Shown: positions 1 through 64,000, counted from the first letter of the stretch. The stretch is DNA of 64,000 bases from Macrostomum lignano (GCA_002269645.1 NIVC01001221.1:124001-188000), one strand, 5' to 3'. The notes: generated by a model from the sequence alone, not told the origin. Numbers and translations: made by a program.

Positions 1-66
1 GCAGAATGGGCGCCGTCACTGGCAGAATGGGCGCCATCACTGGCAGAATGGGCGCCATCACTGGCA
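1..66. repeat. 21-bp tandem repeat (actggcagaatgggcgccatc), truncated by the window start
   Basis: About 3 visible copies at 1-66. Confidence 0.8.
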
Positions 67-744
67 CGATCTTTGTCTATTTGCGTTTCTCATCCCCCCT
101 TATAGTTCTATCCCTGCCAGGGCTAGCTCGAGCCCCCCCCCTCTGTGTGGTCCCTGGGGCAGGGTTTGGGGGCTAGAGCCTCACCCATGGTCTTGGGGCG
201 CCTCCCCTCTACCCCGACCCTTGTGCAAAGCGCTGAGCTCCCCGTCAACTTAGTAAGGGCCAAGACCCGCTGATAAGGAAGGGGCGCCGCATAGTTTTGT
301 CAGCCGATTGGGGGGGGGGCACGGCCCCCTTGACCCCTCTGGCTAGGCCCCTGGCTGGGATACAGATGTGCTGTAGCTAGCCCAGTCTGCTATGAAAGGT
401 CTAATTTTAGATCAGCTACGATCTGTGAGCGGACACAGCAGGTATCAATAGATGTACTACTGGCAGTAAAGTGAGAGGGAAAATACAATAAAATACTTGA
501 CTATAGCTAGTTTCAAGAGATATCGCTTCCAGACCTGTTTTAATGAGTCTCCTATCACGAAATTTTCTGGCAGAAATTCCCTAATTTCCTACCGCAGGAC
601 GACAGCACATGGATATACAAAATGTCTTATTAAGAGCTGCCTTACTGAACGAAAACTATGATTCATCACTACTTTCTCTCGGTTGGACTAGAGATCTTCA
701 TGGTTTCTGGGGACAAGGGGGGCCTGCTGTCTGGGCCTGGATGC

Positions 745-955
745 TGCTGCTACTGCAGCCCGTGCTAGATCGGTATTTGCGGCCTGAGCTGAACGGTTTC
801 CGGCCCCATCGCGGCACAATGGCGTAGTCCTGGCTCTTCGCCGAGTCATCGAGGAAGAGGAAGTGTGGACCCCCCACTCGAGCCTGATTGCTCTCTTTAT
901 TGACTTGAGGAAGGCTTTTGACTCGGTCGTGAAGGCCGTGCTCCCATGGTGCTTC
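745..955 (+). mobile_element. Decayed non-LTR retrotransposon (RTE/L2-like) reverse transcriptase fragment
   Basis: Translation LQPVLDRYLRPELNGFRPHRGT, then after a stop/frameshift near 825 VLALRRVIEE...LIALFIDLRKAFDSV. This matches the LINE RT motifs QxGFRxxRST and FxDxxKAFDSV (established). Confidence 0.8.
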
Positions 956-961
956 GGGGAC

Positions 962-1358
962 AGCGACGTTTGCCTGCGGGACGTTTGCCAGCCGACGTTT
1001 GCCAGCCGACGTCTGCCAGCCGACGTTTGCCAGCCGACGTTTGCCTGCAGGACGTTTGCCTGCGGGACGTTTGCCTGTGGGACGTTTGCCAGCCGACGTT
1101 TGCCTGCGGGACGTTTGCTAGCCGACGTTTGCCTGCGGGACGTTTGCCTGCAGGACGTTTGCCTGCGGGACGTTTGCCTGTGGGACGTTTGCCAGCCGAC
1201 GTTTGCCTGCGGGACGTTTGCTAGCCGACGTTTGCCTGCGGGACGTTTGCTAGCCGACGTTTGCCTGCGGGACGTTTGCCAGCCGACGTTTGCCTGCGGG
1301 ACGTTTGCCAGCCGACGTTTGCCTGCGGGACGTTTGCTAGCCGACGTTTGCCAGCCAA
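962..1358. repeat. 14/15-bp GC-rich minisatellite (gacgtttgccagcc / gacgtttgcctgcgg)
   Basis: Direct tandem units. It explains ORFs 863..1372 and 946..1224. Confidence 0.95.
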
Positions 1359-2616
1359 CATTAAGTCAGTGAGTGAAAAATTTGATACTGAAATGTTCGC
1401 AGTTTAGCGGTTTTTTAGTCCAAGTTTTTGACGGTTGTTCGCATGTATAAAAGTTCGAAAACAAAAGCTACACAAATTATGCAGTTCATCAATCTAGCAT
1501 CTAGTTTAACAGCAATTTATTTGAATGTGAAAATATAATAAAGTTTACTTCTGACAGTTTTGTATCGCTTTTCTCCAGTTTGAGATGTTTCATTTTTGAT
1601 TTGCGAATGAAGACACGCAAATTTAAACGGGAATCTCAAGCGAGCCAAGTTTTGAGCAAATAAAAGAACTGCTGAACGATAATTCTGGCTTATATATTTC
1701 CCAGTTCATTGGGAGATCCGAAAGTAAGCGAATTAATTCCAATGCAGCTTGTCAAGTGCACGCTGTCATGGTCAAAAACTCCGTTAAACAGAGTTTGGCT
1801 TTTGAGTTAAGTATATATAGGCGAGACTAAGCAAATACCATTATGGATGTCTCAGTCTTTTCCCATTTAGCTTGTATACACTTAGCTTGTTTGGCTGCTG
1901 TGCAACACCGGACGGCCTGTCGGATTTCAACCTAACTTACAGGCACCCTACCGGCGGGGACAGGCGCGCACTCGGCTGCGATGCTGGCCACGAAATATTT
2001 CGTTGAATAAAATTACAACGAAACTACTGAGCTATCTTGTACAAGAGATGTAATGGACCATGTCAGGCAGCAAGCTACATTTACTATCAGATAAGTGCAT
2101 ACAGTCTTCTCAAGCATTGGATTGCTGAATTAAAATTTCAATATTTCGCCTTGATCATTCCCTCCTACAGGCTCACATCTGATTGCTAAAGCCATTATCG
2201 TTCTCATCACAACTGTAGCAGCGACCTCCGGATCCGTCTGAAGGCTTGCGGACGTGCAGTGCGCTCCCGACAGCTTCAGCGCCGCAGCCACCTTCTTCCT
2301 GTTCTTGGAAAACAGGGAGACTCACTGCGTCATGACGGGCTCCGAGAAAGCGCCCACAGGAGCTCTGGTGGCCCAGTTCGACTAGCTCTCCCGAACCTGA
2401 TCCGTGTTCGATTTCCAATCCGTGTGCCGAGCTCTGATCTCCGGACGTGGCTACGTTTTAGGCCGTGTTTTACCGATTTCCAATCAATCACCGATCGATC
2501 AACGCCAAGCTCAAAAACGTGTGGCTGGCGGACGGCGTGAGCAGACTGGAGAACCTGGTGTGCCAGGCTGACCGGGACACCAACCAGCTGCATACTGTGG
2601 GCGTTGTGTGGACAGT

Positions 2617-3641
<1,025 letters not shown>

Positions 3642-3829
3642 GTTAATTAAAGCTAATTATTAGTCAGCTGAATAACCGACAAAGAACCTTAAAACTCTGA
3701 CACCCCTACCTGTTAACCACGGTCACCCACACCTATCTGTTAGACACGGACAACCACATATGTTAGACACGGACAACCACATCTGTTAGACATGAACAAC
3801 CACATCTGTTAGACACGGACACCCCTATC

Positions 3830-6043
3830 CGATAATCCCGTAGCCGGCCGGACTATCCCAGCGGTAGAGGCTTAACGCGGCATCGAAGGTGGCCGCTTGA
3901 ACCGCGTACAGGGCGATGTAGGCGATGAAAAAGGCGCTCATCAGGCCGGCTATGAGGAAGCTGGCCCAGGTGGGCAGCCGGCCGCAGGTCACGGTGTAGC
4001 CAAGGGTGAGGAGGCTCAGCATCAGCACGAATGCCATCTGAGAGACCGCGTACAGCCCGTGAGCTGGAGGGGGAGAGTGCGAGGAGCGGTGGAGAGAGCT
4101 TGTATGGAGAGATTGACTGAAGAGCTGATGAGGAGGGAAGTTGGAGAGGTTGAGATAAACAGGATAAGTAGATTTGGTAGGCCTCATCAGTGAGGTGGAT
4201 AGGCTAGGAAGGGAGAGGTAGATAAATGAGGAAGAGGTAGACTAATGAGAGACAGGTAGACTAATGAGAGACAAGTAGACTAATGAGAGACAGGTAGACT
4301 AATGAGAGACAGGTAGACTAATGAGAGACAGGTAGACTAATGAGAGACAGGTAGACTAATGAGAGACAGGTAGACTAATGAGAGACAGGTAGACTAATGA
4401 GAGACAGGTAGACTAATGAGAGACAGGTAGACTAATAGAGACAGGTAGACTAATGAGAGACAGGTAGACTAATAGAGACAGGTAGACTAATGGAGACAGG
4501 TAGACTAATAGAGACAGGTAGACTAATGGAGACAGGTAGACTAATAGAGACAGGTAGACTAATGAGAGACAGGTAGACTGATGAGAGACAGGTAGACTAA
4601 TGGAGACAGGTAGACTAATAGAGACAGGTAGACTAATGAGAGACAGGTAGACTGATGAGAGACAGGTAGACTAATAGAGACAGGTAGACTAATGGAGACA
4701 GGTAGACTAATAGAGACAGGTAGACTAATGGAGACAGGTAGACTAATAGAGACAGGTAGACTAATAGAGACAGGTAGACTAATGAGAGACAGGTAGACTA
4801 ATGAGAGACAGGTAGACTAATGAGAGACAGGTAGACTAATGAGAGACGGGTAGACTAATGAGAGACGGGTAGACTAATGAGAGACAGGTAGACTAATGAG
4901 AGACAGGTAGACTAATGAGACAGGTAGACTAATGAGAGACAAGTAGACTAATGAGAGACAGGTAGACTAATGAGAGACAGGTAGACTAATGAGAGACAGG
5001 TAGACTAATGAGAGACAGGTAGACTAATGAGAGACGGGTAGACTAACGAGAGACAGGTAGACTAATGAGAGACAGGTAGACTAATGAGAGACAGGTAGAC
5101 TAATGAGAGACAGGTAGACTAATGAGAGACAGGTAGACTAATGAGAGACGGGTAGACTAATGAGAGACAGGTAGACTAATGAGACAGGTAGACTAATGAG
5201 AGACAGGTAGACTAATGAGAGACAGGTAGACTAATGAGAGACAGGTAGACTAATGAGAGACAGGTAGACTAATGAGAGACAGGTAGACTAATGAGAGACA
5301 GGTAGACTAATCAGAGACAGGTAGACTAATGAGAGACAGGTAGACTAATGAGAGACAGGTAGACTAATAGAAACAGGTAGACTAATGAGAGACAGGTAGA
5401 CTAATGAGAGACAGGTAGACTAATGAGAGACAGGTAGACTAATAGAGACAGGTAGACTAATAGAGACAGGTAGACTAATAGAGACAGGTAGACTAATAGA
5501 GACAGGTAGACTAATGAGAGACAGGTATACTATTGAGGGTTAGGTAGACTATTGAGGGTTAAATAGACTTTTTAGGGACAGGTAGACTAATGAGGGAGAG
5601 GTAGACTTGGGAGGGAGAGAGGTAGAGCAGTCAAAGAGAGAGTTAGATTGGGGAGACAGAGGGCCTTTTAACGTGCAGCAGCCTTACATGTACCAAAGAT
5701 GATGACTTCATCACTTTTAATGCCAGTGAGTTGAAAACCACAGATAGAAAAAATATTAATGCCAGTGAGTTGAAAACCACAGATAGAAAAAATAAAATCA
5801 CTGAGCCCAGGAATTTCTTGTAGGTGCTGTGAAACATCTACATGTTGTGAGTTTCTCCGAAAAAAGAATGAAGTGTCAAGTTTTGACACTTTAATTTGTG
5901 ACTTTGTCAAGCGTCAAAAAACCACAAATCTAACTTGTTTTACGAACTTACGTAAACATAAATTGCAAATATCAAAGATGAAAGTGATGAGGAGAAATAC
6001 AAGATTTAACTCTAGAATGTCAGATAGATTCTATTGCGAAATT
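3830..6043 (-). pseudogene. TMEM145: TMEM145-like (GPR180/TMEM145 family) multi-exon remnant, apparently disrupted
   Basis: Three collinear exon-like blocks: ~6043-5952 (DILELNLVFLLITFIFD, donor gtaagt), ~5858-5688 (MFHSTYKKFLGSV, donor gtaagg) and 4063-3830 ([13 protein letters not shown]...[20 protein letters not shown]). They match recalled TMEM145 segments GILETDVTFLLIF, LLHTTYKMF and LLGKGFTVTRGRI...[20 protein letters not shown]. Lesions are listed under findings. Confidence 0.7.
4245..5590. repeat. 19-bp minisatellite (gagagacaggtagactaat) in a TMEM145-like intron
   Basis: Roughly 70 tandem units with 17/18-bp deletion variants. Confidence 0.97.
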
Positions 6044-6067
6044 CTGAAAAACAATTGAAATATAAAA

Positions 6068-6934
6068 AAATCATCACCGATGCCCCAGAATCATCATTGA
6101 TGCTCAAAAACATCACCGATGCTCCAAAATCATCACCGATGCTCTAACATCATCACCAATGCTCTAACATCATCACCGATGCTCCAAAATCATCACCGAT
6201 GCTCCAAAATCATCACCGATGCTCTAACATCATCACCGATGCTCTAACATCATCACCAATGCTCTAACATCATCACCAATGCTCTAACATCATCACCAAT
6301 GCTCTAACATCATCACCGATGCTCCAAAATCATCACTGATGCTCTAACATCATCACCAATGCTCTAAAATCATCGCCGATGCTCTAACATCATCACCGAT
6401 GCTCTAACATCATCACCAATGCTCTAACATCATCACCGATGCTCTAACATCATCACCAATGCTCTAAAATCATCGCCGATGCTCTAACATCATCACCGAT
6501 GCTCTAACATCATCACCAATGCTCTAACATCATCACCGATGCTCTAACATCATCACCGATGCTCTAACATCATCACCAATGCTCTAACATCATCGCCGAT
6601 GCTCTAACATCATCACCGATGCTCTAACATCATCACCAATGCTCTAACATCATCACCAATGCTCTAACATCATCACCAATGCTCTAACATCATCACCGAT
6701 GCTCCAAAATCATCACTGATGCTCTAACATCATCACCAATGCTCTAACATCATCACCGATGCTCCATAACTATCACCGATGCTCTATCATAATCATCACC
6801 GATGCTCTAACATCATCACCAATGCTCTAACATCATCACCAATGCTCTAACATCATCACCGATGCTCCAAAATCATCACCGATGCTCAAAAATCATCACC
6901 GATGCTCCATCAAAAACATCACCAATGCTCTAAC
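6068..6934. repeat. 20-bp minisatellite (atcatcaccgatgctctaac), left part
   Basis: Direct tandem units. The same array resumes at 11984. Confidence 0.97.
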
Positions 6935-6944
6935 GGGTCCACCC

Positions 6945-8035
6945 CAACTGCCAGCCGGAAAACTGCCAGCCGACAACTGCCAGCCGGAAAACTGCCAGCC
7001 GACAATTGCCAGCCGAAAACTGCCAGCCAAAAACTGCCAGCCGGAAAACTGCCAGCCGACAACTGCCAGCCGGAAAACTGCCAGCCGACAATTGCCAGCC
7101 GAAAACTGCCAGCCAAAAACTGCCAGCCGGAAAACTGCCAGCCGACAACTGCCAGCCGAGAAAACTGCCAGCCGGAAAACTGCCAGCCGACAACTGCCAG
7201 TCGACAATTGCCAGCTGACAACTGCCAGCCGACAACTGCCAGCCGGAAAACTGCCAGCCGACAACTGCCAGCCGACAACTGCCAGTCGACAATTGCCAGC
7301 CGACAACTGCCAGCCGGATAACTGCCAGCCGACAACTGCCAGCCGACAACTGCCAGTCGACAATTGCCAGCCGACAACTGCCAACCGACAACTGTTAGCC
7401 GGAAAACTGCCAGCCGACAACTGCCAGCCGGAAAACTGCCAGCCGACAATTGCCAGCCGAAAACTGCCAGCCAAAAACTGCCAGCCGGAAAACTGCCAGC
7501 CGACAACTGCCAGCCAAAAACTGCCAGCCGGAAAACTGCCAGCCGACAACTGCCAGCCGGAAAACTGCCAGCCGACAATTGCCAGCCGAAAACTGCCAGC
7601 CAAAAACTGCCAGCCGGAAAACTGCCAGCCGACAACTGCCAGCCGAGAAAACTGCCAGCCGGAAAACTGCCAGCCGACAACTGCCAGTCGACAATTGCCA
7701 GCCGACAACTGCCAGCCGACAACTGCCAGCCGGAAAACTGCCAGCCGACAATTGCCAGCCGAAAACTGCCAGCCAAAAACTGCCAGCCGGAAAACTGCCA
7801 GCCGACAACTGCCAGCCGAGAAAACTGCCAGCCGGAAAACTGCCAGCCGACAACTGCCAGTCGACAATTGCCAGCCGACAACTGCCAGCCGACAACTGCC
7901 AGCCGGAAAACTGCCAGCCGACAACTGCCAGCCGACAACTGCCAGTCGACAACTGCCAGCCGAGAAAACTGCCAGCCGACAACTGCCAGCCGAGAAAACT
8001 GCCAGCCGGAAAACTGCCAGCCGGACAAGTGCCAG
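6945..8035 (+). repeat. 14/15-bp tandem array (ctgccagccgacaa / ctgccagccggaaaa) forming the left TIR
   Basis: Direct reading. It is the source of the many overlapping repeat ORFs at 6882-8330. Confidence 0.95.
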
Positions 8036-8084
8036 CTGGAGTACCACTAATATTAATGCAGACAGCTGTAAAAAATATAGCTCG

Positions 8085-8270
8085 GACTACGTCATCCGTG
8101 CCGAAAGCTACTGCCCCCACCTGTCCATGACGTCCTGCTCACCATGCAGGGCCTGTTCAGGCGGGACCAGGCTCAAACTCAGCGATATGTGGACTCACTG
8201 GACTGCCTGCTGTGCGACGCCAATGCGCTGGACACCGCCGGCGGGTGGACTTCGTTCTCTTGCTAGCCCT
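8085..8270 (+). mobile_element. 3' end fragment of an RTE-like LINE ORF inside the Foldback spacer
   Basis: DYVIRAESYCP, frameshift, then VHDVLLTMQGLFRRDQAQTQRYVDSLD. This resembles the RTE C-terminal pattern GHVxR...VL...G.RxRGRPxxRWxD. Confidence 0.55.
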
Positions 8271-8805
8271 GCCCCTATTTCTGTAACTCTTGGGCTAGGT
8301 TGCCATTGCATTGTTACAGAAATCAGTTAGCCTAGCTAAAAGTTGTTTTGTTTTATCGCCAACAAAAGTTTGTTTACAAGCTTGTGCGGCATGTGCGCGA
8401 ATCAGAGCTAGCAACTTTCGGCTCCTGCACAAACATCTTGGTTCAAATTTTGTATTTTAGGTAGCCTTTGCTCTTTCTTTGAAAGCTTTGTTTAAGTAAA
8501 GTAATTTAATAGACTTTTCTAGGATTGCGTCATATAACAATCGCAATAGCAAATTAAATAATAAAGTAAATGAACTTTCAATACAAAAATATTTACAATA
8601 GGCATTACAGAATGCCTTCTTCTTCACATATATACTTCTAATTGAAATCTGAAAAAATTAGGGAAGGGAAGAGCGACATTTAATGCTACCCCACAAGCCT
8701 TTTGCTAGCCAAACAGTTTCGTGCTTTTTACTTAGCTAAGTAGGCTACAGTAGATTCAATCAGCTAGAACTTGTCGGCTGGCAGTTTTCCGGCTGGCAGT
8801 TTTTC

Positions 8806-11551
8806 CCCGCTGCAAAATATGGTTGTTTCTTTGGCTGATTCCAAGCGGAAACACCGATGTTTCCACGCACAAATCCCGCCCACACACAAAACCCTCCCAA
8901 TGAGACGATTCTAGGTGCAAGAAACTGCCAAAAAACCCGCCCAGTAAGAAACCACCCAAAAAACCACCAAGAGAAGAGTTTCCAACCGAAAAAACCACCG
9001 AACACTTGGCGGTTTCTTTCAGAGATTCCAGCCATGTTGAAAATTGGAATCAACGAAGGAACCCGCCAAAAACTTTGGCGGGTTCTCACAAAGCTTTGGA
9101 TGATTCCTGCAGAATCCACCATTTACTCTCTTTCAGGAAACCGCTAAGAGAATCGAATTTCATTTCATTTTTAGAGGCCATTCATTTGCTTGAAATGTTT
9201 ATATGAAATATATGCTTATATGAAATAAATGCTTAGCTATATGAAATATATTTAGCAACTATGATTCAACTACATTTTCTTACTGTACTGCTTATCAAAA
9301 GTTGTACTTCTTTTCCTCCATTTATTTATGCTGCACAATTGAGACAACCTTTAGGCTCATTTTCGTTATTTTTGTAATGAAATTAATCTTTACTGATGAC
9401 CAGTTTGCAAGCAAGTTACTCCATACCATATAGTCAATTTTAGGCGTAGTTTCTCGACTTGTTTTTTTATTCTGGCTGATGTAATGCAGTACATTTACAC
9501 GTCATAGATGGTCCCCAAAAATTTCAGCTAAATGAGCGACCGAGTGCCGAGTTGGTTCGTTTTGTAATTCGAAAATTTTTTGAATAAAAAGCATGCAAAG
9601 TAAACTTTAAACACGAATTCATTAAACTACATGTTGACTTTTCCCGGCAGATCCTCGTCAAAAAACTCCATCGGTTATTCCATCCGAAGATTTCATACAT
9701 TCACTGTGAGAGGAGAGAAGTGAGAGGAGAGGGAAGAGAGGAAGGAGAGAGTAAAGAGGGGCGAGAGAAGCGGGAGGAGAGAGTAGAGGTGAGAAGAGGG
9801 AGAGATGAAATGAGAGGAGAGAGTAGATAGGAGAAAGTAGAGAAGTGATAGAGGAGAGTAGAAGTGGGAGAGTAGAGAGATGAGAGAGGAGACAGGAGAG
9901 ATTATAGAGTGGAGATAAGCGAGCAGAGAGAAGAGATGAAAGAGAGATAGAGATGGAGAGAGATGGAGCTATGAAAGAGGAGAAAGGAAAGAAGAGAGAG
10001 CAGAGACGAAATATGTGAGAGTAGACAGAACAGAGGAGATAGAAGAGAAATATGTGAGAGTAGACAGAACAGAGGAGATAGAAGAGAAATATGTGAGAGT
10101 AGACAGAACAGAGGAGATAGAAGAGAAATATGTGAGAGTAGACAGAACAGAGGAGATAGAAGAGAAATATGTGAGAGTAGACAGAACAGAGGAGATAGAA
10201 GAGAAATATGTGAGAGTAGACAGAACAGAGGAGATAGAAGAGAAATATGTGAGAGTAGACAGAACAGAGGAGATAGAAGAGAAATATGTGAGAGTAGACA
10301 GAACAGAGGAGATAGAAGAGAAATATGTGAGAGTAGACAGAACAGAGGAGATAGAAGAGAAATATGTGAGAGTAGACAGAACAGAGGAGATAGAAGAGAA
10401 ATATGTGAGAGCAGACAGAACAGAGGAGATAGAAGAGAAATATGTGAGAGTAGACAGAACAGAGGAGATAGAAGAGAAATATGTGAGAGTAGACAGAACA
10501 GAGGAGATAGAAGAGAAATATGTGAGAGTAGACAGAACAGAGGAGATACGCTCGTAGAAGAGAAATATGTGAGAGTAGACAGAACAGAGGAGATAGAAGA
10601 GAAATATGTGAGAGTAGACAGAACAGAGGAGATAGAAGAGAAATATGTGAGAGCAGACAGAACAGAGGAGATAGAAGAGAAATATGTGAGAGCAGACAGA
10701 ACAGAGGAGATAGAAGAGAAATATGTGAGAGTAGACAGAACAGAGGAGATAGAAGAGAAATATGTGAGAGCAGACAGAACAGAGGAGATAGAAAAGAAAT
10801 ATGTGAGAGTAGACAGAACAGAGGAGATAGAAGAGAAATATGTGAGAGCAGAAAGGAGAGGCAATGGGAGAGAGAAGTGGAGTGAGGAGAGAGGATACAA
10901 GAAGAAGTAGAATCGAGAGGATGTATTGCATTATGGATGTAGTGTTGACTATGTATTGCATTTACGCACGAGTTTTTTTATGCCATCTGCTATAATCACA
11001 TGTTACGTTCCCTTTTTTACAACTTTGGTTTGGTCCACTAAAAATATAATATACTATTTTAATAATACAAAGTGCACTATATTTTTGGCTTTAGCCTTGG
11101 AAAATGTGAACTCATGTTTTTTTACTGTTTGCACTTATTTGGATCATATTAAATGCTTCAGGCTACCCTTGACTGTTGTAGTCTTTGTAATCAATGATTA
11201 TTGAAGTAGGTGTTTATTACAGATAAAGTACACTTCTATGTTACTCGTATTTTAACAATAAATTTCAACATTAACATGCATATTAAAATAGGGTTAACGC
11301 GATAATTGTGCTCTACATAGGATCCGCAGAATAATTAGATTTCAATCAGTAGCTTCTTCGGCAGTTTCTGAAAAGAAATCCACCCAGGAAACATCCAAGT
11401 GTTGGGTGGGTTATTTGGCGGATTCCGCACATTTTATGCGTTACATCCAGCCGATTGTCGGCAGTTTCCTCTACACTACAGAGGTAGGCCTTCTTTGGCT
11501 GGTTTTCGCAGTAAAATTCCCGCCCAAAAAACCGCCATATTTTGCAGAGGG
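8806..11551. mobile_element. Nested non-autonomous TIR element with CCC termini (CMC/EnSpm-like), inserted in the right TIR array
   Basis: cccgctgcaaaatatgg at 8806 versus the reverse complement of ccatattttgcagaggg ending at 11551 (16/17 match). The inverted 15-mer array is continuous on both sides. Subterminal regions 8810-9150 and 11350-11550 share a similar degenerate motif composition. Confidence 0.6.
10010..10850. repeat. 39-bp purine-rich minisatellite (agagtagacagaacagaggagatagaagagaaatatgtg)
   Basis: About 21 near-identical units, preceded by a degenerate GA-rich tract at 9705-10000. Confidence 0.97.
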
Positions 11552-11970
11552 CCGGCTGGCAGTTTTCCGGCTGGCAGTTTTCTCGGCTGGCAGTTGTCGG
11601 CTGGCAGTTTTCCGGCTGGCAGTTTTCCGGCTGGCAGTTTTCTCGGCTGGCAGTTTTCTCGGCTGGCATGCAATTGTCGGCTGGCAGTTTTCCGGCTGGC
11701 AGTTTTCCGGCTGGCAGTTTTCTCGGCTGGCATGCAATTGTCGGCTGGCAGTTTTCCGGCTGGCAGTTTTCCGGCTGGCAGTTTTCTCGGCTGGCAGTTT
11801 TCTCGGCTGGCATGCAATTGTCGGCTGGCAGTTGTCGGCTGGCAGTTTTCCGGCTGGCAGTTTTCCGGCTGGCAGTTTTCTCGGCTGGCAGTTTTCTCGG
11901 CTGGCAGTTTTCTCGGCTGGCATGCAATTGTCGGCCGGCAGTTGTCGGCTGGCAGTTTTCCGGCTGGCAG
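11552..11970 (-). repeat. Inverted 14/15-bp array forming the right TIR
   Basis: ggctggcagttttcc units, the reverse complement of the 6945-8035 array. Confidence 0.95.
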
Positions 11971-11983
11971 TTGGGGTGCTCCC

Positions 11984-12678
11984 TGCTCTAACATCATCAC
12001 CAATGCTCTGAAATCACCACCAATGCTCCAAAACCATCAACGATGCTCCAAAATCATCACCGATGCTCCATCAAAATCATCACCGATGCTCCAAAATCAT
12101 CACCAAAGCTCCAAAATCATCACTGATGCTCTATAATCATCTCCGACGCTCCACAATCATCACCGATGCTCCATCAAAATCATCACCGATGCTCCACAAT
12201 CATCACCGATGCTCCATCAAAATCATCACTGATGCTCCAAAATTATCACCGAAGCTCCAAAATCATCACCGAAGCTCCAAAATCATCACTGATGCTCCAC
12301 AATCATCACTGATGCTCTATAATCATCTCCGACGCTCCACAATCATCACTGATGCTTCACAATCATCACTGATGCTCCACAATCATCACTGATGCTCCAC
12401 AATCATCACTGATGCTCCACAATCATCACTGATGCTCCAAAAGCATCACCTATGCTCTAACATCATCACCGATGCTCCATCAAAATCATCACCGATGCTC
12501 CAAAATCATCACCGAAGCTCCAAAATCATCACTGATGCTCCACAATCATCACCGATGCTCTATACACATCACTGATGCTCTATAATCATCTCGGATGCTC
12601 CAAATCATCACTGATGCTCCACAATCATTATCGATGCTCGACAATCATCACCGATGCTCCAAAATCATCACCGATGCA
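11984..12678. repeat. 20-bp minisatellite, right part (more degenerate)
   Basis: aaaatcatcaccgatgctcc units, same family and orientation as 6068-6934. Confidence 0.93.
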
Positions 12679-13342
12679 CTTCGTTTTGAATTTGGGCTTC
12701 TTATTCTCAGCTGCTTGCGAAGCTGTGTTCTGGCTCATGCCATGCGAATGATAAAGCTAAAGGGGTTGCCCTCGCTGGCTCGGGACTTAATGTCTGCCAT
12801 GTATATTTGGTCCATAGACTAAATACCAAGTGCAAGAGATTGCCTTATCTAAAAGGCTCATGAACAACATTGCTGCAGTATTGCACCAAGGACTACTTGA
12901 GTTGTCTTTGTTTTGCACATTTATACATGTCCGTCTACAGCTTGTTAAATCAATTTCAAGTAAAACTTCACCTAAACGAGTGTTTGGATTGCGATGAACG
13001 ATTTTTTGTCAAATTTTTATTGAATATCTGATAAAAGCGTACGTATGAATGTGCTGTAACAGTGTAGATAGCTTCAGATGCAGCTCAATTAAAATTAACT
13101 GCGATCGGAATAGTCTTTTCACGTCGAGGAATTAATTGTGTCAGTTTGAACTTATTATAATAGTTCTAACTCTTCAGTTTTGAAACAGGAATTTAAAAAA
13201 CTACCTTTGGAATGATTTTTTTAAGAAATAAAGCCATTAAAAAGATCAAAGAGAGAAAAACAAAAACACATATAAAGATTTTCTTTGTGCCGTCATGCCA
13301 ACAACATCGCACCCGCAGCTCCGGCTCCGCTACGAACACAAT

Positions 13343-15470
13343 TTAAACAGTTCCGTAGATCTTTTTCTCGAGTTCAAAGTCCGACTCTGTCTCCGATTTC
13401 ACTTCGACTCCAGCAAGCGGCTCAATCTCCGTGTCGGTTTTGATAATGTCAAACCAGCGCACAAAATCGGCACCCAGACACTCCTTGAACCAGGTGTCAG
13501 CCTTGAACGCTTCCAGGGCTTCGGGGAAGCTATGCGGCAGGTCTTTAGTAGTATCCACCTGGTCAAGCCGGAGATCGCGCTGGATTCCATCCAGTCCAGC
13601 GAAGAGAGTCGCCGCCAGAGCCAGGTAAGGATTGCAGGCGCTGCTCACGATGCGACTCTCGACGCGGCTGGTCTCCTTGCGCTGCGTCTGCAGCCGGAAC
13701 GTCGTCATTCTGTTGTCAACGCCGTAGTCGCACTTGGTTGGCGCCCAAGGCGTGTGCAGCCGTCGGTAACAGTTCACCGTTGGCGAGCTGACCGCAGTCA
13801 GTGCTCGGGCGTGGTGAAGCAGCCCAGACAGGAACTGCTCACCTGTTGTGCTCAACTGCTTGCTGCTACTGTCGGCCGCGTGAAAAATGTTTGTTAAGCG
13901 ATTCCCGCTGGTCCACAGCGACAAGTTCAAGTGCCAGCCGTTGCCCGTCTGTCCAGGCAGACGCTTCGTCATGAATGAGGCCTCAAAGTCATGTCGACGC
14001 GCTGTCTCCTTGGCAATCAGCTTGAATCGGAAGCCTTCATCGACAGACTCGATGCCCCACTGAGGCAGCAGGTTAACCTCAACCTGACCGGAGCCGTACT
14101 CGCTGTGCATGACCTCCACGTGTAGTCCCGCTGCGCTACAGCTACGCTCCAGATCGGTGAGGAACGGCTCGACTTCGCTGAACACGAAGGCGTTGCCGTA
14201 CTGCACCGGCTGCCAAGCCGGCTGACCGTCCTTCAGCTTGAAGAGTCGAAACTCGATCTCGTAGGTGGCGAGAACTTCCAATCCGATGTTGTTCATTTGT
14301 TCGATGGCTTGCTTGCAGATGTACCGCGTGTCGGTCGGGTATGGTTCCCCAGTGCCTGCTACGAACATGTTGCAAAGCACCTGTTGGAAAATTTAGCACG
14401 GAGTTATTTTATGAATCAGATATCATGTTAAACTTAAAATGAAATTAATCTTTTATTTGTTTAATAATCTTTTTTATTAGTTTCTTTGTCCAACAGCACA
14501 CAATAAAAGGTCCAGTTCCGCGATCCGCACATGCACGCGGATTAAACAGTTCCATAGATTCCTTAAATTCCGAGTTGATGAGACAAATCACAAGGAGAGA
14601 GTGCCTTAATGTTGTCAACACACAATGCAAATTCAGCAGTGGTGACACCAATGCTTTGTCCCCCACCCCACCTTGTGAACCGCTATGGAAATCAATACTT
14701 TTGCTTTAGGGTGCCAACATTTAACGCTTTCGGCGCCAAAATGAGTTCCTGCCTGAGGCGCCAAAACTGAGTAGCCACCAACAAGACACGGGCCTACCTG
14801 AACAAGTGGCGCCACCAACAAGCCACGGGCCTACCTGAACAAGTGGCGCCACCAACAAGACACGGGCCTACCTGAACAAGTGGCGCCACCAACAAGACAC
14901 GGGCCTACCTGAACAAGTGGCGCCACCAACAAGACACGGGCCTACCTGAACAAGTGGCGCCACCAACAAGACACGGGCCTACCTGAACAAGTGGCGCCAC
15001 CAACAAGACACGGGCCTACCTGAACAAGTGGCGCCACCAACAAGACACGGGCCTACCTGAACAAGTGGCGCCACCAACAAGACACGGGCCCACCTGAACA
15101 AGTAGCGCCACTAAGACATGGGCCTACCTAAACAAGTGTAGTGGAGAGCATATGGAGAGAGTACTGTATATATTCAGTTATCAAATGAAGCAGGTATACT
15201 CACATCGCCGTACTGGGCCCCCGATTGAGCCGTGTAAGTTCGCAGCGTGCTCCAGTCGGCCTTGACGATGGCGTTGCCGCAGCCGGAGTCGGCAAGCATC
15301 CGCGTCACTGCGGTACCCTGACAGGCCATGCCCAGCATGCCCTGGAACATGGCTAGGCCGTGCTGTTCGAACGCTTTAAACGCTCGCGGCGTCAGAATCT
15401 TCGACCGTGCGCAGCCGTTGATGTCGGGAAAGAGCAGCCTCAGGTACTCGACTCCGTTAAGTTGATTCAT
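13343..15470 (-). CDS. Glutamine synthetase type I-like / lengsin-family protein, 434 aa, 2 exons (15470-15204, 14380-13343)
   Basis: Phase-0 intron with donor gtgagt and acceptor ttccaacag. GS catalytic-domain motifs: YEIEF, HSEYGSGQVEVN, FMTK...GNGWHLNLSL, NCYRRL, YGVDNR, RVESR...NPYLALAA. The N-terminal beta-grasp segment is LFPDINGCARSK. Confidence 0.92.
14775..15135. repeat. 37-bp minisatellite in the GS-like intron (ccaccaacaagacacgggcctacctgaacaagtggcg)
   Basis: About 9.5 units with period 37 (starts at 14775 and 14812). Confidence 0.95.
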
Positions 15471-16437
15471 GCTTTTGTTCTTGCTTAGATTTTGCAGTTT
15501 GTGAATACTTGGGTCTCGCGGTTACCGAATCCAACTGGTTCGCGCTGTTCTGCCTCTTGTGCTTGACTGGCACTAGATTATTTTATTTATGCTGGCTTGT
15601 GTGCACACAAATACAACCATTTCTTCCAGTGCTAGCTAATCTCTGCTCTACACACGTATGCTCAATTGTACACCGTGTACTCGGCCTACACGCATTTATA
15701 TGAGACTTCTACGCGCAACCAGAATTTTTACGAGCGTACGATGCAATCTACAGTGAATCGAGGCATGCAGTGAGCTTCTCAGCTTTATGAATGAGCATGC
15801 CGCGCATTTCAGGCCAAATTGAAGCAAGCTGTTATCTTAAGTGTACGTTTTATTCGTAGTGGTCATAATAAAAAGCGGCCGGTCGATAGACCAACTGCCT
15901 TGCAAATCAAATTTCAAATGGGTTTGAACTAACCTTATATTTATTTACGAAATCAGAACACAGATTGGCTCTCCTGAAACAAAGATTCGTGGACCTGACA
16001 CACAGCTTGGCTCTCCTGACACACAGCTTGGTTCTACTGACACACAGCTGGGGAGAGCTGACACAACTTTAAGGATCTGACACATAGCTTTGCGAACCTG
16101 ACACACGTTTTGGCAAAAATATTGATGCCTCTGTCCCGTGATAAATTAATTTATACTTGAAAATTCTGAATACATTGCGCATTTTATCTATTGAATAAAT
16201 TCAATCTACAATTCGCTGTTTGCAAAACATTTAAGAATCAATATAGCAAAATACATGTGAAAGAACAAAGAGCAGTAGTAAAACAAGAACACGAGAGTAG
16301 TACATCATAAAATTCTATGCTAAAGCTTAAAAAATGATTTCGTAAAATAGAACGTTTTGTGCCATGTCTCTTGTTCATCATACACCTGAATAACCAGTGT
16401 TTACCTCATCTCAAATTCTCCCTGTCTCACCATTAGT

Positions 16438-17511
16438 TTATTCATCCCAATCGTAGCTCTGCACGGCCGTGAAGCTGGTGTCTCTATCGATCGCTACCAT
16501 TTGCATTGCCCATTCTGGACTGGTCTGAAAATTGAACTCTTCACAAAATGTCGATTTGCCGTCGTTAATACTGCAGCTGCCAAAGGATGAGCCCGCTGCA
16601 GGTCTGCTCGTGTGCACCCGAAATTTTGTTGGCTGACGGTATTTTGTAAGCAAGACGACAATAACTACTAATAGAATGGCGATGATGGCTGAACTTACTG
16701 ACACCGCGATTTTGCTTGGCAGATTGAAAGTGACGTCACATCTTGCTTGGCATTGTTCTGGCGTTAGCAAGCTCTGTGGTGTGGGGACCAAAGACTCGGT
16801 TGTTGAAGTAGGTTCCGCAGTCCGAGGATCCGTGGATGAGGTTACGGCAGCAAAAGTTGTTTGAGCTGTTGACATTTTTGTGCTAGATGACTCTGTAGCT
16901 GAAGTCTCCAATTCCGGTGATGATACTGCTGTGGTAGATGTGCTCAAAGGTTCTGAATTAGTTATGGTAGATTTGACAGTGCTCAAAGTTTCTGCACCAG
17001 TTGATGGTTCAATTTTTGTGGTAGATTTGACAGTGCTCAAAGTTTCTGCATCAGTTGATGGTGCAACTGTTGTGGTAGATTTGACAGTGCTCAAAGTTTC
17101 TGCATCAGTTGATGGTGCAACTGTTGTGGTAGATTTGACAGTGCTTGGAGTTCCTGATTCGTCGGGTGCCTCCGTTGTGGTAGCTTCCGTTACTGAAATC
17201 TTTGGTGCTGTCGATGGTGATAATGCGGCAGATCCTCTGCTTGTTGAAAAATCTGAGTTCGTTTGTAAAATAGTGGTCGTCGGACCTTCGGCGGAGGTGT
17301 CATCTTCATCGGATGACAAGGAAGTTATCGGCGGTTCTGAGTAGAAATCTGTCTCTGAGTCTGAGATAGACGGGGTAGCAACACCTTGAGCAGCAGCACT
17401 TCTGGCAGCTTGATCGTCGGTCTTATCCAACAAAGTCGAGCCTTGTGCAGTGTGGATCACAGCCAAACAACAGTTTAGGAGCACAACTTTGACCAGTAGG
17501 CACCTTTGCAT
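16438..17511 (-). CDS. Single-exon type I membrane mucin-like protein (~357 aa from the ATG at 17511)
   Basis: Signal-peptide-like MQRCLLVKVVLLNCCLAVIHTAQG, S/T/P/E-rich ectodomain with 18-aa repeats (TVKSTTTVAPSTDAETLS), hydrophobic TM IAVSVSSAIIAILLVVIVVLL followed by basic KYR, then a short tail. Confidence 0.8.
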   Translation of the reverse strand: MQRCLLVKVVLLNCCLAVIHTAQGSTLLDKTDDQAARSAAAQGVATPSISDSETDFYSEPPITSLSSDEDDTSAEGPTTTILQTNSDFSTSRGSAALSPSTAPKISVTEATTTEAPDESGTPSTVKSTTTVAPSTDAETLSTVKSTTTVAPSTDAETLSTVKSTTKIEPSTGAETLSTVKSTITNSEPLSTSTTAVSSPELETSATESSSTKMSTAQTTFAAVTSSTDPRTAEPTSTTESLVPTPQSLLTPEQCQARCDVTFNLPSKIAVSVSSAIIAILLVVIVVLLTKYRQPTKFRVHTSRPAAGSSFGSCSINDGKSTFCEEFNFQTSPEWAMQMVAIDRDTSFTAVQSYDWDE

Positions 17512-19584
17512 CTTGACCAACTTGAAATTATAATTCTTGTCGATTAGCAATAGCCAGCCAAGGCGAAAGTGAAAGCATCTGTTCTGGGCCATTGATATTA
17601 TATCATTATACAACGCATGCGCCCATGCTAAAATAGGCATGATCACTCTTCAAATCTTACAAAAAATTAGCTACAAAAACAGGCCGAGCTGTATGTACCG
17701 AGAGGTGAAGTTCGATCTTATCAACAGCAAAAAACATTGCCGTTCGTTTAATTCGGTGTCTGCTGCAGTCTTCGATAATGACTGCATCACTTAATAAAGC
17801 CAGTTTTAGGGCGTAGCCAGGGTTTTCTATTATCAGGTAGAATACTCATACAGAGACAGGAATGCATTACCAATGATGAGCCAATTATGGAAAGGATTAT
17901 TGTAATTCTTTTAGAGGGGTCATTTGAACAATAGCGGCCAACAGGAACTTTGCCCAGTTAATAGTACATCCGACTTCGAACGTTTTATTCGCTAGCTAAA
18001 CCTTGAGGAATTTCACCTCAGCTGCTTCGGGTACTGCAGTATATACTAAGGTCAGGGCTAGATTGCTGCTAAATATAGGGGTTAGGCTGTACTTTTTTAC
18101 AGATGGGAAGTAATTCACCTTTTCCGGTCTGAGGCAGGATGCATGCACTTCCAGTCACTTTGCCAATTCATCTCTCTCTCTCTCTCTCTCTCTGTGTGGG
18201 GGCCTGTGAAAACGCAGAAAGTCGAACATTATGGGAGGCTGCGGCGGCCGAAAAGTGCAGCGCCATGAAGCATGCAACCTGAGCGCAGCGCCATCACGTG
18301 CATTTGACGAACTTCTATCGTAACTATGGGTAGACGGGTTGGAACGCTGCAGTTAGTGGTCGGTACCTGTGTAAGGGAAGATAAAGTGGCGCATCAGCTA
18401 TAAAAAGTACATTGAATTGCACACGTATACGCCCTTCCTTTCGATGCATGGCAACTCCTATAGTGGGTTGGTTTCTATGGGAAGCTCATCGTCTGGAATG
18501 ATGACGACTGCAGGGCTGATGTACGTCATGACTGGGGGGTTTCTATGGGGTTATAGGATGTCTTCGCGTGAATTGTAACGACTTAAAATTTTAATGCTTA
18601 AAATACTTTTGATTTTATAGTTTCCGCAGTATTTGGTTTCATTAGTATGTACATTAGGATGTTAAGCCCTGAAGACATGCATGTATACTGTACATGTGGG
18701 ACACGCCAATGAAGAGGCAACGCAGGGGGACAGGGGTAGGTAGGGGTTCATCTCAAGAGACAGTTGAGGCCACCGCACGACACCAAACATTGTTTGTGGT
18801 CCGCTCCATTTAAAATACTTGCGTGCGCGGTACGCCACTCTGCTAACCAATATACTCGTAATGCAAAATTGACTCTAACACCTGCGTCCCGCTTCCACCT
18901 TACAATGTTGTTAAATAAGTATAACAAATAAAGGAGTCTAAACTTGTCTTCTATAATCTAAAATCCCGAATTCAGAGCCTATAAATATTCCAGGGGCGCC
19001 GAAAGCATTGATTATGGGCATCGAAATAGTGTCTTTAATTTTTTACTGCTTCCCACGGTGAAACGATTTTGCAACATTTTCCAAGCGATGTATGCACAAA
19101 GTAGTTCTATTTGGTGTCAATTTCTTTGCGCAATAAGCAGGACAACTTTGCCAGTAAAAGAAGTTACAATACTTCGTCCTTGGTAAAGTGTTTTCGCCGC
19201 ATAGACAGATACAGGCGCTCAAATTTATATATAAACGGAGCTCTACATGCAAAAAAACATGCAGGCAGTACATGTATGTGTACAACTGAAGCAACTTTGA
19301 ATTTGAATGAATTCTTTTTTAGTCTCAGAAGAAACCTTCCTTGATCGTGCTATAAATATTTTATCGGCCTGATTTATCCTGAAATTTCTGCTGTGCAATT
19401 TGGACAGCACACGCGATTGCCTTGTCGAAAAGGGCGTCGCCACTGCGGGGGGGGACAGGGGGGACATGTCCCTCCAGTAAAAGCTATATGGGAGAGACAT
19501 GCCAATGCTTTGTACCCCCCACCCCACCTTTTGTTGATCTGTTATAGAAGTCAATAATTTTGCTTCAGGCCAACAAAACATAGC

Positions 19585-19870
19585 GCCTGCGGTGTCAAAA
19601 TGGTGTCTGCGGCGCTAAGTGGTACTTTCGGCGCTAAAGGGTACCCGCATGCGGCGCTAAAATGGTTCCAGCGGCGCTAAAATAGTACTTGAGGCGCTAA
19701 ATTGATGAATGTGGCGCCAAAATGGTGTCTGCGGCGCTAAGTGGTGCCTGCGGCGCTACAGTGGTGACTGCGGCGCTAAAATTGTACTTGCGGCGCGCTG
19801 CAGTGGCGCTAAATTGGTGCCTGTGGCGCGCGCTAATAGATGTAGTAGTAGTGCCTGCGGCACTAAAATG
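19585..19870. repeat. Degenerate ~20-bp repeat with a gcggcgctaa core
   Basis: About 12 recurrences of (t)gcggcgctaa(a). Confidence 0.7.
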
Positions 19871-22784
19871 AGTTTAAAAAACTCTGTATTTGGCAGCCCG
19901 AATTGCAGATGAATCTTACAAAAAATGAATTTATCCATACAGACACAAATTTTCGTTCAGAAGCATCGCATGAAGATGCAGGTATTAGAACTTTTGCCGC
20001 GCTAAAAAATGGGGCTAAAAAAATATTCGAACTACATGTACATGCCATCGTGTAAGGGAGAATTATTAACTGTCGAATTTTTAAGATTCGTTTAGAATGT
20101 TAGCAAAAGGTTATACAGGACTTCTCATAGCACAAAAATTATGTGAAATTCCCTTTATTAGTATACCTGATGCAAACTGCACACTTTTAAGCCAACCAAT
20201 AGCAATCGGCCGGGATTTCTGATCGAAAGCTAGACAACCAATACAAAACCAGTATTCCAAAATCGGAAAGAAGAGAGCGGAAAAGGTTTCTTGAAAAGTG
20301 GAAGCATTTAAATGTGATTTTTGTAAGCGAAATAATCTGTAAGAGAGACATCTTCCTTTGTCTAATAACATTGACATATAAGTTTTTGCATCAAAATGTG
20401 TACTTACTTTGGAAAACAGATCAGGTGTTTTAGATAAATCGTAAGTTAACGACTGAAATTGGTGGGTTCAAAATAAAGACTTTTTGTTTTTTCAATAACT
20501 TGTCGAGTCGAGTCCTCGAACTTCGATCGATCGACCTGCCTGCTGCCTCTGGATTTGTAGCTTTTCTAGCTGCTTGTGTTTTCACTGTAGTTTTGTCACA
20601 AGTTAATATCGATATTGAAACTGATATTCTATGCTGTATTTTTAACAACTTTAGTTATACTTTAGTTTAAATGTAAGCCCATGGCCCATGGGCTGGGCAT
20701 GGATGGCATTACTCCAATACTCCATTAGCCACTACCACTTATTCGGCTTGCTTGCATAAGCCACCCATAAGCCTTAGCGTTTGGCCTAGATGTTTTTAAT
20801 CATCACATGCTGTAGTCAAAGAAAGATCTTTGAGTTAAACCTTTTGGCAATTAATTTAAAAAATATAACTAGGGCCTAGGGGGTTAGTTAGACTAGGCCC
20901 CTAAGACCTTAGATTGGACCTTGGTGGTGTGGTGTAATTCAAGCAAGTCAGTTGAGTTAATATCTTATAGGTGCCTAATTTGATATATTTTTATTTGGCT
21001 CTATCTAATAATGTTGCCATTTAGAAATTTTTTATTCACAATATTAACAATAATTCAATAAATAGGCCTCAGCAGTCAGGGCTAGGCTGAGCTGAGTCTT
21101 TAATTAAACCAAGGTAGGGTTTAGACATGTCACATATGACATAGTCTATATGCAATTATAATTATCATAAGATATAGATTCATATACAATCATTTTTTGT
21201 ATTGAATTGTTAAAAATCTTAAAAGTATAGTATAGGCTATTATTCATACTATTGGCAAGCTTCTATATTGTTTCACAATAGGCCTACAATATTATTTCCA
21301 AGTTTGAATTGGTGCTACAATATAATGCCTTTCAGCCTTTGATTTTCTAAATATTAGATAAAAATAGTTTATTAATAAATAAATAAAGCAATAGCTAAAG
21401 TGGTAGATAGAGCAAAAGATAGGCCTAGGGCAATAAAAGTAGCAATAGATGGACCAATAGATAAAGAAATAGATAGAGTGATAGACTGATAGACTAATAG
21501 GCCTAAATAGAGCAATAGATAAGAACTAAAGGCTAAAGCATTTTCTAATGCTATTTCCTATCCCTTTTGGCCATAGATATCATTTTCTACCATGGCACTA
21601 TATTGTAATACCAATTCAAACTTGAAAATACCTAGAAACAAATAGGAATATCATTAGGAATATCATAGTCACAAATAGTTAAGCCTATATAATTGCAATT
21701 CTTAACTTTTTTCAAGATCTTGAAAGTTTTGAAACCGAGATCAAAATTAAAAATAGTGCTAAGATCTTGACAATTAAGAATAAGATTGAGATCAAGGTCT
21801 TGTCCAACTCCTTACCAATAGATCAAATAAAAAGTCTATGTTTTAATATTGCAAGAATAATATTGATTGCATTCTAATTGTTTATCAGGCCTCTACTCCT
21901 TATAGATAGAAACACTAGGCCTATATTATGAACGTTTCAATAGATAAAAACATGATTATTAAGTTTCAATTTGAAAACAAGAACTTAAATTTGACATAGC
22001 ATCTATAGCTTTCATTCTATATAACAAATAATCTTATTGCTACAAGTGTGAATTAATATTTTTGTTAACAAATGCTTCTATGAAAGTATAACTATTAAGA
22101 CCATTATAGATAAAAGAAAAATTATATAGGTATTCATAAGGGTACTTCCATGAGAATAATGGTCATTTTTAGGGCACATTTTTTTTACTTCAAATTGCCA
22201 CATCTCTAAAAAAAAATTAGTTATAGATACCAACCTATGTCAATTTCAACTGCTTTAGTGATAATTATTGATTATAGTAAAGTAAAGGCCAACAAAGGAA
22301 AACTTAGTAATAGTCATTTGTGGTAGTTTTGCATGGAACACATTTTAGAAAAAAAAATTTCCTGCGAGTTTGATATTTTTGTTGCTTCAAAGGTTTTTTC
22401 TGAAAGATAACATGTAGGCTTGGTATACTAGTATGTTTAACTACAAAAAATATACTCTAAATGGATATAATTGTATAGAAATATACAAATAATGAAAATA
22501 TAAAATATTTTCTAAAAGAAAATTAAAAAATCTGTCTAACTATCTGCAAAAAAAATTTAGTCTTCTAGTTGACCTTATCATAAAATAACCCATAAGGTTT
22601 TTAGTATGTAAACCTATTTTATTACTTAATACATTGTTAACAATTGAATAATAATTATTGATTACACCTGCCCCAGTTAGCCTAGATATGCAACTGATAG
22701 CTTAACTGTAACTATTTTGTGTCATATCTGAAGGCTGCATATAGCTTTTCAGTCCAAGGACTGATTGCTATACACACCCTCAAT

Positions 22785-22910
22785 TATCCCAGTTAATGCT
22801 GGCACTATAATGCTGGCACTGCTAGCACAATGGGATTTTATAGCTGGGTGAACATAAGCAATGCAGAGTTGTATGTCAGGAATCAAACCCCAACCTTCAA
22901 GATATGAAGT
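22785..22910 (-). mobile_element. Decayed copy of the SINE seen at 60760-60944
   Basis: caattatcccagttaatgctggca and agctgggtgaac match 60778-60830. Confidence 0.5.
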
Positions 22911-23510
22911 AAGCTAATATATATGTATTAGTGTTTTGCCATAAGGAAGGTCCATGTACCATAGCCGTAGCAGTTAATACAAAATATATAAATATAATAT
23001 ATATATAAATATATATAATACAGTTTACTAAAAGTATGCTTGTTTTACTCTACCTGTTTCTAATATTTTTTAAATTTTTTAACATTAATAACTATGGCTA
23101 CAGGAATCTATGGACTGTGACAACAACAACCATATTTCTGTATTCGTAGCCATAAGAGCAGCTAGCTAATGTGGGTGTATCTGTAGCTGCCATAGGCACC
23201 TATTTTACCATATTTGCTGTAGGATCCCGTAGCCATAGCTACAGCTACAGCGGAACACTAATATATATATAAACAAATATTGAATTTATGCATGTGCACA
23301 CTGGTGCTCACCCGCTGCAGACTGCTGCTGTCTGTGCTCAAATAATTTGCAATACTGCTGCAATTGAAACACCGCTTGCCATCCTTTCAAATCTTGCCAG
23401 CAATTAATTGGTTTCCAACGCGACACTTTACTGCTTCTTTTTAAAAGGCAACTCATCGCTTCGCTGCTCCCCTCCCCCAGTCTGAGTTTCACATGCACCA
23501 AGCTCACAAG

Positions 23511-25732
23511 ATGGGCCAGCGTTTAGTCACAGGACTGCACTCTGGGCCACAGCAGCAGCAGCAGCAGCAACAGCAACAACAAAATGTTTTGCCGCATCAG
23601 CAAGTAGCAGACTTAGTCTATAATAGCAGTCAGCAGCAGCAGCAGCAGGCCCAGCTCCGTCACCAGCATCATCAGCTACTGATGCAGCACGTTTCCAATA
23701 GCAACAGCAACATCGGAGGCGGCTCCAACGTAAGCAGCGACGGCGGCAGCAGCAGCGCAGGCGGCTCCTCTGTGCTGCCATTCAACAATAATTCGCAGAA
23801 TCTGCTGAGTCCGGACTGTGAGAAACCGGCTAGACTGGACCTGCTGCTAGACATGCCGCAGTGCCCGCATCAGGTGGCAGTTGAGAACGCCTGGAATCCC
23901 AACGATCGTTCGTTGAACATCTTCGTCAAGGAGGACGACTGTCTTACTCTGCACCGTCAGCCGGTGGCGCAGAGCACCGACTGCATTCGGGGTGCCCGAG
24001 GCTACTCGCGCGGCCTGCACGTGTGGCAGATTCACTGGTCTCGCAAGCAGCGTGGCACACACGCTGTGGTTGGCGTGGCCACCGCTAACTGTCCTTTGCA
24101 TTGCGTCGGTTATCAGTCCCTGGTCGGATCCAATCCGGATTCCTGGGGCTGGGATCTGGGCCGAAATCGAGCCCTGCACGATGGTCGTAGGACTCCTTAT
24201 CCGGCTACGATGTGCGCACCTACTTGGAGTAGCGGCGCAGTCAGCTCTAGCGAGGAGAATTTCCCAGTGCCGGACAGCTTCCTGCTTGTGTTAGACATGG
24301 ATGAAGGCACGCTGAGCTTCGTTGTTGAAGGCCAGTTCATGGGTATCGCGTTTCGCGGATTGAAAGGCCGAGTGCTTTATCCCAGCGTTAGCGCCGTATG
24401 GGGCCACTGCGAGATAACGCTGCGTTATTTGAATGGATTAGAGCGTGAGTCTATGCTCTGTTCTAGGTGATCCTATGATCTCTCTTCATGATCCTATGAT
24501 CTATTCTTCATGATCCTATGATATATTCTTCATGATCCTATGATCTGTTCTTTATGATCCTATGATCTATTCTTCATGATCCTATGATATATTCTTCATG
24601 ATCCTATGATCTATTCTTCATGATCCTATGATATATTCTTCATGATCCTATGATCTATTCTTCATGATCCTATGATATATTCTTCATGATCCTATGATCT
24701 ATTCTTCATGATCCTATGATATATTCTTCATGATCCTATGATCTACTCTTTATGATCCTATGATCTATTCTTTATGATCCTATTATCTATTCTTCATGAT
24801 CCTATGATATATTCTTCATGATCCTATGATATATTCTTCATGATCCTATGATATATTCTTCATGATCCTATGATCTATTCTTCATGATCCTATGATCTAT
24901 TCTTCATGATCCTATGATCTATTCTTCATGATCCTATGATCTACTCTTTATGATCCTATGATCTATTCTTTATGATCCTATGATCTATTCTTTATGATCC
25001 TATGATCTATTCTTTATGATCCTATGATATATTCTTCATGATCCTATGATCTATTCTTCATGATCCTATGATCTACTCTTTATGATCCTATGATCTATTC
25101 TTCATGATCCTATGATCTATTCTTCATGATCCTATGATCTATTCTTCATGATCCTATGATATATTCTTCATGATCCTATGATCTACTCTTTATGATCCTA
25201 TGATCTATTCTTTATGATCCTATGATATATTCTTCATGATCCTATGATCTATTCTTCATGATCCTATGATCTATTCTTCATGATCCTATGATCTATTCTC
25301 CGTTCTCTCTCCTTTTCTATCACTTGAATCCCTAGGCTAAGTATCTACTCTCTCAGCAGTCTTATCTCTAGTCTAATCCAGCAAATAGACATGCTGAACT
25401 TCTCAGCTCCATGTGTATAACACAGTCTCCGTAAATGCCTCATCTTTAATATCCCCCTCCCTCGCCCTGCAGCGGAGCCGCTGCCTCTAATGGTGCTCTG
25501 CCGGTCCGTCATTCGCAAGCACTTCCAGCGTCGGGCAGCCGCCGCCGCCGCCGCCGCCGCTGCTGCAGCAAGTCGTCATGGCAACAGCGCCCCTAGCAAC
25601 GGCCCTAGCAACGCTGGTAGTACTCAAGCGCAGTTGCTACCAGAGATTAACAAGCTGCCGCTACCTAACAGCATCAAGGATTACCTGCTGTACCGCACCC
25701 CCTGCTCAGATGGGGCCGGCTCTATGCAATAA
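23511..25732 (+). CDS. SPSB: SPRY-domain SOCS-box protein (SPSB1/4, gustavus-like), 2 coding exons (23511-24444, 25473-25732), ~397 aa; an in-frame upstream ATG lies at 23493
   Basis: MGQ start; [99 protein letters not shown]. The splice gagc|gtgagt...ctgcag|cg gives [14 protein letters not shown], and the protein ends with [13 protein letters not shown] (SOCS box). Confidence 0.95.
24470..25300. repeat. 22-bp minisatellite (atgatcctatgatctattcttc) filling the SPSB intron
   Basis: About 37 units starting about 25 nt after the donor. Confidence 0.97.
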
Positions 25733-26351
25733 CAATTCTTCATAACTATTTATTATATGCTATAAATCAATTTGATTACTAATTCGCAGCTTATTTGATA
25801 ACTACTCAGTAAGAGACGGCCATCTGTTTGTGTGTGCATGTTTTTTTTAAAAGAAAAGTGATCTACAAGAAGAAGAACTTTGCAATTGTAATTAAGTATT
25901 GTTTCACCTATATAATGTCTCACATTAGACATTGCTTCTTGTTGTTCCTTGTTAACTCGGGCATCGATAATCTACTACTTTGCTTATGTTCGTCTACGTG
26001 TATTCTTTTCTTTGTTTTAATTTATTTTTAATTTTACTCGCGCATCCTACTGCAGCTACTGGGGCTAGTAGGCGAGTAACGAGTTTTATTCGATTTATTT
26101 GTTTTTTAGGAAGATAAAGACTTGACAAAAAAAGCTTCGTATAATGTGAAGTAAGTATTGCTATTGGTTCTATTGTCTGTACTTTTTTGCGAACAGTCTG
26201 TTTGTAAAACTTTCCTTTGTCCACCATCCCGTTTTTATCATATGCAATAAACTCATGCCATGTTTATTGAAGCTGTATGTTTTTAGCTTTCTAGTACCTA
26301 TGGAAAGTCCAAGTCGAGGAAAATTTTATAAGCACAGTTATAAGCATCCTT

Positions 26352-27030
26352 GGCTAGATTCTCAAGATTGATGTCTATCTTCATGTCTAGATTCTCAAGA
26401 TTGATGTCTATCTTCATGTCTAGATTCTCAAGATTGATGTCTATCTTCATGTCTAGATTCTCAAGATTGATGTCTATCTTCATGTCTAGATTCTCAAGAT
26501 TGATGTCTATCTTCATGTCTAGATTCTCAAGATTGATGTCTATCTTCATGTCTAGATTCTCAAGATTGATGTCTATCTTCATGTCTAGATTCTCAAGATT
26601 GATGTCTATCTTCATGTCTGGATTCTCAAGATTGATGTCTATCTTCATGTCTGGATTCTCAGGATAGATATCTATCTTCATGTCTGGATTCTCAGGATAG
26701 ATATCTATCTTCATGTCTGGATTCTCAGGATAGATATCTATCTTCATGTCTGGATTCTCAGGATAGATATCTATCTTCATGTCTGGATTCTCAGGATAGA
26801 TATCTATCTTCATGTCTGGATTCTCAGGATAGATATCTATCTTCATGTCTGGATTCTCAGGATAGATATCTATCTTCATGTCTGGATTCTCAGGGTAGAT
26901 GTCTATCTTCATGTCTAGATTCTCAGGGTAGATGTCTATCTTCATGTCTAGATTCTCAGGGTAGATGTCTATCTTCATGTCTAGATTCTCAGGGTAGATG
27001 TCTATCTTTATGTGTAGATTCTCAAGGATA
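26352..27030. repeat. 33-bp minisatellite (ctagattctcaagattgatgtctatcttcatgt)
   Basis: About 20 units. It explains ORFs 26298..27038 and 26350..26667. Confidence 0.97.
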
Positions 27031-27954
27031 GACATCAAGGTTCATATCTAATGTACGAGTAGATTATTAAATAGTTTTTCAAGTCTATCTTTCAGTCTAT
27101 GTATAGATATCCTTCCTAGGAAAATTTGCCAATCTAGTAGATTATCTTGAAGAAATTGACGTAGGCAAATTTAAAATAGCACGTTTCTTCTTTGTTTTAA
27201 GTCGCATAATTTGTTTTAATTTTAGCCTGAGAAATATTAGTTCATTGCTGGTCCTGTTCATTTGTTGCCGTTTTTTGTCCCTTTTTCTTAATGCCAGGCA
27301 CTCACCTGCTGCTATGCTCCGGCGCTGATTATTTGCTTTTGTTTGCTTTGCTTTTCCTGTTTCTGCTATAAACTGCTTTTAGTACATTCGTCTGTCTGAC
27401 CGACTTTCTGCACTTTTTAACCTAGTTTTGTGTTTTTTTGTCCACGTGAAGATGGCACAATTTTAAGCAATAATACTCGCTTCTGTCTACTTACTGTAAG
27501 TAAGTAGTATAAGTAGCGCATTCAGTCTATTATTAAGTTCATGGAATTTGCGTGTAATTAGCAAAATACTGTTTTTTTTCTCTCAAATTAGTTCATTTTG
27601 TTGATACAAAACAACTATAAAGTAACTAAATATTCATTTTATCATATAATGAAATTATATAATGCATTATATATGTCTACACCTGCCTGTTGTTTTCACC
27701 TTTCGTAATTTGCGTTTTGTTAATTCGACTCGTAATTATGTTTATTAATATTTATTACTGACGCAAATACAATTTTGAGCAGCTGTAAGCTGGTCTCTAA
27801 TAACTATTGCGCTGCGCAATATTGGGTAGTTGAAATCAGTTTGCGGCTGTCTTGATTGCAGCTTTTAGTTATTTAATTTTTCCTAGCCTGAATTGCACTT
27901 TTACAGTAGGATTTTCTTAGTTTGGCTTGTTGAAAAGGCTGCTGAAAACGGTGG

Positions 27955-28680
27955 GATTGATGAGTGTTTATTGATAGATTGATGAGTGTTTAGTGATAGA
28001 TTGATGAGTGTTTATTGATAGATTGATGAGTGTTTACTGATAGATTGATGAGTTTTTATTGATAGATTGATGAGTGTTTATTGATAGATTGATGAGTGTT
28101 TATTGATTGATTGATGAGTGTTTATTGATAGATTGATGAGTGTTTAGTGATAGATTGATGAGTGTTTATTGATAGATTTATGAGTGTTTATTGATAGATT
28201 GATGAGTGTTTAGTGATAGATTGATGAGTGTTTATTGATAGATTGATGAGTGTTTACTGATAGATTGATGAGTTTTTATTGATAGATTGATGAGTGTTTA
28301 TTGATTGATTGATGAGTGTTTATTGATAGATTGATGAGTGTTTATTGATAGATTGATGAGTGTTTATTGATTGATTGATGAGTGTTTATTGATAGATTGA
28401 TGAGTGTTTATTGATAGATTGATGAGTGTTTATTGATTGATTGATGAGTGTTTATTGTTAGATTGATGAGTGCTTATTGATAGATTGATGAGTGTTTATT
28501 GATAGATTGATGAGTGTTTATTGATAGATTGATGAGTGTTTATTGATAGATTGATGAGTGTTTATTGTTAGTTTGATGAGTGTTTATTGATAGATTGATG
28601 AGTGTTTATTGATAGATTGATGAGTGTTTATTGATAGATTGATGAGTGTTTATTGATTGATTGATGAAATTTTATTGATA
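27955..28680. repeat. 22-bp minisatellite (gattgatgagtgtttattgata)
   Basis: About 33 units just upstream of ACOX3. Confidence 0.97.
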
Positions 28681-28810
28681 TTGATTGATACTTGATAGAT
28701 CGATAACATCAAAACGGGTAAAATGATTAACTCCATCAGGTAGATAAACTAATTAAAGAATTTTGACATCTGAATCGCAGAGCCCAGCTACATTTATTAC
28801 ATCAGCCGCG

Positions 28811-31800
28811 ATGTCTTCAATCGATAGTGATGACCTTCGTCGATGGCTGCCCGACTTTCCATCTGGACCGCTGGAGCCGTTTCGCAGGCGGGCCTCCTTC
28901 GACTGGAGACGGATGGCCCGTCTGCTGTTTGGAGAGGACGGATTGCGGGTTCGGGTGAGACTGCCCGCGGCGATGACAATTCTACTGGACTCTCACCCTT
29001 AGATTCTCTTGGACTCTCACCCTGAGATTCTCTTGGACTCTCACCCCGAGATTATCTTGGGACTATAACCCTTAGATTTTCTTAGACTTTCACCCTTAGA
29101 TTCTCTTGGACTCTCACCCTGGGGTTCTCTCGGACTCTCACCCTGAGATTCTCTCGGACTCTCACCCTGGGATTCTCTTGGACTCTCACCCTGAGGTTCT
29201 CTCGGACTCTCACCCTGGGATTCTCTTGGACTCTCACCCTGAGGTTCTCTTGGACTCTCACCCTGAGATTCTCTTGGACTCTCACCCCGAGATTATCTTG
29301 GGACTATAACCCTGAGATTCTCTTGGGACTAATAACCCTTAGATTTTCTTAGACTCTCACCCTTAGATTCTCTTGGACTCTCACCCTGGGGTTCTCTCGG
29401 ACTCTCACCCTGGGATTCTCTTGGACTCTCACCCTGAGGTTCTCTTGGACTCTCACCCTGAGATTCTCTTGGACTCTCACCCTGAGGTTCTCTTGGACTC
29501 TCACCCTGGGATTCTCTTGGACTGTCACCCTGAGATTCTCTTGGACTCTCACCCTCAGATTCTCTTGGCCTCGCATTCTCTGATTCTCTTGGAACTTTCT
29601 TGTCCTGAGATTATATTCGACTTTAAGATTCTTCTTGTCGATCTTTTTAGACTTTCACCTTTCTAATAGGTTGGCCTCACCCTGAGATACTTGACAGTAG
29701 ACATTAGACTCTTACATTTTCTCTGCAGTTGACAGTGTGGCGCACAATGGAGTCCGACCCCGTGTTCGCGCACAGTCAGCGGCCCCTAGCCCTTCAAGAG
29801 GTGCGCAAGCGAACCTACCTGCAGTGCAAGCGACTATTTGAGTACACTTTTTTGACCGACGAAGATCTGCTGTCCAATCCCCAGCTGTTGAGTCACTTCA
29901 ACCAGGCCGTTCTCATGTACGATAAGTCTCTGCTAGCCAAGTACTCCCTCACTGTCACCATGTTTGGCTCCAGCGTCATGTCTATGGGCAAGAGTCACCA
30001 GGACTATTTTGAGCGAGCAAGGAATTTCGAGCTGTTCGGTTGTTTCGCTCTGACCGAACTGTCGCACGGTAGCAATGCTAGGGCGATGCGAACTGAAGCT
30101 CGATACGATCCTCAGACTAAAGAGTTTGTGCTCAACACTCCCGATTTGGAGGCTATGAAGATTTGGGTTGGTGAGTTTAGTGTAATCGATTTCTAAGAAT
30201 CAGTCACATGCCTACCTACCTAGATAGATAATGACAAACCATTCTTCATCTTAAGACTTCTTGAAATTTAGTTGCAGTTTCGATAGGATCATAAATTTGT
30301 CTCTGTAAGGGTTTTGTAGTGATGTTGCTGATTTCAAATTTGAGCTTCATTTTTTGTAGCTTAAAGCCAACAACCGGGGCATGGGGAATGGAAGGTTTTA
30401 GGGTGGGGAGAATCTTTATGGGGATTCATTTTACGTACCTAAACTTCAATAGAGGCGCATGGAGGTCTATTGTAGATTAGGTTCATAAATTCGGAGACTG
30501 AGGGGGGGTCCTAGGGTGGGAAAAACTATAATCCTATAAAAACTAATTGATACCAGCAGCTGTAGTTACCTTCAGAATGGAGACAACGCAGATTAGTCGA
30601 AATAAGTATAGGTAAACACTAGCAATCAGCGCCCCCCGGTTGGGGAGCCAAAAAATGCAGTACAATTTGTTTTAATAAACTACATGTAGCGTCTCTTTGC
30701 AATATACCTCAGCAGTCCCTATTAAGCCTTGACATGTCAGCAATTTTCCCCACAGGCCTCAACATATCAACTCCCCCCTTGACATCTCAGCGATGCCCTC
30801 CATAAGCCTTGAAATCTTGAAAAATCTCTTCAACTTTCTAACCCTAACCCTAAACATAACCCTAAAGCATTAACATTTCAGTAATTCTCTCCAAGAGTCA
30901 TTATAGCACTACAGCATTATAGCGATTCCCTACAAGCCTCGACATCGTAGGAATTTCCAAATGAATCTTTTAACTTCGACATGACGCTTCTTTTATTTTT
31001 TACATGACGCCTTGTCATGTTTCTAAAATATTTACACTTGAAAGGTATGATTCTAAAAAAAGTTCAATTTTTAAACATACAAGTTTTCAAAACTGCTTCC
31101 GAAGCTCCTGTTACCCCTGAATGTAATTTTTGCAGTTTTTTGCTTTATTATCATTTTGGACAGCCTCTAAGACTGTGGCGCAAATTTCAGAAAAATCAGA
31201 AAATTGGAAGTATTTTACTTACCTAAAGTTCAAGAAGTCCTATTCTTAGTATATAGGACTAGTTGATTTAGCCCCCTTTGGGGGCTAGTTGACTATGTAG
31301 TCGCCAAGCTCCTCCAGGGCCTGCTTTACATGTACACACTGTTATGCCTTCTCCTCAATGAAGGGGATTAGCTCGACAAGCCACAAGAGTAAATTTTCGT
31401 GCACGAGCACCCGCACGGTCTTTGGCGATTAGAGTCTGGCTTCGAGGTTTTATATACTTTCGATACATATCGGTTTTTCAAAATCCCTACTGCTTACTGC
31501 TGTATTGCCCGCAACGCAGGCAACCTGGGCCAGTCAGCTACTCACGCTCTGGTCTATGCTCAACTAATCACGCCCGACGGTTCGAACCACGGACTTCACG
31601 CGTTCGCCGTGCCAGTCAGAAGCCCGAGCACAATGCTGCCCTATCCTGGAGTTATTGTCGGAGATATGGGCGCCAAAATCGGCTTCAACGGAGTCGACAA
31701 CGGATTTGTGGCCTTCAACGGCTATCGCATTGACAAGTCCTGTCTGCTCAACCGGACCGGAGACGTCACGGACTCCGGCGAGTACGTCAGTCCTTATAGG

Positions 31801-34800
31801 GACGCTTCTAAACGTCTAGGCGCTACTCTGGGCGCCCTGAGCGGCGGCAGGGTCGGCATTGTCGGCATGGCAGCCTCCGGTCTGTCCATGGCAACGGTTA
31901 TCGCTATCCGGTACTCGGCCTCTCGGAAGCAGTTCTGCGAAGACGCCTACGACTATGGCGGGTGAGATCTCAGTTGGGATGGTGAGATCTCATTTTGGAG
32001 GTAGAGATCTCAGTTGGGATGGTGAGATCTCATTTTGGAGGTAGAGATCTCTGTTGGGAAGCTGAAATATCATTTTGGTGGTAGAGATCTCAATTGGCAC
32101 GGTAAGATCTCAGTTGAGAGGGTGAGTTCTCAGCTGAGAGGGTGAGATCTCAATTGGGAGGATGAGATCTCAGTTAGGAGTGTGAGATCTCAGTGGGAGT
32201 GTGAGATCTTGCCAATATAAAGTTTTGTTTAAGTTTTTGGATTGCAAGATTTCCAGAGAGTCGTGCCACTTCTTTACTTAAAAAACAAAAAAAACAGAAA
32301 ATCGCAGCGACAGCCCTCCAGCATCTCGTCTTCATCATCAGCCAGCCATGACAACCAGCGGCTCGGCCTGTCGTCCTCATCTTCATCACCGGCTGCTCCT
32401 CAGCAGCCGCAGAATCCGGCAGCCCCAGAGCGGCCAGTCCTGGAGTACTCGATGCAGCAGCAGCGCCTCTTCCCTCACCTGGCCGCTGCCTACGCCTGGA
32501 CCCACATGACCGACTCTCTGTTCGCCGACTACGTCGCGCTGCGCCTGACAGATCCCAAATCCCCGTCTGCGGCCAGCGCCGGTCGGGAGCTGCACGCTCT
32601 GTCCTCGGCGTTGAAGCCGGCCGTGTCGTGGGCCTGCATGTCCGCCCTGCAGGAGGCGAGGGAGGCCTGCGGGGGTCACGGCTATCTGGCTGCGGGACGG
32701 CTGGGACAATTGCGCAACGATTTCGACGCGTCCTGCACCTACGAAGGAGAAAATCACGTGCTGCTGCAGCAGGTGAGGTGGGAATGCCCGGAAGTCAGCC
32801 GCCACCCACTTCCAGTTGTTAAGATTTTCCCATAAATCGATCCCAGTTGGTGATATTTCCAAGAAATCGCTTCCAGTTGGTACAATTTCTAAGAAATCGC
32901 TTCCAGTTGGTTAGATTTTCAAGAAATCGATCCCAGTTGGTTAGATTTCTAAGAAATCGATCCCAGTTGGTGATATTTCCAAGAAATCGCTTCCAGTTGG
33001 TTAGATTTCCAAGAAATCGATCCCAGTTGGTTAGATTTCCAAGAAATCGATCCCAGTTGGTATAATTTTCTAAGAAATCGCTTTCAGTCGGTGAGATTTC
33101 TTAGAAATGTCTTCGTTACTTCCGCTGCGTGGAAGTTTCTAAGAAACCACCTCAATTTGGAAGGATTTCTGAGAAATCGGTTCTTTAATTTGGTGAGATT
33201 TTCCAAGAAATCGCTGATTGTTAGTGATATATATCTGAGCAATTACTTCATTACTTTCGGTCGGTAGGGTTTCTAAGAATTCAATTCAGAATATTAGGAT
33301 TTCTAAGAAATCAGCTCAGATTATTGGGATTTCTAAGAAATCAGCTCAGATTATTGGGGTTTCTAAGAAATCAGGTCAGATTAGTTGGGTTTCTAAGAAA
33401 CCAGCTCAGATTATTGGGATTTCTAAACAATCAGCTCAGATTAGTGGGATTTCTGCGAAGTCGTCTTTTAATTTGGTGGGGTTTCTAAGAAACAGCTTCC
33501 AGTTTCTAAGTGAAGCATTTCCAAGAAATCAACAGATAAATTTCAGAGCATCACTTATCCGCTATACGTAGCTTTCTGAATCTGATGGATCATTTCCAGC
33601 CAGTTCCAGTCAATGCGATTATTTCCAAGAAACACTACATTTCCCCAAAAAAATGCGCGTCAGGCCACGGCTCACCTGCTGTCTCTGGCGTCCAAGCTGA
33701 AGAAGCAGCCAACTTCAAAAGCTGCGACACCGCCTCTGCTGCCGCGGCTGCCGCCTCCCCTCTTGGCAGCTATCGCTATCTGTTCTTCTTGAGCTTTGAG
33801 CAGCAGCAGCAGCAACAGCAGAAGCTCCTGCCCAGCCTTCAGGAGATGCTGGACGGCGAGGGCTTCTCCGCGGACGTCGACGACAGCATCGAAGGCGTCC
33901 CCGCGCTGCTCAGCCTGCTGCACTCGCTGATCGGCAACCTGCTGCTCTGCCCAGAGTCGGCGCCGCTGTCGCCCTGGCGAGCCAAGACCCTCGCCCTCGC
34001 CTACGCCGACGCCGAAGTGCTTCGCCGGTTTCGTCGACTCGCCTTCGGCGTTCCGGCCACCTCGGAGGGTCTGGCCGGGCCGCTGCGGCTGCTGTGGGTT
34101 GTGCACGGCCTGAGCCTGGTACAACGGCATCTGCCGGCCATGTTCGAGGCCGACTGCCGCGATTTTGATGCGGTCCAGTTGGCCAGGTGGCTGCCAGCCT
34201 GTCAGGCTGCCGCGTGCGCCGCTCTGCTGCCCGAGTCGCTGGGTCTGGTTGACGCCATCGCCCCTACCGACTTTGTGCTCAACTCTACTCTGGGAGCGTC
34301 TGATGGGCTGGTGAGATTCTAGAAATGGGATTTGAATTCTTGGATTCTAGAAATGGGATTTGAATTCTAGGATTCTAGAAATGGGATTTGAATTCTGGGA
34401 TTCTAGAAATGGGATTTGAATTCTGGGATTCTAGAAATGGGATTTGAATTCTGGGATTCTAGAAATGGGATTTGAATTCTGGGATTCTAGAAATGGGATT
34501 TGAATTCTGGGACTCTGGAAATAGGATTTGAATTCTGGGATTCTAGAAATGGGATTTGAATTCTGGGACTCTGGAAATGGGATTTGAATTCTGGGACTCT
34601 GGAAATAGGATTTGAATTCTGGGATTCTAGATATGGGATTTGAATTCTGGGATTCGAGAAATGGGATTTGAATTCTGGGATTCGAGAAATGGGATTTGAA
34701 TTCTGGGATTCTAGAAATAGGATTTGAATTCTGGGATTCTAGAAATGGGATTTGAATTCTGGGACTCTGGAAATGGGATTTGAATTCTGGGACTCTGGAA

Positions 34801-37800
34801 ATAGGATTTGAATTCTGGGATTCTAGAAATGGGATTTGAATTCTGGGACTCTGGAAATGGGATTTGAATTCTGGGACTCTGGAAATAGGATTTGAATTCT
34901 GGGATTCTAGATATGGGATTTGAATTCTGGGATTCGAGAAATGGGATTTGAATTCTGGGATTCGAGAAATGGGATTTGAATTCTGGGATTCTAGAAATGG
35001 GATTTGAATTCTGGGATTCTAGAAATGGGATTTGAATTCTGGGACTCTGGAAATAGGATTTGAATTCTGGGATTCTAGAAATGGGATTTGAATTCTGGGA
35101 CTCTGGAAATGGGATTTGAATTCTGGGACTCTGGAAATAGGATTTGAATTCTGGGATTCTAGATATGGGATTTGAATTCTGGGATTCGAGAAATGGGATT
35201 TGAATTCTGGGATTCGAGAAATGGGATTTGAATTCTGGGATTCTAGAAATGGGATTTGAATTCTGAGATTCTAGAAATGGGATTTGAATTCTGGGACTCT
35301 GGAAATGGGATTTGAATTCTGGGACTCTGGAAATAGGATTTGAATTCTGGGATTCTAGATATGGGATTTGAATTCTGGGATTCGAGAAATGGGATTTGAA
35401 TTCTGGGATTCGAGAAATGGGATTTGAATTCTGGGATTCTAGAAATGGGATTTGAATTCTGGGATTCTAGAAATGGGATTTGAATTCTGGGATTCTGGAA
35501 ATGGGATTTGAATTCTGGAATTCTAGATATGGGATTTGAATTCTGGGATTCTAGATATGGGATTTGAATTCTAGGATTCTGGAAATGGGATTTTAATTCT
35601 GAGATTAGGATGTGAATTCCTGAGAGTAAGATTAGAATTCTGAGAGTGAGATTTGAGTTGTGAGAGTGAGATTTGAGTTGTGAGAGTGAGATTTAAATTG
35701 TGAGAGTGAGATTTGAGTTGTGAGAGTGAGATTTAAATTGTTAAAGTGAGATTTGAGTTGTGAGAGTGAGATTTAAATTGTTAAAGTGAGATTTGAATTG
35801 TAAGAGTGAGATTTGAGTTGTGAGAGTGAGATTTGAGTTGTGAGAGTGAGATTTGAGTTGTGAGAGTGAGATTTAAATTGTTAAAGTGAGATTTGAGTTG
35901 TGAGAGTGAGATTTGAGTTGTGAGAGTGAGATTTAAATTGTTAAAGTGAGATTTGAATTGTGAGAGTGAGATTTAAATTGTGAGAGTGAGATTTGAGTTG
36001 TGAGAGTGAGATTTAAATTGTGATAGTGAGATTTGAACTCTGAGAGTGGGATTTGAATTCTGAGAGTGAGATTTGAATTCTGACAGTAAGATTTAAGTTG
36101 TGAGAGTGAGATTTGAACTCTGATAGTGAGATTTGAACTCTGATAGTGAGATTTGAACTCTGATAGTGAGATTTGAACTCTGATAGTGAGCTTTGAATTG
36201 TAAGAGTGAGATTTGAATTCTGAGAGTGAGATTTGAATTGTAAGAGTGAGATTTGAATTATGAGAGTGAGATTTAGATTGTAAAAGTGAGATTTGAATTC
36301 TGAGAGTGAGATTTGAATTGTGAGAGTGAGATTTGAATTGTGAGAGTGAGATTTGAATTATGAGAGTGAGATTTGAATTGTAAGAGTGAGATTTGAGTTG
36401 TGAGAGTGAGATTTGAGTTGTGAGAGTGAGATTTGAATTCTGAGAGTGAGATTTGAATTGTAAGAGTGAGATTTGAGTTGTGAGAGTGAGATTTGAATTG
36501 TGAGAGTGAGATTTAGATTGTAAAAGTGAGATTTGAATTCTGAGAGTGAGATTTGAATTGTGAGAGTGAGATTTGAATTGTGAGAGTGAGATTTGAATTA
36601 TGAGAGTGAGATTTGAATTGTAAGAGTGAGATTTGAGTTGTGAGAGTGAGATTTGAATTGTGAGAGTGAGATTTGAATTATGAGAGTGAGATTTGAATTG
36701 TAAGAGTGAGATTTGAGTTGTAAGAGTGAGATTTGAGTTGTGAGAGTGAGATTTGAATTCTGAGAGTGAGATTTGAATTGTAAGAGTGAGATTTGAGTTG
36801 TGAGAGTGAGATTTGAATTGTGAGAGTGAGATTTGAATTGTGAGAGTGAGATTTGAGTTGTAAGAGTGAGATTTGAGTTGTGAGAGTGAGATTTGAGTTG
36901 TGAGAGTGAGATTTGAATTGTGAGAGTGAGATTTGAATTGTGAGAGTGAGATTTGAGTTGTAAGAGTGAGATTTGAGTTGTGAGAGTGAGATTTGAATTG
37001 TGAGAGTGAGATTTGAATTGTGAGAGTGAGATTTGAATTGTGAGAGTGAGATTTGAATTGTGAGAGTGAGATTTGAATTGTGAGAGTGAGATTTGAGTTG
37101 TGAGAGTGAGAATTCCTCAAGTGGGGATTTGAATTCTGCTTGTGTTATTTCAGTAGCCATTTTCAATTCAAAAAAGGATGATTTTCATAGCTGCCTACTT
37201 GTGAGTAGTTGAGTCTGGTTATTTCTCTAAAGCTTGTCTGCAACGATGTGGCAATTAATTCTTACAAAAACAAACAATTCCATAACTTTGCCTTTCAACT
37301 CAAAACCAGGGCGTGCTAAATTTCTTTTTTGGGAGGCGTATTTAACGCACAAATATTGCGGCGGTTAATCTACAGGCAATCAGTTAATCTGGCTTGTGGG
37401 GGTCTTCCGTCCCAGCCCAGCCCAGATCAGTTTGTATAATCTTTTCTCAACCTAGATTTTCTAGTGTACTCATACTCGGGTTCCCCGGCCCGAGCTCGCC
37501 ATTTTTTCTTTATTAATATATGCGTCATTATATATTCATTATCCCCCTCACTTTATCATCCCCTCCCCTCATTTTATCATTCCCTTCCCCCTCACTTTAT
37601 CATTCCCTTCCCCTCACTTTATCATTCCCTTCCCCTCATTTTATCATTCCCTTCCCTCATTTTATCATTCCCTCTCCCCTCACTTTATCATTCCCTTCCC
37701 CTCACTTTATCATTCCCTCTCCCCGTTTTATTATTCCCTTCCCCTCACTTTATCATTCCCTTTTCCCTCATTTTATCATCCCCTCCCCTCATTTTATCAT

Positions 37801-39225
37801 TCCCTTCCCCTCACTTTATCATTCCCTTCCCCTCACTTTATCCTTCCCTCTCCCCGTTTTATTATTCCCTTCCCCTCACTTTATCATTCCCTTTTCCCTC
37901 ATTTTATCATCCCCTCCCCTCATTTTATCATTCCCTTCCCCTCACTTTATCATTCCCTCTCCCCTCATTTTATCATTCCCTTCCCCTCATTTTATCATTC
38001 CCTCTCCCCTCACTTTATCATTCCCTTCCCCTCACTTTATCATTCCCTCTCCCCGTTTTATTATTCCCTTCCCCTCACTTTATCATTCCCTTTTCCCTCA
38101 TTTTATCATTCCCTTCCCCCTCATTTTATCATCCCCTCCCCTCATTTTATCATTCCCTTCCCCTCATTTTATCATTCCCTCCCCTCATTTTATCATTCCC
38201 TTTTCCCTCATTTTATCATCCCCTCCCCTCACTTTATCATTCCCTTTTCCCTCATTTTATCATCCCCTCCCCTCACTTTATCATCCCCTCCCCTCACTTT
38301 ATCATCCCCTCCCCTCATTTTATCATCCCCTCCCCTCACTTTATCATCCCCTCCCCTCACTTTATCATTCCCTCCCCTCATTTTATCATCCCCTCCCCTC
38401 ACTTTATCATCCCCTCCCCTCACTTTATCATTCCCTTCCCCTCACTTATCATTCCCTCTCCCCTCACTTTATCATCCCCTCCCCTCATTTTATTATTCCC
38501 TTCCCCTCATTTTATCATTCCCTCCCCTCATTTTATCATTCCCTTTTCCCTCATTTTATCATTCCCTTCCCTCATTTTATCATTCCCTTTTCCCTCATTT
38601 TATCATCCCCTCCCCTCACTTTATCATCCCCTCCCCTCACTTTATCATCCCCTCCCCTCACTTTATCATTCCCTTCCCTCATTTTATCATCCCCTCCCCT
38701 CACTTTATCATCCCCTCCGCTCATTTTATCATCCCCTCCCCTCACTTTATCATCCCCTCCCCTCACTTTATCATCCCCTCCCCTCACTTTATCATTCCCT
38801 TCCCTCACTTTATCATTCCCTTCCCCTCACTTATCATTCCCTCTCCCCTCACTTTATCATCCCCTCCCCTCATTTTATTATTCCCTTCCCCTCATTTTAT
38901 CATTCCCTCCCCTCATTTTATCATTCCCTTTTCCCTCATTTTATCATTCCCTCCCCTCATTTTATCATTCCCTTTTCCCTCATTTTATCATTCCCTTTTC
39001 CCTCATTTTATCATCCCCTCCCCTCACTTTATCATCCCCTCCCCTCATTTTATCATTCCCTCTCCCCGTTTTATTATCATCTCCCTTCATTTTCGAATCC
39101 CGCAGATCTATGAGAATATTGTCCAGTCAATGTTCACCGCGCCAGGCGCTTTTGAAAGACCCGAATGGTGGTCAGAGTTCCTGGACAAGCCCAGCATTGG
39201 CGGCAGACCCGTTGCTAGGCTCTGA
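28811..39225 (+). CDS. ACOX3: Peroxisomal acyl-CoA oxidase 3-like (pristanoyl-CoA oxidase). Exons 28811-28954, 29729-30170, 31520-31961, 32298-32772, 33664-34310, 39106-39225; exon 5 is one base short of frame
   Basis: [20 protein letters not shown]; [14 protein letters not shown]; KIWV|[10 protein letters not shown]; [20 protein letters not shown]; LSGGRVGI; [12 protein letters not shown]; [13 protein letters not shown]; [14 protein letters not shown]; last exon IYENIVQ...ERPEWWSEF...PVARL* with PTS1-type ARL. Splice phases are consistent except for one missing base in exon 5. Confidence 0.93.
28985..29590. repeat. 24-bp minisatellite (ggactctcaccctgagattctctt), ACOX3 intron 1
   Basis: About 24 units. 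Confidence 0.95.
31962..32205. repeat. ~20-bp degenerate repeat (gagatctcagttgggatggt), ACOX3 intron 3
   Basis: About 12 units beginning at the donor itself. Confidence 0.85.
32830..33470. repeat. 30-bp repeats (aagaaatcgatcccagttggttagatttcc, then gatttctaagaaatcagctcagattattgg), ACOX3 intron 4
   Basis: Two related sub-arrays sharing a tttctaagaaatc core. Confidence 0.85.
34315..35600. repeat. 28-bp minisatellite (gggattctagaaatgggatttgaattct), ACOX3 intron 5
   Basis: About 45 units starting immediately after the donor gtgagattct. Confidence 0.97.
35640..37110. repeat. 20-bp minisatellite (gagagtgagatttgaattgt)
   Basis: About 73 units, contiguous with the 28-bp array and sharing gatttgaatt. 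Confidence 0.97.
37545..39085. repeat. 20-22-bp pyrimidine-rich minisatellite (tttatcattcccttcccctcat) ending at the last ACOX3 acceptor
   Basis: It explains ORFs 37464..39113 and 37520..39280. Confidence 0.97.
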
Positions 39226-39629
39226 GTTTTGCTTAGCAACCAGAACTGAGACAATGACCAATCTTCTTGTGACTTTTTAAACAAAACGCCAAATACGAAT
39301 TTAAAAGATTTTTCGGCTAATGTCGTTTGAAACAATTTTAATATTTTATAATTTCCATTGGTGTTCAAGGCTAATTGCTTTGTTTTTTCTGATTTTATAA
39401 TTTATTGCTTCTTTAGACTTTTATATAACTGAATTGATTAGAATTTTATTGAATATCTGCTTCTGAAATAGATTACAATAACTTCTAATTGTTAATTGAT
39501 TTTCAATTTTTATCTTTAGCTTTCATTTGTCTTTTATTTAATTAACTTTAAATTTAAAATTGTTAAAATAATTTAACAATGTTAAATTGAATAGTAATAA
39601 ATAGTAAAATTAATATGCAATCTGATACT

Positions 39630-40510
39630 TCAAATTATTCGGTAATCTATAGTTCCGGTTCTTCAGTAATCTATACTTCAGGTACTTCAGTAACCTATAC
39701 TTCAGATCATTCAGTAATCTACACTTCAGATCATTCAGTAATCTATACTTCAGGATCATCAGTAATCTACACTTCAGATCATTCAGTAATCTATACTTCA
39801 GGATCATTCAGTAATCTATACTTCAGGATCATCAGTAATCTACACTTCAGATCATTCAGTAATCTATACTTCAGATCATTCAGTAATCTATACTTCAGAT
39901 AATTCAGTAATCTACACTTCAGATCATTCAGTAATCTACACTTCAGATCATTCAGTAATCTACACTTCAGATCATTCAGTAATCTACACTTCAGATCATT
40001 CAGTAATCTATACTTCAGATCATTCAGTAATCTACACTTCAGATCATTCAGTAATCTATACTTCAGATCATTCAGTAATCTATACTTCAGGTTCTTCAGC
40101 AATCTATACTTCAGGTTCTTCAATAATCTATACTTCCGGTTCTTCAGTAATCTATACTTCCGGTTCTTCAGTAATCTATACTTCAGGTTCTTCAGTAATC
40201 TATACTTCGGTTCTTCAGTAATCTATACTTCAGGTTCTTTAGTAATCTATACTTCCGGTTCTTCAGTAATCTATACTTCCGGTTCTTCTGTAATCTACAC
40301 TTCAGATCATTCAGTAATCTATACTTCAGATCATTCAGTAATCTATACTTCCGGTTCTTCAGTAATCTATACTTCAGGTTCTTCAGTAATCTATACTTCC
40401 GGTTCTTCAGTAATCTACACTTCAGATCATTCAGTAATCCATACTTCAGGATCATTCAGTAATCTTCACTTCAGATCATTCAGTACTCGTAATTTATACT
40501 TCAGGTCCTT
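39630..40510. repeat. 24-bp minisatellite (ttcagtaatctatacttcagatca)
   Basis: About 36 units. Confidence 0.96.
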
Positions 40511-40848
40511 CAGTAGTGCATGCATAGGTTAGGTCTTAAACAACAAACTTTGAATTTTATGCGGCGAAGACAGCAAAAATAAGTGAATCGTTTCTTACAG
40601 TTTTTATTTTTACCTGGTCACAATTTCTAGTCACTTTATACTGTACGCATTAGATGAGTTTGGCCATAGAAAAGGTTAACAGAAGTTACGAGCTCATGAG
40701 ATCATTATATTACAAGACATTACAAGTCTGGCATGAAAATATAATCAGGTTGCAATGTTAAAATTTTGTTTTAATCTCAAGCTTACATACAGCAAGCTTT
40801 CAGCATGAATGAATTGTTAAGAATCAATTTTGGCATTGCCAAAGCTAA

Positions 40849-41550
40849 TCAAGTGTAGTGCCCCTTCCGATCTCGGGCATCTCTTTTCTTTGCCGACTTC
40901 TTCGCGGAATTCTCTGGGTAGAGAAACAGCTCGACCAGCTTTTTGGCTTTCGACGGCTTAGCAGGAGAGGATGGGTTGGACTTTGACTGCTGCGGAGGCT
41001 GCGGCTGCTGGTAACTGTTGTGCGGAATGCTGAAGCTGCGTGGCTTGTTGCCTTGGTGCAGCAGGTACGGCGGCTGGTACTGCTCGTGTGAGTAGTATCC
41101 CGGATCTTGTGAGACTCTAGCTGCCTGCTCCTGCATCTGCGGATGTTTTGGCAGCGACGGCGAAAAGGAAGAAGTTTGCGGTGTCAGCCTGGCTGGGGCG
41201 CTCTGCAGCGAGTTGGATCCCGCCTGCGGCGCCGAGGCTGTCAACTCCGAACTGGGATAGTCGTAGGTATCGGTCAGGCACATCTCCACGAAGTCTTTCA
41301 TGCACTTGACGCTGAAGCCCAGGCTGACTGCCTGTTCCATCTTGTCGATCAGCTGGTGATGCTTGGCGTTCATGTTGTCCAGCGACAGAATGCCCTGGTC
41401 GAAGATGAACATCCTGGCTGCGACGGGCAGGTCCTGTCCATCCATCAGGCTGTAGAACTCGTTAAACTGCGCAAGATTCTCAGGCTGGCACAGGTCTTGA
41501 AAAGACTTCTGGATGGTTTCAACTCGGCGTTGTAAATCCGAGTTGGACAT
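40849..41550 (-). CDS. Single-exon hypothetical protein (233 aa from the ATG at 41550)
   Basis: Non-repetitive ORF with GC-rich third positions like the neighbouring real exons. It has a helical-looking N-terminal ~95 aa, a Q/P/S-rich middle and a basic C-terminus (KKSAKKRDARDRK). No family recognised. Confidence 0.65.
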   Translation of the reverse strand: MSNSDLQRRVETIQKSFQDLCQPENLAQFNEFYSLMDGQDLPVAARMFIFDQGILSLDNMNAKHHQLIDKMEQAVSLGFSVKCMKDFVEMCLTDTYDYPSSELTASAPQAGSNSLQSAPARLTPQTSSFSPSLPKHPQMQEQAARVSQDPGYYSHEQYQPPYLLHQGNKPRSFSIPHNSYQQPQPPQQSKSNPSSPAKPSKAKKLVELFLYPENSAKKSAKKRDARDRKGHYT

Positions 41551-42174
41551 GGTCGGTCGGCTATGCGTAAAAGAATCTCTGCGATGGATTTTTGTTCCTT
41601 GTGTCTTGGCTATTGCGGCTACTATGCAGAGCCTGCTGTAATTAAAGTGGGCTATATTATACTTGCTCGGGCTTAGGCACACGGATCTAAGTCGAGAGAG
41701 AGAGAGAAGAGAAACAGAGCTGGCCTCCTCTCTCCTCTCTCTGCTTGAAAACAGGCATGTCTGCGCACTGTCTTAATGCTTTCATCTGCTTTCAGCCATT
41801 GTTCTTCGGGCTCTGTGAAATTCCTGTACAAATTGTGCATTCCATTGGCGTACGCAGGACGAGAGGGGGGCCGGGGCCCCCGCCTCAGCCCTGGAACATA
41901 TGGCATCTAAGTGAGGTTGGTTCGGCAACCGAGAGACAAGGACGTCTAAACAAGAGACAGGGGGCGCCGAACCAAGAGACAGGGGCGCTGTGAAGTCTAG
42001 GTTTGCGTGCCGAGAAAGGTGGCCTCTGTGTGGCTTTGTTTGCTCAATATATTTATTAGTCAATATTGGGGGGTGGGGGTAAAGCGATGCGTGATTGGTC
42101 GAGAATTGGTAAACAAGTTTAGGCGAGAGGGTGAGTCATGAATAATGTGAGGCAGAGAGTAGCGTACGACCTAC

Positions 42175-42700
42175 AGGCGCCTAACCAAGAGACAGGGGGC
42201 GCCGAACCAAGAGACAGGGGCGCCTAACCAAGAGACAGGGGGCGCCTAACCAAGAGACAGGGGCGCCTAACCAAGAGATAAGGGCGCCTAACCAAGAGAC
42301 AGGGGCGCCTAACCAAGAGACAGGGGGCGCCTAACCAAGAGACAGGGGCGCCTAACCAAGAGATAAGGGCGCCTAACCAAGAGACAGGGGCGCCTAACCA
42401 AGAGACAGGGGGCGCCGAACCAAGAGACAGGGGCGCCTAACCAAGAGACAGGGGGCGCCTAACCAAGAGACAGGGGGCGCTGAACCAAGAGACAGGGGCG
42501 CCTAACCTAGAGACAGGGGCGCCTAACCAAGAGACAGGGGGCGCCTAACCAGGAGACGGGCGCGCCTAACCAATAGACAGGGACGTCTAACCAATAGACA
42601 GGGGCGCCTAACCAAGCGACAGGGGCGCCTTCGAAGAGAAAGTGGCGCCCACGATCGAGACAAGGGGCGCTCACAAAGAGACAGGGGCGTCTAACCAAGA
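42175..42700. repeat. 21-23-bp minisatellite (ggcgcctaaccaagagacagggg)
   Basis: About 22 units; two isolated units also at 41945-41990. Confidence 0.95.
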
Positions 42701-42999
42701 GCCGTGGATTACTAGACAGAGAATCTGGAAAGGTAAAGCCAACTGCAGTTTATAAATGCTTTTCTCCGCCTAGCTCAGAGCTGCATGCCTTAGTGTTTAA
42801 TGAGGCTTATTCGTTACTCTTAAGCTTGGAAAGTTCTCTTTTTCAGCCTCACTCACTGGTGCTAAATTTAGCAAATTGATGTTATTTCTGTTTTGCGAGA
42901 GAAAATAACAAAAAATGAAGTTTTAATATGGAACTGTCACCTCTTTTTAGGGCTGAGCTGAGTTTACTTGTTTACTTGGTTTACTTGGTTGAATCACTC

Positions 43000-45900
43000 C
43001 AAGAATCTTCTCTATCAGACTCGTCACTCCAAGAATCTTCTCTATCAGACTCGTCACTCCAGGAATCTCTTCTCTATCAGACTCGTCACTCCAGGAATCT
43101 CTTCTCTATCAGACTCGTCACTTCAAGAATCTTCTCTATCAGACTCGTCACTCCAAGAATCTTCTCTATCAGACTCGTCACTCCAAGAATCTTCTCTATC
43201 AGACTCGTCACTCCAAGAATCTTCTCTATCAGACTCATCACTCCAGGAATCTCTTCTCCATCAGACTCGTCACTCCAGGAATATCTTCTCTATCAGACTC
43301 GTCACTCCAAGAATCTCTTCTCTATCAGACTCGTCACTCCAAGAATCTCTTCTCTATCAGACTCTTGACTCCAGGAATCTCTTCTCTATCAGACTCGTCA
43401 CTTCAAGAATCTTCTCTATCAGACTCGCCACTCAAGAATCTTCTCTATCAGACTCGTCACTCCAGGAATCTCTTCTCTATCAGATTCGTCATTCCAAGAA
43501 TCTTCTCTATCAGACTCGTCACTCCAAGAATCTTCTCTATCAGACTCGTCACTCCAGGAATCTCTTCTCTATCAGACTCGTCACTCCAAGAATCTTCTCT
43601 ATCAGACTCGCCACTCAAGAATCTTCTCTATCAGACTCGTCACTCCAGGAATCTCTTCTCTATCAGACTCGTCACTCCAGGAATATCTTCTCTATCAGAC
43701 TCGTCACTCCAAGAATCTTCTCTATCAGACTCGTCACTCCAAGAATCTTCTCTATCAGACTCTTCACTCCAGGAATCTCTTCTCTATCAGACTCGTCACT
43801 TCAAGAATCTTCTCTATCAGACTCGTCACTCCAGGAATCTTCTTTTCTATCAGACTCGTCACTCCAGGAATCTTCTTTTCTATCAGACTCGTAACTCCAG
43901 GAATCTTCTTTATCAGACTCTTCACTCCAGGAATCTCTTCTCTATCAGACTCGTCACTTCAAGAATCTTCTCTATCAGACTCGCCACTCCAAGAATCTTC
44001 TCTATCAGACTCTTCACTCCAGGAATCTCTTCTCTATCAGACTCGTCACTTCAAGAATCTTCTCTATCAGCCTTGTCACTCCAGGAATCTCTTCTCTATC
44101 AGACTCGTCACTCCAAAATCTTCTCTATCAGACTCATCAGTCAAAGAATCTTCTCTATCAGACTCTTCACTCCAGGAATCTCTTCTCTATCAGACTCGTC
44201 ACTCCAAGAATCTTCTCTATCAGACTCATCACTCCAAGAATCTTCTCTATCAGACTCTTCACTCCAGGAATCTCTTCTCTATCAGACTCGTCACTCCAAG
44301 AATCTTCTCTATCAGACTCGTCACTCCAAGAATCTTCTCTATCAGACTCTTCACTCCAAGAATCTCTTCTCTATCAGACTCGTCACTCCAAGAATCTCTT
44401 CTCTATCAGACTCGTCACTCCAAAAATCTTCTCTATCAGACTCTTCACTCCAGGAATCTCTTCTCTATCAGACTCGTCACTTCAAGAATCTTCTCTATCA
44501 GCCTTGTCACTCCAGGAATCTCTTCTCTATCAGACTCGTCACTCCAAAATCTTCTCTATCAGACTCGTCACTCCAAGAATCTTCTCTATCAGACTCTTCA
44601 CTCCAGGAATCTCTTCTCTATCAGACTCGTCACTCCAAGAATCTTCTTTATCAGACTCGTCACTCCAAGAATCTTCTCTATCAGACTCTTCCCTCCAGGA
44701 ATCTCTTCTCTATCAGACTCGTCACTCCAAGAATCTCTTCTCTATCAGACTCGTCACTCCAGGAATCTTCTCTATCAGACTCGCCACTCAAGAATCTTCT
44801 CTATCAGACTCTTGACTCCAGGAATCTCTTCTCTATCAGACTCGTCACTCCAAGAATCTTCTCTATCAGACTCTTCACTCCAGGAATCTCTTCTCTATCA
44901 GACTCGTCACTTCAAGAATCTTCTCTATCAGACTCGCCACTCAAGAATCTTCTCTATCAGACTCTTCACTCCAGGAATCTTCTCTATCAGACTCTTCACT
45001 CCAGGAATCTCTTCTCTATCAGACTCGTCACTTCAAGAATCTTCTCTATCAGACTCGCTACTCCAGGAATCTTCTCTATCAGACTCGTCACTCCAGGAAT
45101 CTCTTCTCTATCAGACTCGTCACTCCAAGAATCTTCTCTATCAGACTCTTCACTCCAGGAATCTCTTCTCTATCAGACTCGTCACTTCAAGAATCTTCTC
45201 TATCAGACTCGCCACTCAAGAATCTTCTCTATCAGACTCTTCACTCCAGGAATCTTCTCTATCAGACTCGTCACTTCAAGAATCTTCTCTATCAGCCTTG
45301 TCACTCCAGGAATCTCTTCTCTATCAGACTCGTCACTCCAAAATCTTCTCTATCAGACTCATCACTCCAAGAATCTTCTCTATCAGACTCTTCACTCCAG
45401 GAATCTCTTCTCTATCAGACTCGTCACTCCAAGAATCTTCTCTATCAGACTCGTCACTCCAAGAATCTTCTCTATCAGACTCTTGACTCCAGGAATCTCT
45501 TCTCTATCAGACTCGTCACTCCAAGAATCTCTTCTCTATCAGACTCTTGACTCCAGGAATCTCTTCTCTATCAGACTCGTCACTTCAAGAATCTTCTCTA
45601 TCAGACTCGCCACTCAAGAATCTTCTCTATCAGACTCGTCACTCCAGGAATCTCTTCTCTATCAGACTCGTCACTCCAAGAATCTTCTCTATCAGACTCG
45701 CCACTCAAGAATCTTCTCTATCAGACTCGTCACTCCAGGAATCTCTTCTCTATCAGACTCGTCACTCCAGGAATATCTTCTCTATCAGACTCGTCACTCC
45801 AAGAATCTTCTCTATCAGACTCGTCACTCCAAGAATCTTCTCTATCAGACTCGTCACTCCAGGAATCTTCTTTTCTATCAGACTCGTCACTCCAGGAATC

Positions 45901-46140
45901 TTCTTTTCTATCAGACTCGTAACTCCAGGAATCTTCTTTATCAGACTCGTCACTCCAAGAATCTTCTCTATCAGACTCGTCACTCCAGGAATTTTCTCTA
46001 TCAGACTCGTCACTCAAGAATCTTCTCTATAAGACTCGTCACTCCAAGAATCTTCTCTATCAGACTCGTCACTCCAGGAATCTCTTCTCTATCAGACTCG
46101 TCACTCAAGAATCTTCTCTATCAGATTCGTCACTTCAAGA
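43000..46140. repeat. 30/32-bp satellite (ctctatcagactcgtcactccaagaatctt), block 1
   Basis: About 100 units. It is the source of the 951-aa and related pseudo-ORFs. Confidence 0.98.
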
Positions 46141-46869
46141 CTCTTTTTATCCTCGCGAACGTCAGGCACCAGAAAATTGCAGCCTCGGTGTCGTCCGGCA
46201 CGCAGAGCACGACAATCTAGAAACTAACAAATAACATGTTTTGCAAGTTAAAGCAAATGTGCATAAGACCAGTCGATGTGTTAACACAAGTAGTCATATC
46301 TTGCGGATATATAAACATGCACGTGCTTAGTTTGCATTTCGTAACATGGAATTTTATACGTTCGTAGCTGAATAAAAGCCACTTAATACATATAAGCTGC
46401 CGATTCGCGTGTACGCACTACTTAGGCCCAGCATGATAAGACGGACATTATATACGAGTTGCCAAGTTTGTGCCAGAGTAAATGGTGCATTTGCTAACTG
46501 AATCTACCAGTAATTACGAGCTACAGCGAATCAACTTTAACTTTGCTATTCTTTATCTCGGCTTTCCACTTGCTGATTGCACGGATTTTTATTCGGTCGG
46601 TATGACTATACCTGCCTATACCAGCCCTTAGCCTTGTTTGAGTAACTGCATGTCCTGCTCTCTGATTCGGTAAGTTAAACCACTGTCGTCTGTAACCAGT
46701 CTTTTAGTGTAAGCCTGTAAAGCCTTCACATAGCTTTTCAAAGTTTTCCAAAAGCACGCAGTTTAGAATCTATAGAACTAAATCTAAAAAGTTTCTTAAA
46801 CAACTAATTTTTCTCTATATTACTAGAGATGTATTGTATGTATAGTATAAGTGTGGGATTTTCATTGTT

Positions 46870-49800
46870 TTATCAGACTCATCACTCCGAGACTCTTTTC
46901 TATCAGCCTTGTCACTCCCAGAATCTTCTTTTCTATCAGACTCTTCACTCCAGGAATCTTTTCTCTATCAGACTCGTCACTCCAGGAATATCCCTATCAG
47001 CCTTGTCACTCCAGGAATCTCTTCTCTATCAGACTCTTCACTCAAGAAATATCTCTATCAGACTCGTCACTCCAGGAATATCTTCTCTATCAGCCTTGTC
47101 ACTCCAAGAATCTTCTCTATCAGCCTCGTCACTCCAAGAATCTTCTCTATCAGACTCGTCACTCCAAGAATCTCTTCTCTATCAGACTCGTCACTCCAGG
47201 AATCTTCTCTATCAGACTCGTCACTCCAGGAATCTTCTCTATCAGACTCTTCACTCCAGGAATCTCTTCTCTATCAGACTCGTCACTCCAAGAATCTTCT
47301 CTATCAGACTCGTCACTCCAAGAATCTTCTCTATCAGACTCGTCACTCCAGGAATCTCTTCTCTATCAGACTCATCACTCCCGGAATCTTCTCTATCAGA
47401 CTCGCCACTCAAGAATCTTCTCTATCAGACTCTTGACTCCAGGAATCTCTTCTCTATCAGACTCGTCACTTCAAGAATCTACTCTATCAGACTCGCCACT
47501 CAAGAATCTTCTCTATCAGACTCGTCACTCCAGGAATCTCTTCTCTATCAGATTCGTCATTCCAAGAATCTTCTCTATCAGACTCGTCACTCCAAGAATC
47601 TTCTCTATCAGACTCGTCACTCCAGGAATCTCTTCTCTATCAGACTCGTCACTCCAAGAATCTTCTCTATCAGACTCGCCACTCAAGAATCTTCTCTATC
47701 AGACTCGTCACTCCAGGAATCTCTTCTCTATCAGACTCGTAACTCCAGGAATATCTTCTCTATCAGACTCGTCACTCCAAGAATCTTCTCTATCAGACTC
47801 GTCACTCCAGGAATCTCTTCTCTATCAGACTCGTCACTCCAAGAATCTTCTCTATCAGACTCGCCACTCAAGAATCTTCTCTATCAGACTCGTCACTCCA
47901 GGAATCTCTTCTCTATCAGACTCGTCACTCCAGGAATCTCTTCTCTATCAGACTCGTCACTCCAAGAATCTCTTCTCTATCAGACTCGTCACTCCAAGAA
48001 TCTTCTCTATCAGACTCGTCACTCCAAGAATCTTCTCTATCAGCCTCGTCACTCCAAGAATCTTCTCTATCAGCCTCGTCACTCCAAGAATACGCTCGTA
48101 TTCTCTATCAGACTCGTCACTCCAAGAATCTCTTCTCTATCAGATTCGTCACTCCAAGAATCTTCTCTATCAGACTCGTCACTCCAAGAATCTTCTCTAT
48201 CAGACTCGTCACTCCAGGAATCTCTTCTCTATCAGACTCGTCACTCCAAGAATCTTCTCTATCAGACTCGCCACTCAAGAATCTTCTCTATCAGACTCGT
48301 CACTCCAGGAATCTCTTCTCTATCAGACTCGTAACTCCAGGAATCTCTTCTCTATCAGACTCGTCACTCCAAGAATCTTCTCTATCAGACTCGTCACTCC
48401 AGGAATCTCTTCTCTATCAGACTCGTCACTCCAAGAATCTTCTCTATCAGACTCGCCACTCAAGAATCTTCTCTACCAGACTCGTCACTCCAGGAATCTC
48501 TTCTCTATCAGACTCGTCACTCCAGGAATCTCTTCTCTATCAGACTCGTCACTCCAAGAATCTTCTCTATCAGACTCGCCACTCAAGAATCTTCTCTACC
48601 AGACTCGTCACTCCAGGAATCTCTTCTCTATCAGACTCGTCACTCCAGGAATCTCTTCTCTATCAGACTCGTCACTCCAAGAATCTCTTCTCTATCAGAC
48701 TCGTCACTCCAAGAATCTTCTCTATCAGACTCGCCACTCCAAGAATCTTCTCTATCAGCCTCGTCACTCCAAGAATCTTCTCTATCAGCCTCGTCACTCC
48801 AAGAATCTTCTCTATCAGACTCGTCACTCCAAGAATCTTCTCTATCAGACTCGTCACTCCAAGAATCTCTTCTCTATCAGACTCGTCACTCCAAGAATCT
48901 CTTCTCTATCAGACTCGTCACTCCAAGAATCTTCTCTATCAGACTCGTCACTCCAAGAATCTTCTCTATCAGACTCGTCACTCCAAGAATCTCTTCTCTA
49001 TCAGCCTCGTCACTCCAAGAATCTCTTCTCTATCAGACTCGTCTCTCCAAGAATCTTCTCTATCAGACTCGTCACTCCAGGAATCTTCTCTATCAGACTC
49101 GTCACTCCAAGAATCTTCTCTATCAGCCTCGTCACTCCAAGAATCTTCTCTATCAGACTCGTCACTCCAAGAATCTTCTCTATCAGCCTCGTCACTCCAA
49201 GAATACGCTCGTATTCTCTATCAGACTCGTCACTCCAAGAATCTTCTCTATCAGACTCGTCACTCCAAGAATCTCTTCTCTATCAGACTCGTCACTCCAA
49301 GAATCTCTTCTCTATCAGACTCGTCACTCCAAGAATCTTCTCTATCAGCCTCGTCACTCCAAGAATCTTCTCTATCAGACTCGTCACTCCAAGAATCTCT
49401 TCTCTATCAGCCTCGTCACTCCAAGAATCTCTTCTCTATCAGACTCGTCTCTCCAAGAATCTTCTCTATCAGACTCGTCACTCCAAGAATCTTCTCTATC
49501 AGACTCGTCACTCCAAGAATCTTCTCTATCAGCCTCGTCACTCCAAGAATCTTCTCTATCAGCCTCGTCACTCCAAGAATCTTCTCTATCAGCCTCGTCA
49601 CTCCAAGAATACGCTCGTATTCTCTATCAGACTCGTCACTCCAAGAATCTTCTCTATCAGACTCGTCACTCCAAGAATCTCTTCTCTATCAGACTCGTCA
49701 CTCCAAGAATCTCTTCTCTATCAGACTCGTCACTCCAAGAATCTTCTCTATCAGCCTCGTCACTCCAAGAATCTTCTCTATCAGACTCGTCACTCCAAGA

Positions 49801-50285
49801 ATCTCTTCTCTATCAGCCTCGTCACTCCAAGAATCTCTTCTCTATCAGACTCGTCTCTCCAAGAATCTTCTCTATCAGACTCGTCACTCCAAGAATCTTC
49901 TCTATCAGACTCGTCACTCCAAGAATCTTCTCTATCAGCCTCGTCACTCCAAGAATCTTCTCTATCAGCCTCGTCACTCCAAGAATCTTCTCTATCAGCC
50001 TCGTCACTCCAAGAATCTTCTCTATCAGCCTCGTCACTCCAAGAATCTTCTCTATCAGCCTCGTCACTCCAAGATTCTTCTCTATCAGCCTCGTCACTCC
50101 AAGAATCTCTTCTCTATCAGACTCTTAACTCCAGGAATCTCTTCTCTATCAGACTCGTCACTCCAAGAATCTTCTCTATCAGACTCGTCACTCCAAGAAT
50201 CTTCTCTATCAGCCTCGTTACTCTAAGAATCTTCTCTATTAGCCTCGTCACTCCAAGAATTTTCTTTTCCATCAGACTCGTCACT
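46870..50285. repeat. 30/32-bp satellite, block 2
   Basis: Same unit and orientation as block 1, separated by about 730 bp of unique sequence. Confidence 0.98.
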
Positions 50286-51661
50286 GAGTCTAAGTGGGAT
50301 CCATGTTTCTAAATTAAACAATTGTCTGCTTCCAAAGTGGCTCTAAAGAGTCATCAAGCTCTACAAAGAGCTGCGCTTGCTTCCTATTTTGAAGCTTTCA
50401 ATTTGGGAGTCTTTATCCCGAGGATGAATGTCAGAATTGAATCCCCTGCATGGGAGCCCCCTAGGTCGGCAACGTGGACTCGGCTGGAGTTTTTTTTTTT
50501 CACAGACCGAGTCCGCAACTTGCAGGAGCTGTTCGCGGATACGAGCTGATGATGCACATTTGGGAAGGGAGGGGAAGAAGGAAGGAATAGGAGAGAGGGG
50601 AGAGAGGGGAGGAGCGGGTTCGTGCGGCTTGGCTCATGGTGGCCTAGAAGCAGATCCTGGAGAGGAAAATATTCCCCATTCTCAGCCTGTTTTCTAAAAA
50701 GCAGAGATTTTAGTTTTTCGAACTAGACATAAGACATTTAATGTGTGGAGAACCTTTGTTTCGTTACTCCAAAATGCAGATAATTTATCGGTTTTTCGTA
50801 TGAGAAAGCAACTCCCGGTTCTAGTTCTAGGCCTCCATGCCTGGCACTATATTTGGTTGGTCAGCCGAGTGCACATTAGAACACAAAACTCGAAAGGCCG
50901 CACGAGAAATGAATCGAGGGTGTGTAAATCCTAGCGGAACGGGAGAGAGGTGGGGATGGGGCAGAAAGAACTGAAATTAGGCCTTGGGATTTGGGCACCA
51001 CCACTGCAGCATGGAGCACTAGAGGCCCCAAGCATTCAGCTAGGTTTAAGTAGATGGTTTGCTTCAACTTATTATTTGCTTTCTTTCTATTAAACTGTGT
51101 TGACGTGTTAGCCTACCGTAGACAAATGAAAATATTCACTGAATTTTTTGACTTGACAACCGAGAACTGACTCGCTGGGCTCGTTCCTAGTAAGCCATGG
51201 CTGCGGGACTGACTGACGGGGAAGAAAGGGCGGAAGAGGCACAGTGTACAGCACCCCCCCCCCCTGGGCGGTTGGACAGATATCCACCACGAGGGACGGG
51301 CCTGGGCAGCTCCTGTAATGTTTTATCCTACACTCATCTCTTGTCCTCACTTTCCCAAAGCTGACCATAAAGTCTGACTGTTGAGTTTAGAGTTTTTTTC
51401 AATTTCGATTTATTATAACTAGTGGACTAAATAAAACCGACCATGCAGGATTTGATGTAATCTGTCAGGCCCTGTCTGTCTGTCTGTCCGCTCTGCTTTC
51501 GGATTCGCTAAGTTATAACTGCTATATTGTAGATCGTATACAACTCAAAATACACTAGCTACACAGTACAGAAAAGTCTATCTTGAAAAAAAACGCAGAG
51601 CCACACCGCCAACGCAGCGGATATACTCAGCTAGTGACTCACCTCACAGCGGCTGCAGCAA

Positions 51662-56413
<4,752 letters not shown>

Positions 56414-57109
56414 CTTCTCTGCGGCTGACGTTGAAGGTAATTGCTGAGTCTCTCCGATGCACCTTTGAGCTCTCTGACACTTCTAATACCTGTTAAGTTC
56501 TTGACACGCCTGTAGACTCTCTGACACACCTGCAGACTCTCTGACACACCTGCAGACTCTCTGACACACCTGCAGACTCTCTGACACACCTGTTGAGTCC
56601 CTGACACACTTATGACACACCTGACACACTTCCGGTGTTAGCCAGAACTGGCGTGACTTAGCGAAACTCGCTGCAATCTGATGCAATCTCTAGGGTTATC
56701 GAATAAATTAACATTTCCAATAACTGCTGTCGATTTTTATTTAGACAGACTACACTGTATGTAGAAAATTAGAAAATAGTGTCGCATCATTATGTAGATA
56801 TGTTAGCTGAAACTGCTGCTTATCCCATACCAGACGAATTGCTTGTCATACGAGTATCATATTTACAATAATTTTTTTACAAATTTGTCCACGGAATCTA
56901 ATATATTATCCGCGTATTAAATCATACTAACTAGTACATCTTTTGTTAAGTTTAAACAAAACAAAACTTTTTTTTGCAATCGGTTTGAAATTTGATCTTT
57001 TATTTGCCATTTTGATAATAATTCAGATATTTAGTGCATGAAATTCGATGCTTTCAATGAATTTTTAGTCTATGTACCAAAGTTCTCAACTTGACTGACA
57101 AGAGCAGAG

Positions 57110-58130
57110 ATGCTGAGATGCCAAGGCTCACGGGGGAATTGCTGAGATGCCAAGTCTAACAGGGGGGAATTGCTGAGATGCCAAGTCTAACAGGGGGGAA
57201 TCGCTGAGATGCCAAGTCTCACAAGGGAGAATCGCTAAGATGCCAATGCTCACGGGGAATTGCTGAGATGCCAATGCTCACGAGGGGAATTGCTGAGATG
57301 CCAAGTCTCACAGGGGGAAATTGCTGAGATAGCAATGCTCACGGGGAATTGCTGAGATGCTAAGTCTTACAGTGGGAATCGCTGAGATGCCAAGTCTCAC
57401 AGGGGGGAATTGCTGAGATACCAATGCTCACGGGGAATTGCTGAGATGCTAAGTCTTACAGTGGGAATCGCTGAGATGCCAAGTCTCACAGGGGGGAATT
57501 GCTGAGATACCAATGCTCACGGGGAATTGCTGAGATGCTAAGTCTTACAGTTGGAATCGCTGAGATGCCAAGTCTCACAGGGGGGAATTGCTCAGATACC
57601 AATGCTCACGGGGAATTGCTGAGATGCTAAGTCTTACAGTGGGAATCGCTGAGATGCCAAGTCTCACAGGGGGGAATTGCTGAGATACCAATGCTCACGG
57701 GGAATTGCTGAGATGCTAAGTCTTACAGTGGGAATCGCTGAGATGCCAAGTCTCACAGGGGGGAATTGCTCAGATACCAATGCTCACGGGGAATTGCTGA
57801 GATGCTAAGTCTTACAGTGGGAATCGCTGAGATGCCAAGTCTCACAGGGGGGAATTGCTGAGATACCAATGCTCACGGGGAATCGCTGAGATGCCAAGTC
57901 TCACAGGGGGAATTGCTGAGATACCAATGCTCACGGGGAATCGCTGAGATGCCAAGTCTCACAGGGGGAATTGCTGAGATGCTAAGTCTCACAGGGGGGA
58001 ATTGCTGAGATGCCAATGCTCACGGGGGGGAATTGCTGAGATGCCAATGCTCACGGGGGGGAATTGCTGAGATGCCAATGCTCACGGGGGGGAATTGCTG
58101 AGATACCAATGCTCACGGGGGTAATTGCCG
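57110..58130. repeat. 28-31-bp G-rich minisatellite (gctgagatgccaagtctcacagggggaatt) with higher-order structure
   Basis: Three unit types cycle with period 89. Confidence 0.95.
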
Positions 58131-59162
58131 GGACAAAGTTTGCTTAAGCAGTCGTTGTGCGCACTACACTTTAATTAAATTATTGTAACAAAGGTTCACC
58201 TGAAATGCATTCACTTTTTAAACTCCTACTGAAGTGCCAAATGAGTAAAGTGTATTTATAATTCATGAATGCAGCACATTCATTTTTTCATAGGGACACT
58301 CAACGATACGAGCTACTAAATAAATACTTACAGTAAAAAGTGTTTGAAAATGTATTAAGGATAGAATAAAAATCCTGGTTCAGAATTCGCCTCTCGAATT
58401 AGGTGGAATACATTGGATTGAAATAAGAATTTTCTTTAACTGAGATGCTGACTGTAAGATTGGAATTGAAGTAGGAGAATTTATACCTGAAATGCTCAAA
58501 TTTTGGGTCTTCATGGGCCTTCAAGCAAAAGCAAAGTATAAAAAGCCTAAATGTGTCGCTACCTATTTGAGAAGCAATTGAGACTCGAATTCGCAGAAAC
58601 TCGATGCCGTGAAAATAATGACCGAGTGGCCTCGTGCGACTCTCTAATAGTTGCACCATCGAGAAAGATGGACTGACTATTAGTTTACACCATTTCCAGC
58701 TAAATAATTCTGTTGCTGAACAGCGTGGATCTTCATTTTGGGTGAGCCAAGCAATTGACTTGCCTATACCGTTAGCAAGCACAGGCTCCAGCTCTGTAGT
58801 TTTGCATTTTGAGCACACCGCCTTTGGACATGGAGACGGACAGGCAGATACATGAGCACAGACTGGGTGAGTGAGCGTCTAAGGCTACTGAACTCTGACA
58901 GATGGTCGGTCAGAGAACGAATATTTTAAGCATTCTCGCATTGGCACTGCTTGAGATCGAAAAGTGTACAGGCAATCTTTGAACCTAACCGAAAATCTAT
59001 CGTAAACCCAACCTAACCCTGGAGCCAGCAAGCCTACGCTCTCGCATGTATTTTGCACAATTTTTTCCACCTTAAAACAATTTTTGCTTCAAAACGAGCG
59101 CTAACATTAGGAATCCATTGCAGAGTTCAAGTTTCGTAAATTACCCGTCGCCTAGATGCGAC

Positions 59163-62100
59163 TCATGAAGGACTGTCACTGACGCCAGTACGGCACAGGC
59201 AAAACTTTCGCAGGTGAGGCGCGACCTCAGTGACGCAGTGAGCCTGACTGCCGTACCGGTTGATGCGGGAGGCCTCCGAAGTGGAGGACAGCAGCAGCAG
59301 CGGACTGCCGAAACGCGATCGCTGCAGGCCGAACTGCACCGACGCCTCAAATAGGCCTCCGTTCGGCTCTGTGACGAGGCGGAGCGTCAGGTAGCCGGCA
59401 GCGAGCAGCGCCGAGTTCTCCGCGTTGTAGGCCACGTAGCGCCAGCTGACGTGGCGCTCGCGGCGAGCCAGATCCTCGCTTGCCTGCGGCGTTGCAGAGG
59501 GGGGGGAGTAGCTCGGGGGTTGTTCGAATCTGTGCTCGTCCATTTCGGGCTGGTGCACAAAAAATATGTCTCAGGAAGACTCGAGCGGTCACTCACCAAG
59601 CTGACCTCGGCCTCCGTGACATTCCCCAGCTGCAGCTCCTGGCACAGGTGTCGGAACGGCTCAGTGGCCGAGTTCATCTGGTTCACTGCAAACCGAGCGG
59701 CTCTCACGGCCAGCTCGTTCGAGCTCGGCTCTTGAATCTTCTTCAGCCGCAGACACGAGCACCAGTGAGTCGGAATGCCCGCATCTGAGCAGCTGCGAGT
59801 CTCCGGAACGGCCTCATCGATCAGCGAGTACGATGTGAGGCTGGCGCCACCCGCTGCGAGCGTGGTAGAGTCTCTGAGTCCAGATAAGTTCAACAGAGTC
59901 CTGTGAATGTCGACAGGCGTTGTGAGTCTATTTGCGTTGGTCCTCAGCGTCTCTGCCGCATCTTTCTTGCGGCTCATCAACTGCCTGCTCAGCGCGATGC
60001 TCATGAGCGGTAGCGACTCCTCCAGCTTGCCCTGCATGGAGTTCCTCAGCGGTCCGTGCCGCTGGCCGTGGTCCGACATCAGAATGATGCTGGTGTTGCT
60101 GCTGAGGTTGGCGGCCTCGAACCAATCCAGGAACTTGACGAGCTCAGCGTCCATGGGAGACAGGTCTTGGTTCTCGTGCGACAAAGAGCTGAAAAAGGTG
60201 AAGGCGAACTTGGGCCTGTCCGGGTACAAGGTGAAGAGGTCCTTGACGGCCGAGAGCATTCTGGCGCTGGCGATCTCGTCTCCGATGCAGATGGCGTTGG
60301 TCTGCAGCCGCTCCTGCTGCAGCAGCGCCGGTCTCAGGTAGAAATCCGTGGGCTGGCGTCTGAAGCCGTGAAACCGCAGCTGGAAAGTGCCTGAAAATTC
60401 GCGATGTTAAATTCCATGTCAAGACCAGCAGCGGAGCAAGTGAAATAACTCAATCCTGACTAACTCACTAGTAACAGAATGAGGACTTCGCTGCAAGGTG
60501 AAACGAGTGGTAAGCAAAGCTCAACCAATAATTATTAGGCAAAAGTCACGCCAGAAGCGAACAGTGGGTAGGTCAAGAAATGTCTCTGCAAGTCGCTAAT
60601 TACGACTCAAGTCGCTCCCCACTGAAGTCCAGGGGAGTTCAAGGACCGAATGGCTTGTACAGAGTACAGAGGATCGACTGAAGGACTAAGCCAAGAACTT
60701 CTACTCGGAGACAGGGAGTTCTAGAGCAGCTGCAGAGTAAAGTTTTGTGGTTTGCCCTTTAGGAACGGGGGTCCCTCAATTACTCCCAGCTAATGCTGGC
60801 ATTCATTTTGCAGCTGGGTGAACTGACGCCATGCTGAGTTAAGTGCCTTGCTCGAGGACACAAATTGTTCCGAGTGGGTCGAAAATCGAACCCCCGATCT
60901 TCGAGTCGTGAGTCCGACGCTCCAACCACTAGGCTACCACCCCCATTCAGAAAGACAGAAATGGTGAATAAATTAGGAAGTCTGAGTATCATAGATAGAA
61001 TTCACTGATAGATATAGCATGCAGTTTTGTGACTAAATACACTAGGTACATACATTTTACGCTTTTGTGACTGCGCGCTTATTCCAATGCGGTCCAAGGC
61101 ACGTTGCAATATTTAGGCGCGAGCTTCTTTCTCTGCGCAAAACGCTACCTAAAATCTAACCTAGGGGAGCAAAATTGCAGTCAACAACTCTAGACGAAAG
61201 AACTCTAAAATTTTACAAGAAAGTCACAGGTCACTGTTCTTGACATGCATTTAGAGTCCAATTCATCGATGCCCAGTTTTGGTGATTTGATAACGTTTAA
61301 ATAATGCCAATGCCTTAAAGTATCCTTGAATACGCTCGTAGGAGGAATCGAGATACCTCAGCCAGTGAACTCTCAACGACCCCTTTAGCTTAATACCGTG
61401 CATGGACATTATTAAATAAATCGCACGGCAAAATAGTGTCGTGGGATTCACTTCAATGAGTACCAACCCCAAGTTCACCAAATTTGAGAACGTATCTTCT
61501 CTACTCTTTACTTGTTCAAGGCGAATGCTTCAGAACTCAAGCTGACAACTCAAAAAACGCGCTCTCACCGTATGCAGACTGCTCCTCCCCGTACAGAGTG
61601 ACGAAGCCCCGGTCCCGCAGGTCCTGGAAGATCCACCGAAGCGAGTCGTCCAGAAATCGAGCTCCAGCGAAGCCCTTCCGAGACTCGGGCATGTCGGCCT
61701 CCCGAATCCCCGTCAGGATGGGCAGCAGAGCGGCGGGCGTACCGTCTCCCATGATGTTGTACTGCTGCAGGGTGATGGCGCCAAGGCGGTCCTGCATGAT
61801 GCGGCTGGCTCGGGGCAGCGACCGCAAGCTCTCGAGTCGGGACAGCGAGTCCAGGCCCAGCATGATGACGTTGCCGAGCTCCGAGCTGTCGGTCGGCGAC
61901 CCCCCGCGACTGCCGGCTGCAGACGACGTCGCTCGCTTCACTCCGTAGTAGACGGAGCTGTGGCGGCTGGTGCGGTCTGGTGACTGGCAGGAAGCTCGGA
62001 ATCCCAGACTGGGCAGCTCGTCTCCGCTGCGGAGCGGCCTGGCGCTGCCGAACTCGCTCGACTGGTCGTCCAGCCGCACGACGGGCTCCGCGGTGCAGTT

Positions 62101-62763
62101 GGCCGACGAATACTCCGGCCTGAGGTAGACCCTGGACTCGGACACTCTCAGCCAGTTCTTCGAGGTTCCACGCTGACAGACATCGGCGGGAATCGGTCGG
62201 GGTCTGTTGGCTCGGACGAGCTGGTTGGTGACTGGCAATTTGGGTGAAACACACCGCTGCGACTTGTGAGTGAGCTCGGGCAGGCTGAAGGTTATTCGAT
62301 GACAATGATAAGGAGAGTGCGAAATGTTCAATTTTAGTCAGCCTTCGATTTTAACTCACCTGCTAACACAACGTACTCAATTATCGAGCCAGCTACTCAA
62401 CCAAAAAATCCTGGTTTATTAGACCCAAGCAATCACCTTGTAACCAAAATTTGCACATAGCAACAAAAATCAATCACCTAGCAACCAACATAATCACTTA
62501 GCAACCAATTCATTACCTAGCAACCTCAATCAGGAAATACAGTATCATCCGACTCAAACCTCAACCGCTCACCTCTGCTTGATTCTATCGAAAACCTCCA
62601 AGCTAATCTGACCATTCTGTCTGCTATTGTCAAATTTTCTGACACTGCTGATCAACGCGACAGTCCAGGTGACGCAAGCGAACGTAGCGATGGTGGCCAA
62701 CATCAGACGGATCCGGCCGTTTCTGGGAGAAGCCAACCTCAGCTGTCTCGCTAGTGGAATCAT
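59163..62763 (-). CDS. DUF229-family protein, copy B, intact, 673 aa. Exons 62763-62573, 62284-61569, 60390-59597, 59483-59163
   Basis: Same motifs and intron positions as copy A. Exon lengths 191+716+794+321 = 2022 nt keep frame. It ends SRINRYGSQAHC...LRKFCLCRTGVSDSPS*. Confidence 0.92.
60760..60944 (-). mobile_element. tRNA-derived SINE with a CORE-like central domain, in copy B intron 2
   Basis: On the minus strand: A box TAGCCTAGTGG (60936-60926), partial B box GGTTCGATTTT (60892-60882), then tgtgtcctcgagcaaggcacttaactc...tcagttcacccagctgcaaaatg, resembling the MIR/CORE segment gggcaagtcacttaacc...tcagtttcctcatctgtaaaatg. Confidence 0.75.
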
Positions 62764-64000
62764 TTGCTGCATCCGCTTCGAGGGAGTATGTCCACTGCGT
62801 TGGTGATGTGGCTCTGCGTTTTTTCCGAGTTTTTTTCTGAGCTCTATGCAAGCTTGACTGAGGTAGCTTGGTCAGTCTGTGTGATATTTTGGTGGTTGTT
62901 GTAGACAGCTAGGCAGGAGAGGCTTGGTAGAACTACAGGCTAGCTTGTCTCTCTATGCGGAAATGTTGAGACGAGTTAGTAGCATGGAGCCAGTTATTTT
63001 TGTCTCCCTTGATCTTCACTTTTAGCATCGTGATGACTGCGATATTGCTACTTTCAGAGGGGAGACGAAAAGGAACACGATACGAAAACGACTTTGTCTA
63101 TGGCAGTCACGAGCCAATAGGAAGGAACGGGGAGGAAAGGGAATGCTTAAAGGGAAGATAATGTACATCAGCAATAATGTACATTTTAGCCAGTCCACTG
63201 AAATGTACATGGCCGCTTTAGGCTGGAATTCCGAGAAAGGCAATAAAAATTAGGGTGGGGCGAAGGGTCGTATGGAAAGGCGCTGTTGGAGGGTTTAAGC
63301 TGGGGGGTAAAAACCAATAAATGAGCCTTGGTGTTAGAAATACATTAAAATGGTTCTGTTTAACTTACTGAACCAAAAGTAGTTTACACGCAAATGTGCT
63401 GAGTAGCCCATCCAATTATTATAGTATCTGCCCTGGGTCTTCCCTGGGCCCCTGGCGAGGTGGGTGGAGAGAGGAGGTGGCCGTTGGGTTTATTTACAAG
63501 CTGTCGTGGTGTGGAAAAAATATAACGTGTAAACTAAGAAAGCCTGATTGTCTATGGCTAACGCTTCTCTTTCATCATTTCTAACCTAAATATCACGTGA
63601 TGTATAATCACACAGTCATGCAGTCCCTCGGCGAGTGCTCAGAAACGCAAGGAATTCACACATGAAATGCACAGCAGCTTTCGTCTTCCGCTTGCCATAC
63701 CATTTTCAACCGTTTTTGAAAAGTTACTTTTCAAAAAAATACTTTTGACAAGCTGTAAATTGTTCTTTCGGATAGAAAAAAATAACAATCCATATACCAG
63801 ACTAACAAAAAATATTCTGGAATTAAACGACATCACATCGCTATTTAATGGGGGTCCCTCATTGGGATTAAACAGGGCATTGTTTAAGTGTTAGATAAAA
63901 TAGGTCAATGGGCAAAATAGTGTGCTAGTAGCTTATGAATCCAATGCTCACGGGGGGGGAGGATGTCGCTGTACGCTTCTACTTTGCAGCCATTGTATAC

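Follow-up and report, generated by a model that had tools for sequence, protein, structure and literature searches.

Short insertions of the TA-CGAG-TA type are dispersed in the genome of the flatworm Macrostomum lignano, and with a probability of about 0.8 they were left behind by the excision of a Minos-like family of Tc1/mariner DNA transposons in this species. The inserts are real, both in the window (the whole stretch of 64,000 nucleotides analysed here; assembly Mlig_3_7, GCA_002269645.1, contig NIVC01001221.1, 124001-188000, equivalent to locus L004) and beyond it. Their TA-X-TA structure, specificity, enrichment and ages are matters of direct observation. The mark is of a known kind, its density is unusual: roughly one scar per 4-5 kb, or about 10^5 genome-wide. 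This suggests that a Minos-like element moved some 10^5 times in M. lignano, until very recently; the 'extremely heavy past traffic' proposed in an earlier note on this DNA is, if anything, an understatement.

Five sites provide clean controls, in which a lone TA at the unoccupied site is matched by two TAs with extra bases between them (10547, 40484, 53696, L011:12358 and L005:980), the insertion measuring +6 or +8 bp. The comparisons are drawn from array neighbours, a gene paralogue, four further copies of a P-like transposon and a duplicate locus of 99.6% identity. At 10547..10556 (+ strand), the 6-nt scar TA-CGCTCG-TA occupies a 39-bp minisatellite, with GATAGAAGA in 20 neighbouring units and GATACGCTCGTAGAAGA here, a net gain of 8 bp at the TA and the array's only foreign insertion. 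The 4-nt scar at 40484..40491 (+) falls among the final units of a 24-bp minisatellite and adds 6 bp at the TA: neighbours read CAGTAAT and this unit CAGTACTCGTAAT (more fully, TTCAGTAATCT and TTCAGTACTCGTAATTT). At 53696..53703 (- strand; TACGAGTA on the + strand), the intron of DUF229 copy A reads GTAATTACGAGTAGTGAG vs GTAATTAGCGAC in copy B, again a net +6 bp at the TA, with copy A GTAATTACGAGTAGTGAGTTGCCGAGAC aligned to copy B GTAAT------TAGCGACTTGCAGAGAC. These three internal controls had been claimed previously and are upheld. Outside the window, L011:12358 carries +8 bp in one copy of the P-like transposon, the four other copies reading CTACTATGTATC, and L005:980 carries +6 bp where the 99.6%-identical L006 has an empty TA.

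A sixth control, again against array neighbours, is the exception: the 6-nt scar at 48091..48100 (+), in a unit of a 30-bp satellite that measures 38 bp instead of 30. Where this scar lies, neighbouring units (GAATCTTCTC) carry TC rather than TA. This scar is the first of three copies; those at 49204..49213 (+; identical flanking units, 406 bp from the next copy) and 49610..49619 (+) derive from higher-order repeat amplification. The claim of four independent 10-mer events in the window therefore holds, because 48091, 49204 and 49610 are one event. Unbiased wrap-around alignment of the minisatellites in the window (24 kb; threshold, at least 5 bp) shows the scars to be the sole foreign insertions of that size. 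Across paralogues and copies, the same site is seen empty and scarred; no filled state was seen among them.

The remaining window sites differ in context. The 6-nt scar at 15729..15738 (-; TACGAGCGTA on the + strand) lies in unique sequence, and that at 61331..61340 (+) in an intron segment of DUF229 copy B, for which copy A has no counterpart sequence. The 4-nt scars comprise the match TA-CTCG-TA at 11242..11249 (+), 18853..18860 (+), 27054..27061 (-; TACGAGTA on the + strand), just past a 33-bp array, and 56849..56856 (-), downstream of DUF229 copy A. Paralogue controls for the window sites 11242, 27054, 56849 and 61331 were not found; a search for paralogous loci with DUF229 homologues returned a single M. 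lignano match without a contig, and an exact look-up of the window SPRY ORF returned no record. All 12 k-mer coordinates given in the earlier note for the 4-nt and 6-nt classes are correct, while its list missed the 5-nt class TACGAGCTA, present as TA-CGAGC-TA at 46515..46523 (+) and 58307..58315 (+). A weak candidate for a decayed 6-nt scar, TACGAaCGTA with one mismatch, is located at 46357..46366 (-) and may be a chance match.

Both words first listed exceed their expectation in the window, as estimated from dinucleotide shuffles (n=100). TACGCTCGTA or its reverse complement matches six times vs 0.03 expected and TACTCGTA/TACGAGTA six times vs 0.85, with 0/100 shuffles reaching 6 in either case. 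About 0.6-0.85 of the six 8-mer sites would be the chance share, and in unique window sequence only the statistics are modest (8-mer, 5 vs 0.6; 10-mer, 2 vs 0.026). The predicted enrichment outside the window is confirmed in an independent sample of the same genome, eight unrelated loci totalling 143,012 bp: TACGAGTA is found 17 times vs 1.5 expected (p = 8e-13), TACGAGCGTA five times vs 0.06 (p = 7e-9) and TACGAGCTA, the 5-nt class, 11 times vs 0.49 (p = 7e-12). TA-flanked k-mers of the same composition are far less frequent (17 vs a mean of 1.45, 11 vs 0.62 and 5 vs 0). A Sleeping Beauty-type word, TACAGTA, is not significantly enriched (18 vs 13.9); a second enriched word, TACATGTA (10 vs 1.0 in the same 143 kb), suggests that other families may also have left scars.

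The 48 tabulated scars whose flanks are distinct fall mostly into the 4-nt class (n=23), followed by the 5-nt (n=15) and 6-nt (n=10) classes, so that the +7 and +8 bp classes together make up about half of events in M. lignano. At 31 of the 48 sites first tabulated, TACGAG is continued by TA, CTA or CGTA. Scars occur in both orientations, and the flanking sequence is different at every one, with a weak A/T preference only and no clear palindromic target consensus. The CGAGG class expected from a 3-nt register is not enriched in the 143 kb of the eight loci (1 vs 0.31), and the full 8-nt join TACGAGCTCGTA was never seen.

The scars span a range of ages. Those at 15729 and 18853 are both present in paralogue L001 (L001:9733, ~97.8% identical there, and L001:4621); the former, lying at the matching place, is therefore older than that duplication. 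A 5-nt scar is found in every copy of the recently amplified P-like transposon, and two events (L011:12358 and L005:980) are younger than the P-like copies or the L005/L006 split. Intact 10-mers outnumber one-mismatch variants by 10 to 6 in 255 kb. By these sequence comparisons the oldest scars predate a segmental duplication (2-5% divergence) and the youngest follow a 0.4% split, the family having been active over that whole span.

We infer the cleavage geometry and the repair route, as well as the identity of the parent, as follows. The element would enter a TA, which is duplicated; on excision, transposase would cut the 3' ends flush with the element and the 5' ends four bases further in, leaving on each flank TA plus a 3' overhang 5'-CGAG-3'. 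The overhangs could pair through the outer C:G around a tandem G.A mismatch and be ligated, after which mismatch repair or replication would yield TA-CGAG-TA or TA-CTCG-TA (+6 bp). Annealing in a 2-nt register with fill-in would give TA-CGAGCG-TA or TA-CGCTCG-TA (+8 bp); the earlier proposal that the 6-nt scar joins one full and one trimmed overhang is also plausible. For TA-CGAGC-TA (+7 bp), the fifth base of the end would be C, as in Minos, and the inner cut would sometimes fall at +5. The claim of a TA-duplicating cut-and-paste element with CGAG...CTCG ends and a 4-nt stagger is thus supported, matching Minos behaviour and the insertions at a single TA. The stagger scheme fits the 4-nt class, but the 5-nt class falls outside a pure 4-nt-overhang scheme: CGAGC cannot arise from two 4-nt overhangs in any overlap register, which counts against the Minos-like reading, as do the lack of CGAGG enrichment, the unseen 8-nt join, the TC at 48091 and the weak flank preference. 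Among Tc1/mariner elements the pertinent known one is Minos, Tc1-like rather than a mariner.

A further point against the Minos-like reading is that no parent appears in ~290 kb although events below 0.4% divergence exist. No inverted-repeat pair of the form TA-CGAG...CTCG-TA is present in the window (one mismatch allowed) or in all loci (~290 kb), and tblastn of the window and 11 loci with approximate SB10, Tc1A and Mos1 queries recovered no Tc1/mariner transposase in ~290 kb, only one spurious 45-aa match; for the window, the absence of a parent had been reported before and is borne out. No recurrent extension after TACGAG marks a possible repeated element end. A general scan for TA-flanked inverted repeats yielded the P-like transposon, a hAT-like element and some foldbacks, none with CGAG ends. 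One further candidate, a 1.56-kb insertion specific to L006, was rejected as hAT-like, having CACAGAAT... inverted repeats and a ~8-bp duplication. DNA transposons constitute 3.05% of Mlig_3_7 (PMC5730564 supplement). The ~290 kb searched is roughly 0.04% of 764 Mb, and a family numbering from hundreds up to a few thousand copies could escape such a search.

The strongest alternative, although unlikely, is that the source is a TA-targeting cut-and-paste system outside the Minos-like elements. This could belong to a different Tc1/mariner clade or to a different superfamily with a 2-bp TA duplication, or could consist of two or three related families whose ends or cut positions differ slightly, each giving one or other of the 4-, 5- and 6-nt classes. 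Knowledge of the ends is limited to 4-6 terminal bases, the scars have three discrete lengths of which the 5-nt class misfits a single 4-nt stagger, and TACATGTA hints at other scar-leaving families. However, to our knowledge the combination of CGAG termini and a 4-base footprint is described only for Minos among characterised Tc1/mariner elements, and the three classes have a common TACGAG start, which favours one family.

Programmed or somatic elimination is a very improbable source of the scars. Here, germline-restricted TA-bounded parents would be excised imprecisely in somatic DNA every generation, a Tc1/mariner-based metazoan analogue of internal eliminated sequences (IES), and a mostly somatic assembly would show scars without elements, in keeping with the many young scars and the missing parent in ~290 kb. 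Yet one scar has multiplied within a satellite array and every copy of a transposon bears another, both of which require germline inheritance of the scar, and scarred and empty states stand side by side in near-identical loci. A modest-copy, highly mobile family accounts for the missing parent too, and we know of no chromatin diminution in Macrostomum. A milder version is more likely, in which laboratory M. lignano retains an active endogenous Minos-like transposase that makes 6-8 bp TA-site insertions a major ongoing mutational process.

Less probable still is an artefact, be it a systematic error of assembly or polishing or a residue of laboratory Minos from the HUB1 line. The scar is exactly the Minos footprint, and the HUB1 line was made by injecting a Minos plasmid with or without transposase mRNA, its Illumina libraries entering Mlig_3_7 (PMC5730564). 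Against this, HUB1 integration was reported not to be transposase-mediated (PMC5730564), ~10^5 sites are too many for one injection, and scars are common to paralogues 2-5% apart, amplified in arrays and found in all transposon copies; no known assembler error places a specific 6-8 bp word at TA. Chance or composition, by which the words are favoured k-mers or parts of a dispersed motif, draws on the modest excess in unique window sequence and is refuted by the array scan, by the enrichment replicated in independent loci (p between 1e-8 and 1e-12), by flanks that all differ and by controls showing actual insertions, L011:12358 and L005:980 among them.

Minos-like footprints at this density point to a highly mobile cut-and-paste element that probably remains active in a model flatworm. 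Transposon transgenesis attempted with Minos in M. lignano has not worked as intended (PMC5730564), and an endogenous transposase with Minos-type ends could be a tool or a confounder for Minos constructs. With ~10^5 footprints, TA-site insertions of +6/+7/+8 bp form a sizeable and recognisable mutation class of this genome. As rare-event markers they can help to date duplications, the amplification of satellites and bursts of transposition, and a few have been used in this way here. A catalogue of thousands would reveal how the flatworm germline joins double-strand breaks that bear defined 3' overhangs, and how the 5-nt product, which a simple 4-nt overhang does not explain, comes about.

Among known systems, the closest is Minos, a Tc1-like element of Drosophila hydei; a member of the Minos group would be expected to have a transposase that clusters with Minos in a phylogeny and long inverted repeats (~255 bp) starting with CGAGCC. 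Arca et al. are said to have described in 1997 that the Minos footprint combines four terminal bases with the duplicated TA and arises via a heteroduplex with a two-base mismatch. We know of no report, for Minos or any relative, of a natural genome scarred this densely (about 1 per 4-5 kb). The primer TACGAGCCCCAACCACTATTAATTC amplifies the Minos inverted repeat (PMC3680223) and the other end reads ...GGGGCTCGTA (PMC5225594), so that the ends are TA followed by CGAGCCCC (PMC3680223, PMC5225594); excision leaves a 'characteristic six bp footprint' (PMC3386967; PMC10992017). The likeness extends to TA target duplication, to CGAG...CTCG termini and to the 6-bp footprint, TA-CGAG-TA or TA-CTCG-TA, the four-base form (6 bp with TA) being the largest class in M. 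lignano (23/48). The inner bases of the scar equal the Minos termini in either orientation, the comparison being with Minos rather than with an M. lignano parent, and the first five bases, CGAGC, equal the 5-nt scar. The differences are the host, a fly rather than a flatworm, a likeness spanning 4-5 terminal bases only, a sixth base of the 6-nt scar that is G vs C in Minos, and the commonness of the +7/+8 bp classes in M. lignano.

The ends of Sleeping Beauty, Tc1/Tc3 and Mos1 are CAG.../CA... or of mariner type, their staggers measure 2-3 nt and the words they leave are different, in contrast to the CGAG and the proposed 4-nt stagger in M. lignano. The logic of the scar is nevertheless shared, their footprints being TA, terminal bases and TA, produced by NHEJ after staggered cuts (PMC2874221). 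MS-Mali, of the DD37E/MS (Mosquito) family, the single Tc1/mariner family of M. lignano that a literature search turned up, has 35 copies in this assembly and CTGGG ends (PMC10379824 supplement), a further mark against the Minos-like reading. It resembles the source of the scars in being a Tc1/mariner element with TA duplication in M. lignano itself; its ends differ from CGAG, and because they are CTGGG it was rejected as the parent. Paramecium internal eliminated sequences are likewise TA-bounded and Tc1/mariner-derived, and very many of them are removed. In ciliates the excision is somatic, follows a programme and is precise, leaving a single TA, whereas the M. lignano scars retain an extra 6-8 bp and are inherited through the germline.

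In the window, the 10-mer TACGCTCGTA or its reverse complement lies at 10547, 15729, 48091, 49204, 49610 and 61331, as the earlier note reported, against 0.03 occurrences expected, and the 8-mer TACTCGTA/TACGAGTA likewise matches six times (0.85 expected). These are the 6-nt and 4-nt classes of scar, a short insert at TA. Among all TA-N4-TA and TA-N6-TA words that no array unit explains, the 8-mer and 10-mer rank at the top, with the exception of TATATATA and TACATGTA. A third word beyond these two, the 5-nt class TACGAGCTA, occurs at 46515 and 58307. The sequence contexts of the scar sites are all distinct, except for 48091, 49204 and 49610, a single event multiplied by higher-order repeat amplification, whose surrounding runs of 30-bp satellite units are identical.

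Three internal comparisons had been offered for insertion at TA, and all three are reproduced: a 39-bp array reads GATAGAAGA in 20 units and GATACGCTCGTAGAAGA in one, CAGTAAT in a 24-bp array becomes CAGTACTCGTAAT, and DUF229 copy A has GTAATTACGAGTAGTGAG in its intron (53696), aligned with GTAATTAGCGAC in copy B. In an unbiased test, all window arrays (24,257 bp) were compared by wrap-around alignment, each with its consensus unit. The only insertions of at least 5 bp are three scar events, once unit-internal variants are set aside, namely 16 bp of repeat sequence within the 29-bp array and subunit variants of 3-4 bp that turn up repeatedly. At 48091 the adjoining units read GAATCTTCTC, so the target there is TC and not TA, a caveat on TA insertion; a GAATATTCTC unit is absent from the whole window. 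Outside it, the copy of a P-like transposon in locus L011 reads CTACTACGAGCGTATGTATC against CTACTATGTATC in four other copies, a gain of 8 bp at TA, and L005 reads GTGTGTACGAGTAAGTAGG against GTGTGTAAGTAGG in the 99.6%-identical L006, presenting one TA in scarred and empty states. Twin scars are also seen, TACGAGTA and TACTCGTA separated by 10 bp at L011:4128-4153, with ACGTCTT(T)CT before each, and two copies of TACTCGTA separated by 26 bp at L003:8400-8441; they may result from re-insertion nearby or from a small duplication taking in a scar.

The genome sample consists of loci reached via proteins of the P-like (THAP9-type) transposon found beside the lengsin paralogue in L001. It comprises eight unrelated 21-kb loci and one near-duplicate, with L012 added later; masking the transposon copies leaves an independent test set of 143,012 bp. 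The excess of scar words that the earlier note proposed to seek elsewhere is present in this set, with 17 occurrences of TACGAGTA (1.5 expected, p 8e-13) and five of TACGAGCGTA (0.06 expected, p 7e-9). The TACGAGCTA class, which emerged from tabulating all continuations of TACGAG, reaches 11 (0.49 expected, p 7e-12), a count that includes one site within the transposon and two copies of one event. Control words with the composition of TACGAGTA, TACGAGCTA and TACGAGCGTA average 1.45, 0.62 and 0 occurrences, respectively. Chance is excluded by these counts and by the array insertion test. Scar density is about 1 per 4-5 kb, which extrapolates over 764 Mb to roughly 10^5 scars genome-wide. TACATGTA, a palindromic word, is also in excess, both in the window (5 vs 0.45 expected; 5685, 19269, 20033, 30681, 31327) and in the independent set (10 sites vs 1.0). 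A second Tc1-like family, one having CA...TG ends and cutting with a 2-nt stagger, may have left it as a footprint.

Minisatellite arrays occupy about 24-27 kb of the 64-kb window. A 345-aa lengsin ORF at 13343-14380(-) has 99% identity to BOX15_Mlig030319g3 of Macrostomum lignano, and sampled locus L004 is the window itself (100% identity to 3343-25470), which places the window on contig NIVC01001221.1 of assembly GCA_002269645.1 (Mlig_3_7). The DUF229/sulfatase-like gene is present as two inverted copies, 52477-56413 (+) and 59163-62525 (-), with exon identity of 95-98% and introns that differ by hundreds of bases and carry different minisatellites. The window also has a 1-kb (GACT)n tract (2629-3637), a 340-bp (CAGA)n tract (55372-55711) and, inside the acyl-CoA oxidase-like gene region, a short interstitial run of telomere-like TAACCC (30839-30862). 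A short reverse-transcriptase-like fragment (863-1000; motif ...ALFIDLRKAFDSV...) directly abuts a 29-bp minisatellite. The P-superfamily transposon, about 3.5 kb long, lies at L001:947-4425, is missing at window ~18991-19171, and has further copies in L002, L003 and L005-L012. Its inverted repeat starts CAGGGACAACTAAAACCCTCGGGAC, it is flanked by 8-bp target duplications and its transposase ORF is 630 aa long. Identity of 96-99.7% among at least 10 copies indicates recent amplification. A 1.56-kb non-autonomous element at L006:13914-15473, with inverted repeats CACAGAATATACACAGAATGGCGAATC and a duplication of about 8 bp (G[C/T]AAATAC), looks hAT-like; its absence from L005 marks a very recent insertion polymorphism.

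No CGAG...CTCG pair bounded by TA is found in the ~290 kb examined, which bears out the earlier view that the window lacks the parent element. No recurrent sequence follows TACGAG in the sampled DNA, and tblastn with approximate sequences of three transposases gives no Tc1/mariner match. The literature yielded a single M. lignano Tc1/mariner family, and its ends are CTGGG, unlike CGAG. DNA transposons account for 3.05% of the assembly. By our reasoning the parent's absence from the sample is not paradoxical. Along one lineage, scars would be gained at the insertion rate, and standing copies would equal the insertion rate divided by the excision rate. If the family numbered a few hundred to a few thousand highly mobile copies, there would be about one per 0.3-3 Mb; so sparse a family could produce ~10^5 scars in some millions of generations, yet escape a sample of 0.04% of the genome. 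A germline-restricted parent, cut out of somatic DNA, would also account for its absence, but is contradicted by the scars themselves, which are inherited through the germline.

The paralogous locus L001 is 95-98% identical to the window and shares scars 15729 and 18853 with it. Every P-like transposon copy bears one 5-nt scar, TACGAGCTA. The L011 event is younger than these copies, and the L005 event is younger than the L005/L006 split. Scarring was thus already under way before the duplication and went on until very recently. Across 255 kb, intact independent 10-mers number 10 and one-mismatch variants 6, part of the latter being expected by chance. Three of the six TACGAGCGTA variants (L011:14289, L011:15634, L011:1144) are CpG transitions, TACaAGCGTA, TACGAGtGTA and TAtGAGCGTA, a hint that old scars decay at CpG. 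It is very unlikely that the scars are an assembly artefact or stem from laboratory use of Minos, the Drosophila hydei Tc1-like element: Minos constructs were injected for line HUB1, whose Illumina libraries went into the assembly, but the scars are common to diverged paralogues, have multiplied within arrays and have been copied along with a transposon.

Excision is hypothesized to leave 3' overhangs of 5'-CGAG-3' on both flanks, annealing through outer C:G pairs around an inner tandem G.A mismatch; ligation and repair would then yield the 4-nt scar. A 2-nt register with two-base fill-in per strand would yield CGAGCG/CGCTCG, equivalent to the earlier proposal of one full plus one trimmed overhang. 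In the 143,012-bp set the full join TACGAGCTCGTA has zero occurrences, and CGAGG, the product expected from a 3-nt register, is not enriched (1 vs 0.31). No register of two 4-nt overhangs yields CGAGC, and the 5-nt class is an extra, mechanistically unexplained product. On its simplest reading, the element's fifth base would be C, as in Minos, with the inner cut sometimes at +5.

The signature of Tc1/mariner excision with repair by end joining is a TA duplication that has a few fixed bases inside it (PMC2874221). The Minos amplification primer is TACGAGCCCCAACCACTATTAATTC (PMC3680223), its other end reads ...GGGGCTCGTA (PMC5225594), and its excision often leaves a characteristic six bp footprint (PMC3386967; PMC10992017). 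The element postulated in the earlier note, with CGAG...CTCG ends and a 4-nt stagger, matches this known type in ends and footprint. In the majority of Minos footprints, Arca et al. reportedly found in 1997, four terminal bases lie between the TA duplication, and a donor site with a central two-base mismatch heteroduplex is said to have been cloned directly. The heteroduplex model predicts both TA-CGAG-TA and TA-CTCG-TA, and both are observed here. Another TA-targeting family, or several, is possible, since only 4-6 terminal bases are known. To our knowledge, the scar density of M. lignano has no earlier report. In conclusion, the observation is confirmed, and its interpretation as Minos-type Tc1/mariner excision footprints is supported: the scar bases point to the terminal bases of Minos and its six bp footprint, a known kind of mark in a new host.
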